Assembly: GCA_963662625.1 (NCBI GenBank)
Contig: OY759726.1
Coordinates: forward strand, 160,001-224,000
Direction of reading: 5' to 3'
Length of the DNA: 64,000 bases
From: Nitrosopumilus sp.
Lineage (GTDB): Archaea > Thermoproteota > Nitrososphaeria > Nitrososphaerales > Nitrosopumilaceae
Part shown: positions 1 through 64,000 of the stretch, piece after piece
How positions within the stretch are numbered: position 1 is the first letter of the stretch
How the letters are laid out: the number at the start of each line of letters is the position of its first letter
Notes under the pieces: model-generated
What the model was told of the DNA's origin: nothing
Database searches by the model: none
Seen by the model: the letters and a program-made list of their open reading frames with translations, nothing else
Position numbers and translations under genes: made by a program

Positions 1-669
1 ATAGTCGGCCATGACCTCCGCCTCCATCCCGGGGTCGTCGAGGCAGGAGGAGAACTCCCCCGCGTCAAGCCCCAGCGCCGCGGCGTAGCCAACCAGCGCC
101 GCCCTGAGCCCGGGTCCCGCCGACGCCCACTCGGCCTGCGCCTCGAACAGCGCGTCGTGGTACTCCCAGAACGCGCCCTGCTCGTCGGCGCACTCGGCGG
201 CGACGTGCGCGGGGAGCGCGGACTGGTGGAACCCGAGCGGAAAGTCGCGGTACACGAAGGACGCCTTGCCGGTGTCGACGTACCTGGCCTCGATGAGGGG
301 GAGGGTCTCCTCGTAGAACCTCAGGCAGAACGGGCACTCAAAGTCGGAGAACTCGACGATGGTGACAGGGGCCCGGGGGTCGCCCTTGGCCGGGTCGTCG
401 TCGACCGACACCGAGTCCGGGCCGGCGTGGTCGGTTCCGTCCCAGGCCGCCCCGGGCGGCGCGGCATCGTGGGCCCCGGCACGTCCCCCCCCGCCGGCGC
501 CCCCATCACGGAACCCGTCGGGGAGGACGTACACCGGCGCCGGCTGCGCGCCGCCGTCCATGATGCCGCACGCGTGCGCCCCGGCCAGGAACGAGGCTGC
601 GGAGGCAAGCGCCACCACGGCCCAGACGAGCCTCGGGGAGCCCCGGCACCCGCACTTTTCCCCGCTCAT
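1..669 (-). CDS. DsbA-family thioredoxin-fold protein with N-terminal membrane anchor (3' end runs off window)
   Basis: Manual translation, frame absent from ORF track: DDDPAKGDPRAPVTIVEFSDFECPFC...YRDFPL..H..A..A..AAECADEQGAFWEYHDALF; ATG overlaps actin stop (ATGA). Confidence 0.9.
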   Translation of the reverse strand, partial: MSGEKCGCRGSPRLVWAVVALASAASFLAGAHACGIMDGGAQPAPVYVLPDGFRDGGAGGGGRAGAHDAAPPGAAWDGTDHAGPDSVSVDDDPAKGDPRAPVTIVEFSDFECPFCLRFYEETLPLIEARYVDTGKASFVYRDFPLGFHQSALPAHVAAECADEQGAFWEYHDALFEAQAEWASAGPGLRAALVGYAAALGLDAGEFSSCLDDPGMEAEVMADY

Positions 670-1688
670 TCCCCGCCGCCCCCGCGGCCTTCCCCGGCGC
701 CAGGCCGGCCGTCCCCCGCCGGGATCCCGCCGGCACTGCCGCCTGCCCCCTGCAGCCCGTCATCGGGGGCGCCGCCGACGCGTCCGCGGCCCCCTGGGGG
801 TGGGGCGCCCCCTCCTTCTTCCCCTCCCCCGCGCCGCGGGCCAGGGCCGGGGACCCTTCCCGGGTTCCTCGCCGCCAGCATCTCCAGGCCAAGCGCGTTC
901 GAGAACACGGGATCGTCGGGGACCGTTATCTCGGCGTCCATGATCCTCCCCATCGCCTCCCTGACCCCCGGGATCAGCGAGCCGCCACCCGCGAGGATTA
1001 TGGCGTCCCCGGCATGGTCCATCCTGGACGCCTCGTCGGCGACGTGCTCCGCCAGCAGCCTGGCCAGCTTGGCCACCATCCCGGGGTTCCCAGAAAACAG
1101 CGCCTCGTGGCCGACGTACGAGTCCCTCCCGCCGCCAAGCTGCGACGTCACGAACTCGCTTGCCTTCCTGATGGACCTCCCGTCGACCCTCCCGGGCCGG
1201 ATGGATATTATCTCAGTGGTGCCGTGGCCGATGTTCACGACCATCCCCTGCTTCATCCCGCAGTACACCAGGGTGCCGTACGCCTGGGGGAGTATCCGCA
1301 GGGTGGCGGGGCCAAGCCTCGAGGAGAACATCCTCTCCATCCTCTTCCTCTCGCCCCTGGCGTCGTAGGTGATCCCGACCGCCAGGTTGAGCGGCACGCC
1401 GGCGTCCCAGCCGACAGACTCCGCCGCCTTCATCGCCAGGGCCTCGTACCCACGGCCGTTGTGCGGCATCCCGTGCCTCACCGGCCTTATGAGTATGGCC
1501 CTGTCGCCGCCCCCCATCCGGATCGCCTCGGAACCTACGGCCTCGGCCAGCACGCTCTTCCCAGCCTCGTCCTCCACGGTCTTCCTCCCGTCGGAGTACA
1601 TGCAGGAATACAGCGAGGGGAACGACACCTTCCTCCCCCCGGACGCGACCTTGGTGAACCCGGTGCCGATGTCGATCCCCACGTCCAT
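666..1688 (-). CDS. ParM/StbA-like actin-fold ATPase
   Basis: GIDIGTGFTK phosphate-1, PQAYG, VNIGHGTTE phosphate-2, LAGGGS adenosine motif, NALG; TTAAATA box at 1709-1715 favours ATG 1688. Confidence 0.85.
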   Translation of the reverse strand: MDVGIDIGTGFTKVASGGRKVSFPSLYSCMYSDGRKTVEDEAGKSVLAEAVGSEAIRMGGGDRAILIRPVRHGMPHNGRGYEALAMKAAESVGWDAGVPLNLAVGITYDARGERKRMERMFSSRLGPATLRILPQAYGTLVYCGMKQGMVVNIGHGTTEIISIRPGRVDGRSIRKASEFVTSQLGGGRDSYVGHEALFSGNPGMVAKLARLLAEHVADEASRMDHAGDAIILAGGGSLIPGVREAMGRIMDAEITVPDDPVFSNALGLEMLAARNPGRVPGPGPRRGGGEEGGGAPPPGGRGRVGGAPDDGLQGAGGSAGGIPAGDGRPGAGEGRGGGGE

Positions 1689-1707
1689 GCCGACCACCAC
1701 CCAGTGA

Positions 1708-3033
1708 TTATTTAAGGAGGGGGGCCTCAATCCCACTCCCAGCGCGCCCGGACCCGGCCAGGACGTACCGGCCAGGGCCGCGCCCCCGCCCGTCCCGCTC
1801 CAGGATCCCGGCGTGCAGCAGGGCCTCGATGCACGCCCTCCCCACCCTCACGTTGCCGGCGTGGCGACTCTCGGCCGGCGGGGGGACGTCGCCATCCGAG
1901 AACCGCCCCCCCGGCACGGCCCCCAGGAACCTCCCCAGCAGCGATCGCCGGTCGCCCGGCCTGCCAAGGTCGACCCTGAACTGCCTGCCGGACGGGGTGA
2001 TGATGAAGCAGCAGAACCCCCCGGACTTCCCCCGGTAGTACGCGTGGAGGTCCGGCGGAGGCCTCCCCCACGCCCCGGGCCAGGTCACGAAGGCCAGCGC
2101 GTGGCCGCCTGGGACGTTGGCCGAAAGGTCGGCCTCCCAGGTGTCGAAGAACCCGGACTGGTCGTCGCGAGACCACGACTCCTTGTGGTACACCGGGATG
2201 AGGACGTCCGACAGCGACGGCACGCCCCCCACCCTGGAGCGGGACTCGGAGACGTACTCCTTCCTGACGTCGAACCCGAGGTACCCCCTCCCCAGCGCCC
2301 TGGCGACCCTGGGCACCTGCCCGCTGCCGCACATGGGATCCATCACCATGTCGCCCTTCCCGCTGAACAGCGTGACCAGGCGGAACGGGATCTGCTCCGG
2401 GAAGGGACAGGGGTGGGAGACCGTCCCGGGCGGCACAGGGGCCACGTTCCACACGGAGTTTGCCACCTCCCTCTTCACCACGCGGTTGAGCGGGATCCTC
2501 CCGGACCTGCTCCTCCCCCCCTTCCCCTTCTGCAGCACCAGTATGTGCTCGTGCATCAGGTTGGCGCGAAAGTACCCTGGGTACGGGTTCTGGATGAACG
2601 AGCCGGCGCGGTTCCTGGAGCCGTGCCCTGTCCCCCCGACCTTGTTCCATATTATGGAGTCGCGCAGCACCCACCCGCCGTCCTCCTCGCCGCTCACCAG
2701 CCTGGCCAGCAGCATGGATGGGAGGGGGACGACCCTGCCGTCGGCGACCTCGTCGCCAACCACTATGCAGCACCTCCCGCCGGGCCTCGTGGCCCTGAAC
2801 ACCTGGGAGAACACCTCCTCCATGTCGTCCAGCCAGGACCCGGTGGTGGCCTTGCCGGCGCCCCTGTACCATCCCCCTCTCCCGGAGGCGTGGGCGTCAT
2901 AGTCTATGGCGTTGCGGTATGGCGGCGACGTGACGGTCAGGGCCACGGATCCGGGTCTGACCAGCCCGGAAAGGTCCCTGGCGTCGGCGCGGCGGATGGA
3001 GCCGCCTGGCCCCCGGCCCGGGGCGGCCGTCAC
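1708..3033 (-). CDS. Site-specific amino (N4-C/N6-A) DNA methyltransferase, beta class, with C-terminal extension
   Basis: VTSPPY catalytic motif before HPCPFP and DPMCGSG SAM-binding motif. Confidence 0.9.
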   Translation of the reverse strand: MTAAPGRGPGGSIRRADARDLSGLVRPGSVALTVTSPPYRNAIDYDAHASGRGGWYRGAGKATTGSWLDDMEEVFSQVFRATRPGGRCCIVVGDEVADGRVVPLPSMLLARLVSGEEDGGWVLRDSIIWNKVGGTGHGSRNRAGSFIQNPYPGYFRANLMHEHILVLQKGKGGRSRSGRIPLNRVVKREVANSVWNVAPVPPGTVSHPCPFPEQIPFRLVTLFSGKGDMVMDPMCGSGQVPRVARALGRGYLGFDVRKEYVSESRSRVGGVPSLSDVLIPVYHKESWSRDDQSGFFDTWEADLSANVPGGHALAFVTWPGAWGRPPPDLHAYYRGKSGGFCCFIITPSGRQFRVDLGRPGDRRSLLGRFLGAVPGGRFSDGDVPPPAESRHAGNVRVGRACIEALLHAGILERDGRGRGPGRYVLAGSGRAGSGIEAPLLK

Positions 3034-4463
3034 TGGCAGCGGCCTCCCCAGCGGGCCCGTGCCAGATCAAGCCGGCGCTCGTAGAGCGCTATCACGAGGT
3101 CGACGTCCCCCCCTATGGCGGAATCCCAGTCTATGGCGCGCAGGGCCCCATCGAGCGTGAGCATCCTGGGGGTCCTCCCCCCGATCCCGCGGATCATGGA
3201 GATCTCCTCCCCGGGGTCGCCGCCCGCGGAGGCGAGCTTCCCGCCATCGGCCAGCAGCACCACCATGTCGGCGCCGTCCCGTCGGACCGTGAACCACTCC
3301 CCAGGCATGATGGGCTTCCACGCGTCCGGGCCGGCCACGTAAAGCACCTCCGCCCCGCTGAACGTGAAGTGGCGGTTGGGCCTGGCGCGGACGCCAAGAT
3401 CCCCGTCGCGGGACGCCATCACCACGCAGTGCGCCACCCCGCTGACGGCCGCCTTCTTCACGGCATCCTCCACGAGGAAGCGGATGGACTCCACGCAGTC
3501 CAGTATCGCCGGTTCCCCCTCCGCGTAGTCCAGGACCGGGACGCCCCCATTCCCGGGGGACAGCCTGGCGACTCGCCCGCAGTCCGGGCACCTCGCCTTC
3601 CTGCCATGGGCGCCGCCCAACGGCCACGCGCAGTCCCCCCACGAGTGGTGGACGCGCACGCAGTCGGGCGTGGGCGCCACCACGTCCACCCTGATCTCCA
3701 GGCTGGGGAGCCCCTTCCCCTTCCAGCCGGGTTCCGGCTCGACGTACAACCCATCATCCGCCCGGCGGCCCCCGCGGGGGCCCTCCACGCTGCCGGGATC
3801 GTCCACCCCAGTTTCAAAGTCGCCGCCCATGGGGCCGTACATCACCGCCCTGAACCCCCCGGCGCCGTGGTCCATCTTCATGATCTCCCCCAGGCACGCC
3901 AGCCTGGCGCGCTCCTGGTCGCCGCCGTACACCCTGAATGGGTCGCATCCCTCGTCGAACTCCACGACGTACATCCCCATCGGTTCCATGGGGGAATGGA
4001 ATGGGGCGAACGCGCCGTGGGGAAGGCTGCCTCCCCCCTCCTTCACGCCAAGGCCCGCCGCCCCCGGCGACTTCCCGCCGGAGTCGGGCTTTGGGCTGCA
4101 GCCCGCCCCCTTCCCCGCGGGGCCCCCGGACTTGCGCGGCCTGCCCCTCCTCCTTTTGGCGCCGCCGGCCGGCCCTTGGCCAGGCACCTGCGACTCGCGC
4201 GGCCCTTCCCCCCCGGGCGCGCCCCCGGCCACGGCCGGGATCCCGCACACCTGCCCGGATCCGTCACGCGCCAGTTCGGCGCCCTCGGGCACCATCGAGT
4301 CCAGCGTGACGGCGTAGGACATCCCGCCGTGCCTCACGATCACCGCCGCCACGTCGTCCGCCGCGAACCCGTCAGGGAGGAGGCTCCTGGCCTTCGCCGC
4401 CTTCCCAGGCTTGGGGATCTCGCCCCACTCCAGCTTCCCTCTGTACTTTGCCAACCGTCCCAT
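3030..4463 (-). CDS. Hypothetical protein with AT-hook-like RRGRPRK and CPDC knuckle
   Basis: Start re-set to MGRLAKY (TATA-like TTTTATA at 4488-4494); stop overlaps MTase start. Confidence 0.6.
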   Translation of the reverse strand: MGRLAKYRGKLEWGEIPKPGKAAKARSLLPDGFAADDVAAVIVRHGGMSYAVTLDSMVPEGAELARDGSGQVCGIPAVAGGAPGGEGPRESQVPGQGPAGGAKRRRGRPRKSGGPAGKGAGCSPKPDSGGKSPGAAGLGVKEGGGSLPHGAFAPFHSPMEPMGMYVVEFDEGCDPFRVYGGDQERARLACLGEIMKMDHGAGGFRAVMYGPMGGDFETGVDDPGSVEGPRGGRRADDGLYVEPEPGWKGKGLPSLEIRVDVVAPTPDCVRVHHSWGDCAWPLGGAHGRKARCPDCGRVARLSPGNGGVPVLDYAEGEPAILDCVESIRFLVEDAVKKAAVSGVAHCVVMASRDGDLGVRARPNRHFTFSGAEVLYVAGPDAWKPIMPGEWFTVRRDGADMVVLLADGGKLASAGGDPGEEISMIRGIGGRTPRMLTLDGALRAIDWDSAIGGDVDLVIALYERRLDLARARWGGRCQ

Positions 4464-4589
4464 CCTGCCCACAAGACCGCCGCCACTATAAAAGCCCGGG
4501 GCGCCGCGCGAGGCGGACCCGGCCGCGGCATGCCGCGGGGTCCGGGATCCCCGGGCCGGCCCTTTAATTCCCGCGCCATGCTTCGCTGC

Positions 4590-6233
4590 ATGGGCGGGGG
4601 GATCACCGCCGCGGGGGCGGCGTACGACAGGTGCATGGCCGGCAGGTCCGGCATCCTGCTCAACGCCGGCAACGTGGCGATGTCGCACGAGTCCCCATAC
4701 TCCCTCTACTGCACGCTCTACGGCGACGAGTCAAGGAGGGATCCGCCTGACCCGTTCCTGCGGGCGCTGGCCGGCCGCGGGATGGAGCACGAGTCGGAGG
4801 TGCTGGAGGCCATCCATCCCGGGCGCCGCCGGGCGGCATACTCCACACTGAAGGAGGGCTTCATGATGGCACTGGAATCCATGGCGGGCGGCTCCACGGC
4901 CATATCCAACCCCCCGATCTTCCACGTCCCATCGTCAATGTACGGCAAGCCAGACCTCCTGGAGAGGGAGGAGGGCGGGTCGGAGTTGGGCGGCCACCAT
5001 TATGCCGTCACGGAGATCAAGGTGGCGAGGAAGGTGGCCGGGGCGCACGTCCTGCAGGCGGCGTTCTACACCATGCTGATCGGGCGGGTCCAGGGCAGGA
5101 TCCCGGACTCGTTCTCCATAGTCAACGGGGACGGGGAGAAGACGGGGTACAGCTACGCGGAACACGAGGGGGACCTGGCCGACGCGCTGGACGTGGCATT
5201 CGTGATCCGGGACGGGGGCGTCCCCCCGGCCATATACGGCGCCGGGGTCCCGCCGTGGACCAGGCTCTGCAACGAGGCGGCGGCCGAGGCCAGGGACGTG
5301 TCCATGATACCTGGCGTGGGGAGGAAGAGGAGGGACGCCATGGTCGCCGCCGGGTTCCGGACCGTCGAGGACGTGGCGGCGTCCTCCAGGGAGGGGCTGC
5401 GGCCGGTCAGGGGAGTCGGCGCGTCCACGTCCGGGGCGTACCTCGCCTCGGCCAGGGCGCTGGCGTCGGGGAACGCCGTGAGGCGCGCCCCGACGGCGCC
5501 CCTCCCGGACAGGGGGACCGAGATGTTCCTCGACCTCGAGGGCATCAACCCCCTGCTGGGGGACGACATCACGGACTACCTGATAGGGGTGCTGGTCCGC
5601 CGCGGCGGCAGGGAGGAGTACCTCCCGTTCGTGGCGGAGGACGGCGACGAGTGGGCGATGCTCCGCCATTTCCTGGACTGGCTGGGGACGCAGGACGACT
5701 ACGTCATCTACCACTGGCACCACTACGAGAGGACGCACCTGGCCAAGCTCATGGACACCCACGGGCGCGTCGAGCCCGGCCTGACGGACGCCGGGACGAT
5801 GGTCGACCTGTCCAGGGTGGCGACGGACGCGTTCGCCTTCCCCACCTGCCGCAACAGCATAAAGGACGTGGCCAGGTGGATGGGGTTCTCGTGGCGCCAC
5901 GAGGGGGTGGGGGCGCTGTCTGCCATAACGGTATACCAGCGGTACAGGGAGGATCCAGAGGCCAACAGGGAGGCCATGGGGATGGTGATCGACTACAACG
6001 AGGACGACTGCGCGGCCACCAGGGTGGTGAGGGACTGGCTGGCGTCACAGGAACCGCCCGCCCCGGCCCGCCATGGCCACGGGCGCCCGCCTCCCGGCGC
6101 CGGCCCGGAAGCCGGCGACCCCGGTCCCACAGGCCGGCGGGGTCACCATGGCAGGAGGCCGGGGAACAGCACGGCGACGGCCAGCGCGCCGGCCAGCCCC
6201 AGCGCCAGGAAGAATGCCAGTGGCATGGCGTAG
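4590..6233 (+). CDS. TM0106-family RecB-like PD-(D/E)xK nuclease with HhH and RNase H-like domains
   Basis: GKPDLL...EIK, QAAFY, IPGVG and VRGVG HhH, FLDLEG, YHWHHYE, YNEDDC; TTTAAT box at 4563-4568. Confidence 0.85.
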   Translation: MGGGITAAGAAYDRCMAGRSGILLNAGNVAMSHESPYSLYCTLYGDESRRDPPDPFLRALAGRGMEHESEVLEAIHPGRRRAAYSTLKEGFMMALESMAGGSTAISNPPIFHVPSSMYGKPDLLEREEGGSELGGHHYAVTEIKVARKVAGAHVLQAAFYTMLIGRVQGRIPDSFSIVNGDGEKTGYSYAEHEGDLADALDVAFVIRDGGVPPAIYGAGVPPWTRLCNEAAAEARDVSMIPGVGRKRRDAMVAAGFRTVEDVAASSREGLRPVRGVGASTSGAYLASARALASGNAVRRAPTAPLPDRGTEMFLDLEGINPLLGDDITDYLIGVLVRRGGREEYLPFVAEDGDEWAMLRHFLDWLGTQDDYVIYHWHHYERTHLAKLMDTHGRVEPGLTDAGTMVDLSRVATDAFAFPTCRNSIKDVARWMGFSWRHEGVGALSAITVYQRYREDPEANREAMGMVIDYNEDDCAATRVVRDWLASQEPPAPARHGHGRPPPGAGPEAGDPGPTGRRGHHGRRPGNSTATASAPASPSARKNASGMA

Positions 6234-6814
6234 ACCACCTCCATCCCCTCCGATTCCGCCGGGAGGAACGCCCTGGAGCCGTCCCTCTTGACAGGCTCGT
6301 CGCCGGCCAGCGGGGCGAGCCCCGCCGGGTCCCCCGCCGCCATCCGGAACCTCTGCCCCCTTCTCTTGTAGTGGGTGAGGACCAGGTTGGGGGAGAACCT
6401 CCTCCCGGCGGCCATGTCCGACACGTTGCTGGCCGCCGCCGTGAGCATCGCCGCCGCCACCCCGGACACCATCCCAGCCAGCAGTGCCCAGATCGGCACG
6501 GCCGTCCCGCCCACCACCGGCAGCATGAACGCCACCACGGCAAACGCCGACGGGTCGCCGGCTCCGCACATCCCCCTGAGGTGCAGCGCCACCATCGCGC
6601 CTACGACGCCGTACATCCCGCAGTTGCTCCAGAACGCCATCCCCTGCCACGGGCCGATCCCACCGGTGGCCACGTCGTACGCCAGGAACGCCGCGGCGAT
6701 GCCCACGCACACCAGCGTCACGTCCAGGTACATCATCCGCTCCCTCAGGTCGTAATACGCCATCGGCGCCAGCATGACCATCGCCACGGCTACCCTGAGG
6801 GCGTCCATCTCCAT
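6143..6814 (-). CDS. Prepilin peptidase (A24, PibD/FlaK-like)
   Basis: Multi-TM, AYYDLRER first Asp motif, GAGD second Asp motif, C-terminal MPLAFFL; TTAAAT box at 6836-6841. Confidence 0.8.
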   Translation of the reverse strand: MEMDALRVAVAMVMLAPMAYYDLRERMMYLDVTLVCVGIAAAFLAYDVATGGIGPWQGMAFWSNCGMYGVVGAMVALHLRGMCGAGDPSAFAVVAFMLPVVGGTAVPIWALLAGMVSGVAAAMLTAAASNVSDMAAGRRFSPNLVLTHYKRRGQRFRMAAGDPAGLAPLAGDEPVKRDGSRAFLPAESEGMEVVYAMPLAFFLALGLAGALAVAVLFPGLLPW

Positions 6815-6847
6815 GGGCACCTCCATTCCGTGCGGATTTAAGCCGGG

Positions 6848-7909
6848 TCAGGAGTCTATTATCTGGGATATGAGCACCATCTTCTTCTTGGATATGCGCT
6901 TCTTGCTCAGTACGATGGCGTCCCCGGTATCCCCCCTGCCGACGTGGTAGGTGTTGATGACCGGGGATAGGTCGAGCCCCAAAAAGTCAGCGTCCCCGTC
7001 GGAGAGGCCGTAGATCACCCTGCCGTCCACGTCGGTGGCCGCCACGTTGGAGCCGGTGTCGGTCATCTTCTTTATGGTGCCGTTCTTCAGGCTGATCAGG
7101 TAGTCGTTGCCGCATTCGCACCTGTACTTCACGGAGTCCGTCACGGACCTGACCTCGGTCCCGATGTCCCTGGAGCCGCCGTCGACGGTGACCCTCACCT
7201 CGTCCCCGCCTCCCCCGTCCGGCTCCCCGGCGGCGCCCTTCCTCCCCTTCTCCGGGATCTTCACCGTGTCCCCGGCGCCGCCCTTCCTGTACTTGGCGAA
7301 TATGGACCTGGCCACCCTGTCCCCGGCGTAGCCGATCTTCCCCTCCATCGTGGAGTACTTTACCAGGTCGTTGACCGCGTCATACTGCCTGCCCTTGCTG
7401 AGCTTGGAGAGCGGGTGGATTATCTGCACCATGGATGGGACCTCCGTCTTCTTCTTGGCCAGCAGCCCGACGAACCCGTCGAGCTTCCTCTCGGCCCTGG
7501 AGTCCAGGTCGACCTCCGCCAGGAAGACGTACTCGGAGGGGATGTACCCGGTGTCCCCCCCGCCCTCCACCACGTCCCTCACGACCCTCATCAGCCTGGT
7601 CGGGTGGTACGTCTTGGTGCGGGAGTTGAGCATGTGCAGCATCACGACCTTCTCCTCGGAGTCGGCCTCCTCCACCACGCAGTCGAGGCTGTCCGCGCCG
7701 CACTCCCTCGCCGCCGCCACGGTCTCGATGTTCCCGATCGCGTAGAGCCTGCCCCCGCGGGACGCGAGGACGGGGACCGGGTACCTCGACCCGTCCCTTA
7801 TCAGCGCGGCGACGTGGGACACGGAGGCGTCGACCACCACGGTGACGTTGCACGGGGCGTCCTCTATGTCGGACACCCTGACCTTCTGCACGTTCTCCAG
7901 GCCGCTCAT
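6848..7909 (-). CDS. ParB/Srx-like N-terminal domain protein with C-terminal CxC knuckle
   Basis: KVRVSDI...PVPVLASRGGRLYAIGNIETVAAARECG..LDCVV resembles the ParB N-domain; ATGA overlap with TFB-like stop. Confidence 0.55.
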   Translation of the reverse strand: MSGLENVQKVRVSDIEDAPCNVTVVVDASVSHVAALIRDGSRYPVPVLASRGGRLYAIGNIETVAAARECGADSLDCVVEEADSEEKVVMLHMLNSRTKTYHPTRLMRVVRDVVEGGGDTGYIPSEYVFLAEVDLDSRAERKLDGFVGLLAKKKTEVPSMVQIIHPLSKLSKGRQYDAVNDLVKYSTMEGKIGYAGDRVARSIFAKYRKGGAGDTVKIPEKGRKGAAGEPDGGGGDEVRVTVDGGSRDIGTEVRSVTDSVKYRCECGNDYLISLKNGTIKKMTDTGSNVAATDVDGRVIYGLSDGDADFLGLDLSPVINTYHVGRGDTGDAIVLSKKRISKKKMVLISQIIDS

Positions 7910-8625
7910 TCCGCCACCCCGAACGCCTCGCAGACGGCCGCCCTGGCCCTGCTGGGGTAGCTCCCCGTGGTGTAGACGTCGTTGTACAGCGCCCAGGCCA
8001 GCCTCTCCATCTCGGAATAGTCGCCCTTGAGGTACTCCCTGCCCTCCAGCACCGACATTATCGCCGCGCGGAAGTTGTACACCATGTCGTTGTCGTGCGG
8101 GGTCTCGACGTCCATCATCTTGTAGAGCATCTTGGTCATGTCCGGGAAGTGGGCCTTGCGGAACTCCCCGCGGACGACCGCTATGGCCTCCTTCCCCGTG
8201 ATCGGCACCCCGTGGACCTTGGCGGACTTGTACAGCGCCCAGGCGGCCACGAACGCGTACTGCCTGGAGCCGGTCGTCTCCCTGCCGCGCCGGAAGAGCC
8301 TGAACGCGTACTCCGACTCGTTGCGGTTGAGCCCGAGCTTCTGGGCGCTGTTGGAGAACTTCCTCAGCCAGTCCATCTCCTTCACGCTCACCCTGTCGCG
8401 CATCTCCGAGCGGAGGTACGCCCTCAGGCCGTCGGTTTCCATGGCCTTGGGCAGGAGGTTCTTGGAGCCTGTCGCGTGCCTCTCGAACAGGTTGGTCCTC
8501 GAGCTGCCCTCGTATGGCGCCTCGACGGTCCCCTCCTGCATCACCATCCCGCACGCGGAGCAGACCACCTCGCCGTTGGTCTCGATCCTGTTCCCGTGCC
8601 CGCACGCTATGGCAGCCATCCTCAT
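7906..8625 (-). CDS. tfb: Transcription factor B (TFIIB)-like protein, short and divergent
   Basis: Zn ribbon CGH...GEVVCSACGMV followed by cyclin-fold-like helices (SAQKLGL...AFRLFRR; AAWALYKSAKVHGVPIT). Confidence 0.75.
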   Translation of the reverse strand: MRMAAIACGHGNRIETNGEVVCSACGMVMQEGTVEAPYEGSSRTNLFERHATGSKNLLPKAMETDGLRAYLRSEMRDRVSVKEMDWLRKFSNSAQKLGLNRNESEYAFRLFRRGRETTGSRQYAFVAAWALYKSAKVHGVPITGKEAIAVVRGEFRKAHFPDMTKMLYKMMDVETPHDNDMVYNFRAAIMSVLEGREYLKGDYSEMERLAWALYNDVYTTGSYPSRARAAVCEAFGVAE

Positions 8626-8643
8626 GCGTTGACCCCCCCTGCA

Positions 8644-8660
8644 TTTTTTTTATATTTTTC
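8644..8660 (-). promoter_or_regulatory. Strong TATA box of the tfb-parB-like operon
   Basis: GAAAAATATAAAAAAAA on minus strand about 20-35 bp upstream of ATG 8625. Confidence 0.7.
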
Positions 8661-8724
8661 CAGCGCCGGAATTGTTGCCCGGGATTCAACACCCGGGTCA
8701 AATGATGCTGAGCAGGCCGGCAGG

Positions 8725-11049
8725 TCACCCCTCCCCGCCGCCGAGGGGGAACGCCTTCCTGAGGGCGGCGTAGGATGCGAAGATCACGAACCCGGCCGCC
8801 ATCACCAGCCACACCAGCTCCGCAGACGAGTCCACCCTCTCGGCGAACGGCTCGGGGGACACCCCGGACTCCGGCTCCAGGTCGGCGACGGCGCTCCCCC
8901 CCCACACGTTCTCGAGCCTCAGCTCCCCGCCATGCCTGGCCACCAGCACGCAGGGGGGGTAGCACTCTACCTGAGACGCCACCTCGGCCCCGTCCACGGT
9001 GGCGCTCCTGACGGTGTTCATCCATTCCGGGGCGTGCACCCTCACGAGCCCCGCCTCCCCGTGCAGCCCCCGCATCCTCTCGGCCTCCAGCGGCGCCCCG
9101 GACTCCTGGGTGAGCATCTCCCTGTACCCGGCGGACTCGAACTCGAACATGAACCCCCTGTCGAGCCTCTCCGCGCCGGCGCCCATGACGGCGTGGTACC
9201 TGGCGTCCATGTCGAACGCGTCGTACCTGGTCATGTTGAGTATCCCGCCCTCGGGGACGTACCCGTGGGGGAACTCGAGGGCGGTCTTGTTCATCCACAT
9301 CGCGGCCTCCCCCGCCCCGGAGGCGCGGTTGAGCATCCCGTGCGTCTCGTCCCGGACCCCGGTGGCAAAGTGATCGTCGCCGGTGTCGTGGAGGGCCTTG
9401 GCGTACACGTACTCGTCGAGCATGACCACGACGTTGGAGCCGGGAGGCGGGAAGTCCGGGATGTTGCCGGCCGTGTTCGACACGTCCAGCACGTAGACCG
9501 CCGACGTCAGCTGGGTGGGCACCACCGCCCCGTCCCAGGAGTGCGCCGACATGTTGTACCAGTGGGCGAACGGGGAGTGGGGGTACTGGTACGTGTAGTT
9601 CCAGTTCCGGTACGACTCGTGCCCGGCCCAGCGGTCCGAGGCGATCTCGTTGTAGGTGGTGGCGTTGACGTACCATTTCTCGACGTTCTCCTGGAGCATC
9701 GCGATCGGGCTGAGCTCCTGGGCCAGCCGGAGTATGCCGTACCCGTCGCCGGTGAACATGGCGTGCTTGCCGCGGCTTTCCCACCTCGACTGGTCCGTCC
9801 CGTCGACGTGGCCGATGCCGTCCCACTCCAGGAGGGACCGGGGCACCGCTAGCGGGGGGTGGAGCGACTCGGAGTGCAGCGAGGTTTCCGGGTAGAAGGC
9901 GTTTATCCTAGCGCGCCTGTCTGGCTCGAGCGCGCCGCTGTCGCCGGGGCCGCTGCCGATCGAGCCGCCGTACCGGATGACCATCCCCTGCCTGTCGTCG
10001 TAGGCGTACTTTTTCCCGTCCCCCAGGACGGGGTACTCGTAGTGCTCGAAGACCGGGTCGTACCTGACGACCAGCTGCCTCTCGACGTTGGTGTGGGTGT
10101 TTATCACCCTCCCCTGGTTCAGGACCGTGACGCCGTAGGCGATGTCGTGCTCCCCGGCGTCGCCCACGGAAGTCGCGGCGTACGCGTACGCCCCCCCGCC
10201 GTTCTCGCAGGGGAGCCGGTACGGGAGGAAGCCTATCCCGGCGGCCGCGAACGGGTCGCCGCCGTCCACCTCCAGGGTCCCGGTCCCGGCGGCGTCGCAC
10301 TCGTAGCCCCCCTCCTCGGCCAGCGGCCGGAATTCGCGGTCGTACTCGAACGTTATGGTCCCCTCCCGCTCTGTCTTCCAGTCAAAGTCGGCCTCGTGCT
10401 CGATGGCTATGGGGTCCCAGGGGTAGTTGGTATGGTCCGCGTTGGCGGCCATGTACCCGTATGGATCCTCGATCACGTGCTCGGTGAACAGCGTCTCGGT
10501 GACCGGGGCCACGGTCGGCGGGCGGAGGGTGTCGCTCGCCGCCTTCCGGACGCACACCACGCTCCCGTTGTGGAAGTGCATCTCGCACGCCCTTATGGCG
10601 AGGGTGATGCTGCCGCACGCCTTGGCGTTCCCCCTGGCCCATCCGCCCTCCCCGCCGTACCCGAGCGCCCCGCGCCCCCCTCCGCCGTGGCAGTCGTTGG
10701 TGCCGGCGATCAGGGCCTCGGCGGTTCCTGAAGTCCCGCCCGTTATCCTGACCGCGCCGGAGGTCGACATGGAGGTGCTCCTGCTGGCGCACCCGTCGCT
10801 GAACCCGTAGTTGAAGGCGTACCTGACGGCGTCGCCCGGGTAAAGTGTGTTGCCGGGGTTGTTCCTGGGGTTCCCGGCGCCGTCGGTGACGTCGTAGTGG
10901 AGGGTCCCGCTGACCCACAGGCGGCACGGGTTCCCGGGCCTGTCGGCGTGCGCTTCCATGGGGGAGGGGAACGCGGCGAGGGCGCACGCCAGGGCCAGCG
11001 AGGCGCATGCCGCCAGCGCCGGGAGCGCGCCGCGGGGGGGCGGGGTCAT
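8725..11049 (-). CDS. Large secreted, C-terminally anchored surface protein
   Basis: Signal peptide (LACALAAFPSPMEAHA), C-terminal TM (LVWLVMAAGFVIFASY); ATGA overlap with upstream gene. Confidence 0.75.
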   Translation of the reverse strand: MTPPPRGALPALAACASLALACALAAFPSPMEAHADRPGNPCRLWVSGTLHYDVTDGAGNPRNNPGNTLYPGDAVRYAFNYGFSDGCASRSTSMSTSGAVRITGGTSGTAEALIAGTNDCHGGGGRGALGYGGEGGWARGNAKACGSITLAIRACEMHFHNGSVVCVRKAASDTLRPPTVAPVTETLFTEHVIEDPYGYMAANADHTNYPWDPIAIEHEADFDWKTEREGTITFEYDREFRPLAEEGGYECDAAGTGTLEVDGGDPFAAAGIGFLPYRLPCENGGGAYAYAATSVGDAGEHDIAYGVTVLNQGRVINTHTNVERQLVVRYDPVFEHYEYPVLGDGKKYAYDDRQGMVIRYGGSIGSGPGDSGALEPDRRARINAFYPETSLHSESLHPPLAVPRSLLEWDGIGHVDGTDQSRWESRGKHAMFTGDGYGILRLAQELSPIAMLQENVEKWYVNATTYNEIASDRWAGHESYRNWNYTYQYPHSPFAHWYNMSAHSWDGAVVPTQLTSAVYVLDVSNTAGNIPDFPPPGSNVVVMLDEYVYAKALHDTGDDHFATGVRDETHGMLNRASGAGEAAMWMNKTALEFPHGYVPEGGILNMTRYDAFDMDARYHAVMGAGAERLDRGFMFEFESAGYREMLTQESGAPLEAERMRGLHGEAGLVRVHAPEWMNTVRSATVDGAEVASQVECYPPCVLVARHGGELRLENVWGGSAVADLEPESGVSPEPFAERVDSSAELVWLVMAAGFVIFASYAALRKAFPLGGGEG

Positions 11050-13271
11050 GTGCAGGACGGCTGCCCCAGGGGCCTGTGCGTTCCAGCCGGGCATTTCTCA
11101 CACCCTGTCACCTGGTTTGGGTTGTGGTAGTCCTGACTGCATTCCACGCACTTGTGGCCCACCCCGGTCTGGATATCGCTGCAGTTGAGGCTTTTGCAGG
11201 ACTTGTCCCCCAAATTGCGATACTCGTCCTGCGCGCAAGGAACGCAGGAAGTGCCGGACGGCCTGTGGTAGTTTTTGGCGCACTCCGAGCACCCGTTGTT
11301 TCTTGGTTCCTGGTGGCCCTCGCAGACGGTTTCCGTGCATCCCGCCTCGCCCGCGCCCCGGCTCTCTGTGGCCGGGCATTTCACGCAGGATATTCCGGAC
11401 GGCCTGTGGTAGTTTTCGGCGCACTCCGAGCAGGTGTGGTTTGTCGGGTATTCATTGCCACTGCATTGCGTGTCCTGACATCCGTCCTGGCTGTAATAAT
11501 ACCTGTATTGGTGGCCGGGGCACGCCTCGCAACCTCCGCTTACAGTCTTCCGAGCCGTCTGTCCGGAACAAAGTGAGCATGACGTCCCGTCGCCATACGT
11601 CCCCTTTCCGCATTCCACGCATTTGTTCCCAACCGGACGGTGGTTTTTTGCACAGCTGACCGGGTTGATTGAGTCCTTGGTGCACGTCCCGCCGACGTCG
11701 CTGTACCCGGACTTGCAGACGCACACGTGGCCGACCGCCCTCTCGTTCGTGCCGCATGAAAGCGCGGTACAGGCGGTCTGGGATCCCGTCCTTTCCTCGT
11801 CGGCCGCGCACTCCGTGCAGGACGCGGCCGTCCCGCCGGCACTGACGTGGTGGTCGGCGCACGCAACGCACGAGCTGCCAGAAACGTACTCGTTGGCGCC
11901 GCAGGTGGTGGAGCTGCACGCCGGCGACCCTGCCGACCTGCTCTCCCCCTGCGGGCACGCCTCGCAGGCGGTCTTTCCCGCCGGCCTGTGCTGGTCTGCC
12001 GGGCATTCCGTGCAGGACGTGGCGCCGGCCGACGTGCTGTACTCGTGCCCCCCGCACTCGGAGCAGACGTGGACGTCAACGTGGTGGCTCCCGGCCGTGC
12101 AGGTGAACGCGGCGCAGGACGCGGCCGGCGGGATCCTCCGCTCCCCCGACGGGCACGCGGTGCACGTGCCCACGTTCCCCCCCGGGCTGGTCTGGTTGTC
12201 TGGGCAGGCGACGCACTGCCCGAACGATATCCTCTCGTTCGCTTGGCAGTTGAGGGGGGCGGCGCAGGCGGCGGAACCCTGCGGCCTCGTCTCCCCGGTC
12301 GGGCACGGGGCGCACGCGTCCGTCTTCCCCCCCGCGCTCTCGTGGTCGGCGGGGCACTCGACGCAGGCGTTCCCGACGTACTTTTGCGCGGTGGAGCAGT
12401 CCAGGTCGGTGCATGCCGAATGCACGCCATCCAGCCTCTCCTGCCCGTCCGGGCACTGGACGCACGGCGCCGAGCCCCCCTGGCTGACGTGGTGGTCGGC
12501 GCAAGCCACGCACGAGTTCCCGGTCACCTTCTCGTTGGCGCCGCACGTGAACGCGGCGCAGGACGCGCCGGCGGCGCTCTTCTGGCCTGCCGGGCACGGG
12601 GCGCACGAGGCGTCCCCGGGCCCCCTTTCCGTGTTCGCCTGGCAGTTCGTGCACGCCGAGCCGCCTGGGAGCCTGTGCTGGTTGGCGGGGCACTCCACGC
12701 AGGCCGTCCCGGGGCGGTGCTCGTTGGAGGCGCACTTTGGGAGGCACGCCGGCGGGTTCCCGACCGGGTCGTGGGTGCCGGGGCACGACGTTATGCAGGC
12801 CGGGCCGGACGCCCCCTCCACCCTGACGATCTCTCCGGCCGGCGTGGAGAGGAGGAGCGTCTCCCCGCAGGCTATCCCGGAATACGATACCTTCCCGAAG
12901 GACTGGCTGGGGATCACGCCGGAGGCCCCCCCCACGTCTGACATGGACAGCCTGGACTGGTCCCCGGGGCGGACGTTCCCGGCCTGGTCGGCCACGTACA
13001 CCCCAAAGTCCGACTTTGCCAGGTCGGAGTCCCTGGAATAGTTGTGGAGGACGAACGTCCTCTGCCCGAACTCGGATATCGTGTTGGAGACCGCCATCAT
13101 CTCGCTCGCCCTCATGCGGGAGACCTCAGCCCTGTCCACTATCAGTTCCCCGACGTCCTCCCCCTGCTCCGAGTAGGTGGCGAAGAGGAACGAGCCGATC
13201 ACGGCCGACGCGGCTATTATAATCACGGCCGAGAGCACCTCGGAGACCCCCAGGACGCGCCCCCTGGTCAT
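11046..13271 (-). CDS. Type IV pilin-like protein fused to a long Cys-rich tandem-repeat stalk (putative adhesin)
   Basis: MTRGRVLG/VSEVLSAVIIIA class III signal; about 550 aa of CxxCP..H/E.S/R....C repeats; ATGA overlap. Confidence 0.8.
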   Translation of the reverse strand: MTRGRVLGVSEVLSAVIIIAASAVIGSFLFATYSEQGEDVGELIVDRAEVSRMRASEMMAVSNTISEFGQRTFVLHNYSRDSDLAKSDFGVYVADQAGNVRPGDQSRLSMSDVGGASGVIPSQSFGKVSYSGIACGETLLLSTPAGEIVRVEGASGPACITSCPGTHDPVGNPPACLPKCASNEHRPGTACVECPANQHRLPGGSACTNCQANTERGPGDASCAPCPAGQKSAAGASCAAFTCGANEKVTGNSCVACADHHVSQGGSAPCVQCPDGQERLDGVHSACTDLDCSTAQKYVGNACVECPADHESAGGKTDACAPCPTGETRPQGSAACAAPLNCQANERISFGQCVACPDNQTSPGGNVGTCTACPSGERRIPPAASCAAFTCTAGSHHVDVHVCSECGGHEYSTSAGATSCTECPADQHRPAGKTACEACPQGESRSAGSPACSSTTCGANEYVSGSSCVACADHHVSAGGTAASCTECAADEERTGSQTACTALSCGTNERAVGHVCVCKSGYSDVGGTCTKDSINPVSCAKNHRPVGNKCVECGKGTYGDGTSCSLCSGQTARKTVSGGCEACPGHQYRYYYSQDGCQDTQCSGNEYPTNHTCSECAENYHRPSGISCVKCPATESRGAGEAGCTETVCEGHQEPRNNGCSECAKNYHRPSGTSCVPCAQDEYRNLGDKSCKSLNCSDIQTGVGHKCVECSQDYHNPNQVTGCEKCPAGTHRPLGQPSCT
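11255..11432. repeat. Near-identical direct repeat units inside the Cys-rich adhesin (about 11255-11291 and 11396-11432)
   Basis: CGGACGGCCTGTGGTAGTTTT(T/C)GGCGCACTCCGAGCA twice, encoding CSECA(K/E)NYHRPS; a second pair (SCVACADHHVS) near 11843 and 12485. Confidence 0.8.
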
Positions 13272-13999
13272 CGCTCCCTCACCATGGCCGGGCGCGCCGT
13301 CCCCGCCGAGTCGCCCTCGACCGTCACCGTCACGTACTCCCCGCCCCACGCCGGGGACGCCAGCGTCGCCATCCCGCGGTACGATATCGCCGACATGGTG
13401 TCAAGGTGCCGGATCATGGCCGGGGGGACCGGGTTCCCGTCGGGATCCGTGAGCCTGGAATTTGCGGTCTGGATCTGCAGGCCGCCCCCGACCACCAGGT
13501 TCCCAGGGGAATTCGTCCTCACCTCCATCTCCACGATGGCGGATCTGGCCCCGGGCCCGAACACCGTCACCTCCAGCCTCTCCACCTCGACGTAGTCCTG
13601 CTCGGCGGGGTCGATCTGGGACATGGCGATCTGGAAGAATGCCGCCCCGGCCGCGGCGGCGATCCCGATCAGGATCATTGTCCCCAGGATCGACGACACC
13701 GCCGCCACCCTGTCCCTCACCGGCCTCGTCAGCCTGACCCAGTTGCGGAATATCATCTTGAGCGCCGTCCTGTCGCCGTCCGCGCCGCGCATCTCGTAGA
13801 GCTCCATCAGGTACTCGCCGTCGGAGTTCTTGGACACCGTCCTCACCCGGAACACCATGTCCGTGCGGGTGTTGTGCGCCAGCATCCCCACCTCCGAGTC
13901 CCCGGCTCCGGAGATTATTCCGGCCATCTCCTTCTCCGGGAGAGTGACTATCCCGCAGACCCGCTGGAAGTTGGAGTACCGCTTGTTCTTCCTTTTCAC
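13268..13999 (-). CDS. Archaeal type IV pilin-like protein with N-terminal extension
   Basis: Internal RDRVAA/VSSILGTMILIGIAAAAG pilin N-terminal motif; GTG 13999 fits TTATAT box at 14021-14026; alternative ATG 13756. Confidence 0.65.
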   Translation of the reverse strand: MKRKNKRYSNFQRVCGIVTLPEKEMAGIISGAGDSEVGMLAHNTRTDMVFRVRTVSKNSDGEYLMELYEMRGADGDRTALKMIFRNWVRLTRPVRDRVAAVSSILGTMILIGIAAAAGAAFFQIAMSQIDPAEQDYVEVERLEVTVFGPGARSAIVEMEVRTNSPGNLVVGGGLQIQTANSRLTDPDGNPVPPAMIRHLDTMSAISYRGMATLASPAWGGEYVTVTVEGDSAGTARPAMVRER

Positions 14000-14035
14000 C
14001 CAAAAAAGCAGCATCCAGCGATATAAGGGGGGGAG

Positions 14036-17000
14036 TCACGACTCCTTGGCCCTCCTCTCGATCTCCTCGAGTATGGCGGGGTGGTGCACCTTCTGGGTGT
14101 CGTCGCAGAACATGGCCGACAGCGCCTCGATGGTGAAGTTCTTCACGTCAAAGTCGTCCATGGCGACCATCCTCCCCCTGGAACCGTGCACGTCCCCCAC
14201 CCCGTACTCCGGGGCCTTCTCGTCCCCCACGTCGTATGGATCCTCCCGGCCGGCGGCCGCGCCGGGCGGGCCTGGACGCCCTCCCCCGGCCCGGGGTTCC
14301 GGCGCGTCCCCCGCCGGGGCGGCCTTCCAGCCCGGCGCCGCCGGCGGTTCCCGCCGTCCGGCGGATCCGGGGTCCCCAGCTTCCTGATCCCCCCGGCCTT
14401 CCCCGCCGGGGGCCGGCGGGGCCGGGTCAGCCAGCAGGGCCCCGGAATCCGGGGTGTCGTCCGCGGCCCCCGGCGGCCTGGGTTTCCCGCCCCGGGGGCC
14501 ATCCCGCCGGCGGCCCCTCCTGGCCACCCCTCCCATGTGGCCCGACGCCGCGCCGCCGGCCGGCTCGAGGGGCGTGGCCAGCGCCCCCTGGCCCCCGCCG
14601 GCCATGTCCTCGCCCTCCCACGGGTCGTCCGGGACCTCCACGGAGGGGAGCAGGTCGCCGTCGCAGAACCTGCAGGGGCCCCGCTCCCCGTCCCAGCCGT
14701 GGACGTGCATCTCCCTGCCGGCCAGGCGCACGGCGTCGGCCGCAGCGAGGTCCCCCTCGGCGTGCTGCCACCTCGGGGCCTCCCACGAGTCCACCTGCTC
14801 GCCGTCGCCGTCGCAGGCGTGGCAGGGGTCGGCAAAGTCCTCGGGGTGCGAGTGCAGCCTGTTCATCACCTCCTCCTCGATGTCCATGGCGACCTTCCCC
14901 ACGTCCAAGTTCCTCCTGGCCTCCTCCCTCTCCCTGCGGGCGGCCTCGGTGTTGTTTGGATCGTACATCGCCTCCAGGTCCGTGGGCTGCACCGTCTCCC
15001 CGATGTCCCGCTCCTCCCCCTCCCACACAGGCTCCAGCACCTTGACCTTCTTGGTCGTGCGGTGCTCCCCGGTTCCGTCGGTCCTGGTGACCCGCTCCTG
15101 GGTGATCCTGTACACCACCCTGACCAGGCCGTAGGAATGGAGCCGCCGGACGGCCTGCTTCACCTCGGACAGCGGCGGCCCGCCGACCCTGGAGGCGATC
15201 ATCTTCCAGTCGCAGACCCCTATGTTGAACCGCCGGATCCCGTCGAGGATCCTGTAGTCTAGCTCCGGCAGCCTGATCACCTTCCCCCTGCGGCGCACCT
15301 TCACGTCCGGGCCGACGTGGTCCGTCCCGGTGGTGCCGACGAACGCCCCGCCGGCCCTCTTCCTGGCAAGCTCGTTCTGCACCCTCATCGACTCGCGGGA
15401 GACGTGGGTGCTCGGCTCCCTCCTGGTGGCCATCTCGTCCTCCGTGACCCCCACGACCTCCAGCATGTCCTTGACCCTCACCCCGGAGAATGACTCGTCG
15501 TAGGTGTCTGGGATCCCGTCCTCCCCCCGCGCCGTCCTGGAATAGTTTATCACGTCCATCCTGCAGCGCTCGAACCCGGGGTACTCCTTCCGTATGGCCT
15601 CCTCGAGCGCCTCCCTCCCCTCCGCGGAGAAGCAGACGAACCAGACGTCGTACCCCCTCTCCACGTTCTTGGAGTAGTTCCGCACCGAGTGCTCCATGTG
15701 CTTGGTGGGGTCGGTCTCGACCTCGACCGCGAGCCTGCCCTTCTCGTTCCACCTGTGCGGGTCGAACCTGAGGTTGTCGAACTTGTCGGTGACCGTCTCG
15801 GGCTCGATGACCAGGAGGTCGGGCATCTCCCTGGACGAGTCCCCGGTGTCCGGGATGCAGTACCTGTGCTTGCGCATGTTGGCCTCGGCGATGGAGAAGA
15901 CTATCTCCATGTGGTCCTCGCCCCCGGCCCTCCTGCCACCGTACGCCTTGGATAGGTACGTGGACTCGGCCTTCTGCCCCAGCACGTACCTCTTGCGGTC
16001 CTCGTTCTGGTCGCCGTCGTCGGCCATGGGGTACCTTATGGTGACGAACCTGTCCCGGGTCAGCTTGTCGATCGCCGCGGAGACGTGCTTCTGCAGCACC
16101 CCCGGGAAGACGATCCCGGCCCTGTGCAGTATCTCCTCGCGGTACCAGTCCCGCCGGTCAAAGTGCATCATGTGGATTATGCACGCCTCGAGGGGGGTGA
16201 ACATCAGCCTGCCCAGGCCCGCCCTCGGGATGTACTTTTCCACGTTGACCTCCTTGCCCCACCTCTCGGCCGACCTCGCGGCGACCTTCTTCCAGTCCCA
16301 GGTCTGGCTTCCTGGGAACGGCACGGGCCTGGAGCGGAGTATGGCGTTGGCCGCCGCGCCCCCCTCGTCGCTGAACATGGCGAAGAGGTGCTTGGGGAGC
16401 CTCTGCATCTCCTCGGCGGAGACGGACATGACGGCCCTCAGCAGGTTGGCGGTGTTGAAGTCGCACCTGCTGGTCACTATGGTCTTGCACGTCCCCGGTA
16501 TCTCCTGGGCGAACTCCTGCTCGTAGGCGTTGGAGGTCTGCGTGGCCAGCGTCATCTTCACGCCGAACTTGCGGAGGGCCCTGAGCATCTCGGACATCGT
16601 GGAGTTGCTGAACATGTGCGCCTCGTCGACGTAGACGTAGAAGGGGTTGTCGTCCTCGGACTCCGTCCCCTTGACGTCCAGCCTCTTCTTGGCGTCCACG
16701 TACAGCATGTTGAGGAATATGCTGCCCAGGAACTTGGCGATGTCGTCGGACGCCCCCGTGGAGAGGTCCACCACCAGCATCTTCCTCTCGTGCATGACGT
16801 CGTGGATGGATATGCTGGACTTCGTGGTGTCGAAGATCGCCGCCACCGTCGGGGTGGACAGTATCTTGTCTATCTTGTTGTACGCCGACGATCCGGCGTC
16901 CTTGGAGTACTGCTTGGCGAATATCTCGGTCCAGAAGTGCTTTACGTTGGGGGAGGAGACGTTCTCGAGTATCTCGTTGCGGGCGTGCTCGTCGGTGATC

Positions 17001-17593
17001 ATCGCCGAGATGTTGCCCAGCGTGTTGTTGCCCTCGGACTCCACCAGGGCGTTGGCGGCGTTCCTCAGCACCGTCTCCAGCCTGGGGCCCCACGACTCCG
17101 AGTACAGGTTGAACAGCGCCGAGACGAAGCTCATCACCACCACGTACCTCTCGTCCTCGTTGGCCACCTCCAGCGGGTTGACCTGTATCGTCCTGCCGTA
17201 CCGGTACAGCGACGCCGGGTTGACGTATATCACGTCGTCCCACCTGTCCGGCGGGACCATGCTCATAACGTCGCGCGCCAGCGAGCCGTGCGGGTCCAGC
17301 ACCATGAAGCCGTTGCCGCGCGATATGTTCTGGTAGATCAGCAGCTTCAGCAGCGACGACTTTCCGTAGCCGGGGGATCCGAAGATGGCCATGTGGACGC
17401 GCTCGCCCGCCGAGATGCCGTACGCCTTGTTGGCGTCGGCCTTCACGGCGGCCTGGGAGGGATCCCCGTACTTGAAGCCGATGTAGTCGACGTCCCCATT
17501 CCGCTCCCCCCCGGCTGCCCTCCTGGCCTTGGGAGGGGGCTTCCTGCTCCCGGCGATCCTCCCCAGGATCCGGGAGACCCTGCCGCCGCCCAT
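14036..17593 (-). CDS. virD4: VirD4/TraD-like coupling ATPase with C-terminal wHTH, PD-(D/E)xK-like and Zn-binding regions
   Basis: GSPGYGKS Walker A, VLDPHG, WGPRLE..LRNA, YVDEAH Walker B, LRKFGV..TLATQ; start re-set to ATG 17593 just after TadC-like stop. Confidence 0.8.
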   Translation of the reverse strand: MGGGRVSRILGRIAGSRKPPPKARRAAGGERNGDVDYIGFKYGDPSQAAVKADANKAYGISAGERVHMAIFGSPGYGKSSLLKLLIYQNISRGNGFMVLDPHGSLARDVMSMVPPDRWDDVIYVNPASLYRYGRTIQVNPLEVANEDERYVVVMSFVSALFNLYSESWGPRLETVLRNAANALVESEGNNTLGNISAMITDEHARNEILENVSSPNVKHFWTEIFAKQYSKDAGSSAYNKIDKILSTPTVAAIFDTTKSSISIHDVMHERKMLVVDLSTGASDDIAKFLGSIFLNMLYVDAKKRLDVKGTESEDDNPFYVYVDEAHMFSNSTMSEMLRALRKFGVKMTLATQTSNAYEQEFAQEIPGTCKTIVTSRCDFNTANLLRAVMSVSAEEMQRLPKHLFAMFSDEGGAAANAILRSRPVPFPGSQTWDWKKVAARSAERWGKEVNVEKYIPRAGLGRLMFTPLEACIIHMMHFDRRDWYREEILHRAGIVFPGVLQKHVSAAIDKLTRDRFVTIRYPMADDGDQNEDRKRYVLGQKAESTYLSKAYGGRRAGGEDHMEIVFSIAEANMRKHRYCIPDTGDSSREMPDLLVIEPETVTDKFDNLRFDPHRWNEKGRLAVEVETDPTKHMEHSVRNYSKNVERGYDVWFVCFSAEGREALEEAIRKEYPGFERCRMDVINYSRTARGEDGIPDTYDESFSGVRVKDMLEVVGVTEDEMATRREPSTHVSRESMRVQNELARKRAGGAFVGTTGTDHVGPDVKVRRRGKVIRLPELDYRILDGIRRFNIGVCDWKMIASRVGGPPLSEVKQAVRRLHSYGLVRVVYRITQERVTRTDGTGEHRTTKKVKVLEPVWEGEERDIGETVQPTDLEAMYDPNNTEAARREREEARRNLDVGKVAMDIEEEVMNRLHSHPEDFADPCHACDGDGEQVDSWEAPRWQHAEGDLAAADAVRLAGREMHVHGWDGERGPCRFCDGDLLPSVEVPDDPWEGEDMAGGGQGALATPLEPAGGAASGHMGGVARRGRRRDGPRGGKPRPPGAADDTPDSGALLADPAPPAPGGEGRGDQEAGDPGSAGRREPPAAPGWKAAPAGDAPEPRAGGGRPGPPGAAAGREDPYDVGDEKAPEYGVGDVHGSRGRMVAMDDFDVKNFTIEALSAMFCDDTQKVHHPAILEEIERRAKES

Positions 17594-17595
17594 GC

Positions 17596-19452
17596 CTACC
17601 CGAACCCGAACCCGGCCACCAGCGCCGGGGTAACGTGGATGGCCAGGATGGTGGTGAGGCTGACTATGGCGACTGGCAGCGTGTTCTTGACCGTGAAGTT
17701 GGCTATCTTGCTGGCGACCACCCCCATCGGGACGCAGGTCGTCACCGACATTATGGCGATGGTGTGCACCAGGGAGGGGTCTATCCCCGAGAACGAGCCG
17801 AACATCCCGGCGTTGCTCTCCGGCTCCATGTCGGCGAACATCCCGACCATGATGTGGGAGACGCCCAGCATGATGAAGGGCGCCGCGAAGACCAGCAGCG
17901 TCAGCGATGACAGCCCCTTGCGGATCTGTGACTTTTTCTGGTTGATCTTGGTGATGAACTCGGTGATGGAGTTGAAGATGTCCGTGCTCCCCCCGCCGGT
18001 GACGTACGTCCGCGCCAGCAGGAAGAATATGAACCTGACGTGGGTCGACTTTGCCCGCACGTCCATGGCGGCCTGGTCGAAGGACTCCCCCACCCGCACG
18101 TCCAGGGCCATGTCCTCCAGCAGGCGGTTGAAGTGGCCGTTGTAGCTCCGCCTCCCGGCCTGCCGCTGTATTATCTGGCTGACGTTCTGCCCGGTCTTGG
18201 AGATCTCCGTGACGTCGCGCATGAACTCCGGGGCGGCCGACTCTATCGCGCCGTCGCCCCTGACCTGCGACTTCACCGTGGCGTAGTTGGCGATCGCCCC
18301 GACGAAGCACGCCAGGGCCAGCGACGTCGCCGGGTCGGCGCCGGCGGCCAGCGAGAATATGCCGACGGCGGCGCCGGCCACGAAGGTGAAATAGGCGACG
18401 GGGAGCCTGCTCCCGGTGGCCGGCTGGCTGGAGTTGAGCATTATTATCATGAGGACCGAGACCACCGGGGAGATCATGATCCCGAGGAGGAGGAGGAGCG
18501 AGGCCGACGCCGACGTGCCTATGATGGAGTTGAACGCCATCATCATCGGTATTATTATGGAGATCATGAATATGGCCGAGAATATTTCCTGGGCGCTCTT
18601 CTCGTAGCGCTCCCACGACCCGAGGTACTCGTCGAAGAAGTAGTTGGCCTTGGACTCGGTGTATGCCGGGACGTTCCCGACGCTGGTTATCTTGGCGATG
18701 TAGCCGTTGATAAAGTCCCCGAACGGCTTGGACGGGTGGCTCTTCCCGTACTTTTCCAGGGAGTCGTTCTGGGTGTTGCCGAGCATCTCGACGCTCTTCA
18801 CCACCTCCCTGGCGTCCTTCTCCATGGCGGGGAACACGTTCCACCCCCGGATCTGCCGGAACGCCGAGTAGAGCCCGTGGCCGACGGTCTGCATGATGTT
18901 GACGTAGCAGAGGAAGTACGCCATCTCCTCCTCTATCCTGACCTTCCTCTCGGCGATCGAGAGCTTCATGTGCATCCAGGGGTGCACGAACAGCACCGCC
19001 GGCAGCCCCGCCAGCGCCACGAGCGCCAGCATGTCGAGGTGTACCGCCAGCCCCACCCCCGCGGCGGCGGCCGGGGCCGCGGTGAGCGCGAACCTGGTCG
19101 ACGACGTGGCCATCTTCTCCGGGTCGTGGGGGGTGCCGCTCGCCGGCACCATGCCGGTGATGACCTTCTCGTTCCAGAGGCGCAGCCTCCTGACCGCCCC
19201 GACTTTCCCCTCGATCGAGATGAAGATCCTGCTGAACGGGGACGCCGTCACCTCCTTGGCGGTCACCGTGCGGTCGCGGCTCTTGTACCTCTTCTGCGGC
19301 TTCGGGACGAAGAGGCACAGCATCGCGCCGGCCGAGAAGAATATCGAGAGGAAGACGTAGTCCAGCGTCCCCGGGGAGAACGCCAACACGGCGAGCAGCA
19401 TCCCGCAGAACCCGGCCGCCGCCGCGATCCTCTGCTCACCCAAGGGCGGCAC
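17596..19452 (-). CDS. TadB/TadC (T2SS-F) pilus assembly platform membrane protein
   Basis: Two repeats of cytoplasmic helical domain plus TM hairpins (IEEEMAYFL...HPSKPF; APEFMRDVTE..TG). Confidence 0.8.
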   Translation of the reverse strand: MPPLGEQRIAAAAGFCGMLLAVLAFSPGTLDYVFLSIFFSAGAMLCLFVPKPQKRYKSRDRTVTAKEVTASPFSRIFISIEGKVGAVRRLRLWNEKVITGMVPASGTPHDPEKMATSSTRFALTAAPAAAAGVGLAVHLDMLALVALAGLPAVLFVHPWMHMKLSIAERKVRIEEEMAYFLCYVNIMQTVGHGLYSAFRQIRGWNVFPAMEKDAREVVKSVEMLGNTQNDSLEKYGKSHPSKPFGDFINGYIAKITSVGNVPAYTESKANYFFDEYLGSWERYEKSAQEIFSAIFMISIIIPMMMAFNSIIGTSASASLLLLLGIMISPVVSVLMIIMLNSSQPATGSRLPVAYFTFVAGAAVGIFSLAAGADPATSLALACFVGAIANYATVKSQVRGDGAIESAAPEFMRDVTEISKTGQNVSQIIQRQAGRRSYNGHFNRLLEDMALDVRVGESFDQAAMDVRAKSTHVRFIFFLLARTYVTGGGSTDIFNSITEFITKINQKKSQIRKGLSSLTLLVFAAPFIMLGVSHIMVGMFADMEPESNAGMFGSFSGIDPSLVHTIAIMSVTTCVPMGVVASKIANFTVKNTLPVAIVSLTTILAIHVTPALVAGFGFG

Positions 19453-21328
19453 CTGCCAGCTTCAGCGGCACGTACAGGGCGGCGTACCCGGCCGCGCGGG
19501 CCAGTGGGTCGCGCTCCAGGATCTCCACCGCGGCCGGGGAGGCGGCATAGTACGCCGCGTGCGCCGCGTGCAGCAGCCACCAGTGCCCGCCGTCCACCAT
19601 GGACTGGCGGATCTCCCTGAGCTCCTGCGCCCCCCGCGCCAGTTCCGTCCCCCGGACGAGGTACGCTATGGCGCATCCCTCGGTCCTGATCTCCCCGGCC
19701 GACTCGGCCACCCCCTCCGCCGCGCCGGTGATCGAGTCCGACGCGCCAGTGACGGCGCCAGTGACGGCGCCCGCCGCCTCCATGGCGGCGCCAGGGAGCG
19801 CCGAGGCCGCCTCCACGGCGGCGTCCTTCACCGCGTCGGCCGCCTCCGCGGCGGCGGTGATCCCGGGGCAGCGGCCCCACCCGAACCCGGTGGTCGCGCA
19901 GCCGAGGGGGTCTGGATCGGCCAGGCCGGCGTCCATCATCCTCAGGTTCACCGGGACCAGGTCGAACGAGCAGTACACCGCCGCGTACGAGTTGGAGTCC
20001 AGCGGCTTCCCGCCCTCCCTGGTGTCCCCCGCCAGCGCGGAGTCCGCGTCCACCACGGCGGTGGATCCTGCCGGGCATGAGGATTCCAGCATCTCCCTGG
20101 CGGCGTCGCGGTAGGATGGGTTGGCCACCGTCAGCGTCACGAGGGCGCCGCCTATCCTTAGGGTGTCGTGGTCGATCACCCCGTCGACGACCCCGGCGTT
20201 GCACCAGCCCCCGCCTCCCTGCGGGAGGCAGGCTGTCCCGTGCCGGTATATGACGATCCGCTTCTCGGCCGACTCGCCGTCCCGCGTCTCCGCCCTCAGG
20301 AGGTACCTGCCAGGCTCCCACCCGGGCTGGGTGACCTCCCTGTACCCCGCCGTCCCGCCGACGACGGGGATCTCGGCGGCCGAGAGCGCCGCCCCGTCCG
20401 GGCCGTACAGCGTGAGCATGACGTGCCTGGAGCGGGCGTCGCCGACGACGGCGTCCACCGAGATCGTGTCCCCGGCGTTGTGCCACCTCACCCCGCCCTC
20501 GAGCGCCAGCGGGGGAGGCGGGGGGCGCGGATCCTCCTGGGTGGCTGGCTCCCTGACGGCCTCCGCGGGCCCCCCGGGCGCCCCCCGCACCGTTATGCTG
20601 CCGTCCATCCAGGGGTGGAAGACGCAGGCGTACCCGATCCCGACGGGTTCGGGGAACGCCGTGACCAGCGTGGCCCCCGGCGGCAGCACCCCGGTCTCGA
20701 AGATGTCGTCGCCCGGCTCCACGTCTCTCAGCGTCCCTCCGGTCCCCTGGGAGTGCGCCCTGATCAGGTGCGGGGTCTCGCTCGAGTTCACCCACTCCAC
20801 GGTGCCGCCGGCCGGTATCGCGGCCGAACCCCCAGCGTAGCACTCCCCGGACGGCGGGCACCCCGGCTCCCCGTTGGCGATGATCTCCACCACGTGGTCA
20901 GCGCGGAACCCCTCCAGCAGCGCGGTGAACGAGCCCGAACCCAGCGGCGAGTGGCCCCCGCCGCCCGGCGGGGAGTATGACGCCGACACCGAGTACGTCC
21001 CCTCGGCGTCCCGCGAGCCAGTCACCTTCAGGAAGCCGTGGAAGGAGCCGTCGCCGGCGGCGGTGAACCTGTGCTCCGAGGAGGTCCCGTCCGGCGCGGT
21101 GACCGACGCCGTGACCTCGCCCCCCCCGCGGCCCGTCCCCCCGTGGATGGGGACGCTGTAGTCCCTCCCCTTCTCCATCCACACCGTCCCGGACGGGAGC
21201 ACCACCCCGGCGAAGTCCGGCTCGGGCCTGTTGATGTACCTGCAGTCGTGCACGCTGTCGCACGACGCCAGCGCGGGCGCCGCCATCGCGGCCGGGAGGA
21301 GCGCCGCCGCGGCGAGCAGCGCCGCCAT
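19436..21328 (-). CDS. Secreted multidomain protein: cupredoxin + Ig-like + thermonuclease-like + CFI-box-CTERM-like tail
   Basis: VEWVN...PH...YACVFHPWM copper site; VVDGVIDHDTL SNase-like; GCAIAYLVRGTELARGAQELREIR tail. Confidence 0.7.
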   Translation of the reverse strand: MAALLAAAALLPAAMAAPALASCDSVHDCRYINRPEPDFAGVVLPSGTVWMEKGRDYSVPIHGGTGRGGGEVTASVTAPDGTSSEHRFTAAGDGSFHGFLKVTGSRDAEGTYSVSASYSPPGGGGHSPLGSGSFTALLEGFRADHVVEIIANGEPGCPPSGECYAGGSAAIPAGGTVEWVNSSETPHLIRAHSQGTGGTLRDVEPGDDIFETGVLPPGATLVTAFPEPVGIGYACVFHPWMDGSITVRGAPGGPAEAVREPATQEDPRPPPPPLALEGGVRWHNAGDTISVDAVVGDARSRHVMLTLYGPDGAALSAAEIPVVGGTAGYREVTQPGWEPGRYLLRAETRDGESAEKRIVIYRHGTACLPQGGGGWCNAGVVDGVIDHDTLRIGGALVTLTVANPSYRDAAREMLESSCPAGSTAVVDADSALAGDTREGGKPLDSNSYAAVYCSFDLVPVNLRMMDAGLADPDPLGCATTGFGWGRCPGITAAAEAADAVKDAAVEAASALPGAAMEAAGAVTGAVTGASDSITGAAEGVAESAGEIRTEGCAIAYLVRGTELARGAQELREIRQSMVDGGHWWLLHAAHAAYYAASPAAVEILERDPLARAAGYAALYVPLKLAGAALG

Positions 21329-21335
21329 GGGCGCC

Positions 21336-24300
21336 CTAATCCCCCCTCCCCTCCTTCTTCCTGCCGAGCCCCAGCCCGAACCCGCCGAGCATGCCCGACG
21401 CCTTCCCGGCGATCCCGCCGTCTCCGCCCGCCCGGGCCCGGGGCGCCTGCGCCTGGGGGGCGCCTCCCCCCTTCCTCGAGAAGGCGGAGCCGAGCCCGCG
21501 CGCGGCGTCGGCGAGGTTCAGGAAGGTGTCCGGCGACTTCAGCCTGACCAGGATTACCGGCGCGGCGGTGCCGGCGGCGATGACGGCCATCAGGACGGTA
21601 TAGTCCGGCTCGTACTCCACATGGGCGTCGACGGAGTCCAAGGCCTCGAACCTCACGGTGTTGCCGGACAGCACTGCGTCGGCTGGCACGTCCCTCCACG
21701 CCGAGGGGTTGTGCCAGACCAGGCCGAAGAGCTCGGAGGACGGCCTGGCCGTCACGGCCACGGGATCCCCGTACTTGTAGGGGCCGGTGCCGTCGACCAC
21801 GGGGACCGCCGCCGAGTCGGAGAACGCCTCGACGCGGACGTCGATCTCCCTCTGGTACGTGGCCTCGAACACGGAGTCCTCGTCGATGTTGTAGGTGAAC
21901 GTCTCGGCGAAGCGCACCTCCTCGCCGTTGTGATTCATGGCCCGGGCGTTGTAGATCCTGTCGCTCCCTATGGCGTGGTCGGTCTCGACCGACACCTCGT
22001 AGACGCCGGCGGGCACCCTCTCCGTGAAGCCGTTCTTGACGGTCACCGGCCCACCTCCGGAGTCCACGGTTATGGACGCCGGTATGGGGGTGCCGTCGTC
22101 GACCAGCGCCACGAACTTGAGGTCGACCATGTGCTCCACTTCCCAATCGAGGGTCTCGACGAACTCGTCCCACCCGTCGGCCGTCACCCTCACGGTCGCC
22201 GAGTAGGCCCCGGCGGCGTCGGGGGTGGCCGACCACGTGCCGTCGGGGAGCGGCTCGAAGAACCCACGCGGGCTCACCGACACCGCCGGGCTGGCAAGCG
22301 ACGAGGCGTCCACCCTGAACCTGATGTCCTCCCCGAAGGAGACCCTCTCGGGGGAGATCGACGCCACCGAGACCTTGCCCCCGGTGAGGTTCGAGTACGA
22401 GTCAAAGCCCGCCTCCGCTATGTACTTGTCGTCGGATATCACCGTGAACCTCCAGTCGGGCCGGTCCCCGTCTTCCCCCTCCCCCCCGGCGGCGCCGCCG
22501 TCCATGGCCGGATCCCCGAAGACCACCGCCCTGGTCTGCCCGGCGGAGGTGTCGTATGCCGTCACGCCCGGGTCAGTGAACGTGAGGCCCGCCGCCGCGT
22601 ACCTGTCAAGCGGCACCCCCTCGGCGTTGACGGAATGGACCACGAACGGGAACTCCGATCCAAGGTTGATCCTCCCCGGCGTCCACGCCTCGATGGCCGA
22701 GTTCAGGCCGCTCACGGAGATCCTGACTGGCTCCGACGTGGCCCTGGGGAGTATCGGGTGCATCACGGCCGACTCCTTCACGTAGGTTCCGGACACCGTG
22801 GTCACCCCTCCCGTCCACCTGTCCCCGACCTCGATGCCCGCCAGCCCGTCCCCGGACTGCGACACCATGGCAAGCTCCATCTGCTCGGCCGACACGTCGC
22901 CGGTTATCGCCCCGGTGGCCGCGTCCAGCACGTACATGTACGCGACGTCGGCGGGCCGCCCCAGGATGGCTGGGATGGAGGAGAGGGCGACGGAGTTGTC
23001 GCTGCCGTAGGCCGGCGCGTTTGTGAACTCCACGGTGGCTGATATCCCGTCGATCCCGGCGGTCACCACGTGGTCGCCGAAGGTGTGGAGATCCATCGGG
23101 ACGACTATGGAGGAGGAATAGTACATGCTGGTCAGCGGGTCGCCGAACTCTATGCTGTCGTCGGAGGAGAACTGCGATATCCCGGCGAGCCTGTTTGGCT
23201 CCATCCTCACCGGCTCCATCCCGCCTCCCCCGGACAGCGGGTCCGGGCACTCCCCGGCCGCGGGCGCCCCGCCAGACGAGTACGAGGCCGCCACCAGCCA
23301 CGCGAAATCCGCCGGGACTTCCGGGTAGACCCAGGCGCACGTCACCCGGACCGGCTCCCCCCGGCCCCCGGCGTCACCGCCGCCGGCTGGGCGGCTGACC
23401 GCCACGGGGGCCACGGCGGTGCCCACCCCGTCGATGGTGACCGTTATGGCGCCAAGGCCGTCGCCCCTGGCCGGGCCCTGTTCCCCATGATCGTCCGGCG
23501 GCGGCGCCCGCGGCCCTGGATCCGCCTGCCCCGCGGGGCCGCCCGCCCCGTCCCCAAAGGCGTACTTTTCCCTCACCGCCGGGGAGAAGAGCACGTCGGT
23601 CATGGCCATCCCGCCGCGCAGCATCATCCCCACCGAATGGAGGTCCGACGACTCCCCGGCCGAGAACCTGGCGACTGACTCCGGGTCGGCCGCGGACGCC
23701 GTCACCTCCACCAGCCCGTCCGGGACGAAGAGCCTCCCGCCCTTCTCGGTCCACGCCACCAGCTTGCCGTGGGTGCCCGGGGCGCCCGGGGAGGGGAAAA
23801 CCACCGCCCTCAGGTCGACCTCGTTCTCGACGTAGTCGATCCGGACTGCGTCCGACTCGAACCCGTCCGAGGAGGCGTACACCGTCCCGTCGCCGTTGAC
23901 GTGGATGAAAAAGTCGGCGGCGTACTCGCCCCGGGGTATCACGACGCGCATCTGCCCCCCAAAGTCGCCGTGGCCGGTCTGGCTGAACCCCGAGTCGGAG
24001 GTCGACGTCAGGACCACCGGTATTCCCATCGGCGCCGGCGTCGGCACCCCCAGGTTGTCGGTGAGCACCGCCTTTGCGGGGACGACGGTCGATGAGGTGG
24101 CGAGCACCGGGCCGCTTTCCGCCCCGCCCGCGGCGCCAGGGCCCCCGGCGCGGTCCTGGGCGTCGCCACCCGCGCCGCCCTGGGCCGGCGCCTGGCCCCC
24201 GCCCGGGACCACCAGCCTTATCGACGTCGGCATGTTCACGACCACGTACACGCTGGTCTCGTCGGTCGCGATCTCCCCCCCGGCCACCGCGTTGAGGGTG

Positions 24301-24581
24301 ACGGACTCCAGGTCGGAGGTGGTGTTCGAGCTGAAGGGGAATATGGCGTGGTTCCTCCCAGCCTCGAGCACCACCGTCCGGGGGAACGCCATGTCCCCGG
24401 AATGGTCGCTCGCCAGGTTCACCACGGTCTCCGAGTCCATGGGGGAGTCTGTGGAGACCATCCCCTCGTACTGCACGCCGGCGATCATCTTGTCGGGTAT
24501 GTCGACCGCCAGCTCGGCGTGAGCCGCCGCGGCGGGCAGCGCGGCGGCGGCGAGCAGGAGGAGGAGGGCGCGGTTCAGCAC
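21336..24581 (-). CDS. Large surface protein with Ig-like beta repeats and C-terminal TM
   Basis: GTG start, signal peptide LLLLLAAAALPAAAAHA, TM YTVLMAVIAAGTAAPVILV; overlaps upstream stop. Confidence 0.7.
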   Translation of the reverse strand: MLNRALLLLLAAAALPAAAAHAELAVDIPDKMIAGVQYEGMVSTDSPMDSETVVNLASDHSGDMAFPRTVVLEAGRNHAIFPFSSNTTSDLESVTLNAVAGGEIATDETSVYVVVNMPTSIRLVVPGGGQAPAQGGAGGDAQDRAGGPGAAGGAESGPVLATSSTVVPAKAVLTDNLGVPTPAPMGIPVVLTSTSDSGFSQTGHGDFGGQMRVVIPRGEYAADFFIHVNGDGTVYASSDGFESDAVRIDYVENEVDLRAVVFPSPGAPGTHGKLVAWTEKGGRLFVPDGLVEVTASAADPESVARFSAGESSDLHSVGMMLRGGMAMTDVLFSPAVREKYAFGDGAGGPAGQADPGPRAPPPDDHGEQGPARGDGLGAITVTIDGVGTAVAPVAVSRPAGGGDAGGRGEPVRVTCAWVYPEVPADFAWLVAASYSSGGAPAAGECPDPLSGGGGMEPVRMEPNRLAGISQFSSDDSIEFGDPLTSMYYSSSIVVPMDLHTFGDHVVTAGIDGISATVEFTNAPAYGSDNSVALSSIPAILGRPADVAYMYVLDAATGAITGDVSAEQMELAMVSQSGDGLAGIEVGDRWTGGVTTVSGTYVKESAVMHPILPRATSEPVRISVSGLNSAIEAWTPGRINLGSEFPFVVHSVNAEGVPLDRYAAAGLTFTDPGVTAYDTSAGQTRAVVFGDPAMDGGAAGGEGEDGDRPDWRFTVISDDKYIAEAGFDSYSNLTGGKVSVASISPERVSFGEDIRFRVDASSLASPAVSVSPRGFFEPLPDGTWSATPDAAGAYSATVRVTADGWDEFVETLDWEVEHMVDLKFVALVDDGTPIPASITVDSGGGPVTVKNGFTERVPAGVYEVSVETDHAIGSDRIYNARAMNHNGEEVRFAETFTYNIDEDSVFEATYQREIDVRVEAFSDSAAVPVVDGTGPYKYGDPVAVTARPSSELFGLVWHNPSAWRDVPADAVLSGNTVRFEALDSVDAHVEYEPDYTVLMAVIAAGTAAPVILVRLKSPDTFLNLADAARGLGSAFSRKGGGAPQAQAPRARAGGDGGIAGKASGMLGGFGLGLGRKKEGRGD

Positions 24582-24976
24582 CTTGCCTCGAGCCCCTTTA
24601 GCGCCTGGGTGAAGTTCCCGACCAGCGCCCTCGTAGCCGCGTCCGTGGCGTTGGCGCTGAACACGCTCTTGCCCCCTACGGACATCCTGTACGGCGCCTC
24701 GTGCGTCCTGCCGTCGTCGCACCTCACCATCAGCCCTATCACGTTGACCTGGTTCGGCCCCCTGTTCTCCACGGTGAGCGTGTCGGTCCCGTTGAGCGGC
24801 CCCGTGTCCGGCCTCTTGAGGTACACCGTGGCGACCTCCTCCCTTATCCGGTCCGTCTGCAGCGAGGAGGCCTCCTCCCGCCTCTCCGCCACGTCGTCCC
24901 TGTGGGAGAAGTAGAGCATGGCCGTGGAGAGGGCCATGAAGATCAGCACTATCGCCACTATCGTGGTTATTATCAC
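24575..24976 (-). CDS. Minor pilin-like / N-terminally anchored protein
   Basis: N-terminal hydrophobic helix then LTVENRG beta domain typical of archaeal pilin/FlaF-like proteins; TTTTAA box at 24998-25003. Confidence 0.6.
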   Translation of the reverse strand: MIITTIVAIVLIFMALSTAMLYFSHRDDVAERREEASSLQTDRIREEVATVYLKRPDTGPLNGTDTLTVENRGPNQVNVIGLMVRCDDGRTHEAPYRMSVGGKSVFSANATDAATRALVGNFTQALKGLEARC

Positions 24977-25006
24977 GGGAGGAACAACCGGCGCGGCTTA
25001 AAAGGG

Positions 25007-25837
25007 TCACGAGATCTCCCCCTCGCCCAGCCCGGAGCTCTTCGACGCCATCCTCCCCACGTCGAACTCGACGGTCATGGTGTCGTGGTTCGACGGGAAG
25101 GATAGGAAGGACATGATCTCAAAGTCGGCCAGGATCGGCACGCGGGACGCCCCGAGGAACGGGATCCCGCACCTGCCGTGCATGTCTGCCATGGCCCGCT
25201 TTTCGGACACCCGCTTGCGCCGGAACGCGCCGGATGGGAAGCCGCCCCCGATCACCGACCCGTCGTCGGGGTTCATGGCCCCGGACACCAGGCGGCAGAC
25301 GAAGATGTTCCTGGTGCCGAGCTTCTCCCTGGCCGAGGCGATCCTGTCGCGCTTGGCGCCGGACACCGTCTTGGTCGCCTTGGAGAGGAACCTCATGGCG
25401 CTGGAGGGGTCCTGGCCCCTCTCCAGCGTGGATATGTACTGCCTGACCGGCTGCGGGTTCTGCGACTTGCGGGCGTGCAGGGCGAAGAAGGCGGAGTCGG
25501 ACGTCTGGTTTGCCAGGGTGCCGTACATGGATATCGGCTCCATCTGCTTCGGGGTTATCACCTCGGCGCAGTGCCTCGCCGTCGAGTACGAGGAGTAGGA
25601 GGCAAATCCGGCGAGGTCCGGGCCTGGGGACGCCAGCACCTCCGTGCCCTCCAGCGCCAGCAGCGTGGCCCTGTTGGCCTCTTCCGCCCTGAGGAATATC
25701 CTGGTGGTGGAGCCTTCCTTGATCACCGCCATCAGGAACTCCCGGACGTGGTCCAGCACCCTCATCATGTTGTCCTCCCCGCTGGTGTCGGAGTCCGTCC
25801 TGTACGGCCTGAGCTCGTACCACTGCGCGTTCAGCAC
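25007..25837 (-). CDS. Hypothetical cytoplasmic protein in the transfer cluster
   Basis: GTG 25837 overlapping upstream stop; protein-like composition from LNAQWYELRPY onward. Confidence 0.6.
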   Translation of the reverse strand: MLNAQWYELRPYRTDSDTSGEDNMMRVLDHVREFLMAVIKEGSTTRIFLRAEEANRATLLALEGTEVLASPGPDLAGFASYSSYSTARHCAEVITPKQMEPISMYGTLANQTSDSAFFALHARKSQNPQPVRQYISTLERGQDPSSAMRFLSKATKTVSGAKRDRIASAREKLGTRNIFVCRLVSGAMNPDDGSVIGGGFPSGAFRRKRVSEKRAMADMHGRCGIPFLGASRVPILADFEIMSFLSFPSNHDTMTVEFDVGRMASKSSGLGEGEIS

Positions 25838-27813
25838 CCGTTCGCCACCGCCCACGCGTCGTGCCGGAACTCGCTGTCCTGGCAGAACCTCCAGCTTATC
25901 GAGGAGGCCCCCGAGACGTCTAGCAGGTACTCGTTGAGGACGGCGCCGTTGCACGTGACCTTGGCCACCATCCTGCCGTACGACCCGGTGAGCTGCCCGT
26001 CGTCCTCGTCGAGCGTCGCCGTGCTCCCGGGGGGGCACGCCTCGCGGATGGCGTCCCTGGCCTGCGCGCCCCCCGGCATCGAGAGCTCCGGCGCCGACGC
26101 CAGGGCGAACCTGGCCACCGTCCCGTCGAGCATCCTTACGGTGTCGCCGTCGATGACCGCCGCCACCGTCCCCGTGGCGCACCTTGCCACCCCGGAGCAC
26201 CGCGGCGGCTCCGGCGCGGCCTCGCGCACCTCCACGATGCTGCGCTCCCCCGGTACCTCGAACGCGAGGATCCTCGAGCCAGGCCCGGACATGTCGTCGT
26301 GGGGGACCGGCTCCCCCCCGACCGAGACCGAGAGGGGGAGGGCCTCGCCAGTCAGAGACGTGCCCAGCATGGACCGTGGAAACTCCAGGGTGACGCTGCG
26401 CTGCATGCCAGGCTCTACGGCTACCCATATCGCCCCCTCGGAGGCGTAGGGGACGTGCGCCCTCCCGTGCAGGACCACCGGCTCGGCGGCCGGGTCCACG
26501 AGGGTGAACGCGGCCGACGCCGAGGCGCCGCCGTGCGCCAGCGTCGCCGTCACCCTCCCGGAGTGGGCGAGTCCGGAAGTCGGGATCTCCTCGGAAAAGT
26601 ACCCCGGCGGGAGCGCGGGAAACGTGCTGGCCTGCAGGGGGTCGCCGTCCGGCGAGTAGAGCGTCACGGTGGCGTCCCCGGACATGGGGGTGTGGCCGAA
26701 GAGCGTCACCGGATCCCCCGCGCGGTGGGCGTCGCCCGAGACCTCCAGGGTGATTGCCAGCGGCTCGCTTGCCACCTTCCGCAGGTACGACATCACCATC
26801 GCGTAAAGGTCCTCGATCCCGTAGTCCTCGATGAACGCGGCGACGTCCTCCCTGGTCTGGAGGTCACGGAGCGACTCGAGGAAGGACGGCGCGTCGGCAA
26901 GCGGGGGGCCGTCCGGCGCGGCCGGCGCGGGGGAGGGGGCCTCCGCGGGAGGCGGCGCCGGCGCCGGTTCTGGCTCTTTTGGGACGGCCTCAGACAGCCC
27001 CCCTGGGGATTCGGCCACGGAGGGGTGGGAGGAGCCGATGAGCCTGAACCAGAACTTGCCGCCGACGTTGGGGTCCCGGTACGCGTCCATGGTGGACGCC
27101 GTCATGGTCCCCGACACCGGGAAGGGGAACCCCGGGTGGACCAGCATCTGCACCATCTGGCCGCCCGGGACGTACCCCACGCGGTACAGCATCCCGGCAA
27201 GCGACGTCCCGCCGAACTCGTAGCCGTACTGCCTGCCGGTGACCAGGATTTCCCCGTCCCTGTCCCACTGCTCCCCGACGCGCAGGACCGGGTAGTACTG
27301 GAGCAGCCTCCCGTCGCCGATCCTCACCTTGGCGCCCATGAAGAGCAGCGTCTCCTCGAGGAGGGCGTAGTGGGGGTCGGTATAGTACCCCGGGCTGTGG
27401 CGGAGCGTCCACCCGGCGTCGGCCACCAGCGCCAGGTCCGTCACCGGGCCGGACGACGCCATGCGGTCGTAGGAGATGGCCGACTGGTCCCCCGCCACCT
27501 CCCCGGAGACGTGTCCCACCCTGGCATAGTTCCCGCCGTGAAAGCCGCCGTGGCCGAGCCTGTCCTGCAGCCTGGCCTCGAACCCGGTGCCGCCCGGCGC
27601 CGGGCCGGCATTCTCGAGGACGACGTCAAAGCACGTCGCCCTCTCCACGCAGACGCGGTACGCGTAGGTGTCGCCGGGGGCGGTCGCCCCGGCCCTGTCC
27701 CACCGGTCCGCCCTGGCAAGCGAGTCCTCGGCAAGCCCGGCGTGGGCCGGTGCCAGCCAGGCCGAGAGCGCCACCGCGGCCGCCGCCAGCGCGAGTAGGC
27801 TAGCCGCGGACAA
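25831..27813 (-). CDS. Secreted protein with C-terminal thermonuclease (SNase) domain
   Basis: Signal peptide; GTVAAVIDGDTV...ASAPEL...GSYGRMVAKV.C...LNEYLL. Confidence 0.8.
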   Translation of the reverse strand: MSAASLLALAAAAVALSAWLAPAHAGLAEDSLARADRWDRAGATAPGDTYAYRVCVERATCFDVVLENAGPAPGGTGFEARLQDRLGHGGFHGGNYARVGHVSGEVAGDQSAISYDRMASSGPVTDLALVADAGWTLRHSPGYYTDPHYALLEETLLFMGAKVRIGDGRLLQYYPVLRVGEQWDRDGEILVTGRQYGYEFGGTSLAGMLYRVGYVPGGQMVQMLVHPGFPFPVSGTMTASTMDAYRDPNVGGKFWFRLIGSSHPSVAESPGGLSEAVPKEPEPAPAPPPAEAPSPAPAAPDGPPLADAPSFLESLRDLQTREDVAAFIEDYGIEDLYAMVMSYLRKVASEPLAITLEVSGDAHRAGDPVTLFGHTPMSGDATVTLYSPDGDPLQASTFPALPPGYFSEEIPTSGLAHSGRVTATLAHGGASASAAFTLVDPAAEPVVLHGRAHVPYASEGAIWVAVEPGMQRSVTLEFPRSMLGTSLTGEALPLSVSVGGEPVPHDDMSGPGSRILAFEVPGERSIVEVREAAPEPPRCSGVARCATGTVAAVIDGDTVRMLDGTVARFALASAPELSMPGGAQARDAIREACPPGSTATLDEDDGQLTGSYGRMVAKVTCNGAVLNEYLLDVSGASSISWRFCQDSEFRHDAWAVANGC

Positions 27814-28498
27814 ACTTGATCTCCCTCTCCACTATGCTGTCGCCGGTGCGATCCCCGTCGACCTCGGCTATGGTGATCTTCCTCGTGCCGTGGCAGTCCC
27901 CGTAGTCCAGGATCACGTCGACCTCGCCGGCCGCCGAGGAGATGTCGGTGCGGATCGGCCTGCCGTCAAGCACCACCCTGACCCTCTTCCTCGGGATGAT
28001 CTGGCCGTCCCTGGTCTTGAGGACTATCGAGATGCGCATCAGCGCCCCCGGGGATACGTGCACCTCCATCTTCTGCGGCTTGCGCTGGCGCTGGGGGGCG
28101 GCCTCCGGCCTGTGCCGCTCCCGGCGCCTGGCCAGGGAGGACGAGGGGACCGCCAGCACCCCGGAGTCCGCCCCCGCCGCGGCCTTCTTGCCCCTTTTCG
28201 TCCCCCTGGGGGTCTTCCTGCCCCCGGCGTAAAAGGTGACTATGGAGAGCAGCCTGCCCTCGTAGCCGATCACGGGGGGGCGGACCATGGCGAAGACGGC
28301 GAACGCCGCCAGGGTTATGGCCGCGGTGTGGATCTCCTGGCTTGCCTGCAGGACGGCGAACATCGCCGGGAGGCCCAGCCCGAAAATGATGATGGCCTGG
28401 TAGAGCGATATGAATCCAAGCACGGGGAAGGTCAGGAGCGGCTGGGTGAGGGTCGGGTTTTTCGGGAACCACGTCATGTTCTCCTGCGCGTACGACAT
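27800..28498 (-). CDS. PrgI/VirB3-like small membrane protein with C-terminal beta domain
   Basis: FISLYQAIIIFG and two TMs followed by RPP..GYE, the layout of PrgI-like proteins; tra-type promoter upstream. Confidence 0.45.
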   Translation of the reverse strand: MSYAQENMTWFPKNPTLTQPLLTFPVLGFISLYQAIIIFGLGLPAMFAVLQASQEIHTAAITLAAFAVFAMVRPPVIGYEGRLLSIVTFYAGGRKTPRGTKRGKKAAAGADSGVLAVPSSSLARRRERHRPEAAPQRQRKPQKMEVHVSPGALMRISIVLKTRDGQIIPRKRVRVVLDGRPIRTDISSAAGEVDVILDYGDCHGTRKITIAEVDGDRTGDSIVEREIKFVRG

Positions 28499-28601
28499 CG
28501 TGGAATAGCAAGGCGGGCGCTTTTAAGGGGGCGGATCCCCATGGCTGGCGCCGGGGCGGGCGGCGCCTGCCGGGACGCGGCCTTCCCGCGCCAGGCGACG
28601 C

Positions 28602-28985
28602 TCACCCGCGCCTGGCCCTGGCCTCGATTATCCCCATTATCTCCATGGCCCCCGCGGTGTCCAGCCCCCCGAGCGAGCCGTCGGCCCGCCCGTCGTCCTG
28701 CGCCGGCCTGGCCACGGTCCCCATCCCCGGGGCGGTTATCCTCAGCGAGGAGGAAAAGTAGCCCCTTTCTATCGCGACGTTCATGATGTCGCGGTACCGA
28801 AAGTACTCCACCTTCTCGCGCAGCCCCAGCAGCAGGGGGTTCCTGATTATGACCTTGCGGTCGGTGGCGAATATGGTGCCCGGCGTCACGGGGGAGCCTC
28901 CCGGGACGTGCCTCGCCTGGGTGGCCATGGCGAGGACCTCCTCGCCTTCGTCCAGGTATCGGGAGATCCTGCCAGTCTCGCTCAA
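28602..28985 (-). CDS. Bacterial/archaeal PH (bPH) domain protein
   Basis: YLDEGEEVL...IFATDRKVII...YRDIMNVAIERGYFSSSLRI. Confidence 0.75.
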   Translation of the reverse strand: MSETGRISRYLDEGEEVLAMATQARHVPGGSPVTPGTIFATDRKVIIRNPLLLGLREKVEYFRYRDIMNVAIERGYFSSSLRITAPGMGTVARPAQDDGRADGSLGGLDTAGAMEIMGIIEARARRG

Positions 28986-29071
28986 AACAGGCTCTTCACC
29001 CCGGTCGTCATCCTAGATACGGCGGCGGCTCCGGCCAGGACCAGCAGGACGGCGCAGATCGCGAGGAACAT
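28982..29071 (-). CDS. 29-aa hydrophobic peptide (MFLAICAVLLVLAGAAAVSRMTTGVKSLF)
   Basis: Manual translation; stop overlaps TTG of PH gene (TTGA). Confidence 0.45.
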   Translation of the reverse strand: MFLAICAVLLVLAGAAAVSRMTTGVKSLF

Positions 29072-29074
29072 GGG

Positions 29075-29080
29075 AAAAAA
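29075..29080 (-). terminator. Oligo-T tract after the major pilin gene
   Basis: TTTTTT on minus strand 14 bp after stop. Confidence 0.4.
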
Positions 29081-29093
29081 GCGAAGGGGGTGG

Positions 29094-29783
29094 CTAGCCC
29101 GGCTTTACGCGGGTGTTGTAGATGTCGGACACGTACTCGTCGTCGCCTGAGGTGTACGCCAGCTGCATGGTGAGGCGGTCGGATATGGTGATGTTGTCGG
29201 ATATCACCCCCCCTGCTGCTACGGGGACGTTGCCTGTTCCATTAGGCAGACTGACCTTCAACTGGAGGGCCACAGACGCGCCGCCGTCAAGTGATGATAC
29301 GTCGGTGGGACATATTGAGAATCCCTTTTGGGTGTCCAATATGTCATCGCCTGTGGCTTCAGTAGTTGGTATTGCTGGGGTGGCGGGAATACCGCACTGA
29401 GCGTTAGTTTTACCATTGACGAAAGATTCAACGGTAGAAGTACCTGAAACAACATTCAACCTCCCATCCTCTCTGTCATCATCCGTGATCTTGAAGCTGT
29501 CCCCGGTCGAGATCTCGTTGATGAATATGTCAGTCACCGACGTGGAGCCGGCGTTCTTGATGTTGGCGGTGATGGACAGCGTGTCCCCGTTCCTGATGGC
29601 GTTGACGTTCCGAATCTCCAGCTGCGTCGAGGTGCTGAACAGGTCCGCCTGCTCCTGGAAGGCATAGTACACGCCGCCCCCCACGGAGGCGGTGATCCCT
29701 ATCCCTATCACCATGCCGAGCACGGCCGAGACCGCCAGCAGCTTCTTCCTTTTTGTCGTCATTGTCCGTTCCTTGGATTGCAT
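29094..29783 (-). CDS. Putative major type IV pilin
   Basis: KRKKLLA/VSAVLGMVIGIGIT class III signal, then TQLEIRNV...SITANIKNAGSTSV archaeal pilin beta domain; own promoter. Confidence 0.8.
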   Translation of the reverse strand: MQSKERTMTTKRKKLLAVSAVLGMVIGIGITASVGGGVYYAFQEQADLFSTSTQLEIRNVNAIRNGDTLSITANIKNAGSTSVTDIFINEISTGDSFKITDDDREDGRLNVVSGTSTVESFVNGKTNAQCGIPATPAIPTTEATGDDILDTQKGFSICPTDVSSLDGGASVALQLKVSLPNGTGNVPVAAGGVISDNITISDRLTMQLAYTSGDDEYVSDIYNTRVKPG

Positions 29784-29961
29784 TGCTGCCAAGGATGGCG
29801 GGCGTATTTAAGGGGTGGAAAATAGGGCGGTTGATCGCGGGGGAGTCCAGGAGGTGCATGGAATGTGGGAATGGGGCGTACTGCGCGGCCCCCGGATCTG
29901 CCGGGGCTTGACTGGCAGAATCGCCTGCCGCCAACTTTGAGGGCCGGGTGGGCTTCTCCTA

Positions 29962-30255
29962 TCAGACAAGCCAGTCCCTCCTCATGTCAATTTCGATGGT
30001 GGAGACGTACCTTCTCACTCCCTCCACTTCCACCTGGGCCGAACTGGTCCTGATCCCGCCCATGGTGAATTTGACCAACTCTTCCTCGGCCCCGAGCCTC
30101 TTCCTGGCAATCACGGCGATGTCCACCGCCTTCGTGATGTTCCTCCCGGAAGCCCTCAGGGTGATCCACCCGCCTGGATCCGACATGGCTTCCAGAAGCT
30201 GCGTGGCGTACACCATGGACTCCCCGTCCCCCACGGTCACCGTCGCCTCCCCCAT
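29962..30255 (-). CDS. albA: Alba-family DNA/RNA-binding chromatin protein
   Basis: ITLRASGRNITKAVDIA...VSTIEI Alba signature. Confidence 0.85.
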   Translation of the reverse strand: MGEATVTVGDGESMVYATQLLEAMSDPGGWITLRASGRNITKAVDIAVIARKRLGAEEELVKFTMGGIRTSSAQVEVEGVRRYVSTIEIDMRRDWLV

Positions 30256-30538
30256 GGGCGTTGGTTTGCTGGGGGCAGATTTGAGGTTGGCTGGGGCCCA
30301 CATGCCAGATTGGCGCGTGGTGCCACGCGCCCGCCACTTGAATCCCAACCCCCAGATCCGCGTCCGGCGCGGCCGTCGCCATTAGGAAGGGGTCGCCCTC
30401 AGGAAGGCGGCCTCCTGCCGGCTCCTCACCGGGATCCCATTGGGCCTTCGTGATCATCCCATGGGGCGCCCCATCCATGCCGCGCGCCGGGCCGTGGGCC
30501 GGCCGCCGCCCTTTTATGCCCGCCAGGTTGTTAGTCCC

Positions 30539-30703
30539 GTGATCGACGTCCCCTTCCGCTGCCCAAAATGCGGCGGCGGGCTGCAGATGACGTACTATGT
30601 CGCCCCGCTGCGGGTGCTGAGGAAGAGGACGTGGTACTGCTGCAAAAAATGCGGCTTCGAGGCGCAGGCCGACGAGTTCAAGGCCGAGCTGTTCTGCCCC
30701 TGA
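30539..30703 (+). CDS. Small Zn-ribbon protein (CPKC...CKKC)
   Basis: GTG start about 21 bp after TTTTAT box at 30512-30517; two CxxC pairs. Confidence 0.65.
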   Translation: MIDVPFRCPKCGGGLQMTYYVAPLRVLRKRTWYCCKKCGFEAQADEFKAELFCP

Positions 30704-31091
30704 CGTTGAGGCGCCACCCCGCGAGGTGCAACCCCCCGAACGCCACCAGCGCCGCCCCGGCCATCCCGGCGTCGGGGGCGGCGAACATGAGCATTGGGAG
30801 GACCAGCGCGGCGATCGAGATCTCAAACCCGATCTGCGCGGCCACCGCCGTCCCGAACCCCCTCCTGCACAGCGCCGAGAACAGCGGTGACGTCTCGCAC
30901 CTCCTGACCGTCTCCAGCCCGTAGGAGACGGTGCTCCTGACGTCGAGGGCGAACCCGACAGAATACGCGGCGGCCCCCGCGAGGAGCGCCCACCACGACA
31001 GCCACTGCGGGATGAGGAACGACGCGGCGACGGGCGCCGCCGACGCGGCGACCAGGAGGAAAAAAATGGGGGGTCGGATCAGTCCCGGCAC
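30678..31091 (-). CDS. Small multi-TM membrane protein (DUF5658-like)
   Basis: Four hydrophobic segments and LDVRST...ETSP pattern; start uncertain. Confidence 0.5.
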   Translation of the reverse strand: MPGLIRPPIFFLLVAASAAPVAASFLIPQWLSWWALLAGAAAYSVGFALDVRSTVSYGLETVRRCETSPLFSALCRRGFGTAVAAQIGFEISIAALVLPMLMFAAPDAGMAGAALVAFGGLHLAGWRLNVRGRTARP

Positions 31092-31453
31092 CCGGCGGCG
31101 GGCGCCGGCAGGGCGCGCACCCGCAGCATTATGACCGACGCCAGGATCCCCATGATCAGGACGATCTTGATGACCCACATCACGAGGGTGAACAGGTTGT
31201 TGAGCCCGCCGGTGACGCTGGCGGGCAGGAGGGCGCCGCTGGTCGCGTTGCCCTTGTCGTCGATGAAGGTCCCCTGCGGGGGCCTGAACAGCACGTCCTC
31301 GGCCGTCTCGCCGGACGGAATCTGCGTCCCCATCATCATGAGTATTATGCTCGGCGCTATGAACACCAGGATGGCCGCGAAGATGCAGGTTATCAGCATC
31401 CCCTGGAACTTGCTCATGTTCTCGGAGTCTTCCTTGCGGTTCTCCATTACCAT
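31079..31453 (-). CDS. Small two-TM protein, candidate VirB2/TrbC-like conjugative pilin
   Basis: 124 aa, two long hydrophobic helices, own TTAAATAC promoter at 31473-31480, T-tract after stop. Confidence 0.45.
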   Translation of the reverse strand: MVMENRKEDSENMSKFQGMLITCIFAAILVFIAPSIILMMMGTQIPSGETAEDVLFRPPQGTFIDDKGNATSGALLPASVTGGLNNLFTLVMWVIKIVLIMGILASVIMLRVRALPAPAAGCRD

Positions 31454-31537
31454 GGCGTGAACATCGCGGAGAGTATTTAACCCGGCCAGGAACAGGGGCG
31501 GGGGGCGGCTTAAATCCAAACGCGCGGGTTGTCACCG

Positions 31538-32098
31538 TTGCTCACGACAGAGAACGTCACGGCGACCGCGGACTGCGGGAGGAAGGTGGACATCGAGAGG
31601 CTGGCGAGGCACTCGGGCGCCCTGATGGACTTTGAGTTCCACGCCGTGAAGTTCAGCTTCAACATCCCGTCCCCCGCGGGGGAAAAGCAGGCGGTGGTGT
31701 CCGTGTACTCCACCGGGAAGGTGGTGTGCCTCGGCGCCAACACTGTGTCCAGGGCCGTCTCCTTCACGGGGAAGGTGCTGGCCATGCTGGGGTGCGGGGG
31801 CGCGGAGGTCGGGGTCTCCCGCGTCATGATGAACGGCTCGCTGGACGCTGGCCCAGGGGCCGACGCGTACTCCAGGGTGGGGGAGCTGAAAAAGGAGTTC
31901 AGGGTCGGGGTGGACACGGAGGTGATGGGCGGGGTGATGGTGCTCAATGCCGGCGGCGTCAGGGTCCAGCTCACGCCGAGGGAGGGGGGGACCAACGTCG
32001 TGGCCGGCGGCCCCGACGAGGACAAGGTGCGCCGCGCGGTGGCGAGGATCTCGGAGATAGTGTCGGGGAGCCCCGGGCGGCACGGCGGCTGGAAGTGA
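31538..32098 (+). CDS. tbp: TATA-binding protein (TBP)-like, divergent second repeat
   Basis: ENVTATAD...DIERLA...EFHAVKF...VSVYSTGKVVCLGA matches TBP repeat 1; TTAAAT box at 31510-31515. Confidence 0.8.
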   Translation: MLTTENVTATADCGRKVDIERLARHSGALMDFEFHAVKFSFNIPSPAGEKQAVVSVYSTGKVVCLGANTVSRAVSFTGKVLAMLGCGGAEVGVSRVMMNGSLDAGPGADAYSRVGELKKEFRVGVDTEVMGGVMVLNAGGVRVQLTPREGGTNVVAGGPDEDKVRRAVARISEIVSGSPGRHGGWK

Positions 32099-32162
32099 CC
32101 GGGGGGCGCCGCCATGGAACCCAGGGCCGGGACCTGGCGGGCATGGGCCCCGGCCTGGAAGC

Positions 32163-32933
32163 TCACGTCGCGCATTCGCCGCCGCAGGGGGACTGGCCGC
32201 CGGCGTCGGGCAGGGCGGCACCGCGGGACATGGCGCGCGCCATCCCCCTCAGCGTGTGGCCGTCGGGGGCCAGGGTCTGCCGGGGGAAGTGCTTGTTGGA
32301 CTCCTCCACGCCGACGGCCATGGCGTAGAGGTCTGGGTGGGACTCCCAGATCTCGCGCCACCTCCGCATGCTGTTGAAGGGGCAGAAATGGCACCCGCTC
32401 TTCGGCGGGACTGGGAGCCTCGCGCGCCTCACCATGGCCTCGCACGCGTCCCTGCCAATCCCGGAATCGACCAGCGGGTAGAGGTTGGTGACGTAGGGGG
32501 CGGCCGGCGGCTTCATCCTGCGCGCCTCGCCGTGGTCTATCCCCATGTACTGGTAGACGTGCCCGCCGATCGCGCGGTAGTACGCGTGGACCGGCGCCAC
32601 CTTGACGTCCCTGGTGCACCACCGCCAGACCTGCGAGGGGATGACCCCCCTGCCGGCGCACCGCTCCATCAGCGACCGGCCGCTGCGCGTCCGCACCACG
32701 TCGAGGCGCAGCCCCCTCCTCCGGAGGTAGCGCCGCATCACCCCGAGGTAGGCGTACGTCTCCGGGATCTCGTCCCCGGTGTCGGCGAACACCACGCGAT
32801 CCAGCGGCAGCCCCTCGCGCAGGATGTGCACTATCATGGCGGTCGAGTTCAGCCCCCCGCCGTAGCTCGCCGCGTAGGTGGCCCCCGCGTCCCTTTCCAT
32901 CCCGATCGTGCCCCGGGTCCAGGCGTTTTCCAT
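32163..32933 (-). CDS. PAPS-reductase-like (PP-loop) protein of mobile-element type
   Basis: SYGGGLNSTAM, FADTGDE.PETY, RWCT..K, GID..E..R, YPL, KSGCHFCPF. Confidence 0.85.
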   Translation of the reverse strand: MENAWTRGTIGMERDAGATYAASYGGGLNSTAMIVHILREGLPLDRVVFADTGDEIPETYAYLGVMRRYLRRRGLRLDVVRTRSGRSLMERCAGRGVIPSQVWRWCTRDVKVAPVHAYYRAIGGHVYQYMGIDHGEARRMKPPAAPYVTNLYPLVDSGIGRDACEAMVRRARLPVPPKSGCHFCPFNSMRRWREIWESHPDLYAMAVGVEESNKHFPRQTLAPDGHTLRGMARAMSRGAALPDAGGQSPCGGECAT

Positions 32934-32989
32934 GCCGGCAAGCAGCCCGCGCGTATTTAGGGTTATACGCGGCCCCCATTCCGGTGCCC

Positions 32990-34123
32990 ATGGAGAGGAC
33001 GGTGGTGGACCTGTTCTGCGGCGCGGGTGGCATGTCCCTGGGGTTCGCCCAGGCCGGGTTCGAGGTGGCCTTCGGGGTGGACAGCGACAGGCACTCGGTC
33101 GGCACGTTTGCCCGCAACCACGGCCCGGCGTCCGTCGAAGACGTCGCCAACGTGGACGCGGAATACGTCCTGGACTCGGCCGGCATCGGCGGCGTCGGGG
33201 TCCTGGTCGGGTGTCCCCCGTGCCAGGGGTACAGCAGGGCCGGCGCCGGCAGGCTGCGCTCGGCGGGGCGGCCCACGGGGATGGGGGACCCGCGCAACTC
33301 CCTCTACTCCGAGTTCCTCAGGCTGGTGAGGGAGATCCGCCCCGAATGGTTCGTGATGGAGAACGTGCCCGGGATGCTCACTGTCGGCGGGGGGGCCGTG
33401 AGGAGGGGGATCCCGGCGGGCGCCGGGCCGGGGTACTCCGTGTCGTTCATGGTGCTCGACGCGGCCGACTTTGGCGTCCCGCAGCACAGGCGGAGGGCCA
33501 TAGTCATCGGCAACCGGCTCGGCGTCCGCAACCCGCGTCCGGGGAGGACCCACTGCCCGCCGGGGGAGGCGTGGGGGTCTGGGCTGCGGCCGCACGTGAC
33601 GGTGGCCGACGCGATATCGGACATGCCTCCCCTGGGGCCGGGGGAGGGGGAGCCGTGCGCGCCCTACCCGGAGGGGGCCCGGCCGACGGAATACCAGGCC
33701 GGGATGAGGAGGGGGTGCGACCGCCTGTACTGGCACGTCGCCAGGAGGCAGGGGGCGCGCGACCTCGGGATATTCGCGATGCTGCCGCCGGGCGGGAAGA
33801 TAGGGGACCTGCCGGGGCGAGTCAACCCGTGGCCCAACTCCTTCCTGGACAGGTACAGGAAGCTGCCGGTGGACGCGCCGTCGCACGCCGTCATATCCCA
33901 CCTGGCGAAGGACGGGATGACCCACGTCCACCCGGATCCTGGGCAGAACAGGAGCATAACCCCGAGGGAGGCCGCCAGGCTGCAGTCCTTCCCCGACAGC
34001 TACCGCTTCGACGGCCCGCCTGGCAGCCAGTTCAGGCAGATCGGCAACGCCGTCCCGCCGCTGCTGGCCAGGATGGTGGCGGAATCGGTGGCCCGCGCCG
34101 CGGCGGGTGCCGGCGCGGCGTGA
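32990..34123 (+). CDS. dcm: DNA (cytosine-5) methyltransferase
   Basis: [50 protein letters not shown]. Confidence 0.95.
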   Translation: MERTVVDLFCGAGGMSLGFAQAGFEVAFGVDSDRHSVGTFARNHGPASVEDVANVDAEYVLDSAGIGGVGVLVGCPPCQGYSRAGAGRLRSAGRPTGMGDPRNSLYSEFLRLVREIRPEWFVMENVPGMLTVGGGAVRRGIPAGAGPGYSVSFMVLDAADFGVPQHRRRAIVIGNRLGVRNPRPGRTHCPPGEAWGSGLRPHVTVADAISDMPPLGPGEGEPCAPYPEGARPTEYQAGMRRGCDRLYWHVARRQGARDLGIFAMLPPGGKIGDLPGRVNPWPNSFLDRYRKLPVDAPSHAVISHLAKDGMTHVHPDPGQNRSITPREAARLQSFPDSYRFDGPPGSQFRQIGNAVPPLLARMVAESVARAAAGAGAA

Positions 34124-34132
34124 CTCCGGCGG

Positions 34133-34570
34133 TCACCCCGCGCCCCCGCCCGGGGGCAGGCCGCGGGCCTGGAGCCTGTCCTTCCACCCGCCAGTGGCCC
34201 GGTAGTGGGGGATCCCGGCCCGCGGGATCATCTCCAGCCACTCCTCCAGCTGGAAGGTGGCGAATCCTCTGGACAGGATCTCGGCCGCGCGGGTCCGGGC
34301 CATCCGCCTGACCGCCCTCCTCTGGCGGCTGTAGAACCTCGAACGCTCGTGCTCGGCCGCGGGCGGGGCGGCGCGCCGGCGGCGGGCGTCGTTCTCCCGG
34401 CCGCATTCCCGCGAGCACGTCCTCACCAGCGAGAACCTGTGGACGACGAACGGCCTCCCGCAGCAGGCGCACTCCCTCTCCACGTCGGCCTTGCGCATCC
34501 TGCGTCCTGGCGGGCGGCGGTTGTTCCCGAGGGCGTGGTAGTCCGGCTCCATCCCAGCCCAGTCCGTCAT
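34133..34570 (-). CDS. Small basic Zn-finger protein (CACC...TCSREC)
   Basis: ERECACCGRPF...RTCSRECG, Arg-rich. Confidence 0.6.
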   Translation of the reverse strand: MTDWAGMEPDYHALGNNRRPPGRRMRKADVERECACCGRPFVVHRFSLVRTCSRECGRENDARRRRAAPPAAEHERSRFYSRQRRAVRRMARTRAAEILSRGFATFQLEEWLEMIPRAGIPHYRATGGWKDRLQARGLPPGGGAG

Positions 34571-34919
34571 GGGGCACCGCCGCCGCTGGATGCCGCGGGG
34601 GCGCGCTTCTTCCCGCCCCCACGCCCGTCCCCCCGCCGCCCGGGGCGGCCCAGAACCAACGCGGACATGGGAAAAAGGAAGCCCGGGGGGTATTAAGACC
34701 CGGGCGGCGGCCCCCTGCCTGGGCCGCGTTTCCAGCATTTTCGGCCCGGCCCGGGCCGTTCTTTAAATGCCGACTGCGAGTTTCACCGCCCGGCGGCCCC
34801 CGCGCGCGGCTTTCCGCTCCCCCCGAGTGCGAAATGCGCCGGAAAACCGATTAAAATCCTCATACTGGAACAACAAAATAAGTTAATAATTCTGGAAGGC
34901 CGCCGTTTTCAGGCGTGGC

Positions 34920-34963
34920 CATTGGCGTTAAGTGTAAAACCAGTTTTACATTTAACGCCAATG
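34920..34963. repeat. 44-bp near-perfect inverted repeat in AT-rich intergenic island
   Basis: CATTGGCGTTAAGTGTAAAAC-CA-GTTTTACATTTAACGCCAATG; 21-bp arms with one mismatch. Confidence 0.9.
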
Positions 34964-35109
34964 CGATATTCGTTTTTCATTCCTCCCCAAAAACTGCCGG
35001 AAGGACTGTTCCGATACGTTGTGGTTACGGCGCTTCCCATATAAAGTTTGAAATGCGGCATCTTCGGGCCCGGCGGCCGCGCTTTTATCCCCAGCGGAGA
35101 CTCCATGGC

Positions 35110-35244
35110 ATGGAAGACCCCCAACTCAGGTGCTGCCGGTGCGACAGGAAGCTCCGCGGCATAGGCGGGGGGCGCGTGGTCGGATCCAGGAGATTTACCC
35201 TGCTGTCATCCGGGGCGGTCTGTGACGGCTGCCTCGGCGGCTGA
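35110..35244 (+). CDS. 44-aa Zn-finger micro-protein (CCRC...CDGC)
   Basis: ATG about 21 bp after TTTTAT box at 35083-35088. Confidence 0.55.
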   Translation: MEDPQLRCCRCDRKLRGIGGGRVVGSRRFTLLSSGAVCDGCLGG

Positions 35245-35584
35245 CCATTCGGCCTGGGCCGCCGCGCCCGCCCCCTCCCCCCGCCGCCGTCCCGCGCGCG
35301 CCGGGCGGCGCGTCCGGGACGAGGCCGTCCACCATCACCCTGATCCTGGCGAGCGACTCCTCAACGTCCGCCATCCTCCGGGCGGCCTCGGCGCCGGTGA
35401 TCCCCGCCCCGGGAGGCCCCGGGCCGGCGCGCCTCCTCGCCCCGTCGACTGCCGAGGAGACGAGGGCGAACCTCCTCCTCACCGACGCCACCCTCGCCGG
35501 GGTCAATGGGGGCCGCGCCTCCCACCGCAGCGAGTCCAGCCTCCTGACGATCCTGTCCCTTTCGGCCCTCGTCACGTGGGCCAT
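35195..35584 (-). CDS. Hypothetical basic protein downstream of virB4
   Basis: ATG starts 1 bp after virB4 stop. Confidence 0.5.
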   Translation of the reverse strand: MAHVTRAERDRIVRRLDSLRWEARPPLTPARVASVRRRFALVSSAVDGARRRAGPGPPGAGITGAEAARRMADVEESLARIRVMVDGLVPDAPPGARGTAAGGGGGRGGPGRMVSRRGSRHRPPRMTAG

Positions 35585-35585
35585 C

Positions 35586-37463
35586 TCAGAGGTCCGGCGC
35601 CGCCGTGTCGAACGTCTTGAGCTGCTTCTCCGTCGGCATTATGGAGACCTTGATCCTGTTGTTGTCGCTGCGCATTATGGCCTGCCCCTTGTGGAGCGTG
35701 GTTATCTCGTCTGCCTCCTTCTGGGAGAGCTTCAGTATCTTCTTGAGCAGCGCGGCCGTCTCCGGCAGCATCCTGAGCAGCACCTTCGTCGAGGAGTTGT
35801 TGATTATCCCCTTGCCGTGGACGTTCGTCATCACGTCGTCGAGCTCCTGGGTCATGACCAGCATGTGCACGTTCTCCTTCCTCCCGGACTTCACGATGTC
35901 GTTGAGGACCGCCGCCGTCGACTCCATCCGGAGCATGAACCACGCCTCCTCTATCACCAGGAGCTTGGGGACGTGCTCGGGGGCGTCGCGCATGTCCTGC
36001 CAGATCTTCATCAGTATCAGGGTGATCAGCATCGCCGTGACCCGGTCCTTGCTGGCCTTCCTCATCGCGATCGTGGTCATGTCGCCCACGTCCATCTTCC
36101 CGGCGAACATCCTGGCGAGGCCGCCGTCGACGAACTGGGCCAGGTAGGTGGCGGCCTTGCGGCAGTCGTCGGCGTCGTCGCCGCCGTCGGTCCTGAGCCT
36201 GTCCACCAGCTCCGCGGTGCTGCCGGCGCCGGCCGACCTGGCGAGGGTGAGGGAGCGGAGGTTCGGCGGCATCTCCACGACGTCGCAGAGTATGCCGGCG
36301 GCCTGGTCCGCGTTGGCCGACACCTTGAACGGGTCCAGCCCCATCTCGTCGCGGGTCATCATGTCCACGACCCCCATCCCCAGGTAGTCCGACAGCCGGA
36401 CGTATTCCCCGTGCAGGTCCAGGATGTACGCCATCACCCGGTGGTCCTCGCCGTACCTGGTCCGGATCATCTGGAAGAAGTTGTCCACGTAGGTCTTCAC
36501 CGTCATGCTCTTGCCGTACCCGGACTGGCCCAGTATGATCATGTTGTAGTTGGCCCTCCTGGAATAGTCGTATATCACCGGGGCGCCGGTTATCTGGTTG
36601 TCCCCCAGGTAGACCCCGTTTGGCTCCATCATGTCGGACGAGGAGAAGGGGAAGAACGCCGCCGTGGACTGGAGGGGGAAGGCGAACCTCTTCCCCCACC
36701 CGGCCAGCGTGTCCCTCTGCTTCCCGGCCACGGCCATGCAGGAGATCTGCCTCTGCCTGGCCTGCCGCTCGAACTCCCTGCACTCCTCGCGCAGGCTCTT
36801 CCTGTCGCGGTGCGTGACCACGGCCGTGACGCCGCACTCGAGCAGCGACGTCTCCTGGTTGTGCATCATGTCGTTGACCCTCCTGGCCTCGGCGGCCTCG
36901 ACCTTGTGCCTCCCCCCGATCTTGGCCTCCAGCGTGTTGGCGTGCCCCACCAGGAAGCTCCTGGCCCTTCCGTCAGATATCGGGGTCATGGAGACGTTGA
37001 CGATGCTGCATATCTCCGACAGCCTCATCACCCACGCCGGCCTTATGGACCGGGGGAAGTTGTACACGGTGTACGCCCTCCACCACGCCCCGGACTCCAT
37101 CTCCATCGACCTCAGGTTCTCCCTCCGGATCTCCCAGGACGGCGGGGACTCGGTCCGGACGAACTGGAAGCCGCTGCCCATCAGCAGCTTCCCGAGGTCG
37201 AACTTGGACGTCAGGTAGACGGCGTGGTCCATGTACTGGTGCTGGTGCCCGGCGGCGGCCACCTCGGCCCTCTTGTTTATTATCCTCATGTCCAGCCTCT
37301 TCTCCGCCGCGCCCACGATCCTGGCGAACGACGCCAGGACGTCGGCCTTCTCCTGCTCGCTGAGTATGTCGTAGTTCGTGGGGGTGAGCTTGTATGTCGT
37401 GGCCCGCGGCCTCTTCCTGGCGCCGGCCCCCCTCCCCTGGCGCGCCTTCCCACTGCCGAACAT
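35586..37463 (-). CDS. virB4: VirB4-family conjugative transfer ATPase
   Basis: GVYLG, NYNMIILGQSGYGKS Walker A, ILDLHGEY, LVIEEAW Walker B, KSGRK, MTQ. Confidence 0.9.
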   Translation of the reverse strand: MFGSGKARQGRGAGARKRPRATTYKLTPTNYDILSEQEKADVLASFARIVGAAEKRLDMRIINKRAEVAAAGHQHQYMDHAVYLTSKFDLGKLLMGSGFQFVRTESPPSWEIRRENLRSMEMESGAWWRAYTVYNFPRSIRPAWVMRLSEICSIVNVSMTPISDGRARSFLVGHANTLEAKIGGRHKVEAAEARRVNDMMHNQETSLLECGVTAVVTHRDRKSLREECREFERQARQRQISCMAVAGKQRDTLAGWGKRFAFPLQSTAAFFPFSSSDMMEPNGVYLGDNQITGAPVIYDYSRRANYNMIILGQSGYGKSMTVKTYVDNFFQMIRTRYGEDHRVMAYILDLHGEYVRLSDYLGMGVVDMMTRDEMGLDPFKVSANADQAAGILCDVVEMPPNLRSLTLARSAGAGSTAELVDRLRTDGGDDADDCRKAATYLAQFVDGGLARMFAGKMDVGDMTTIAMRKASKDRVTAMLITLILMKIWQDMRDAPEHVPKLLVIEEAWFMLRMESTAAVLNDIVKSGRKENVHMLVMTQELDDVMTNVHGKGIINNSSTKVLLRMLPETAALLKKILKLSQKEADEITTLHKGQAIMRSDNNRIKVSIMPTEKQLKTFDTAAPDL

Positions 37464-37477
37464 GGGAGTCAGGTACG

Positions 37478-37493
37478 GCGGGCGCTTTTAAGG
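37478..37493. promoter_or_regulatory. Single central TATA element between divergent virB4 and pilus ATPase genes
   Basis: TTTTAA at 37486-37491 lies about 22 bp from both starts (37463 and 37513). Confidence 0.65.
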
Positions 37494-37512
37494 GCAGCGC
37501 GGTGGTGGAATC

Positions 37513-39018
37513 GTGGCCGACAAGCGTTACAAGCTGCACAGCATCAAGATGGACGCCGGCGCCATCGAGACGCTGGAGAAGTACAAGGTGGGGAAGGTCG
37601 ACGTCACCATAACGGGGGACGGGAGGTACCTGGTGCAGGAGCCGGTGATGCCGGCGGGGGGCGACGACCTCTACGACCAGATCATGAAGAAGATAGAGAT
37701 GAGCTTCGTGATGGACCACGAGGACGACTCCGACCCGGAGGTCATAGCGATAAACTTCGAGAGGGAGTTCTGGGAGACCACCAGGCGGCTCAACAAGTTC
37801 GAGGAGGCCAAGGGCATGTTCTCGAACATCGAGTACTACATCCGGCGCGACATCCTGGGCTTCCTCCTGATCGACCCGCTGATGAGGGACCCCGACATAG
37901 AGGACGTGCTGTGCTCGGCCCCGGCCAGGAACATCCGGGTGATCCACAAGAGGTACTCCGGGCGGTTCCACACGCTGGAGACCAACGTGGCGTTCGCGGA
38001 GTCCAGGGACATGGAGAAGTTCATCCAGAGGATGTACGGCCGCACCGGGACGGAGCCCACGGAGTCCTCCCCGATATCCGTCACGTACCTGCGCGACGGC
38101 TCCAGGATCAGCTGCACGTTCGGCTCCCAGGTGTCCTCCCCCGGGCCGGTCATAGCCATCCGGAAGTTCCCGGAGTCCCCGCTCACCGTCACCGACATGA
38201 TAAAGTCCGGGACGATGACGGCCGAGGTCGCCGCGTACATCTGGACCCTCCTCGACGCCAAGGCGGTCGGGCTGGTGATCGGGGTCACCGGCTCGGGGAA
38301 GACCACCCTGCTGGGCTCGTTCACCACCATGATGAACCCGAGGTGGAGGATCCTGACGGTCGAGGACACGCTGGAACTGCAGATACCGCACCCGGACTGG
38401 GTCAGGTACCGCACGCGCAAGTCGTACGGGCAGCTCTCCGACAAGTTCGACGTCACCATGCGGCACCTGATAGACTCGTCCCTGACGCAGCGCCCCGACT
38501 ACGAGATCATAGGGGAGATCAGGCTCGACGACATGGACATGCTGTTCCAGTCCGTCGGCACCGGCCACGGCGGGCTGACCAGCTTCCACGCCTCCAGCCC
38601 CCGCGGGGCCATAACCAGGATGAGGGGCAACAAGATATCGGACGGGGAGATAGCCCTGACGTGGTTCGCGGTGCACACGAGGGACGTGGAGCTCGACGGG
38701 ATCCGGGTCAGGAGGGTCAACGACGTCTCGGAGATAGTCCCGGACGAGGAGACCGGGAAGATAAGCGTGAAGCCCGTGTTCGGGTACGACGTCTTCACCG
38801 ACACTATAAAGAGGAAGGCCATGCTGCAAAACTGCGAGAGGTACGTCGAGGCCACCCACGTCTGCGGGATACGCGAGCCCGAGAAGGACATGGGGTACAG
38901 GATCGGGCTGCTCGACGAGTGCGTCGAGAAGGGGGCCACCGACCCCAGGTCGGTCTTCAGGATACTCGGGCGGTACTACTCCCGCGGGGGCGGGAAGGCC
39001 GGGCGGGCGGCGCGGTGA
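37513..39018 (+). CDS. Type II/IV secretion (TadA/VirB11/ArlI-like) pilus assembly ATPase
   Basis: IDPLMRDPDIEDV, IRKF, GVTGSGKTT, TVEDTLEL, QRPDYEIIGEIR, TGHGGLTSFHA. Confidence 0.92.
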   Translation: MADKRYKLHSIKMDAGAIETLEKYKVGKVDVTITGDGRYLVQEPVMPAGGDDLYDQIMKKIEMSFVMDHEDDSDPEVIAINFEREFWETTRRLNKFEEAKGMFSNIEYYIRRDILGFLLIDPLMRDPDIEDVLCSAPARNIRVIHKRYSGRFHTLETNVAFAESRDMEKFIQRMYGRTGTEPTESSPISVTYLRDGSRISCTFGSQVSSPGPVIAIRKFPESPLTVTDMIKSGTMTAEVAAYIWTLLDAKAVGLVIGVTGSGKTTLLGSFTTMMNPRWRILTVEDTLELQIPHPDWVRYRTRKSYGQLSDKFDVTMRHLIDSSLTQRPDYEIIGEIRLDDMDMLFQSVGTGHGGLTSFHASSPRGAITRMRGNKISDGEIALTWFAVHTRDVELDGIRVRRVNDVSEIVPDEETGKISVKPVFGYDVFTDTIKRKAMLQNCERYVEATHVCGIREPEKDMGYRIGLLDECVEKGATDPRSVFRILGRYYSRGGGKAGRAAR

Positions 39019-39314
39019 GGACGGCGTTCTCCGCCATTGGCGGGGGGTGCAGCCCCCACCCGGACGCCGCCAGGTTATCCGGGATGATCGGCGTGGAGAT
39101 CGTGGTGTGGGAGGTGGACTGCGCGCTGGTCGGCGGGGAGTGGAGGGTGTACTTCTTGGTGGGAAAGTCGCGGGACTGCTCCAGGTGGTACGTTGACAAG
39201 CACCGCGTCAGCGACATCCAGGTGATGCTGCTGATGAAGGCCCTGTTCCGGGACGGCGCCGCGCCGGTGGTGGCCACCCTGCGGGAGTGCGGGGACGGCC
39301 TCTTCCTGGCGTAG
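39015..39314 (+). CDS. Hypothetical small protein
   Basis: GTGA overlap with ATPase stop. Confidence 0.5.
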   Translation: MRTAFSAIGGGCSPHPDAARLSGMIGVEIVVWEVDCALVGGEWRVYFLVGKSRDCSRWYVDKHRVSDIQVMLLMKALFRDGAAPVVATLRECGDGLFLA

Positions 39315-39318
39315 GCGG

Positions 39319-40644
39319 TCATCCCCGGCCATCGTCGTCGTCCCCGCCGTCCCCGGCGTCGGCGGCCCCGGCGCCGTCCGGCCCGCCGTCCCCGTCCCCC
39401 CTGCCGCCCCCTCCGGCGCCAGAAAGCGAGCCCGCGAACCCGCCCAGCGCGCCCTTCCACATGCCCTGGCCGGACGCCGCGCCCTTGGCCATCCCGGTGG
39501 CGACGTTGGCGGCGATGAACGCCGAGGACATCACGGCGCCGGCCACGATCGTGGTGGACTGGTTGACGATCCTCCCGATGAAGGGGACCATTACCAGGGG
39601 GAGGGCGACGGACATGAACAGCGTCCCCATGGAGGATATCCAGACGTACATCATGGCCGCGCCGACGTCCGTCCCCCCAGAGGCCACGGCGACCGGGGAG
39701 GTGATCGCGCTTGCCGCCGTGGCCGCGCCAACGACCGTTATTATCGACGTCAGCAGCGGGATCATGAACAGCGCCGGCAGCGCCGTCAGCAGCTTGTCGG
39801 CGACGGCGTCAAACCCCGGGAACAGCCTGAGGATCAGCAGCAGGGGGAGCGCGCCTATGATCATCCCGGTCAGCATGTCTGTTATGACGGCGATCATGAC
39901 CGACATCAGCCCCACCTGGATGGTCACGATCGACTTCACCGCCCCGAGGAAGAGGTCGCTCCACAGCTGCGTGATTCCCCCCGAGAGTAGCCGCATCAGC
40001 CACTCTACCGGGTCGTCGGTCTCGATGTCGACCTGCTGGCTGCCGGCCATCTGCCATATCACGTAGTTTACCCTGAACTCTGGCCTGCAGACGTCCATCG
40101 CCCTGTCCAGGTCCGGGAACGGGCCCCACACCTCCCCGCCCTTCCTGTAGGGGGAGCCGTTGTAGGCGTCTATGACGTCCGCGTCCGTCCACGACGCCGG
40201 GCACGGGGCGTCCGGGTCCCCGGTGTAGAGCCCGTTCAGCACGGCCTTGGAGCCGTCCTCCATGAGCTGCGCCCCGGCGTCCCAGATGAAGGGGAACGCC
40301 GCCAGCAGCATGATGGAAAAGAGCATGTAGGCGGCCTTCTGGCGCAGGAAGTCCTGGCGGAACGCGAAGTGGAACGCTATGGCCAGGATTATACCGATGG
40401 TGAACACCATGTACGCCGCCCACCTGAGCTGCTCGTACAGGCCGAAGATCTCGTTCCCCGTCCCCAGGGCCGTGACGTAGTCGAACCGCGGCAGGTCGGT
40501 CATCTCCCCCGCCAGGTTGACCTCCATCACCCCGGCCATGATCCCGGCCACCAGCGCCAGCGCCACGTTGACCAGTATGACCGACACTATCACCACCGCG
40601 CCGTCCACCAGCTCAGTCAGGAACCCAGGGATCCTCAGCCTCAC
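39319..40644 (-). CDS. VirB6/TrbL-like polytopic membrane protein (paralogue 1)
   Basis: Multiple TMs, central loop, Gly/Ala-rich C-terminal tail; T4SS context. Confidence 0.65.
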   Translation of the reverse strand: MRLRIPGFLTELVDGAVVIVSVILVNVALALVAGIMAGVMEVNLAGEMTDLPRFDYVTALGTGNEIFGLYEQLRWAAYMVFTIGIILAIAFHFAFRQDFLRQKAAYMLFSIMLLAAFPFIWDAGAQLMEDGSKAVLNGLYTGDPDAPCPASWTDADVIDAYNGSPYRKGGEVWGPFPDLDRAMDVCRPEFRVNYVIWQMAGSQQVDIETDDPVEWLMRLLSGGITQLWSDLFLGAVKSIVTIQVGLMSVMIAVITDMLTGMIIGALPLLLILRLFPGFDAVADKLLTALPALFMIPLLTSIITVVGAATAASAITSPVAVASGGTDVGAAMMYVWISSMGTLFMSVALPLVMVPFIGRIVNQSTTIVAGAVMSSAFIAANVATGMAKGAASGQGMWKGALGGFAGSLSGAGGGGRGDGDGGPDGAGAADAGDGGDDDDGRG

Positions 40645-40711
40645 GGTGGCAACACCGCCGTGGGGCTTTAAGGCCCGCCGGCCCTTTTAACCCCCCGGCG
40701 GTGTTCCCGGC

Positions 40712-40984
40712 ATGGGGGAGTCGTGGTCGTTCGACGTCAAGGTTGGCACGGTGGACGCCGTCCTGTACGCCGAGAGGGGGCGCCTGAAGATCGAGTCCGG
40801 CGACTCGGTGCTGGTCGACACCCGCTCTCTACGGTCCGTAGACACCAGGGGCGGCGAGAGGCTGGTCATAGTCTGGGAGGACGGCGGGGCGAGGCTGGCG
40901 CAGGTGGTGAGGGTGACGTCCGCCCCGGCGGTGGTGGCGTGCGAGAAGGTCGCCGAGATGGTGTCGCCCGGATCCTGGGCGTGA
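40712..40984 (+). CDS. Small beta-rich (PH-like) protein
   Basis: TTTTAA box at 40685-40690; beta strands and terminal helix. Confidence 0.5.
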   Translation: MGESWSFDVKVGTVDAVLYAERGRLKIESGDSVLVDTRSLRSVDTRGGERLVIVWEDGGARLAQVVRVTSAPAVVACEKVAEMVSPGSWA

Positions 40985-40989
40985 CGCCG

Positions 40990-42285
40990 TCAGCCCTGCC
41001 CGGCGGCCCCGGCCCACTCATCCGGCGACATCACGTGCACGCCGAACTCGTCCAGGATCCTGCGGCGGGCGATTAGAAAGTCCTCGTCCCTAGTCAGGAG
41101 CACCCTGGCCTTGTCCCCCTTCCCCGGCGCGCATGACGCCTTGGCGAGTATCGCCTTGTCCGTCGTGAGATCCGGGATGCATTCCTTCCACTCGTACCTG
41201 CGCCATCCGGGCCTTCCCTCCTTCTTCATGTGGTGTTTTTTCTCGACGTGTGTCCTCCACTCCTCGAATTCGGCGAACATTCTCTCAAACATGATTCCAA
41301 CTTGATCCTTCATCTCCTCCACCTTGTTGTTGTCGGCCACTATGCGATCGCGGGTCGCCTTCTCCGCCACCAGACGGCGCGCCACATCCTCACATTTCTT
41401 GCCTGTCTGCCTGCTGTCGTTGTTCTTCCACACCACCCCGCGCACCTCTTCGAACACGTTGCTTGCCATGTACAGCCTCTTGCTGTTGGACAGGGTGTCT
41501 ATGATCCCCCTTATCGCGCCGTCCGGGAGTCCCTTCCCAGGCCCGGGCTTGCTCTTCCCGATCACTTCCATGTAATCCACCATCACGTTGGCGTCCGGCA
41601 CCACGACGCACTCCTCCGGGTCGATCCTGGCCGCCACCCTGACCGGCTTGGGAACGCCCCGCGCTTCGGGCCTTGAGTGGGCCACGGTCCCGGCCGGTTC
41701 CCGGCGTAACGGGGCGGCCGGCTTCACGGCCCGGCCGCGCTTTTGCGGGGCCATGTACGCCCCTCCGCCGCCGGTCACCCGGCCCAGGTCGCCCCTCCCG
41801 TGGCCGCGCCGGCGGCCCCGCCTCCTGGATGCCGCCACCGCGGCGGCGACCGCACCCGCCACGACGACGGCCATGGCGAGCGTCCATGAATCCCCGGCGG
41901 GCGGCTGGGCGCCGGCGCCTCCCCCTCCCGCCGGGACCTCCCGTTGGACGGGGGCGGCTGCCACGCCACCCATGTCGCTGCCTGCAGTGGAGGCCGGGGG
42001 CTGCAGGGAGGGATACCTTACCGGGAGGCTGGCCTCGTGGTCCACGCAGTACGTCCTGCCAGTGTCGAGGCTCGCGGCAAACTGCGTCCCGTCGTCATGG
42101 CATCGCCCGTCGGTGAGCCAGGGCTTCAGGCAGAAGCGCTCGATGCCGACCACGACCACGTCGTAGTGCGGCCTGCACTCCCAGGGCTCCCCTGGGGGCT
42201 GGGCCGTGGCGCCCATCCCCCCGGCATGGGCCGCGGCCGCCAGTGACAGTGCGGCCAGAAGGCACAGCGTGGGCGCCGTCCTCAT
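40990..42285 (-). CDS. Membrane-anchored protein with C-terminal PIN domain
   Basis: Signal peptide, 4-Cys ectodomain, TM, then VVVPDANV...VFEEV...DKAILA...LLTRDEDF PIN acidic residues. Confidence 0.65.
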   Translation of the reverse strand: MRTAPTLCLLAALSLAAAAHAGGMGATAQPPGEPWECRPHYDVVVVGIERFCLKPWLTDGRCHDDGTQFAASLDTGRTYCVDHEASLPVRYPSLQPPASTAGSDMGGVAAAPVQREVPAGGGGAGAQPPAGDSWTLAMAVVVAGAVAAAVAASRRRGRRRGHGRGDLGRVTGGGGAYMAPQKRGRAVKPAAPLRREPAGTVAHSRPEARGVPKPVRVAARIDPEECVVVPDANVMVDYMEVIGKSKPGPGKGLPDGAIRGIIDTLSNSKRLYMASNVFEEVRGVVWKNNDSRQTGKKCEDVARRLVAEKATRDRIVADNNKVEEMKDQVGIMFERMFAEFEEWRTHVEKKHHMKKEGRPGWRRYEWKECIPDLTTDKAILAKASCAPGKGDKARVLLTRDEDFLIARRRILDEFGVHVMSPDEWAGAAGQG

Positions 42286-42362
42286 GCCGTACCGGCGGGA
42301 TTCTGGTATGTATTGATTGCGGCGGCCGCCGGGCAGCCCGGAGGGCCCGGGGGTCCCCCTGG

Positions 42363-42839
42363 CTACCGGACGGTGGCGCCGGCCGCTTCTCCCGGGGGCG
42401 CCCCGTCGATCCGTATGGTGTCAAAGGACACCCTCTTCTCCCTGACGGCGTCCCTTATCCTCCTCTGGACACTGCTGAGCCCGGCCTTGCCCGACTTTAC
42501 GTCCACCAGCGCCACCTCGATCGGATCCTCGCCGTCCATGTTCCGAAAGATGACGTAATCCACCGGGGCCCCCATGAACCTGGCCTCTGACGGCCTGTAC
42601 TTTTCGCAGAACTCGCTCAGGAGGGGGGCCATGTGCTCGCCTATCTTCCCCTTCAGGACGTTCCTTGACTTGTCCACCGCCGCCCTGGATTCCTCCCTTA
42701 TCCTCTCCTCCACGCCTGCCTCCTGGCTTGCCCTGTACGCCTCAAACCTGGAATTCCTTTGGGCGCGCATCGCGGCGTAAACTATCGCCATCCCGGCCAG
42801 CAGCCCCGCCACGGCCGCCGCCACCGCCTCGAACGTCAA
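42363..42839 (-). CDS. Holliday-junction-resolvase-like endonuclease (Endonuc_Holl type) with N-terminal TM
   Basis: SRNVLKGKIGEHMAP...RFMGAPVDYVIF...VDVKSGKAGLS..QRRIRDAV. Confidence 0.85.
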   Translation of the reverse strand: MTFEAVAAAVAGLLAGMAIVYAAMRAQRNSRFEAYRASQEAGVEERIREESRAAVDKSRNVLKGKIGEHMAPLLSEFCEKYRPSEARFMGAPVDYVIFRNMDGEDPIEVALVDVKSGKAGLSSVQRRIRDAVREKRVSFDTIRIDGAPPGEAAGATVR

Positions 42840-43080
42840 TGGCGTGGAGTACGCGGCGACTATTTAAGTCCGGGACGGCCGCCGCCGGGAAGCATTCCGG
42901 GCCATTCGAGTCCTCCCGTCCCCTCCCCCGCGATCCCGGCGACTGCCGTCTCGTCGCCACGGCCGGGGGGCCGTCTCCTTGGCGCCCTTTCTGGTCGGAA
43001 ACGCGCCATGCAAGATAGCGGCCGGCGGGGGACCGGGGTCTAGGGATGCCGGCCGCTGGGTCGGCCGGCGGCGGGACGGG

Positions 43081-44229
43081 TCACCACTGCCTGTCCAGCG
43101 CCCGCGCCACCGCCCTGGCAAGCGGCGGGGGGACGGCGTCGCCGATCTGCCCCGCCACCTCCCCCCTGTTCCCCATGAAGACGTAAGAGTCCGGGAACCC
43201 CTGCAGCCTGGCGGCCTCCCTGGGCGTGAGCGCCCTGTCCTGCGCCGGGTGTATGCACCTGTTGGAGCCGGCGAACCCAAAGTTCCTGGTTATGGTGGGG
43301 GACGGCGCGTCGGCGCCAATCCTGGAGTACGAGGTGGAGAACCCTGACGCCATCCCGTCCGGTATGGACCGTATGCTCCTCCCAGAGTGGCGTATTATCC
43401 GCATCACCCTCTGGCTGTGCGCCGTCGCGTCATGCATCCCGGGGAAGCGGCGCCTCCCGCGCAGGCGGCGCGCGTATGGGGTGTGGGCCGGGCCCTGGAG
43501 GTAGCCGCCCCCGGACTGCCCGGCGGCGATCGGTTCCAGGTCCCAGATGGCGTCCCGTACCGTGACCCTTTTGCGCCTACCTGGCCCGTGGGTGGGGCGC
43601 GGGAACCCGAACCGCCCCCCCTCCCTGCTGCCGACCACCACCAGGCGCCTCCTGGACTGTGGCGCCCCAAAGTCGGCCGCGTCGAGCAGCTTCCAGTTCG
43701 CGGTGTACCCAATCCCGGCGAACCGCGCCAGCAACCCGGCCAACGCCTCCCCTCCTCGGTGGGTCACCAGTCCCGGCACGTTCTCCATGACGAACCATTT
43801 CGGGCCCGCCGCCCCCACCGCGGACGCAAAGTCCAGCAGGAGCCCGTTCCTCCCGTCCTCCACGCCGCCGGACCTCCGCGGTCGTATCGAGGAGAATCCC
43901 TGGCACGGCGGCCCCCCGATCACGAGGTCCGGGCGCAGGGCCGCGAGATCCGCCGCCCGGATGTCCCTGACGTCGCCGCGCAGCGTCCACGCCCCAGGGT
44001 GGTTCAGGATGAAAGTCCCGGCCGTGACCGGCGACGCCTCGGCGGCCGCGACCGTGAGGAAGCGGCCGTCCTCCTCGAACCCCAGGGACATGCCCCCCGC
44101 GCCGCAGAACAGGTCCAGGACCCGCAACCCCCCTCCAATGGGGGCGGCGCCTGGAGGGGGCCCCTGCCCGGCATTGCGGGCCCCGCGACTCCCCCCAGCG
44201 ACGCGAGGTACGACCATGGCGAGTCCCAT
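43081..44229 (-). CDS. dcm: DNA (cytosine-5) methyltransferase
   Basis: [42 protein letters not shown]; TTAAAT box at 44250-44256. Confidence 0.92.
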   Translation of the reverse strand: MGLAMVVPRVAGGSRGARNAGQGPPPGAAPIGGGLRVLDLFCGAGGMSLGFEEDGRFLTVAAAEASPVTAGTFILNHPGAWTLRGDVRDIRAADLAALRPDLVIGGPPCQGFSSIRPRRSGGVEDGRNGLLLDFASAVGAAGPKWFVMENVPGLVTHRGGEALAGLLARFAGIGYTANWKLLDAADFGAPQSRRRLVVVGSREGGRFGFPRPTHGPGRRKRVTVRDAIWDLEPIAAGQSGGGYLQGPAHTPYARRLRGRRRFPGMHDATAHSQRVMRIIRHSGRSIRSIPDGMASGFSTSYSRIGADAPSPTITRNFGFAGSNRCIHPAQDRALTPREAARLQGFPDSYVFMGNRGEVAGQIGDAVPPPLARAVARALDRQW

Positions 44230-44339
44230 GGGGGCAACATGTCGGCGGCGATTTAAGGGACGGCGAGCCCTGGCCCCCTGAAAGCCGCCATGGATTCGCC
44301 GTGCCCGCGCGGCCGCCCCATGAAACAATATATTCCGTC

Positions 44340-45179
44340 ATGAGTATTGCCGTTCAGGGACGCGGCGTGAGGGATCTTGAAAGGGACTATCTGGACATGG
44401 TTGTTGACTCGATCAGGGTTTCGGCTGGATACCGCCCGAAATTTGGGCGCGGTAGGGAGAGGAGCCTGACCCTGGAACAATTCCGGCAAATGTACGGGGG
44501 GGACGCCTTCTACCACTGGTTCGGGCTGGATGACCCGATGGTGTATGGCGCCCACAGGAGCGCCGGCGGCCTGACAAGCCTGTACAGGCAGATAGGCCAT
44601 GGTTGCGAGAAACTCGTGCGGAGGATCATCCGGGATTCGTTTGGGCTGACCGACGATGACGTCATGTGGTCGTACGAGGTGAACGCCCCGGGAGCCGGGG
44701 CCAGGACGCTGAGGCTTGACGCGCGCATCCCGCTGGAAAAGATAGGCGACGTGGAAAAAAGGAGGAGGTTCCTCAATTGGATGAGGCGGTCGGCGGCGGC
44801 CGTCGGGGTGGACGGGAAGGTGGCCGACAACCTCCACGGGGCGGTCTTCGAGATACGGCAGGGGTACAAAAGCAAGGACTCGAAACGGCAGAATGCCGAC
44901 ATCGCCAACGCCACCCAGGCGTACATGGACGGGTATTTCCCGTGCATCATGGTACTCTCAGAGCAGGTTGACGGTGACGTTTTGGCCCGTTACCGTGAAA
45001 GTGGGTGGTGCATCGTCACTGGGGCGCTGGGAAAGTCCGACCCCCACTCATCCACGTATGATTTCATGCGGGATGTAGTCGGTTACGACCTGGCCGGATT
45101 TTTTGAGAGGAACAGCAATTCCATCCGCGGGGAGATAAACGGTGTCCTCAAGGCCATCCTGGACGTTGGTGCCACGTGA
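44340..45179 (+). CDS. Putative type II restriction endonuclease
   Basis: LDARI...FEIRQGYKSKD PD-(D/E)xK-like core; flanked by two MTases; lower GC. Confidence 0.65.
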   Translation: MSIAVQGRGVRDLERDYLDMVVDSIRVSAGYRPKFGRGRERSLTLEQFRQMYGGDAFYHWFGLDDPMVYGAHRSAGGLTSLYRQIGHGCEKLVRRIIRDSFGLTDDDVMWSYEVNAPGAGARTLRLDARIPLEKIGDVEKRRRFLNWMRRSAAAVGVDGKVADNLHGAVFEIRQGYKSKDSKRQNADIANATQAYMDGYFPCIMVLSEQVDGDVLARYRESGWCIVTGALGKSDPHSSTYDFMRDVVGYDLAGFFERNSNSIRGEINGVLKAILDVGAT

Positions 45180-46408
45180 GCGCGGCGGGTGGAAGGATGC
45201 TGCAGAGGGCGGACTACACCCACAAGTTCAACAAGGGGGCCGGGAGGCACGGCTGGCTGCGCCTTACCCCGGCCTACTCCGTGAAGATCGTCGACGAGTT
45301 GATCGGGAGGTCTGGCCCGGGGGGGCGCGTGCTGGATCCGTTCTGCGGCACGGCGACCACCGCCCTATGCGCCGCGTACCGCGGGCACGAGTGTGTGACA
45401 GTCGACATAAACCCGTTCCTCGTATGGCTGGGGAGGGCTAAGACCGCCTCCTATTCCAAGGACTCCGCCGACGCGGCGCGGGCCGCGTGCGGGAGGATCG
45501 TGGCCGAAGCCGAGCGCGGCGGGGGGGCGGCCGCGACCCCGCCGCCAATCCACAACATAGGCAGGTGGTGGGGAAAGGCGGAACTTGACTCGCTGTGCAA
45601 GCTAAAGGCGTGCGTGGAACGCGAGTGCGGCGCCGATCCCGGCGCGCGCGACATCCTCATGGTGGCGTTTTGCAAGACCATGATAGGGGTATCAAACGCG
45701 GCATTCAACCACCAGTCAATGTCGTTCAAGGAGCGCCACGGGCGCGGCCGCGCCGCGGACGTCGGGGGGACATTCGGCATCGACGTGGAGTCCGTCATTG
45801 CCGGCATGGGGGGGAACCCGAAGGGGAAGGCGGCCGTGCTTGCCGGGGATTCCAGGCGGCTGGAAGCGGTGGTCGACGGGAGCTTTGACGCGGTGGTCAC
45901 CTCCCCGCCATACGCCAACAGGATGTCATACATCCGCGAATTGAGGCCGTACATGTACTGGCTTGGGTTCCTCAACGACGGGAGGGAAGCTGGGGACCTG
46001 GACTGGTCGGCGATCGGGGGCACATGGGGGGTAGCCACCAGCAGGCTTGCCGGGTGGAAGCCCCCGGAGGGGGCATTTACCCACCCGCGCCTTGACGCGG
46101 CGCTTGAGGGGATGTCCAACCCCTCCAACAGGAGCGGGGACATACTTTCAAACTACGTAGCCAGGTATTTTGATGACATGTGGACCCATTTCAATTCCCT
46201 GGTCCGCGTGCTGAATGGCGGGGCGGAAGTCCACTACATCGTCGGGAACTCCACGTTTTACGGGACCCTGCTGCCGGTGGAGGGACTTTATGCCGAGATG
46301 CTCAGGCGCCTTGGGTTCCGTGACGTGCGGTGCAGGCCAATACGGAAACGCAACTCCAAGAAGGAGCTGTTCGAGTTCGACGTGTCCGGGCGATGGGGTG
46401 GCGGCTGA
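45176..46408 (+). CDS. Amino (N4-C-type) DNA methyltransferase, alpha class
   Basis: LDPFCGTATT precedes VTSPPY; GTGA coupling to the endonuclease. Confidence 0.88.
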   Translation: MSAAGGRMLQRADYTHKFNKGAGRHGWLRLTPAYSVKIVDELIGRSGPGGRVLDPFCGTATTALCAAYRGHECVTVDINPFLVWLGRAKTASYSKDSADAARAACGRIVAEAERGGGAAATPPPIHNIGRWWGKAELDSLCKLKACVERECGADPGARDILMVAFCKTMIGVSNAAFNHQSMSFKERHGRGRAADVGGTFGIDVESVIAGMGGNPKGKAAVLAGDSRRLEAVVDGSFDAVVTSPPYANRMSYIRELRPYMYWLGFLNDGREAGDLDWSAIGGTWGVATSRLAGWKPPEGAFTHPRLDAALEGMSNPSNRSGDILSNYVARYFDDMWTHFNSLVRVLNGGAEVHYIVGNSTFYGTLLPVEGLYAEMLRRLGFRDVRCRPIRKRNSKKELFEFDVSGRWGGG

Positions 46409-46450
46409 CCCGGGACCCGCCGACCCCAGCGTGATGGCCACGGCCGCGGC

Positions 46451-46642
46451 TCACTCCCCCAGCAGCCTCCGCCTCGCGTGGCCCAGCTTGGCGTCGTAGT
46501 GCTTCTGCCTCGCCATGGCCACGGCCTCGTTGGTCGACTCCAGGCCCTTCTTGCCGCAGTAGACGCGGTAGTTCCTGCCGTCCACGGCGTACCCGTAGAC
46601 GATGTAGGTGCCGCTGGGCCTGCGGACCTCGGAAATCGCCAT
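46451..46642 (-). CDS. Small basic protein (YIVYGY...RVYCGK), possible nucleic-acid binder
   Basis: TATAAA box on minus strand at 46663-46668; protein-like sequence. Confidence 0.55.
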   Translation of the reverse strand: MAISEVRRPSGTYIVYGYAVDGRNYRVYCGKKGLESTNEAVAMARQKHYDAKLGHARRRLLGE

Positions 46643-46969
46643 GCACATAATCCGCCCGGTTGTTTATATTAGTTTCCTAATATCTACCCTTTTATACGAT
46701 TCCCGCGTAACATATGGCATGGGAACGGAAGGAGCGTGCCCGGCGGCGACGCCGGGGCGAGCAGGGTTGCAAGCCCTCACGGGTTTCCAGGGGATCCCCC
46801 TGATGACCCCTGGCCGTGCCAGCGGACCATCCCGGGTCTTGGCATGCCACGGGGGCCCTGCCGCCCGGCATGTTCCGGACGTTCCCAAAACCTGCGGGTA
46901 CCGGCCGCGCCGCCCCCGTCGCGGCCGGCCCGCCACCCCCCAGGATCCGGCGCCCCCGGGTGAGGCCGC

Positions 46970-48334
46970 TTGCTGATCCTGCAGGGCGGGGAGACGGTGA
47001 GGCGCAGGTATCCCGCCAAGATAAGGAAGATGGGGAAGGGCATATTCTACGTGACCAGCCGCAGGCTCTGCTTCGAGTCCGAGAGGCACGGGCTGTCGTT
47101 CGACCTGGGGTACGGGATGGTGTACAGGTGGGGCCGCGACAAGAATGGCGTGCACGTGGAGTGGCACGAGTACCCCGAGGGGTTCGAGAGGACGTACGAG
47201 GGGGACGGCCTGTTTGAGTTCTTCGACCACCCGGCGCACGCCGTGAAGGTGGAGCTTGCCAGGAAGAAGCTGGACGGCGGGCCGGCGTACCCGTTCGAGG
47301 CGGCCGCGGCCATCTACTACGCCTACATGGGCTTCCACAGGGACGGCTGCAACGGGTACCCAAAGTGGGGCGGGTGGACCTTCTGGGGGAAGTACTTTGA
47401 CCGGAACGGGAACAAGAAGGACCACTTCCAGGACGCCTGGAGGATCCCGTGGAAGTACGTGAGGGAGGACAAGGGCCGCGACGCCCAGGGATTCCCGAAG
47501 GACTGGAGGGAGGTGAAACGGAGGGTCTTCGAGGAGGCGTACCTGGAGATGTGCGCCGACCCCGGAAAGCCGCTGGGGGAGATCGTGAACAAGCGTGGCA
47601 AGCCTGATCCGTCATACCCCGACAGGTCCTACTACAATGAGACGTCGTACCCCGACGGGACGCATTACCTTATAGACCCGCAGACCGGGAGGCCGTACCC
47701 GGCGCTGGGCGGTTCCCTGCTGGAGCAGGACGTCTACTGCTACATTCGTTGGGAGGGGCTGCACTCTGCCACCGAGAGCGTGCGCCGGAAGGCAGGCGGC
47801 CCGTGGCTGGAGGAAAGAATGGCGCGTGTCGAGAAGGACCTCAAGGTCTGCGAGAACCCGATCCGCACCAAGCACGAGATAAGGCACCTCGAGGAGATCG
47901 GGAACAGGAAGGCCCTCACGTCGCGCCACGGGAGGGTGCCGCGCAAGCTGACCTTCGTCCCCGGGAACGGGGACGGCAGCGAATTGCTCACCAGGATCTA
48001 CGAGGACATGCTCGTGCGATGCGACACATGGCCGCATCCCGAGTTCAACATGGGCCCGCACACCATGTACGAGTTCGTCGACAACTGCAAGCGGGTGTAC
48101 CCGTACTACCTCAGGCTGGTGGAGCTCCTCAGGGAGGGGGCCAGGGACGGCACCTTCAAGGTGCCTGACCACTTTGGGACCTACGGGAACGAGGTGGCCA
48201 GGCTCCTGAGGAAGAAGATGGACGCCGGGGAGGACGTCTCCGGCTGGACCCCTGACGTGAGGGTGATGACATACCAGGAGGAGCACGACAGGGAGGTGGC
48301 CGAGTTCGGCCGCCTCCTGGCCGAGACCGTATAG
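46970..48334 (+). CDS. Hypothetical protein with N-terminal PH/GRAM-like domain
   Basis: GKGIFYVTSRRLCFES motif; aromatic-rich protein-like composition. Confidence 0.65.
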   Translation: MLILQGGETVRRRYPAKIRKMGKGIFYVTSRRLCFESERHGLSFDLGYGMVYRWGRDKNGVHVEWHEYPEGFERTYEGDGLFEFFDHPAHAVKVELARKKLDGGPAYPFEAAAAIYYAYMGFHRDGCNGYPKWGGWTFWGKYFDRNGNKKDHFQDAWRIPWKYVREDKGRDAQGFPKDWREVKRRVFEEAYLEMCADPGKPLGEIVNKRGKPDPSYPDRSYYNETSYPDGTHYLIDPQTGRPYPALGGSLLEQDVYCYIRWEGLHSATESVRRKAGGPWLEERMARVEKDLKVCENPIRTKHEIRHLEEIGNRKALTSRHGRVPRKLTFVPGNGDGSELLTRIYEDMLVRCDTWPHPEFNMGPHTMYEFVDNCKRVYPYYLRLVELLREGARDGTFKVPDHFGTYGNEVARLLRKKMDAGEDVSGWTPDVRVMTYQEEHDREVAEFGRLLAETV

Positions 48335-48365
48335 CCGCCCCGCCAGGCGGGAGCGGGGGGAGGGT

Positions 48366-50345
48366 CTATCCCCCCTCCACCTCGCCCATCGAGTTCCTGT
48401 CGATCATCTCCCGGATCTTCTTCGCGGTGAAGCCCTTCTCCCCGTTCTGCTCCACGAGGTCGTTGATCATCTGGTCCTTCACCCTGGACTCTGCCACCTT
48501 TCCCTCCAGGTCCCCGTTCTCCGCCACCAGGCCGTTGAATGCCTCGTCAAGGTCCCCGTCGTCCAGCGTGCCACTGACCAGTGACCGCTGGAGGTTCCCC
48601 ATTGGGCCTCGGAATTCCGAGGCGGCGTCGGCGAGGTCGGCGTCCATCCTCCCCTCCATTTCCATCTGATCGAGCTTGTCCATGACATTTTCATGCTTCT
48701 CATCGGAGGTGGTTTTCTCGTTCCAGTCACCGCTGGCCTTGTCGCCTTCCGGCAGCCTGTCGTCCATGGCCTCGCTGCTCTCCTCGCCCCGGTGCGTGGC
48801 GTCGCTGTCCGTGATGGCCTTGGAGATCGCCGCGTCCTGCGTGCGCGGCGACATCAGCGCCGCCGACGCCGGGTCCACGCCGTGGCCCATCTCCGCCCCG
48901 GAGTGCACGCCGCCGGCCAGCGACTTCGCGTCCACCCCCACGCCGCCCATGCTGGGGACCCCGGCCGAGGCGATCCCGCCCATGGCCCCCGCCCCGAGGC
49001 CCTTCAGCGCCGCCAGCGCGCCCCCGCCCAGTCCCTTGCCGCCCCTCGAGGCGTCGTGCGCCGCGGTGGCCGCCGAGGAGACGGCCATCCCGGTTATCAT
49101 GGCGCCAGACTGCACGGCCGAGCTCACCACCTGCGTGGCCATGGTGGTGACGTTGCCCAGTATCGGCACCAGGATCACCGGCAGCGTCACGGCGAAGAAC
49201 ACCACGGCCATGCTGGTGATCCAGGTGTAGACGAACCCGTCGACGGCGGCGTCCTGGCCCCCGGCCTCGGCTATGGTCGCGGCACCGACGACGATTATGG
49301 CCGCCGACATGAGGGGGAGCAGCAGCAGCGCGGGGAGGGCGTTGATCATCTTGTTGGCGAACTCCTCGACGCGCGGGATCAGCGAGAGCATGAGGAAGAG
49401 CGGGAGCGCGGCGATGATCATCCCCACGAGCATGTCGGCCATTATCCCTATCATGATGGAGAGGATGAGCACCTGGAGCGCCACCAGGGCCTTGGTCAGC
49501 ATCAGGAACATGTTCTTGAAGACGTCCTCCCCGCGCTGTATCCCTCCCTGGACGTCGCCCATCCAGCCTATGTTGGCGTCGCTGCCGGCGGGGCCGACGA
49601 TCTCCCCCTTGATCTGGTCGGCGATGGTCACCACGTTCCCGCCGTCGGTCGCTATGAGGTCCGCCGCCGCCGGGGGGACCGCCGGCTGCCCCGGGATGGG
49701 GGGGATGGAGTCTTCGGTGGCGCGCAGCATCTGGCCGAACACGTAGGTGACCTTGAACTCGGGGCGGCACACGGACTCCATCTCGGCGAACGTGTTGGGC
49801 GCCGACCCGAGTATGTACGGGTTCCCGTCCACCTGCGCCCGCGCGTCGACGCCGGCCACGCAGGGGGAGTCGTCGTCGAACGAGTACAGCGGGTTGAGCA
49901 CCCAGTACGAGACGTTGGTGACGCCCGCGGCAAGCTCGTCCCACAGCGGGGGGAAGACCATGATCACCAGCATGAACAGCAGCGACTTTGAGATCATCCT
50001 GTTTGCCGTCCCCTGCTGCATGATCCCGGTCTCCGTGGACTCCATGAACTTGGCGAGTCCGGCGAAGACGAGCACGACCACGAAGAGCCCGAACGCCAGG
50101 ATCCGCATGCCCTGGAACACCTTGAATGTCTCATTGCCGTCCTCCTGCCCGCCCACTATGGTGTAGTCGAACCCTGGCGTCTGGAACGCCAGGGCGATGT
50201 AGGTCTTGTCGAGTATCCCAGACCACGCGACTATCACCCCGACCATGGCCACGACCATCATTATCCCGGCGCCCACGACTATCATGGAACCTATGGCCGG
50301 GACCCTCTTCCGGGGGCGCGCGGCGCCCCACGCCATCTTCCTCAC
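48366..50345 (-). CDS. VirB6/TrbL-like polytopic membrane protein (paralogue 2) with acidic C-terminal tail
   Basis: Clear similarity to 39319-40644 (VCRPEF, DML.GMII.ALPL); GTG 50345 or ATG 50336 fits tra-type promoter. Confidence 0.65.
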   Translation of the reverse strand: MRKMAWGAARPRKRVPAIGSMIVVGAGIMMVVAMVGVIVAWSGILDKTYIALAFQTPGFDYTIVGGQEDGNETFKVFQGMRILAFGLFVVVLVFAGLAKFMESTETGIMQQGTANRMISKSLLFMLVIMVFPPLWDELAAGVTNVSYWVLNPLYSFDDDSPCVAGVDARAQVDGNPYILGSAPNTFAEMESVCRPEFKVTYVFGQMLRATEDSIPPIPGQPAVPPAAADLIATDGGNVVTIADQIKGEIVGPAGSDANIGWMGDVQGGIQRGEDVFKNMFLMLTKALVALQVLILSIMIGIMADMLVGMIIAALPLFLMLSLIPRVEEFANKMINALPALLLLPLMSAAIIVVGAATIAEAGGQDAAVDGFVYTWITSMAVVFFAVTLPVILVPILGNVTTMATQVVSSAVQSGAMITGMAVSSAATAAHDASRGGKGLGGGALAALKGLGAGAMGGIASAGVPSMGGVGVDAKSLAGGVHSGAEMGHGVDPASAALMSPRTQDAAISKAITDSDATHRGEESSEAMDDRLPEGDKASGDWNEKTTSDEKHENVMDKLDQMEMEGRMDADLADAASEFRGPMGNLQRSLVSGTLDDGDLDEAFNGLVAENGDLEGKVAESRVKDQMINDLVEQNGEKGFTAKKIREMIDRNSMGEVEGG

Positions 50346-50392
50346 GGGATCAAGAGTCGCGGGCGTATTTAACAGGGAATGGGGGTGGGGGC

Positions 50393-50419
50393 GACCACGT
50401 GCCAATTTGGCACGTGGTC
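50393..50419. promoter_or_regulatory. Perfect 27-bp palindrome upstream of the VirB6-like promoter (candidate operator)
   Basis: GACCACGTGCCAA-T-TTGGCACGTGGTC. Confidence 0.7.
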
Positions 50420-50652
50420 CCGGGCCATGTCGCGCCGCCGTCTCGAACGCCCTCCTGTTCTGTTCCCTGGCCCGCACTTCACTCCAGGAATCTGGGACAT
50501 CCCCGGCCCGGAAGATCCGCGCGCGCCGTCGACCTGAGGGCGAGCCTGTCGCACCCCCCCCGTGCCGCAGGTGGTCGGCGGGACGCCCCTTCCGCCCGCC
50601 ACCGGCCTTGCCGGCCTGGTTCCGCACCTGGAGCATGGCTGGCCTGGCGGCG

Positions 50653-51057
50653 TCATCCTCCCCCCGGCCTCCCGAACCTGACCACCTCGGTCCTTGAGAT
50701 CCTGTAGATCCCCCGCCGCCTCATGATGGCGATGGCCAGCGAGCGTCCCGCCGAGCGGCGCCGGGAGGATTCCCTGTTGTTTGATCTCCTCAGCACCCCA
50801 GCCCACCCGGCGGGCCGGTCCCCGGCCTCCCTCCTGGCCGTCCCGGCGCCGACGTCCCCCCGCCTCCTCGCGCTGGACCGGTTCTGCCACAGTTCGGCCG
50901 AACGGGCGCACCGGCGCGAGCAGTACCTGCCCCTTCCACGCCCGGCCTTGCCTGGCCCGATGCTCCCCCCGCACGCCAGGCACGCGGCGCCGGCCGTCAG
51001 ATCTCCCGCGCCCGGCACGCGTCCTGGCCGGGGCGTCTGGCCGGGCGCCCCGGTCAA
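50653..51057 (-). CDS. Small basic Zn-finger protein (CLAC...YCSRRC)
   Basis: TTGA overlap with upstream stop; same Cys pattern as 34133-34570. Confidence 0.55.
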
Positions 51058-51604
51058 CGGATCGTCCCCGCCAGCGCCCGCGCCACCGCGGCCGCCAGCA
51101 GCGGGGGCACGGCGTTGCCGACCTGGCCGTACTGCGAAAGCGTCAGCCTCCCGCTCCTCCCGCCAGAGGTCCTTGGGCCGGTGAAGCGGTACCAGTCGGG
51201 GAAGGACTGCAGCCTGGCCGACTCCCTGACGGTCAGGATCCTGTCCCGCGAGTAGTGTATCATGTCCTCCATCATGAACGCCCTGGGGCGGAATTCCCCC
51301 AGGAAGCGCGCCAGGTGCTCGAAGAGGGAGTTCCGCGGGTCCCCCTCCTCCCCCGCCCCGGCGTAGGAGAATCCCTGGCAGGACGGCCCGGCCGCCACCA
51401 GGTCCACGGGGCCGACCGCGCGCCTCGCCTCGGCGGCGTCCACGTCCGCGATGTCGGCGCACACCACCCCAGAGCCTTGGAGGTTGGCGGCGTACGTCCT
51501 CGCCGCGTACGGGGAGGAGTCGACGGCGAGGCGCACGTCGAACCCGGCCATGGACAGGCCCAGGCCCATCCCCCCGCGCCGCAGAAGAGGTCTATCGCGG
51601 CCAT
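51054..51604 (-). pseudogene. dcm: Degenerate cytosine-5 methyltransferase (frameshift and large internal deletion)
   Basis: DLFCGAG then frameshift in a G6 run; GPSCQGFS; FMMED joins directly to [22 protein letters not shown], so motifs VII-VIII and the TRD are absent. Confidence 0.8.
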
Positions 51605-51648
51605 CCCCCCCCCCCCGCCCGGGACGGCCGCCGCGCGCCGGCCAGGCC

Positions 51649-53757
51649 CTAGATGGAGGTGGTCACGGTCGGGTGGCGGAGGCCGACCGTGACCTCGCTG
51701 TCGGCCCACTCGAACTCCACCAGGCCCACCGGGTAGGGGCCGGCGACGCTTTCGGGCACCAGTCCGATTATGTCCGCCACCACCGCCAGGTAGAACTCCA
51801 CGTAGTCCCCCTCGGAGAGGCCGGGGATCACCTCGACGTGTCGGTCTATCCAGAGGCCCCCAAAGTCGTAGCCGATCCTGGCCGACGCCTCCCTGTCGCC
51901 GCCTGCCGCCCGCTCTATCGGGTCCGTGAAGACGTGCGAGTCAGCCACCGCCACGCCGCGCCTGTCGGTCACCGCCGACGAGCCTGAGAGGAGCACCCTC
52001 TTCCCCTTGGCAAAGTCGCCGCACTCGCTGTCCACCGAGGCGCCGCCGGACCCGATCGTGCGCTCCTCCCCGTTGACGAAGAGCCGCATCCACACCTCGA
52101 CGGGGCTGCCTATCCCCGGGATCGACCTCACGCCCTGGCCGGCGGGCGTGGCCCAGGCCATCTCCTCCACGGCCGGGGGGGCCAGGCCGCCTATGACCTT
52201 CCCGTTCTCGACGTGCCCGCCCCCGATCACGTCCGCGCTGATCCTCACCTTGAGGTCCCCGTGGTCCGAGGCGATCGTGGAGGAGTACGCTATGGCGCAC
52301 GCCTGCTCGTCCCTTATCTCCCCCCTGGGGAGCCCGGCCTTGGGGGTCGTCCCGGTGGAGCCGGACTCCGTGGAGCTGACCGAGTCGGATATCTTCATGC
52401 TCCCGGATCCGAGCACGTCCACGTACTCCATCCTGGTCGGGGTGTCCTCGACCTCGAACGCCAGGCCGCCGTACCTCGGGATGACCGGGAAGTAGGCGTC
52501 TCCGCCGTCGGCGGCGTACTCGCCGTCCAGGTACGGGAGGCGGAGATCCGGCAGCCCGTCGCCGACGAGCCTGGCCTCCTGGATCTCGAGGTCGAACATG
52601 ATCGGGATCTTGACCGACGAGTACACGTTGATCACCACGTCGTCCCCGGATCCGGTCATCATGGCCTCCCCGTTACGGTGGTCGAACACTATCGTGCCGT
52701 CGCACGCGTGCCGTGGCTCCTCGCAGTGCATCGGGAGGTCGTGCATGTGGAACTTCGGCTGGTACCCGTCCCCGTAGAAGCTCACCGGGTACTTCGTGGT
52801 TATCGGCGTCCCCAACGGCTTGGCCCAGTAGAGTCCCACGTCGTGTATGGTGTCCTCGATCATCGTCACGAAGGAGAACCTGTTCGGGCCGCTGGGGGTG
52901 ATTTCCAGGAAATCGTGGCCGTAGGCGTCCCCGTAGATCCCGCTTGACACGTCGGTCGTGCCGTTCTCGGTGGCGTTCACCAGCATGTACACGTATGGGG
53001 ACTGGGGGTCGGTGGCGTTCCTCCCCGCCCCGTAGTAGAAGAAGTCGCCGGTGAACGACGGCGTCCTCTGCACTATCCCCGCCGGGTACCCCCGGATTAT
53101 GTCCAGCATCGGGACGAACGTCTCTATGATCCTGACGGTGGTGCCTTCGGCCAGGTCTCCCCTGACCGAGAACGTCGGGGTGCCGTCCAGTATCTCCACG
53201 ATGAACGTGTTGGGGGCGCCTCCCGGCGTCGGGCCCGCGAACGTGAGCTTGTTCGCGGCCACGTTCACCGTCTGGTTTGTCCCCCCGACCCAGTGGTGCT
53301 GGACGTTGGCGGTGTGGGGGGCGATGGCGTGGAACGCCCTCTCGTGCAGGCTTGGCTTCCCCCGGCCGTCGCTGTAGAACGCCCGGAACACGTCAGGGAT
53401 GTCGCCGACCCTCGAGTCCGCCTCGTCGAATTCGGCGATCATCCCAGTCGTGGGCCCGTCGTAATGCACGTACGGCCGCATCACCTCCATCCCGCAGTCG
53501 TCCGGGCTGGCGGGATCGAGGATCGAGTTGCACCCGTCGTTGAAGATCAGCACCCCCTCGGGGTCGTCGTGGACGATCCTGGCCGAGAAGGGGAGCAGCC
53601 TGACATAGTCCTCCACGGTCCCGAGCTCTGAGACGTGGACGTCGATCGGGAACTGGTTGCCGAGGTCCGTGACCATGAAGAACTCCGCTGCGAGCGCCGG
53701 CGGCGCGGCGGCCATGAGGATGGTAAGCGCCGCCGCGGCGGCCGCCGGTGCCCGCAT
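51649..53757 (-). CDS. Large secreted protein of unknown function
   Basis: Signal peptide [23 protein letters not shown]; TAATATA box at 53779-53785. Confidence 0.75.
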
Positions 53758-54010
53758 GCCGCACAGGTAGCTGGGGGGTATATTAGGGGCCGTCATCGGC
53801 ACGCGAGGCGGAGCAGGCCCCCCCCCCGACGCCGGGGAGGCCCCCATAGCAGGCACGCCATCCCCATGGGCCTGGAGTTCGGCCGGGCCGGCAGCGTCCC
53901 CGCGGACCGGTGGAACCGGCTGGCCTGCCACGTGGCCATCGACGCGTAGGCCTCGGCGGCGACATCCTTCTTTCCGGCGCCGTCCCCCGGCCCGCCGGCC
54001 GGCGGGGTGA

Positions 54011-55156
54011 TCATGGGTACGACGCCGCCAGCAGGTCGACGGCTCCCACCATCATTCCTAATTGGCTCAGGCACATCACCGCCGCCATCACCCGCGGGTT
54101 GGCCGGGATCATCTCGGTCCACGCCGTCCTCCACCTCCCCGGGACCCCGACGTCCACGAGCATTGGGAGGACCAGCCCCTGGACCAGCCAATCCTCATTT
54201 TGCCTGAACCTGAGGAGGAAGGATCCCCCGGCGTTCCGCTCCATCCACCTCCTGTTCATGATCGGGGTGGCCTTTTTCGGGGCGTCGAACCTGGTTTTGG
54301 AGTGGTTGATCTTCCTCTCCCCCCAGTGGAGCGTGTCGGACTCCTCCCTGTACGCCCACGCCGCGCACTCCAGCTCCCATGGGACGTCCAGGTCGTACCC
54401 GCGCAGCGCCTTCAGGATGTGATCCAGCTCGGCGGCGCCGTCGTCCACGCCCGGGTCTATCCAGAATGGTTCCTCCAGTGCGGCCATGCGCCTCTGCTGG
54501 CCGGCGTCGATCTTCCACTTCCTGTCCAGCCTGGCCCGTTCCGGCGGTCCCCCCGGCGGCGGGGCGGGGCACGGGGGCTCCCCGTAGGCGATCCAGGATA
54601 TTATTCGCCCGTCGTAGACGTTGCCGTCCCAGAGCGCGGGGATGATCCCCTCCATCCTCCGGTTGGCCGGGACCATGGCGGTCCAGCGCTTCTCCCCCTC
54701 CATCCTGACGGAGAACAGCGAGTCCATCCGAAGGTCGGTCCCCTGGCGCTCCGGGTCGATCGACGCCGTGATCCGGAAGCGGGATGAGGAATGGCGCTCC
54801 AGCCACCCGCGGTTCATGACGGGGAGCTCGCGGCGCCGGCCGTCCTGCTCCCAGGAAAACGTGGGGGAGATCTCCCGCCGCTCCCACTGCCAGTTGTGCA
54901 CCCGCGGGGGGAGGGAGAAATCCAGCGCGCATATCCCTACCCAGTGGCGGCCCATCATGTTCAGCCACGGGTCCTCCCACTGGTTCCACGCCGGCCCGAT
55001 CAGGTCGGGGTGGATTATGCAGTCCCGCGGCGCCGCGCCCCCCGCCTCCCTGGAAAACTCCGCGGTTTCGCCGGCGATCCTGCCCACTATGCCGTCCTCC
55101 AGCGCCTGGATCATGTCGTCCAGATTGATGGTGTGGGGGAAGTCGCGGCCCCTCAC
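54011..55156 (-). CDS. Hypothetical Trp-rich protein with an internal duplicated domain
   Basis: GTGA coupling; PVMNRGWLER...WTAMVPAN repeated as PIMNRRWMER...WTEMIPAN. Confidence 0.65.
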   Translation of the reverse strand: MRGRDFPHTINLDDMIQALEDGIVGRIAGETAEFSREAGGAAPRDCIIHPDLIGPAWNQWEDPWLNMMGRHWVGICALDFSLPPRVHNWQWERREISPTFSWEQDGRRRELPVMNRGWLERHSSSRFRITASIDPERQGTDLRMDSLFSVRMEGEKRWTAMVPANRRMEGIIPALWDGNVYDGRIISWIAYGEPPCPAPPPGGPPERARLDRKWKIDAGQQRRMAALEEPFWIDPGVDDGAAELDHILKALRGYDLDVPWELECAAWAYREESDTLHWGERKINHSKTRFDAPKKATPIMNRRWMERNAGGSFLLRFRQNEDWLVQGLVLPMLVDVGVPGRWRTAWTEMIPANPRVMAAVMCLSQLGMMVGAVDLLAASYP

Positions 55157-55437
55157 AGCCACAGCGCCGCCCGGAGGGGGAGGACGGCCACGTGGCCGCA
55201 CCTGGAGCACGTGGCGGGGACGGTGGCGACGGTGGGCCTCATCGGCTCGTACTCGTGCTCGCATTCCCGGGATGGCGCGGGCGCGTCCCGCGCGGCCCTG
55301 GTCCCCCTGGCCCTGGGGGCCGCCCTGGCCGACCTTCCGAGGGCGGTGGAGCAGTCGTGGGAGCACGTCCTCCGCCTCGACGTGGTCTTGGCGCGGTACC
55401 CGCCCCCGCACACGTCGCACTTCCTGTCCTCCTTCAC
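55153..55437 (-). CDS. Small Zn-finger protein (CDVC...TCSHDC plus CEH...CSRC)
   Basis: GTGA overlaps at both ends. Confidence 0.65.
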   Translation of the reverse strand: MKEDRKCDVCGGGYRAKTTSRRRTCSHDCSTALGRSARAAPRARGTRAARDAPAPSRECEHEYEPMRPTVATVPATCSRCGHVAVLPLRAALWL

Positions 55438-55937
55438 GGCCGCCGCCCCCCGCCGCCGGCGCGCGGCCCGCGGCGTCCGTTCCCGCCCCTGCCGGCGGCC
55501 TGGCGGCCCCGCCCAAGGTGCCAGGATACGAAGTCGAACCAGCTCCTCCCCTCCTCGGCGAACCTTCGGACGTCTATCACGCAGTATGGCACCCCGTGCC
55601 TCCTGTACTCCCTGTTCCTCCTGGCGGTCTTCTCCCTGTTCCTCCCCTTGTAGTGCCAGGCGCCGTCGACCTCGATCACCAGCCTGATCCCCCCGCTGCC
55701 GTCCAGGACGGTGACGTCCGGGGTCCTGACTATCAGCCCGGTGTCCAGCAGGTTCCCCATCCTCCGCGACACCAGGGCGTGGGGGATCCCGTGGCAGAGC
55801 GCCACCACCCTCCCCCTGCACATCAGCAGCGCGTCCTCCCTGCGGATGAGATCCCTGTCGATCCCCTCGGTCTGCTCGAGGTAGGACGCGATCGCCGCCA
55901 GCTGGACGCCGTCCCCGGCGCCCGCCGCCCCCATCAC
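55434..55937 (-). CDS. DUF559/Vsr-like endonuclease
   Basis: TPDVTV...LVIEVDGAWH...RNREYRRHG. Confidence 0.75.
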   Translation of the reverse strand: MMGAAGAGDGVQLAAIASYLEQTEGIDRDLIRREDALLMCRGRVVALCHGIPHALVSRRMGNLLDTGLIVRTPDVTVLDGSGGIRLVIEVDGAWHYKGRNREKTARRNREYRRHGVPYCVIDVRRFAEEGRSWFDFVSWHLGRGRQAAGRGGNGRRGPRAGGGGRRP

Positions 55938-56473
55938 GTCCGTGTCCCCCTGTGGATCATGTCGAGGGTGGGAGCGAATTCCCCGATCCTGCCGGCGTCG
56001 GCGATCCCGTAGAATATCCCCCCGGCCTTCCTCAGGAGCCCGCCGTCCACCAGGGAGCCGAAGGCCACGCTGAAGTCCTTGTCGCTGACCACCTTCCCGT
56101 ACGTCATGGCCAGCTCCTCGCTGGACCTGGCGTACGTCCCCCCGTTCATGGCGTGCGCGCGGGCAAGCGATAGTATCATCAGGGCCAGCGGGGTGATCCC
56201 CAGGCCAGCGGCGGCGCGCATCGCCAGGCCTGAGGAGGTGGCCCACAGGGAGTCGCCGTCCCTGGCCAGCAGCCCCTCCCGCACCGCGATGCACAGCTTC
56301 TCGTCGAAGAGGTTCCCGGCCCCGCCGCGGATCTCCTCCCTGAGCCGCCTCGCGTCGACCACGCCGTCGCCGACCCCCTCCAGGATCCTGGACAGCAGCG
56401 AGCCCCGCCTGGCCCTCCTCCTGTGCCAGTCCGGGGGGAGCCTCCCCCTGTCTGCCGGGGCGGGCGTCCTCAT
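55934..56473 (-). CDS. Putative tandem winged-helix DNA-binding protein
   Basis: Two wHTH-like endings (VREGLLARDGD; LVDGGLLRKAGG); ATGA overlap. Confidence 0.5.
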   Translation of the reverse strand: MRTPAPADRGRLPPDWHRRRARRGSLLSRILEGVGDGVVDARRLREEIRGGAGNLFDEKLCIAVREGLLARDGDSLWATSSGLAMRAAAGLGITPLALMILSLARAHAMNGGTYARSSEELAMTYGKVVSDKDFSVAFGSLVDGGLLRKAGGIFYGIADAGRIGEFAPTLDMIHRGTRT

Positions 56474-57225
56474 CCCCCCCACCGGATCTCCCCGCAGCCC
56501 GGGGGGTGGTACGAGACCTCGGCGGCGGCCATGTCTATCAGGTACCACCTGCCGTCCCTGCCGCGGGCAAAGTCGACGCTCCATGCCGCGCCGCCGACCC
56601 TCCGGGCCACCTCGCGGGCCATGCCGGCGATCGTCGCCCCGGCGGCGGCCACGGCGCGGTTCTGCCACTCCAGTATCCCCCGCCACCCCGGGTCCATCCC
56701 GCGGGCCAGCCGGCCGCCCCTCTCGGCCCACGCCGCGACGGCGTCTGGGACCCAGTACGGGTGGACGCACCGCGGCTCCCCGCCGGAGACGAAGGCCCTG
56801 GCCTCGACGGATATCGGGAGGCGGTCGAAGGCGCAGAACCCGGCGTCCAGGTCCAGCCACTTCCTGAGCACGACGGCGGAGTCCACCAGGTCGAAGCACG
56901 CGTTCAGGTCCAGGATCTCCATCAGGTGCGGCAGCAGCGCCCTCCTGGACGGCAGCCTGCAGGTGCGGCGGAACATGTGCTTCTGGGAGGAGTGGTCCGT
57001 CCGGAGGAACACCGGGTACGGTTCCAGATCCTCGAGCGCCGCGTACAGCTCCTCCGCGTGGGAGCCTAGGGCCCTCTCGCCGTCCATGACCCCCGACAGC
57101 GTGCGGTATGGGATCTCCACGATCCGGGTCTCCGGCTGCGGGATGTCCAGGTCCCTCACCAGCGGGTGCCAGTGCAGCATGCTGCTCCTGACGTAGTGCC
57201 CGGCGAGATCGGAGAGGTCAGACAA
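56470..57225 (-). CDS. ATP-grasp fold protein (R2K-like)
   Basis: YPVFLRTDHSSQKH, EARAFV, HPYW, WSVDFA...WYLIDM. Confidence 0.6.
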   Translation of the reverse strand: MSDLSDLAGHYVRSSMLHWHPLVRDLDIPQPETRIVEIPYRTLSGVMDGERALGSHAEELYAALEDLEPYPVFLRTDHSSQKHMFRRTCRLPSRRALLPHLMEILDLNACFDLVDSAVVLRKWLDLDAGFCAFDRLPISVEARAFVSGGEPRCVHPYWVPDAVAAWAERGGRLARGMDPGWRGILEWQNRAVAAAGATIAGMAREVARRVGGAAWSVDFARGRDGRWYLIDMAAAEVSYHPPGCGEIRWGG

Positions 57226-57376
57226 CGTCGAACCCCACCGGGTTGGGGTGCCCCCTCGGGCACTCCGCGGACACCTGCGTGACCGTGATCCCCCCCTGCC
57301 TCGGGCTTATCGGGGCGGTGGCGGCGCCTATGGGGGACCCGCACGCGTAGCACCTGCGCGGCCTCGTCCTGATCAC
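57218..57376 (-). CDS. 52-aa Zn-ribbon micro-protein (CYAC...CPRGH)
   Basis: GTGA overlap with priL stop. Confidence 0.5.
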   Translation of the reverse strand: MIRTRPRRCYACGSPIGAATAPISPRQGGITVTQVSAECPRGHPNPVGFDVV

Positions 57377-58308
57377 CGGCCGCCCCCCCTCCGGTACTGC
57401 AGCGGGTTCCGGATGCCGCGGCAGCTGTGGTCCCGGCGGCACAGCCCCATGCCCTCCAGCTTCGCGCATCCCTGGGGGGAGTAGCCGGCGCCGTCGATGT
57501 GGGCCACCTGGGCCGCCGTCACCCGCTCCGAGTAGTCCGGGGCGCCGGAGAACAGGGAGGCGACCTCCCCCCTGGAGCGGCCGGCGCGGAGCATGTAGGA
57601 CGCCACCAGGAACCTCCCGGAGTGGTTCAGGTTCTCCCCCCTGGACATCGCGGCCGCGGCGTGTTCCACGCAGGGGGGGATCCCGTCGCTGCCGGCGGCC
57701 GGCCTCCTGGCCGGCCTGGGCGCCATGGCCGCCACCTCCGACGCCGGGCCGGATATGTCGCCCTCCCACCCGCGGTCCAGCCTGACCCCCCGTATCGCCG
57801 ACATCACGGCGTCCGTCAGGTCCGCCCGGAGGAGCCTCCTCAAGTCGGCGCCGGCGAGCCTGACCATCCCGGAATCGACGTCGCGGTTCACCAGCTTCCA
57901 CGCCGCCTCCCCTATCCGGACGGAACGCCGGAGGTACGCCGGGACCGGCACCAGGTACGTCCCGCCCGACGCGGCCGCCCCGATCATCTCCGCGGCGTCT
58001 GCCATCCTCCCGGCCAGGGCGGCCTCGGCGCGCCTCGATTCGCCGAGGGCGAACCTCCTGGAGAGCGGCTCGCTGCCCGCGGCGGAGAGGAGCACCAGGG
58101 ACGCGGCGTAAAGGACGGCCGACTTTGGGTAGATCCTCCCACCCACCACGTCCTGGCCCTCCCTGGACGGCCTGCCGGCCACGCAGGAGGAGATGTTCTC
58201 CACGGCGCCCCTCAGGATCCCCGGGTCGCGCAGCGCCGCCCCCATGTCGAACGAGCCCGCCTTCAGCGACTCGATCGCGCCGAGCGCCGGGTACCTCGAG
58301 GCGTCCAT
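57373..58308 (-). CDS. priL: Archaeal DNA primase large subunit
   Basis: WKLVNR, PPCVEH, GENLNHSGRF, FSGAPDYSERVT, Y...C..L..LC....C..IRNPLQY Fe-S domain. Confidence 0.88.
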   Translation of the reverse strand: MDASRYPALGAIESLKAGSFDMGAALRDPGILRGAVENISSCVAGRPSREGQDVVGGRIYPKSAVLYAASLVLLSAAGSEPLSRRFALGESRRAEAALAGRMADAAEMIGAAASGGTYLVPVPAYLRRSVRIGEAAWKLVNRDVDSGMVRLAGADLRRLLRADLTDAVMSAIRGVRLDRGWEGDISGPASEVAAMAPRPARRPAAGSDGIPPCVEHAAAAMSRGENLNHSGRFLVASYMLRAGRSRGEVASLFSGAPDYSERVTAAQVAHIDGAGYSPQGCAKLEGMGLCRRDHSCRGIRNPLQYRRGGGR

Positions 58309-58309
58309 C

Positions 58310-59866
58310 TCAGGCCAGCGCGTCGGTGTAGGAGCGCGGCACGTAGCGCTTCATCGTCCTCAGCAGGTCCCGGATCCCAGAATCGATGACGTAGGTCGGG
58401 GCCGAGTCCCCCTCCTCCCTGACCGACCTGCCGCACCCCTGGAGGAACCTCGTCAGGGCGGCGTACCTGTACCACACCTGGCTCGCCGCCGCCTTGCGCC
58501 TCACCCTGGGGTCGGACATGGACGGGTAGGGGACCTTGTAGATCACCTGCCACTCCGACAGCCTCCCCCTCAGGTCCACGCCGCTCCAAAGCGAGGGGGA
58601 CAGCAGCACCGTCGGCTCCTCGGACTCGACGTGCCTGGCAAGCTGCTCCTCCCTGGTGGAGTCCCCCCGGGCGAACACGGGGACGAGCCTGTCTGGTTCC
58701 TCGGCGTTCCTGATTATCTCCACGCACCTGGCCACCGAGGTGGCCAGGATCAGCCCCTTCTGCCCCGAGTGCCTCCTCATTACCTCGTTCACCCTCCCGC
58801 AGGCGGCCAGGTGCTCCGAGGGGGTGGTCCTCTCGTTGATCCTGGCGACGTCCAGCATGTGGATCCTCCTGTTTTCGGGGGGGAAGGGGGAGTCGTGGAC
58901 CTCGACGAAGGCCGCGTCGCGCACGTCGATCCCCATGGAGTGGCAGAACGGCTCGGGGGAGATCGTCGCGGACATGAAGAGCTGGCGCGGCGCGTCAAAG
59001 TACGTCCGCGCCACCCCGGACACGTCGGCCATGGTGACCGTCAGCCTCCTCGAGCCGGAGCCGTACCCCGTGACCAAGTTGTCCGGCCTGGCCTCGGCCT
59101 CCCTGATCAGGAGGCGGCACTTTTCGGCGACGAAGGCGTAATAGTTGACGTTGGAGCCGTCCCCCCTGGCGCGGCGCGCAAAGTCGGCGTGTATCGCCCA
59201 GAGCGCGGCGCGGACGGAGTCGACGTCCGCCCTCGGGCCGACTTCGGCGCCGCACTCGTCGAGCTGCTCCCTGTCCACGGTGTGGGTCACGTGCGCCACC
59301 AGGGCGTCCTCGATCTCGTGCGCCTCGTCGCAGACCAGCGTGTCCTTCCTGGCCTTCCCGTGGCGGGCGAAGTGGAAGAAGGAGGCGTAGTTGTACACGG
59401 CGGCCTCGGACAGCATGGCGGTGTACTTTGCGGTGTAGTAGAGGCACGAGTCCGCCGGGCCGCTGACCGTCCCCCCGGGAAGGACGGTGAACTCCGACGG
59501 CATCGGCTTGCGCGTGCATGTCATCTTCTTCCCGCCCTCCCTCCAGGTGCACCTGCCCTGGCTGCATGGCGCGCCCTCGGCCGGCCCGCCGTCGAGTTCC
59601 AGGCACCTGTAGTTTGACTTGCCCATCGCCACCGGCAGGCCCGCGAAGTCGCGGGCGTACTGGTGCTGGAGGAGGCGCTGCCTCGTGACTATCCCCCCTC
59701 CCCCGTGGTGGTTGAGGAACGTCATGGCCACGTGGCTCTTGCCGACCCCGGTGGGGGCGCAGAGTATGACGTGGCGGTACCCGGACTTTAGCGCCTCGGA
59801 GATCCTGGAGATTATCTCGGCCTGCTGGGGGCGCGGCGTGGCGCCGCGGGGGAACGACGCTAGCAT
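58310..59866 (-). CDS. DinG/XPD/Rad3-like Fe-S SF2 helicase
   Basis: PRPQQ, APTGVGKS, GKSNYRC, DEAH, MSAT, GVDL, KVPYP, QGCGRSVR. Confidence 0.9.
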   Translation of the reverse strand: MLASFPRGATPRPQQAEIISRISEALKSGYRHVILCAPTGVGKSHVAMTFLNHHGGGGIVTRQRLLQHQYARDFAGLPVAMGKSNYRCLELDGGPAEGAPCSQGRCTWREGGKKMTCTRKPMPSEFTVLPGGTVSGPADSCLYYTAKYTAMLSEAAVYNYASFFHFARHGKARKDTLVCDEAHEIEDALVAHVTHTVDREQLDECGAEVGPRADVDSVRAALWAIHADFARRARGDGSNVNYYAFVAEKCRLLIREAEARPDNLVTGYGSGSRRLTVTMADVSGVARTYFDAPRQLFMSATISPEPFCHSMGIDVRDAAFVEVHDSPFPPENRRIHMLDVARINERTTPSEHLAACGRVNEVMRRHSGQKGLILATSVARCVEIIRNAEEPDRLVPVFARGDSTREEQLARHVESEEPTVLLSPSLWSGVDLRGRLSEWQVIYKVPYPSMSDPRVRRKAAASQVWYRYAALTRFLQGCGRSVREEGDSAPTYVIDSGIRDLLRTMKRYVPRSYTDALA

Positions 59867-62232
59867 GGGAAGAACGCCCCCATGGACTCCTGCCTGGTGC
59901 CGTCGGCGATGTCCCTGGCCGAGATCCCCATGGCGGGGAGGATCTGGTCCAGCGTGGACGCCAGGAAGTCGACGTACTTTTTGCGGTCCACCGCCGACGC
60001 CGACGCCATCTCGACGGGGACCGCGCCGCCCCTCGTCTTCACGTAGGCCACGCTGTCGCCGGCGCCGAGCCTCGTCCCGGCCCCGGCCAGGGCGTTGGCG
60101 GCGCGGACGTGCTGGGGGAGGGCCTTGGAGTACTCGGCCGGGTCCCTTGACAGGTTCATCCGGAAGGCCAGCTGGTTGAGGGGTATGTCGCCGTCGCGCA
60201 GGACGCCGACGTCGGCCCTGACCTGGTCCCTTATCCTCCCCCTGGCGTCGTCCACCTTCCCGGGTTCCGTGATCCCCGCGAGCAGCGATATCACCCGGGA
60301 GAACGCGGCGGAGATGAACGGCGGGGTGTGGCTCTTCTTCCCGGTGAGCCCCTTGACGTCGGCCTTCCCGTCGGACTTGCGGATCCCGACGTAGTTCTTC
60401 TTCAGCCCGGACAGTATCATGTAGCGGTACTCGCGGTCCACCTCGAGTTCCACCCCGTCGCGGCGGCCCGCCTCCTCGATTACCCTCCCCTTCATGGCCT
60501 CGTCGGCGCCGCGGATGAACACGGAGTCCGTGTCGCCGTACAGCACGTCCACCCCGTTGGCGCGGCAGTATTCCACCAGCCCGGTGATGGCGCGCCTGCC
60601 GGACGCCGTGATGGAGTCGGCCACCGGGAGGTAATACAGGGGGAACGCCTCCATGGCCATCACCCCGTAGCTCGCGTTCATCAGGACCTTGATGGCCTGC
60701 GAGATGGTGTCGTACTGCCTCCCCTTTCCCCCCGGCAGCGACCCGTCCCTGGCCAGCCTCTTGTAGTACCCCACCCTGAGCTTCCTCAGGGCCCCTATCA
60801 GCACCGCCATCATCCCGTTCCGCCTGGAGCATGACCAGTATTCCGTCCCTGGGATCAGGTGCCCCCGGCACTCCGGGTGCGGGCAGCCGACCGTCTCCCA
60901 CGATATGTTGTTGCGCTCGATCAGCCCGGGGTACATGGACGCGAAGTCCAGCACTGTCACGTCCCAGTGCACCCCGGGCTCGGCGTCCAGGACCTTCCCG
61001 CCCTCGAAGCCCGCCCCGGGGGTGGCGTTGCGGGCCCTGCACTCGGACTCCCTCGGCACCAGCATCCCGTTGGCGCGCATGTGGCGGTGCATCATGGAGA
61101 GGATCCAGCGCGAGATCCCGGTCCTGGACAGCCTGTCGATGGGAAGGGACGTTATCCTCGCCAGGATGACCAGCAGCTGCATGACTATGCCCCCGTCGTA
61201 CGCCGACAGGCCGTACGTCATCGCCGCGTCGTGGTGGCAGTACCTCGCCAGGTCTGCCGGGGGCATCCTGGACGCCTCGGAGCCGGACCCGATCTTGGAC
61301 TGCCCGGTCATCGCGCTCGACACCGCGTCCAGCCCGTAGGTGTCGTACCTCCCGGAAAAGGCGTAGTTCTGCAGCGAGCGGTTCGAGAACACCCCGTAGA
61401 GGTCCACGTGGACCGGGCCGTCCACGAGGACCCTGTCGCCGGCGCGGCGGAAGAACCCCCCGTGGGCTATCCCGAGCCGCTCGGCGCGGTTGGCGAGGTA
61501 GGGGACGTCGAACCCGTCCCCGAAATAGCTCAGTATCACCGGGTAGGACCTCAGCACGGAGATGGCGTCGGAGATCATCTCCGACTCGCTCTCGTACCTC
61601 CTCACGGTCACCCCTCCCTCCTCGTAGGTCCCGGCGGGGGACGCCAGCACGAATGACTGCTCCATGTCGCCTGCCGAAAAGGCCACCGCGGTCACCCCGT
61701 GCCTCCCGGACGTGTCGACCCCCTCGGTCTCGATGTCGAACGCGCAGCGGCGGAACTCGGGCACTGGAGCGTCGAGCATGTCGGCCAGCCTCGATATCTC
61801 CATCCCCAGGCCCTCCGAGTCGGGGAGGGCGGAGTCGCCGATCCCGGCCAGCACCTCCGACAGCCTCTCCTGCATCCTGGCGGACTTGACGTGCGGGTGC
61901 GGCCCGGGGGGGCAGCCCGGGGGGCCAGGGACGTACCAGCACCCTGGGATGATCCCGTGGTCGTACAGGTACGACTCGGCGGGGTGGATCGAGCCCTCCC
62001 ACCCGTCGCGGTCGCCATCCTCCCGGCGGAACCTGCGCAAGGAGTCGGTGATCAGGTCCAGCCTCGGCTCGCCGCCGCCGTCCTCCACCAGGCCGTACGC
62101 CGCGTGCCTGCCGGCATCGTGGACCACAGTCCCGGAGTCGGAGTAGAATTTCAGCTTCGCGGCACCGTCCTCCACGTACGCCGAGAGGAGCAGCATCGGC
62201 CCCCCGGCGCCGTGGGGCCGGCCGTGCGTCAT
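59860..62232 (-). CDS. polB: Family B DNA polymerase (PolB1-like) with proofreading domain
   Basis: FDIETE, FDVPYL, YCHHDA exo motifs; DFASMYP, KVLMNASYG, YGDTDS, KKNY pol motifs; ETVGCPHPEC insert. Confidence 0.95.
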   Translation of the reverse strand: MTHGRPHGAGGPMLLLSAYVEDGAAKLKFYSDSGTVVHDAGRHAAYGLVEDGGGEPRLDLITDSLRRFRREDGDRDGWEGSIHPAESYLYDHGIIPGCWYVPGPPGCPPGPHPHVKSARMQERLSEVLAGIGDSALPDSEGLGMEISRLADMLDAPVPEFRRCAFDIETEGVDTSGRHGVTAVAFSAGDMEQSFVLASPAGTYEEGGVTVRRYESESEMISDAISVLRSYPVILSYFGDGFDVPYLANRAERLGIAHGGFFRRAGDRVLVDGPVHVDLYGVFSNRSLQNYAFSGRYDTYGLDAVSSAMTGQSKIGSGSEASRMPPADLARYCHHDAAMTYGLSAYDGGIVMQLLVILARITSLPIDRLSRTGISRWILSMMHRHMRANGMLVPRESECRARNATPGAGFEGGKVLDAEPGVHWDVTVLDFASMYPGLIERNNISWETVGCPHPECRGHLIPGTEYWSCSRRNGMMAVLIGALRKLRVGYYKRLARDGSLPGGKGRQYDTISQAIKVLMNASYGVMAMEAFPLYYLPVADSITASGRRAITGLVEYCRANGVDVLYGDTDSVFIRGADEAMKGRVIEEAGRRDGVELEVDREYRYMILSGLKKNYVGIRKSDGKADVKGLTGKKSHTPPFISAAFSRVISLLAGITEPGKVDDARGRIRDQVRADVGVLRDGDIPLNQLAFRMNLSRDPAEYSKALPQHVRAANALAGAGTRLGAGDSVAYVKTRGGAVPVEMASASAVDRKKYVDFLASTLDQILPAMGISARDIADGTRQESMGAFFPC

Positions 62233-62330
62233 CGGCCCCTCCCGTACGCCATGCAGTAGTGTACCAGGCCGGCGGGATCCGATCCGATCCGGGTGTCGCG
62301 CCGGCACCTCTTGCGGTATCCGGTGATCAT
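62229..62330 (-). CDS. 33-aa basic peptide
   Basis: ATGA overlaps at both ends within the operon. Confidence 0.4.
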   Translation of the reverse strand: MITGYRKRCRRDTRIGSDPAGLVHYCMAYGRGR

Positions 62331-62710
62331 CCAATGCCGCCCCCCATGGCCGGCTCCAGCCTGGAGTCCGGCCCGGCGTCGAGCACCAGCCTCCTGGCCA
62401 TCTTCCTGATCAGCCCCATTGACTCGCGCGAGCGGCGCTCCCGCTCCCGGTCGAGGACGGCGCTGGTCATGGTCGGGTCCGTCACCCACCGCCTGGCGGG
62501 CGCCCTCCTCTTGATCGAGATCCTGGCGGAGACGTCCTGCGGCGCCGGGTGGCGATCGCGTCTCGTGAACCTCGCCCACGCCGTGCTGCACCCCCCGCCG
62601 CACGTCACCCTCCTCGACGGCCTTCCAGGGGGGGACTTGCAGCGGAACTTCCGCCCGCACGCCGGGCACCTGCGCTCCACCCAGAAGCCCCTCCCGACGT
62701 ACCGCTCCAA
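62327..62710 (-). CDS. Small basic Zn-finger protein (CPAC...TCGGGC)
   Basis: Abuts neighbours; family Cys pattern. Confidence 0.65.
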   Translation of the reverse strand: MERYVGRGFWVERRCPACGRKFRCKSPPGRPSRRVTCGGGCSTAWARFTRRDRHPAPQDVSARISIKRRAPARRWVTDPTMTSAVLDRERERRSRESMGLIRKMARRLVLDAGPDSRLEPAMGGGIG

Positions 62711-63115
62711 CTACCTCCCCCTCCTGCGCAGGATGGCAGAGGCGAGTTCCATCGCCAGGCGCTTCCGGGCCTGGCTCCTCCTGGTCGCCTCCCTGCTCAC
62801 CACCTTTCCCCACCCCCCGGCGCCGTCCACCCTCCGGCTCCTCCCGTTGTGTGCCATCGGGTGCTTGATGCTCACCGCCGCCACCCCGTGCATTTTCCTC
62901 GGGAATTTGTAGAGGGAGCATCCCCCGCCGCAGGTCATCCGCCTGTTGGGGTGCTTCGGGGTGTCCTTCACCAGGAGGCGCGCCCCGCAGGTGGCGCAGG
63001 CTATCTCCTTCTCGTACCAGTGGATCTTCTTGGCCGCCCGGCCCCCGCCGGCGCCGGCCGTCCCGCGCGCGGGGGGCGTCCGTGGGGAGAGAACCGCGCC
63101 GGCCGCCGCGATCAT
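62711..63115 (-). CDS. Small basic Zn-finger protein (CATC...TCGGGC)
   Basis: ATGA overlap; tandem paralogue of 62327-62710. Confidence 0.65.
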   Translation of the reverse strand: MIAAAGAVLSPRTPPARGTAGAGGGRAAKKIHWYEKEIACATCGARLLVKDTPKHPNRRMTCGGGCSLYKFPRKMHGVAAVSIKHPMAHNGRSRRVDGAGGWGKVVSREATRRSQARKRLAMELASAILRRRGR

Positions 63116-63369
63116 GTAAGCCCCTCGATGATCCCGGTGATGGCGGCTATCTTCAGCCTGCACCCCCGCAGGTCCGAGGACAGCTCGTCCTGCCATCCCT
63201 TGAGCTCCATCAGGATTGTCGCCATCCTCGCGTCCCGCGCCGATCCTGCCATGGAATCCAGCCTCCTCGAGCCGCTTTCCAGGGCGGCGGCGGCCCGGTC
63301 GATTATCTCCAGCACCTCCCGCATGGTCTCCAGGTCCTTCCCCCGCGGCGTGGCGGCGCCGGGGTTCAC
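63112..63369 (-). CDS. Small coiled-coil protein
   Basis: GTGA overlap; heptad-like helices. Confidence 0.55.
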   Translation of the reverse strand: MNPGAATPRGKDLETMREVLEIIDRAAAALESGSRRLDSMAGSARDARMATILMELKGWQDELSSDLRGCRLKIAAITGIIEGLT

Positions 63370-63998
63370 CGGCCAGCCCTCCCGAGCATCCTCGCGGCCA
63401 TCCTGGCCCGCTGGTGCGCCGCGACGGCGCGGCGGAACCCCGGTTCCATGGGGGCGAACCACCCGGCGGAGTCCCGGTGCGTCGCGTACTCCAACAGCAT
63501 CCTGAGCGCGCCCGCCGGCCTGGATGGGAAGGCGGCCGCGCATCTGGCCAGGGCGAAGGGGGGGTAGTACCCGATGCAGCGCATGGCTCTCCCGTAGCCG
63601 CGGAACCCGTGGGACGAGCCCGCCGGCCTGAGGTGCCTCCCCCGCGCCCCGTCCACCACCTCCACCCTGCGCCCCTCCAGGATCGCGTGGTACAGTGGGG
63701 CGGACTCCCATGCGCAGCTGTGGTTGTAATGCCCCAGCCGCCCGGCAAACCACCCCTGGTCGACCATCCTGCCGCTGCCGCGGGGGAACCCGTGGCTCTT
63801 CCCCGCGGGGGGATCGCCATCCAGCCGCCCCCCGGCGATCACGGCGCCGGCGGCGACGGCCCCCAGCAGGAGCCGGGCGTAATCCCACTCCAGCACGGTG
63901 TCGCCGCCAAGGTGGAGGATGCAGTCGTGCGCCCCGTCCAGGCACCTGTTGATTAGGCCTGGGAGCCTCCTGTAGTCCCTCTCCGGGTGGCTCTCCAT
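63366..63998 (-). CDS. Possible GT2-like glycosyltransferase (probably 5'-truncated by window)
   Basis: LINRCL...ILHLGGDTVLEWDY resembles the GT-A DxD region; GSGRM. Confidence 0.4.
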   Translation of the reverse strand: MESHPERDYRRLPGLINRCLDGAHDCILHLGGDTVLEWDYARLLLGAVAAGAVIAGGRLDGDPPAGKSHGFPRGSGRMVDQGWFAGRLGHYNHSCAWESAPLYHAILEGRRVEVVDGARGRHLRPAGSSHGFRGYGRAMRCIGYYPPFALARCAAAFPSRPAGALRMLLEYATHRDSAGWFAPMEPGFRRAVAAHQRARMAARMLGRAGR

Positions 63999-64000
63999 CC

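Follow-up and report, generated by a model that had tools for sequence, protein, structure and literature searches.

The stretch of DNA analysed here (64,000 nt, hereafter the window) very probably comes from the middle of an integrative-conjugative element (ICE), 114.6 kb long and residing in the chromosome of an ammonia-oxidising archaeon. The source genome (G000) is a single contig of 1.86 Mb with a high GC content and a completeness of 99.51%, and the presence of amoA identifies the host as an ammonia-oxidising archaeon. This agrees with the original prediction, in which a high-GC thaumarchaeon would harbour a large mobile element of conjugative type. We delimited an integrated element of which the window forms the central and right part (Table 1). 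The T4SS-like, Tad-like pilus, PolB, PriL, Fe-S helicase, TBP, TFB, Alba, actin-like ATPase and ParB-like genes previously read from the sequence were all recovered in the window through Pfam, NCBIfam, profiles and folds. Of the 60 window genes predicted by a codon-usage gene caller, 49 lie on the minus strand; all 60 were scanned against Pfam, and the whole element holds 116 genes. PolB, PriL, the XPD-type helicase, TBP, Alba, VirB4, the VirD4-like protein, the TadC-like protein, the T2SSE ATPase and the actin-fold ATPase all score higher than the Pfam cut-off.

Table 1. Features of the integrated element (window coordinates unless stated otherwise)
Feature	Position	Strand	Evidence or remark
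Integrated element	genome 119,937-234,502 = window -40,063 to 74,502		114,566 bp
DsbA-like thioredoxin, crosses window start	1-669	-	Pfam Thioredoxin_4 88.9 bits
Actin-fold (MreB/ParM-like) ATPase	666-1700	-	MreB_Mbl 29.4 bits (cut-off 27); ALP_N 22.6 bits, below cut-off
N6/N4 DNA methyltransferase	1708-3033	-	Pfam N6_N4_Mtase 103.6 bits
Gene family member, shared N-terminus	3030-4472	-	six paralogues in left arm of element, phmmer E 1e-20 to 6e-23
RecB-like nuclease (TM0106 family) with HhH domain	4590-6233	+	NCBIfam TIGR03491 217.7 bits; Pfam RNase_H_2, HHH_5
ParB-like protein, second gene of TFB-ParB operon	6848-7909	-	profile and fold matches
Short TFB/TFIIB homologue (Zn ribbon and cyclin folds)	7906-8625	-	overlaps ParB-like gene by 4 bp; weak in Pfam
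Conserved 789-aa protein	8725-11094	-	46% identical homologue in G024 element
Pilin-like protein, Cys-rich repeats	11046-13271	-	N-terminus like archaeal class III signal, by eye only
VirD4/TraD-like coupling ATPase, 1185 aa, long C-terminal extension	14036-17593	-	Pfam TrwB_AAD_bind 30.4 bits and DUF87
TadC/T2SSF-like pilus platform protein	17596-19452	-	Pfam T2SSF 62.1 bits
Six co-oriented conserved genes, transfer module	19436-28498	-	same-order homologues in G024, 29-41% identity
Pilin-like protein	29094-29762	-	N-terminal class III signal-like motif, by eye only
Alba chromatin protein, extra copy	29962-30255	-	Pfam Alba 31.6 bits
Element-type TBP	31538-32098	+	Pfam TBP 44.6 bits, first repeat only
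PAPS-reductase-like gene (-) and C5 DNA methyltransferase (+)	32163-34123	.	Pfam
AT-rich gene-free stretch	34837-35037	.	44.5% GC; 21-nt hairpin at 34920-34963
VirB4/TrbE-like ATPase	35586-37463	-	Pfam P-loop_TraG 59.2 bits; NCBIfam VirB4-like CD1110 123.9 bits
PilB/FlaI/TadA-type secretion ATPase	37513-39018	+	Pfam T2SSE 102.6 bits
VirB6-like paralogue	39319-40644	-	phmmer 1e-48 to gene 48366-50345
Holliday-junction-resolvase-like endonuclease	42363-42839	-	Pfam Endonuc_Holl 99.8 bits
C5 DNA methyltransferase	43081-44127	-	Pfam DNA_methylase 217.8 bits
N6 methyltransferase-like gene	45197-46408	+	N6_N4_Mtase 26.4 bits, at cut-off
VirB6/TrbL-like membrane protein	48366-50345	-	Pfam TrbL 17.5 bits, below cut-off
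Truncated C5 methyltransferase, 171 aa	51054-51569	-	Pfam DNA_methylase match covers only 15-109 of 324
ATP-grasp (R2K_3) protein in replication operon	56470-57180	-	Pfam 40 bits
PriL, primase large subunit, extra copy	57373-58308	-	Pfam 43.6 bits
XPD/Rad3-type Fe-S helicase, extra copy	58310-59866	-	Pfam Helicase_C_2 61.9 bits, ResIII, DEAD
Family B DNA polymerase, cellular (B1) type, extra copy	59860-62232	-	Pfam DNA_pol_B 137 bits
GT2 glycosyltransferase, crosses window end to genome 224,220	63366-64000	-	Pfam Glycos_transf_2 40.8 bits

A GT2 gene and an SRPBCC gene flank the element. In relatives these two are neighbours, standing 41-554 bp apart in G003, G008, G005 and G002, that is in all four relatives where both flanks could be located. 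The whole window falls within the insertion missing from these genomes, which agrees with the lack of housekeeping operons noted originally. At both junctions we found an att-like direct repeat of just 10 bp, coinciding exactly with the synteny break relative to the four relatives; this 10-mer occurs three times in 1.86 Mb, twice at the junctions in the same orientation and never inside the element. No tRNA was found within the 64-kb window. A tyrosine recombinase gene sits at the element end and possesses the catalytic R, R, H and Y residues, with R160, R287, H310 and Y318 invariant across the integrase alignment. It matches XerA in NCBIfam (5.4e-7), a profile of 20 homologues matches XerA 5hxy at 3.1e-10, and 65 of 121 family genomes contain homologues, often more than one each.

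Haloarchaeal megaplasmids carry their own replication, partition and transcription genes, and so does this element, as might a free plasmid or mini-chromosome misjoined to the chromosome by the assembler. However, independent contigs of two runs (X1 and X2) span the right junction without a single difference, the X1 contig being 58,243 nt long, and X1 covers the element side at a depth of 25.9 versus 21.9-28.8 for the chromosome-side contigs. Together with the repeats placed exactly at the synteny break, the integrase at the element end and a G024 counterpart lying inside a 2.16-Mb contig, these data make a misjoined plasmid very improbable. They also contradict the proposal of a separate mini-chromosome-like replicon, the element being integrated in a one-contig chromosome.

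The transfer genes speak for a conjugative nature. The VirD4 and VirB6 assignments are based on weak matches plus conservation: the VirD4-like gene gives weak NCBIfam matches to TraD, CedD and VirD4-like and is 58% identical to its G024 homologue, while the VirB6/TrbL-like protein (48366-50345) and its paralogue (39319-40644) are 47% and 40% identical to theirs. The TadC-like protein, the PilB-like ATPase and the pilin-like protein at 29094-29762 also have homologues in G024 (51%, 65% and 42% identity, respectively). The six genes of the transfer module have no match in Pfam, and in the Cys-rich pilin-like gene ephrin-receptor-like repeat matches are weak and below the Pfam cut-off. The AT-rich stretch, whose hairpin is formed by an inverted repeat that is 95% complementary, is a candidate oriT or regulatory site. 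The right end of the element, with its integrase, small regulators, ParB-methylase and D5-like helicase, resembles the early region of a temperate virus. Nonetheless, a provirus in place of a conjugative element is scarcely credible, as the VirB4/VirD4/pilus set is complete, Pfam scans of 100 proteins detected no family of capsids, portals or terminases, and PolB has no close viral relative among 50,697 phage records (identity of at most 26%).

The element also encodes its own transcription and segregation factors. A profile of 13 TFB homologues matches TFIIB chains in the PDB (E 1.9e-8), and the best Foldseek matches of the AF2 model (pLDDT 81) are TFIIB as well, with an E of only 2.7e-3. The ParB-like protein has no match in Pfam; its profile matches sulfiredoxin (9.3e-5) and ParB (1.9e-3) in the PDB, and the N-terminal 210 residues of its AF2 model retrieve ParB, Noc, KorB and pNOB8 ParB-N with Foldseek (E 7e-6 to 5e-4). 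ParB-like homologues occur in 14 of 121 family genomes, and in other genomes at least 10 loci show the same arrangement, with TFB immediately preceding the ParB-like gene. The element-type TBP is present in 4 of 401 phylum genomes; element TBPs form a clade on a long stem, and G000 possesses two host TBPs elsewhere. Alba comes in addition to two host paralogues and has no copy in the G024 element. Finally, the actin-fold ATPase, 50% identical to its G024 homologue, is a candidate segregation motor.

The replication block consists of a D5-like SF3 helicase, a cell-type PolB, an XPD-like helicase and PriL. The element PolB is 40-45% identical to host PolBs (listed for 115 of 121 family genomes), has intact exo and pol motifs, and matches the NCBIfam archaeal DNA pol I model with 635.6 bits from model position 142. 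Quick trees, in which branches are long and composition is skewed, place it in a long-branch clade with the extra copies of G024, G048 and G087. The element PriL, 36% identical to host PriL and with four Fe-S cysteines kept, belongs to a clade of element PriLs (support 99), and the inner topology is identical in the PolB and PriL trees. The XPD-type helicase is 36.5% identical to two host paralogues, and four of its cysteines align with host XPD, the Cys cluster being kept. Altogether, the idea of long-branch extra copies, named originally as the outcome to look for, is supported: PolB, PriL, XPD, TBP and Alba stand beside host copies, and the long branches concern PolB, PriL and TBP. No PriS was found in the element with jackhmmer. 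A model of element PriL with host PriS supports binding (score 0.88 against 0.00 for the best of three controls; 58 of 80 solved complexes reach the mark, against 2 of 110 mismatched pairs); the runs agree in at least 93% of contacts with a partner pLDDT of at least 81, and interface residues 121-148 include invariant alignment columns. PriS-PriL complexes have already been solved, so this score may merely reflect likeness.

Syntenic elements, which the original prediction suggested searching for, do exist. G024, from another genus and with 37% GC, has an insertion of ~195 kb with homologues of at least 33 element genes, among them those of TBP, TFB-ParB, actin, D5 helicase, PolB, XPD, PriL and the transfer module with its gene order kept; the replication block is also common to G048 and G087. 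The element might be a composite born by fusion or nested insertion, joining an ICE (transfer genes, TFB-ParB and TBP) to an integrase-bearing replicative element (early region, ParB-methylase, D5 helicase, PolB, XPD and PriL). Indeed, the replication block of G024 has another order and occupies the far end, with transposase-like genes between it and the transfer block, and in G087 it has no close VirB4 alongside. Moreover, the same-genus G002 combines VirB4, TFB-ParB and the element-type TBP on a single contig and has one PolB only, thus the replication and transfer blocks are not bound to each other. Krupovic et al. 2019 (PMC6563490) provide a precedent, NitEve-E7 piggy-backing inside NitEve-E6. 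We consider such an origin unlikely here, since there is a single recombinase gene, a single att pair and no internal copy of the core, and both blocks lie within a single insertion in G000 as in G024. Even with a fusion origin, the element now moves or rests as a single unit.

Another explanation is that an old ICE became fixed in the lineage and is now a settled, immobile remnant, its genes either persisting or taken over for roles such as DNA uptake or surface structures. The GC content of the element (66.3%) matches that of its 60-kb flanks (67.1% and 66.8%), which fits long residence and not recent arrival. No excised circle or empty-site molecule was seen in the contigs compared (X1 and X2, right junction); relaxase, prepilin peptidase and VirB3 were not recognised in profile scans of about three-quarters of the element genes, PriS was not found in the element either, and one methylase is truncated. 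However, the empty site in G002 indicates that the insertion is younger than the genus, the coding density reaches 87% with tight co-oriented operons, and the att pair, integrase catalytic residues, PolB motifs and Fe-S cysteines are all intact, and we therefore find a remnant rather improbable. The element also encodes at least seven DNA methyltransferase genes (one truncated), accompanied by a PstI-type restriction system. A close paralogue of the PAPS-reductase-like gene is located at genome 703,208 (E 7e-110), the family of the 3030-4472 gene has homologues in G024 and G087, and the 789-aa protein has no match in Pfam, NCBIfam or the PDB.

For the ICE that we favour, we infer a capacity for excision, transfer and autonomous replication, and can propose the following cycle. 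The recombinase would excise the element as a circle, and the SF3 helicase would open an AT-rich site beside its own gene. The element PolB would then copy the DNA, with priming by host PriS held by the element PriL, while the element TBP and TFB could bring host RNA polymerase to GC-flanked TTAAATA promoters of the element. The element may in this sense be autonomous, replicating as an episome and directing its own transcription. ParB and the actin-like ATPase may drive partition of the circle, which might reach a recipient by way of the pilus and the VirB4/VirD4/VirB6 channel, and the methylases could protect it there.

Among known systems, the element VirB4 gives full-length matches to Sulfolobus conjugative plasmids, including pNOB8, at 22-23% identity. 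According to Krupovic et al. 2019 (PMC6563490), thaumarchaeal ICEs are recognised by a TFB-ParB operon together with VirB4, VirD4, VirB6, TadC and pilins, and one of them already has a PolB. The G000 element resembles these ICEs in having TFB immediately upstream of the ParB-like gene together with transfer genes, and the earlier suggestion of an undescribed class was therefore overstated. It goes beyond the ICEs described there by its cell-type PolB, PriL, XPD-like and D5-like helicases and its own TBP. Its novelty resides in the type of replication module and in the element-specific TBP; elements of this kind are already known, and the G000 element represents a branch of them on which little has been described.

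We showed that the DNA under study belongs to an insertion of 114,566 bp, hereafter the element, which is an integrated thaumarchaeal integrative-conjugative element (ICE) and not a free replicon. The limits of the element were set by searching the flanking DNA against relatives. In these searches the genome stretch 224,001-234,450 had no DNA in common with the relatives, and the GT2 and SRPBCC genes bordering the element are direct neighbours in four of them, separated by 155 bp in G002, which is from the host's genus, 41 bp in G003, 153 bp in G008 and 554 bp in G005. An identical 10-mer lies, in one orientation, exactly at both synteny break points; it occurs three times genome-wide and never within the insertion. 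This att core was identified only once the empty sites had fixed the junctions; a comparison of the right junction with the stretch 20-232 kb for exact repeats of at least 14 bp gave only 15-18-mers at chance level. Altogether, the element has integrated at a core of 10 bp, next to which an intact tyrosine recombinase is encoded, and it has what is found in thaumarchaeal ICEs: an integrated state, an integrase, att repeats and relatives whose site is empty.

The original prediction had been of a self-sufficient conjugative replicon, of the mini-chromosome kind. Its reading of a large conjugative element with its own replication and transcription genes stands, but the free replicon was not borne out, as the element sits inside a 1.86-Mb contig and its right junction is bridged at equal depth. 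Indeed, a 58,243-nt contig assembled from the public sequencing run X1 spans this junction with 0 differences at a depth of 25.9, the chromosomal contigs beside it having depths of 21.9-28.8, and a 3,501-nt contig from run X2 also spans it. All four runs come from one study, and the source sample may be among them. Neither an excised form nor an excision joint was found among the contigs of these four runs, and contigs cannot reveal rare forms. Short joints listed in the runs, with sides of 21-29 letters, were set aside as likely repeats or other organisms.

The element holds 116 called genes, 100 of them on the minus strand, with a coding density of 87%. Its GC content is 66.3%, with 67.1% and 66.8% in the 60-kb flanks and 63.2% in the remaining genome. 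The genome has broad domains of 66-68% GC at about 40-300 kb and 1,580-1,858 kb, against about 63% elsewhere, and the element sits within one of these domains and matches it.

The rightmost gene of the element encodes the integrase. It has no Pfam match and only a weak NCBIfam match to archaeal XerA, and phmmer against the PDB returned only noise for it. Nonetheless, a profile of the protein and 19 homologues matches XerA structures at 3.1e-10 and 3.2e-8, and the catalytic residues R160, R287, H310 and Y318 are invariant. The protein is thus a tyrosine recombinase, having both the catalytic R...R...H...Y and likeness to solved recombinases. Of the 121 family genomes, 65 have homologues, frequently more than one per genome, as would be expected if the gene is an element integrase; this tally and that for PolB include three unpublished genomes (G099, G084 and G100), on which no specific claim depends. 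The Pfam Phage_integrase model (PF00589) has no match anywhere in the genome. A common thaumarchaeal integrase family is therefore invisible to this model, which matters for island detection: tools built on PF00589 would overlook it too. Beyond the element, just past a tRNA-Arg gene, lies a repeat of roughly 400 bp that looks MITE-like, with at least 8 more genome copies at 70-89% identity and weaker copies in G008.

The window lies on a single contig of 1,858,698 bp from a genome rated 99.51% complete and 0.32% contaminated, with 63.4% GC overall and 63-73% per 2 kb in the window. This genome encodes an archaeal AmoA, which makes the host an ammonia-oxidising thaumarchaeon, in line with what had been supposed from the sequence. 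With a codon-usage gene caller trained on the long ORFs of the genome, 60 genes were called in the window, 49 of them on the minus strand, and no tRNA gene was found there. Pfam was run on all 60 genes and NCBIfam on ten of them; together with profile and fold matches, these scans confirmed the gene set first noticed. Clear Pfam matches were obtained for PolB, PriL and an XPD-type helicase among replication genes, and for TBP (first repeat only) and Alba among transcription and chromatin genes. The clearly matched transfer genes encode VirB4, a VirD4-like coupling ATPase of 1185 aa, a T2SSF/TadC protein and a T2SSE ATPase. Other matches are three C5 methylases (full or partial), N6/N4 methylases, Holliday-junction-resolvase-like and RecB-like nucleases, an ATP-grasp protein and a DsbA-like thioredoxin. 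With 29.4 bits against 27, the match of the actin-fold ATPase to MreB_Mbl is narrowly above the cut-off. For two unknown proteins of 715 aa and 789 aa, phmmer against the PDB gave nothing usable.

Outside the window, the left arm (120-160 kb) is made mostly of genes without assignment; the features of both arms are listed in the table together with other loci. A PAPS-reductase-like gene of the window has a close paralogue (E 7e-110) at about 703 kb, in a region of low GC (55.6% in the 700-720 kb bin) that may therefore be another island. Seven genes, one in the window and the others in the left arm, have a common N-terminus, and six of them have near-identical 70-nt upstream sequences; the N-terminal part of this family also occurs in the G024 and G087 elements.

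Features of the element and related loci (genome coordinates unless marked otherwise)
Feature	Location	Remarks
Host PolB	46,726-49,278	
GT2 gene bordering the element	ends 119,923	
Genes with a common N-terminus	124,536-143,550 and window 3030-4472	seven genes
PstI-type restriction enzyme and Eco57I-like methylase	left arm, 151,514-157,592	cargo
HerA-like ATPase beside weak NurA match	left arm, 151,514-157,592	cargo
Further C5 methylase	left arm	
SNase-like protein	left arm	
Weak ArdC-like match	left arm	
Nucleoside 2-deoxyribosyltransferase	left arm	
ParB-like gene	window 6848-7909	
TFB-like gene	window 7906-8625	
CCCTTAAA(A/T)(A/G)CGCCCGCC sites	window 28526, 29811, 37491, 50372	looser at 40690
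PAPS-reductase-like gene	window 32163-32933	
Rest of GT2 gene	right of window	
GT2 / D5-like helicase gap	224,220-224,996	most AT-rich 200 bp of element, 38.5% GC at 224,637
D5-like SF3 helicase	right of window	D5_N, DUF5906, Pox_D5
ParB_N-methylase fusion	right of window	
Small ORFs, then integrase	right end of element	integrase 233,147-234,454
SRPBCC gene bordering the element	starts 234,503	
MITE-like repeat	239,958-240,354	L005:15958-16354
Paralogue of PAPS-reductase-like gene	703,208-703,972	
Insertion in G024	G024:C1:1,337.7-1,532.6 kb	loci L057-L062, L084-L088
Long-branch PolB of G103	G103:C3, 12,266-14,368	816 aa

The transfer module comprises the pair of VirB4/TrbE-like and VirD4/TraG-like ATPases. 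VirB4 is matched at 59.2 bits by Pfam and 123.9 bits by NCBIfam, and VirD4 at 30.4 bits by TrwB_AAD_bind, with weak TraD/CedD matches. VirB6, TadC, a FlaI/PilT-type ATPase and pilins are also present: the Pfam scores are 62 bits for T2SSF and 103 bits for T2SSE, VirB6 (17.5 bits, under the cut-off) is supported by a paralogue in the window and by homologues in G024, and the two pilin-like genes were assigned by their N-terminal motif, by eye only. Pfam gave no match to VirB3 or to a prepilin peptidase among the 100 proteins taken as real of the element's 116 genes, small membrane proteins being easily missed, and no relaxase was recognised among the genes scanned. Judged from these matches, the set of ATPase, channel and pilus genes appears complete, and catalytic motifs are intact.

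Two weaker calls, of a TFB and a ParB-like protein, also held. Pfam detects only a weak Zn-ribbon in the TFB-like gene and nothing in the ParB-like one, and the two overlap by 4 bp. A profile of 13 TFB-like proteins matches the first cyclin repeat of TFIIB chains at E 1.9e-8 and the TFIIB Zn ribbon at 0.015. When the AF2 model of the TFB (pLDDT 81.2) is compared by Foldseek, TFIIB chains come out on top, at E 2.7e-3 only. For the ParB-like protein, a profile of 13 sequences matches a sulfiredoxin at 9.3e-5 and a ParB at 1.9e-3, and in the fold comparison its first 210 residues, which are well modelled, match ParB, Noc, KorB and pNOB8 ParB-N at E 7e-6 to 5e-4. TFIIB and ParB_N also came up in an Atlas feature search and were treated as leads only. 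One homologue search had returned the ParB-like protein alone; that it stands by itself was rejected, as 13 other genomes hold homologues. The gene is present in 14 genomes (among 121 of the family), and at no fewer than 10 of these loci a TFB-like gene is immediately upstream of it. A TFIIB homologue thus lies directly upstream of the ParB-like gene in the element, and this pair is the operon of thaumarchaeal ICEs in which TFIIB immediately precedes ParB.

We also noted that four transfer operons carry the pattern CCCTTAAA(A/T)(A/G)CGCCCGCC about 27 nt upstream of the start codon. Of the 12 genome matches to its loose form, 5 lie in the element against 0.7 expected, and the host's usual TTTAAATA box, with 43 occurrences in the genome, is absent from the element against 2.7 expected. 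Since the pattern had been derived from upstream sequences of the element itself before it was counted, this enrichment is post hoc and only a lead; a private TBP/TFB pair would be compatible with the promoter difference, which is no proof of one.

The PolB, PriL, XPD, TBP and Alba of the element are extra copies, host copies of each being found elsewhere in the genome. Outside the element, the host has its own PolB, two canonical TBPs, a PriL gene adjoining that of PriS, and further paralogues of XPD and of Alba, two of each. In quick trees of PolB, PriL and TBP the element copies sit on long branches beside the host copies, as had been anticipated. The element PolB is of the B1 type, with a match to archaeal DNA polymerase I and intact Exo I/II and motifs A, B and C; as the match to this model begins at position 142, the N-terminal part is lacking. 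Its score against NF004417, 635.6 bits, is below the equivalog cut-off of 780. The protein has 44% identity to its own host copy and 40-45% to the host PolBs of the 115 family genomes, out of 121, for which one is listed, and it is not orthologous to the single chromosomal copy of the host lineage. In a quick maximum-likelihood tree of 44 rows, with five further families of the order as outgroup, it groups with extra copies of G024 and G048 (support 99) and of G087 (97). This long-branch clade falls within the family ingroup. The element PolB, whose branch has a length of 2.2-6.3 changes per site, stayed in the ingroup when the other long rows were removed, its branch then being of 6.25 changes per site; its exact placement is unsure because of long branches and skewed composition. 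No near relative was found among 50,697 phage records (identity at most 26%). A further long-branch PolB is present on a small contig (68,160 bp) of the genome G103. This contig has nothing else in common with the element and may be a different plasmid or element.

A single clade (99) unites the element PriLs of our genome, G024, G048 and G087, and its inner order repeats that of the PolB tree. The element TBPs of the first three form a clade (100) with a stem of 8.4 changes per site, beside which the host TBPs are nearly invariant; in a sample of 401 genomes from across the phylum, an element-type TBP turned up in 4, all of the host's family. The Fe-S cysteines are retained in the element XPD and PriL. 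PriS is absent from the element, and the G024 element encodes its own. A model of the complex between host PriS and element PriL supports binding, with a score of 0.88 against 0.00 for the best of 3 controls; the mark used was attained by 58 of the 80 solved complexes and by 2 of the 110 mismatched pairs. Between runs, at least 93% of contacts agree, with a partner pLDDT of at least 81, and the modelled PriL interface (residues 121-148) includes columns invariant between element and host PriLs. Structures of primase heterodimers have been solved, so this model shows a kept likeness of the interface and not binding.

The element is one of a family. Among the 121 family genomes, 35 have a VirB4 homologue, and in 12 of these the identity is 42-54%. 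Syntenic elements exist elsewhere: in G024, a genome of another genus with about 37% GC, an insertion of about 195 kb holds at least 33 homologues of element genes and is bounded by homologues of genes that adjoin at 1,231-1,244 kb in our genome. Conserved transfer genes include the PilB-like ATPase (65% identity), VirD4 (58%), VirB4 (53%) and TadC (51%), with both VirB6-like genes, pilin-like genes and six unknown transfer genes in conserved order. Also conserved are the genes for actin (50%), TBP (38%), TFB (36%) and the ParB-like protein (30%), and those for replication are XPD (43%), PolB (41%), the D5 helicase (39%) and PriL (35%); several left-arm genes and the ParB-methylase also have homologues there. 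The G024 insertion carries in addition several transposase-like genes, and homologues of the 36-42 kb genes that in our genome adjoin a low-GC island. The block D5 helicase-PolB-XPD-PriL is common to G048, a fragmented genome, and G087. Alba has no counterpart in the G024 element and is thus cargo of the copy studied here. G002 has VirB4, TFB-ParB and an element-type TBP on one contig and a single PolB, which indicates that the replication block is a variable addition to a core of TBP, TFB, ParB and transfer genes and makes a composite origin possible. Altogether, the element can be placed in a conserved sub-lineage, marked by a TBP of its own and a replisome block derived from the host, which goes beyond the published description.

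From its gene content, we can propose how the element might work. It would excise and form a circle, and the SF3 helicase would open an AT-rich site, for which the gap between the GT2 and D5-like helicase genes is a candidate replication origin. The element PolB would then synthesise DNA, primed by host PriS held by element PriL. The ParB and the actin-like ATPase may partition the element, its many methylases would protect its DNA, and transfer would proceed via a pilus-assisted VirB4/VirD4/VirB6 channel. The transferred form is perhaps double-stranded DNA, as proposed for Sulfolobus plasmids (PMC6563490).

It is also conceivable, though we rather doubt it, that this is a conjugative lineage of ammonia-oxidising archaea, of more than 100 kb, whose members become semi-autonomous mini-chromosomes once excised, with a private initiation pair and replisome. 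The diverged TBP and short TFB would then read distinct, GC-flanked TTAAATA promoters on the transfer operons, and the private replisome would consist of the SF3 helicase, the host-derived PolB, XPD and a PriL borrowing host PriS. If this were so, replication and transcription of the element would be uncoupled from host control.

As an integrated ICE family, these elements are of interest in their own right. To our knowledge, archaeal conjugation outside Sulfolobales is known from gene content alone, and thaumarchaeal ICEs are predicted rather than demonstrated. The family offers a concrete, conserved case in abundant marine nitrifiers, which has captured a cellular replicative polymerase, a primase subunit and a TATA-binding protein and has kept them on fast-evolving branches across genera of 37% to 68% GC. 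It raises the questions of whether mobile elements re-program archaeal transcription initiation through their own TBP/TFB pair, whether a lone PriL hijacks host PriS, and how genes for defence and methylation travel between ammonia oxidisers on large islands.

A further source on thaumarchaeal integrative-conjugative elements is reportedly the work of Abby et al. of 2018. Krupovic et al. (2019) described ten such ICEs, of a median size of 64 kb, and called them putative, transfer not being demonstrated for them (PMC6563490). Like those compared (NCAV2-E1/E2, NitIsl-E3, NitEve-E6, NitGar-E3, NitVie-E3 and NitNCS1-E3), the element is integrated in a thaumarchaeal chromosome, has VirB4 and VirD4, VirB6, TadC, a FlaI/PilT-type ATPase and pilins, lacks a recognised relaxase and carries methylases and restriction genes as cargo (PMC6563490). 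It also has a TFIIB gene directly upstream of a ParB-like gene, an operon found in, and called specific to, thaumarchaeal ICEs (PMC6563490). It differs from them by its 114.6 kb and by an insertion that adjoins a protein gene and is not in a tRNA gene (PMC6563490). The replication genes of published ICEs vary, including Cdc6/Orc1, UvrD-like helicases, topoisomerase IA and primpol-SF3 helicase fusions, and the sole PolB, that of NitEve-E6, is casposon-like, cellular polymerases not being recovered (PMC6563490). The element PolB is instead of the cellular replicative type, and the element adds PriL, XPD-like and D5-like SF3 helicases, TBP, Alba and an actin-fold ATPase (PMC6563490). The terms TBP, Alba, actin, XPD and chromatin are absent from the main text of that paper, whose supplements may list such genes. 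We found no description of a thaumarchaeal ICE with a cellular-type PolB, PriL or TBP; subscription papers or supplements could hold one. The large thaumarchaeal integrated element ThaMY3-E2 (98.3 kb), here compared by its description only, likewise has host-like replication genes, but it is classed as cryptic and not as an ICE, and its PolB is accompanied by MCM where the element has SF3 and XPD helicases (PMC6563490).

The element VirB4 shows full-length homology, at 22-23% identity, to VirB4-like proteins encoded by a Thermococcus plasmid and by conjugative plasmids of Sulfolobus, pNOB8 among them. Indeed, the element resembles the conjugative plasmids of Sulfolobales (pNOB8, pKEF9 and the pING family) in a VirB4/TrbE-like ATPase homologous over 96% of its length, in the pNOB8-type ParB among the fold matches of its ParB-like protein and in the lack of a relaxase, but these plasmids are of 25-41 kb (record lengths) and their VirB4 identity is only 22-23%. 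We know of no polymerase, primase subunit, TBP or TFB-ParB operon in them. Haloarchaeal megaplasmids and minichromosomes are likewise very large accessory DNA in which genes for replication and transcription initiation have extra copies. The same holds for the Borg or jumbo extrachromosomal elements of Methanoperedens as described in PMC13444090 and PMC12660748, where one jumbo element is reported integrated. These haloarchaeal and Methanoperedens systems are from other phyla, mainly extrachromosomal and without shown homology to the element, which, unlike them, is integrated and carries a conjugation module.

Follow-up and report, generated by a model that had tools for sequence, protein, structure and literature searches.

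Archaeal conjugation outside the Sulfolobales is known almost solely from gene lists, and a pilin with a datable foreign signature offers a handle both on the part of the machinery that contacts the partner and on the exchange of such parts across host lineages. The question is raised here by a pilin-like gene (29094-29762, minus strand; 222 amino acids plus stop, with the ATG at 29762) in a 64,000-nucleotide stretch of Nitrosopumilus sp. DNA, hereafter the window, whose coding sequence changes composition in its middle part. We asked whether this part was imported by recombination, diverged in place or belongs to a programmed switching system. The reading that we favor, with a probability of about 0.5, is that its product is a surface protein of the type-IV-pilin-like kind, part of a thaumarchaeal ICE-type element, whose exposed region was imported by recombination and is not subject to programmed switching.

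Composition break within the pilin-like gene

An earlier note, made from the sequence alone, had reported a GC content of about 47% at positions 29341-29460 from a hand count (56/120), and an exact recount returned the same 56 of 120 bases. When 120-nt segments were evaluated across the window at a step of 10, those at 29340-29459 and 29400-29519 both showed a GC of 0.458, the mean over the whole window being 0.684 (sd 0.064); values of 0.47 or less occurred in 20 of 6388 segments. Toward the 5' end of the gene, blocks of 20 codons have a GC of 0.53-0.67, which is slightly lower than the 60-68% previously quoted.

The fall is in frame and located at the third codon position, GC3 in successive blocks of 20 codons being 0.85, 0.90, 0.95, 0.90, 0.80, 0.30, 0.40, 0.50, 0.70, 0.75 and 0.90. 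Maximum-likelihood segmentation with two breakpoints assigned the low-GC3 tract to codons 94-183, corresponding to 270 bases at 29214-29483 (minus strand) and nearly identical to the segment 29215-29485 singled out earlier. GC3 was 0.46 within the tract and 0.91 outside it, with a log-likelihood gain of 28.3 that was matched by none of 300 codon permutations (maximum 10.9). The shift is one of synonymous codon choice and not of amino-acid make-up: A/T-ending codons are used for 8 of 8 serines in the tract vs 1 of 13 outside, GGT or GGA for 5 of 10 glycines vs 0 of 13, GAT for 4 of 9 aspartates vs 0 of 9 and AAT for 3 of 5 asparagines vs 0 of 8. The break on the N side is abrupt, with GC3 passing from 0.80 to 0.30 across neighboring blocks, and the boundary on the C side is gradual (0.50, 0.70, 0.75, 0.90).

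Among 23 genes profiled in the window, one entry of which (14036-17600) had been read out of frame and is uninformative, the pilin-like gene alone showed a deep internal dip. The other correctly framed genes of the cluster kept a GC3 of 0.85-1.0 throughout, save weak dips and the starts of ORFs. The pattern that had been claimed for the VirB6-2 tail amounted to a weak dip (0.75-0.78), and the one claimed for the adhesin tip had no comparable counterpart among the large neighboring surface-protein genes. The start of ORF 21336-25010 also has a low GC3, but this ORF is over-extended, since another frame at 24575-24997 has a GC3 of 0.90 there. Genome-wide, an internal stretch of 60 codons in which GC3 falls to 0.45 or below, with high GC3 on either side, was found in 2 of 1196 putative genes, the pilin-like gene being the deepest at 0.38.

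Gene cluster around the pilin-like gene

As judged from sequence matches, the gene lies in a cluster of the thaumarchaeal ICE type, with VirB4, VirD4/HerA-type, VirB6, TadC, FlaI and pilin components. Companions of a pilus module are encoded in it, the peptidase as a weak candidate. A putative type IV pilus platform protein of the UpsF/TadC/FlaJ type (17596-19452, minus strand) matched PF00482 T2SSF with an E of 6.6e-17 and the NCBIfam UpsF model with an E of 4.5e-65, below the equivalog cut-off. A predicted secretion ATPase of the FlaI/PilB type (37513-39018, plus strand) matched PF00437 T2SSE (E 2.4e-29). A candidate A24-like prepilin peptidase (6143-6826, minus strand) gave the sole match to PF01478 in the genome, below the cut-off (E 0.0045, 18 bits); it contains YYDLRER and GAGD, which we take to be the catalytic motifs of a prepilin peptidase, and no solved structure matched its sequence. 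A second pilin-like gene (13268-13759, minus strand) encodes, close to the N-terminus, the motif R..AAVSSILG ahead of a hydrophobic stretch, and the family profile described below matched its N-terminus; a scan of all six frames detected this type of motif only there and in the gene under study.

The conjugation side of the cluster includes a predicted ATPase of the VirB4/TraG type (35586-37463, minus strand; PF19044 P-loop_TraG, E 3.7e-16; AAA_10, E 4.6e-10) and a HerA/VirD4-like ATPase, which also stands beside the pilus module. The putative VirB6/TrbL-like membrane protein (48366-50636, minus strand), near whose C-terminus the weak GC3 dip mentioned above is located, matched PF04610 below the cut-off (E 0.0024). 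A small candidate VirB2-type pilin with two hydrophobic helices (31079-31519, minus strand) matched PF18895 T4SS_pilin, likewise below the cut-off (E 0.008). An Alba-family gene (29962-30348) adjoins the pilin-like gene. A promoter-like motif containing TTTAAATA (29792-29815, minus strand) precedes the start codon at 29762 by about 30-50 nt and may represent a TATA box; a similar copy, 83% identical and assigned to the direct repeat family D8, occurs at 28507-28530 upstream of the gene at 27800-28498. One homologous locus (L004) shares the pilin, bPH and two downstream genes in identical order.

Fold and identity of the protein

Behind a basic N-terminus (MTTKRKK), the product has a hydrophobic helix (residues about 10-39) and then an Ig-like beta-sandwich. 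The AlphaFold2 model, built on an alignment of 20 sequences, returned a pLDDT of 76.6 and a pTM of 0.70, with a helix at residues 18-39 and then 11 strands. The two cysteines that had been noted as bounding an in-frame low-GC loop (QCGIP...SICPT) were confirmed as Cys123 and Cys151 (loop at 29310-29396, minus strand) and are the only ones in the protein; residues 130-138, inside this loop, have a pLDDT below 50. As a VirB2/TrbC-type conjugative pilin (PF18895; CedA1/TedC-like) was also considered, the topology was compared and this candidate was rejected, the protein having one helix and a beta-sandwich and not two hydrophobic helices. The description as an archaeal conjugative pilin thus holds for the pilin-like character and the conjugation-type cluster and fails for the VirB2 type, and the predicted model points to a type-IV-pilin or FlaF/FlaG-like protein.

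A possible alternative, to which we give clearly less weight than to the favored reading, is that the protein does not form part of a pilus and acts as a FlaF/FlaG-like membrane-anchored beta-sandwich tying the secretion or pilus machine to the envelope, with loops that track the envelope of the host. The best structural matches of the model were FlaF/FlaG (5tug, Z 8.6) and FlaF (4p94, Z 8.0), proteins that are not filament subunits of pili. Pilins and archaellins scored nearly alike (Z 7.9, 7.4 and 6.9, the first two being Pyrobaculum pili), and generic Ig-like folds likewise reached 7-8.5. Pfam and NCBIfam returned no family for the protein at E of 0.01 or less, PF07790 Pilin_N matched none of 20 family members even at an E of 10, and the family profile had no sequence match among solved structures. 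Pilin_N was nevertheless found in 26-28% of the members of the nearest named Atlas clusters and weakly in 6 of 27 proteins (26 remote matches of the family profile and the second pilin-like protein of the window), one of them at the 25.2-bit cut-off, which makes the link to Pilin_N a transitive one; the encoded peptidase candidate also argues for a pilin.

The canonical class III cleavage motif has K/R at position -2 and G/A at -1. This [KR][GA] motif is not clearly recognizable in the protein, in whose family a nearly invariant A10 is followed by VSAVLG, position -2 is L, A, V or P and basic residues stand at -3 to -6. The identification as a pilin is indirect, because Pilin_N matched 0 of 20 members, position -2 of the presumed cleavage site carries no basic residue and FlaF/FlaG score as well as pilins do. 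The name itself is shared in the literature, the pilin label in thaumarchaeal ICEs being the FlaF/FlaG-type arCOG03871, "Pilin/Flagellin, FlaG/FlaF family", in the available text of PMC6563490. If the protein is a pilin, it would be processed at its N-terminus, exposed at the surface and assembled into a filament. The composition finding stands whether the protein is a pilin or FlaF/FlaG-like.

Homologue family and divergence of the core

Alignment of homologues, all from one archaeal family, revealed the conserved flanks and divergent core that the earlier note had proposed looking for. Conserved N (residues about 8-85) and C (about 186-222) blocks flank a variable, indel-rich part (about 86-185), whose core holds exactly two cysteines in 12 of 20 members and none in the other 8. 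The low-GC3 tract covers the hypervariable core and a second variable stretch, and a conserved SLDGG island of the family also lies inside it. Potential donors exist: of 401 genomes sampled from the host family, 48 carry a member, distributed over 11 of 27 genera and at loci ranging from 34% to 65% GC.

In all comparisons, the core has changed several times faster than the flanks. In the high-GC clade g18, dN/dS was about 0.6-1.2 in the core vs about 0.1 in the N block, and amino-acid identity was 0.43-0.50 vs 0.95-0.96; two of its genes (L013 and L014) showed no difference over 82 N-block codons, with cores of 95% nucleotide identity. A bin with two copies of the gene (G016) shared 188 of 240 nt in the N block and 80 of 94 nt in the C block, and the two cores, of 92 and about 45 residues, could not be aligned. 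Among the 780 pairs formed by 40 family members, no core was common to divergent backbones, and core identity dropped faster than flank identity. At the level of the family, in-place divergence fits this better than exchange does. The proposal that the gene is diversified by exchange draws support from the foreign codon signature, which fits recombination.

These data also bear on a second alternative, about as possible as the FlaF/FlaG-like anchor, according to which the core was never imported. The region would have diverged in place and become too fast-changing and too different from other alleles to engage in homologous recombination, and the force that raises GC3, either GC-biased conversion or codon selection, would have become locally ineffective through interference with recurrent sweeps, leaving AT-biased mutation to lower GC3. 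The fast cores are as expected, and the accumulation of slightly deleterious changes in non-recombining hypervariable regions has been discussed for flagellins, in the part of PMC7018530 available. Where cores deviate, their GC3 lies below that of the flanks and never clearly above it, an asymmetry that is not predicted by random exchange among hosts. The search for a donor was also empty: core residues 88-160 returned only themselves from 5.8 billion protein clusters, and the DNA of 27800-30400 had no near-identical sequence in 40 relatives. Searches with family patterns yielded no relative in metagenome and viral contigs, and one, the syntenic locus L004, in genome contigs.

Against in-place divergence, equally fast cores of the high-GC clade mostly lack the dip: of six genes, five (L011, L013, L014, L016 and L017) kept a GC3 of 0.84-0.89 and the sixth (L012) had 0.71, so rapid change is not by itself enough to reduce GC3. 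Despite the tight linkage of the flanks, the transition on the N side is abrupt, and the tract also takes in the conserved SLDGG island. A second orthologue, L005, found in a MAG titled Nitrosopumilus sp., has an independent and significant dip in its core (0.62/0.30/0.54; 0 of 200 permutations), which supports import. Against import stand the gradual boundary on the C side and the small share of orthologues with a dip, 2 of 14.

Another explanation is that the nucleic acid of the tract has a function of its own, for instance as a chromatin-protein site, a source of antisense RNA, a promoter inside the gene or a means of slowing translation while the disulfide loop folds. In its favor, the low-GC tract overlaps the loop region and the neighboring gene is of the Alba family. 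Against it, the other 12 orthologues have no dip, so the family does not generally require one, and a search of 28000-31000 with Rfam gave nothing at an E of 1 or less. We regard this explanation as improbable.

Search for silent copies and alternative alleles

The original interpretation as cassette exchange, in the programmed sense, would require a source of alternative segments. When the gene, its core and its peptides were searched by blastn and tblastn against the complete 1.86-Mb genome, no second, silent or partial copy and no DGR template repeat was found; the best non-self matches were a 31-nt one at an E of 0.087 and an N-terminal tblastn match at an E of 0.053. The genome gave no match to a reverse transcriptase (RVT_1, PF00078) or a tyrosine recombinase (Phage_integrase, PF00589), and no direct or inverted repeats were found bounding the core.

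Alleles were compared in the contigs of three runs, all belonging to a single study, contigs being a source from which rare variants are dropped. The first run (X1) is possibly the source of the window itself, and the coverage by the other two (X2 and X3) is partial. All three carried one allele and no alternative core, the sole difference being a low-depth T>G at 29404 (N120T). Contigs of the second run covered 28747-31500 and spanned both tract junctions with 0 differences, and those of the third run covered parts of the tract. Nine further letters listed between 28600 and 30214, at depths of 53, 19 and 15 and with no joint accompanying them, coincide with pieces of other contigs of about 40 nt and 80% likeness, and we read them as probable chance similarity from other organisms.

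Conserved flanks, a Cys-bounded hypervariable core and an odd composition thus give only a superficial likeness to programmed variation by silent-copy gene conversion, a shufflon-type invertase or a diversity-generating retroelement, which in view of these searches and of the single allele in the contigs we consider very improbable. An assembly chimera, in which the assembler joined the core of another organism of the sample, is conceivable, the genome coming from community data and other pilin genes of this kind having flanks that resemble those seen here, and is just as improbable given the contigs of the second and third runs, the intact reading frame and the SLDGG island inside the tract.

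Proposed origin and meaning of the tract

In the reading that we favor, the N and C blocks would be the conserved assembly or scaffold parts, and residues about 86-185, with the Cys123-Cys151 loop, the exposed and fast-evolving part. The most likely history of the segment 29214-29483 is that a related pilin gene, resident in a host of lower GC, recombined with this one and supplied it, with crossovers in or beside the conserved blocks, and the codon usage of the segment (GC3 0.46) would not yet have drifted to the resident 0.91. Such a replacement would be an occasional evolutionary event on top of rapid divergence of the core in place, and not programmed switching. By analogy with the low-conservation region of UpsA of Sulfolobus, the targets of the filament, namely the surface of the mating partner, and the agents able to bind to it are probably determined by the exposed region.

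A bolder version, which we hold to be doubtful, is that the exposed region is a partner-specificity module moving horizontally between conjugative elements of ammonia-oxidizing archaea whose hosts range from 34 to 68% GC. If this were true, the codon scar would testify to a recent shift in mating range or virus susceptibility and would represent the first natural specificity swap in an archaeal conjugation pilus. The family also provides a control case for a general question, namely whether a fall of GC3 in hypervariable surface loops results from import or from GC-favoring forces that fail locally, as fast-evolving cores with and without the dip occur in it side by side.

Comparison with known systems

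Bacterial type IVa pilins combine an N-terminal assembly helix with an exposed hypervariable region and a Cys-bounded disulfide loop, and in Neisseria the pilin gene pilE undergoes conversion from silent pilS copies. The protein described here has the assembly helix, the hypervariable region and the Cys-bounded loop in common with them. Unlike in Neisseria, there are no silent pilS-like copies, the loop is placed in the middle of the protein in a domain predicted to be all beta and 8 of 20 family members lack the cysteine pair. The thin pilus of R64 is a type IV pilus of a conjugative element, a feature shared with the present cluster, and the variable adhesin part of its PilV protein, which is exchanged by a shufflon, sets the recipient range; in the cluster studied here no recombinase, sfx-like repeats or alternative segments were found.

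Close in gene content are the thaumarchaeal ICEs, which carry VirB4, VirD4/HerA-like, VirB6, TadC, FlaI, a prepilin peptidase and small pilin-like proteins (PMC6563490, Krupovic et al. 2019, as far as its available text goes). Host phylum and module are in common with the present cluster. Their pilins, filed under arCOG03871, have about 145-155 residues, whereas the protein described here has 222 and a long variable insert; the available text of that paper does not mention a compositional mosaic or a hypervariable core. The genome examined here gave no integrase match (Phage_integrase, E of 0.001 or less), and the window contains no tRNA gene.

The Ups pilus of the Sulfolobales joins cells for DNA transfer by means of a type IV pilin and an UpsF-type platform, and the platform protein of the present cluster matches UpsF. 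According to the part of PMC7064770 available, a low-conservation region of UpsA from near residue 84 decides partner specificity, residues 84-98 setting species-specific aggregation. The Ups pilus differs in being chromosomal and UV-induced, and the variable region of UpsA comprises about 15 residues against about 100 here; a role of the present protein in partner choice would be one by analogy.

Flagellins and archaellins keep conserved ends for assembly around middle forms without detectable homology, which are replaced by recombination ending in the conserved regions (Hu and Reeves 2020, PMC7018530, in its available part), and the two pilin copies of the G016 bin show the same layout. They belong to another protein family and another filament, and most of the variation within the present family looks like graded in-place divergence. 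As conserved ends with a variable, recombining middle are already known from flagellins and bacterial pilins, the pilin-like gene would extend a known principle and not overturn it.

Compositional break within the pilin-like gene

The gene under study is a minus-strand open reading frame at 29094-29762 that starts with ATG and encodes a product of 222 residues; an alternative TTG start at 29792 adds 10 codons. A recount of G+C at 29341-29460 returned the same 56 of 120 that the earlier note had obtained by hand, and the 120-nt windows starting at 29340 and 29400 each showed a GC of 0.458 against a window-wide mean of 0.684 (sd 0.064). Values of 0.47 or less occurred in 20 of 6388 windows, and the coding ones fell nearly all within this gene. 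The drop is a third-codon-position effect, as GC at that position (GC3) was 0.85, 0.90, 0.95, 0.90, 0.80, 0.30, 0.40, 0.50, 0.70, 0.75 and 0.90 in successive 20-codon blocks. The limits of the tract were set by a two-breakpoint likelihood scan of the codons, with significance assessed by 300 codon permutations. The scan returned codons 94-183 (29214-29483), practically equal to the low-GC stretch at 29215-29485 that had been proposed from sequence reading, with a GC3 of 0.46 within and 0.91 elsewhere in the gene. The likelihood gain of 28.3 was equalled by none of the 300 permutations, whose maximum was 10.9. Amino acid make-up was ruled out as the cause, because identical residues take different codons inside and outside the tract: codons ending in A or T account for 8/8 Ser inside vs 1/13 outside, GGT/GGA for 5/10 vs 0/13 Gly, GAT for 4/9 vs 0/9 Asp and AAT for 3/5 vs 0/8 Asn.

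Among the 23 window genes profiled, one of which (14036-17600) was uninformative due to a wrong frame, the pilin-like gene was the sole case of a deep internal GC3 dip, the others lying at 0.85-1.0. The same pattern had been claimed for further genes of the region; it recurs weakly in the VirB6 tail (dip to 0.75-0.78), but no comparable dip appeared in the large neighbouring genes. In the 1.86-Mb genome (63.4% GC), GC3 was 0.42 or less in 0.53% of 81,499 60-codon windows, many of which fall on over-extended ORF starts, and an internal 60-codon dip between high-GC3 flanks occurred in two of 1196 genes, that of the pilin-like gene being the deepest (0.38). The other gene (0.45), located outside the window at G000:C1:43216-46149, encodes a product of 977 aa that matched no Pfam family. 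Separately, the minus-strand ORF 21336-25010 (1224 aa) showed a GC3 of 0.40-0.55 over its first ~120 codons, while the minus-strand frame 24575-24997 over the same bases showed 0.90; the ORF is either over-extended or marks the meeting point of two genes or a frameshift.

The stretch was also present in three sequencing runs of one study, which were compared as contigs. Contigs of the first run, possibly the source of the window itself, matched the whole 4 kb with zero differences. Those of the second run reproduced 28747-31500 without any difference, and thus the mosaic is not an artefact of one assembly. The third run covered parts of the gene, with a single low-depth T>G at 29404 that would change Asn120 to Thr, three residues ahead of Cys123. 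The alternative alleles anticipated in the earlier note did not appear, as no other core was found in the contigs of the three runs; since contigs hide rare variants, this agreement argues only weakly against population-level variation. A listing of 9 letters between 28600 and 30214, reported with no joint and at a depth of 53, 19 and 15 for the respective runs, probably reflects short 80%-alike matches of contigs from other organisms.

Gene context and predicted fold of the protein

The surroundings of the gene are a thaumarchaeal conjugation-type cluster. This comprises a T2SSF/UpsF-like platform (17596-19452; UpsF E 4.5e-65, below the equivalog cut-off), a T2SSE/FlaI-type ATPase (37513-39018), a VirB4/TraG-type ATPase (35586-37463), a HerA/TrwB-like ATPase within ORF 14036-19318, a VirB6-like protein (48366-50636) and the sole Peptidase_A24 candidate of the genome (6143-6826; E 0.0045), in which YYDLRER and GAGD are what we take to be the A24 peptidase motifs. 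TBP, Alba, PolB and a primase large subunit are encoded as well, together with three C-5 cytosine DNA methyltransferases, one of them short (32984-34123 on the plus strand, 43081-44328 and 51054-51569 on the minus strand), an N6/N4 methylase-like gene (45176-46408) and a Holliday-junction-resolvase-related endonuclease (42363-42839). The window has ~68% GC vs 63.4% for the genome, and no tRNA genes were found within it. A 24-nt motif, 83% identical between 28507-28530 and 29792-29815, lies upstream of a minus-strand gene in both places; on the coding strand it reads CCCCTTAAA(T/A)... and resembles a BRE/TATA promoter shared by the two genes. The closest relative from the genome collection has the pilin gene, the bPH-domain gene and the next two genes downstream in the same order, with higher identity in the pilin (51%) and the bPH protein (57%) than in the neighbours (34-37%).

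The protein begins with a basic N-terminus (MTTKRKK), followed by the hydrophobic stretch LLAVSAVLGMVIGIGITASVGGGVYYAF and a Ser/Thr/Asn/Asp-rich domain whose C123 (QCGIP) and C151 (SICPT) are the sole Cys residues of the protein. It matched no Pfam or NCBIfam family at E ≤ 0.01. An AlphaFold2 model built from a 20-sequence alignment (mean pLDDT 76.6, pTM 0.70) predicted a single helix (18-39) followed by eleven strands, with weak confidence limited to the N-terminal segment (5-41) and residues 130-138. The top-ranking matches in an exhaustive structural comparison were the Sulfolobus FlaF/FlaG complex (Z 8.6), Sulfolobus FlaF (Z 8.0), the Pyrobaculum arsenaticum pilus (Z 7.9), the P. calidifontis type IV pilus (Z 7.4) and archaellins (Z 6.9). 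The predicted fold is therefore compatible with the FlaF/FlaG-pilin-archaellin group without being diagnostic for it, since unrelated Ig-like domains also reach Z 7-8.5. Foldseek listed archaellins and FlaG among its matches with weak scores. Pilin_N matched none of the 20 family members directly, was weakly matched in 6 of 27 scanned proteins (a set that included 26 remote family-profile hits) and is annotated on 26-28% of the members in the nearest named ESM Atlas clusters.

The product is therefore a type-IV-pilin-like protein that belongs to the pilus module of the element, distinct from a VirB2-type conjugative pilin. The earlier description as a conjugative pilin holds only insofar as the gene is pilin-like and lies in a conjugation-type cluster; the better VirB2/CedA1-type candidate is a separate minus-strand gene at 31079-31519, which encodes a small protein of two long hydrophobic helices with a loop between them (PF18895 T4SS_pilin, E 0.008, below cut-off). 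A motif scan in all six frames located the N-terminal signature in one further gene only, a second pilin-like gene on the minus strand (13268-13759; AAVSSILG plus hydrophobic helix) whose GC3 is high throughout (0.85-0.98).

Variability of the pilin family

The family is small and restricted, with 11 proteins including the query at E ≤ 0.01 in a word-indexed search, 30 representatives at E ≤ 1e-30 among 1.84 billion, and matches in 48 of 401 sampled host-family genomes (11 of 27 genera). The conserved flanks and divergent core expected from the earlier note were borne out by the 20-sequence alignment, where mean pairwise identity fell from 0.55 over the N block (residues 8-85) to 0.18 over the core (86-155) and rose again to 0.45 over the C block (156-222), with abundant indels in the core. 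Exactly two core Cys residues were present in 12 of the 20 members and none in the other 8.

Two copies in the bin of another genome, G016 (L008 on contig C134, L036 on C13), are alike at 188/240 nt of the N block and 80/94 nt of the C block, while their cores of 92 and ~45 residues are non-alignable. This pair shows that non-homologous core forms occur on similar backbones. G016 carries the same genus label as the genome of the window, and its two pilin-family contigs have 36-37% GC; either GC content varies very widely within the genus, or these contigs were assigned to the wrong bin. A further genome, G099, contained up to six pilin-family matches, two of which carry in-frame stops (TAG, TGA) and may be decayed copies.

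Origin of the low-GC tract

We favour replacement of the presumably exposed region by recombination in the window's lineage, at a probability of roughly 0.5, because in-place change fails to explain the tract of this gene. Lower-GC donors exist, since family loci range from 34% to 65% GC. Among 14 orthologues with DNA, an internal low-GC3 tract in the core reached significance only in the window's gene and in L005 (0/200 permutations in both cases); elsewhere, the best tracts were non-significant or lay at the extreme 5' end (L013 0/200, L011 1/200, L006 and L014 3/200), where they are probably non-coding extension.

The alternative is divergence in place, by which a hypervariable region that does not recombine would locally escape the forces that favour GC, a possibility discussed for flagellins (PMC7018530). 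Rapid in-place change at family level is supported by six close homologues from a single high-GC genus, whose dN/dS rises from ~0.1 over the N block to ~0.6-1.2 over the core while dS stays similar in the closest pairs; two of them, L013 and L014, had 0 differences over 82 N-block codons and 95% nt identity between cores. However, five of these six fast cores hold a GC3 of 0.84-0.89 (L012 has 0.71), and both the restriction of the tract to two of the 14 orthologues and the unalignable cores of the G016 pair between similar blocks argue against divergence in place. It is kept alive by the lack of a core donor among 5.8 billion protein clusters, the DNA of 40 relatives and viral and metagenome contigs, by the asymmetry of core GC3, which in the family lies below the flanks and never clearly above, and by the gradual C-side edge of the tract; in addition, no core was common to divergent backbones in 780 pairs from 40 unique family members.

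The cassette exchange proposed in the earlier note found nothing in its favour, as the complete 1.86-Mb genome yielded no further copies of any part of the gene that could serve as silent cassettes, no reverse transcriptase and no tyrosine recombinase (no Phage_integrase, PF00589, match at E ≤ 0.001 in this 99.5%-complete genome), no repeats bounding the core were found, and no RNA family matched 28000-31000 at E up to 1.

Possible role and comparison with known systems

The N-terminal helix would bring the protein to the membrane, where the A24-like peptidase candidate may process it and the UpsF/TadC platform with the FlaI-type ATPase may polymerise it as a surface filament. The part expected to point outward is residues 86-185, including the Cys-bounded loop. 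By analogy with Sulfolobus UpsA, in which swapping a low-conservation region (aa 84-98) redirects aggregation to another species (PMC7064770), the variable region would govern partner choice in mating and perhaps also the attachment of viruses.

Krupovic et al. (PMC6563490) describe thaumarchaeal ICEs carrying the same module as this cluster, with small pilin-like proteins labelled 'Pilin/Flagellin, FlaG/FlaF family'. A limited literature check returned no earlier description of a mosaic in an archaeal ICE pilin. Elements of this type and their pilin-like genes are already known, as is the principle that conserved ends enclose a variable middle which recombines; new are the clean compositional mosaic in a pilin of an archaeal ICE and the occurrence, side by side, of family members with and without it.
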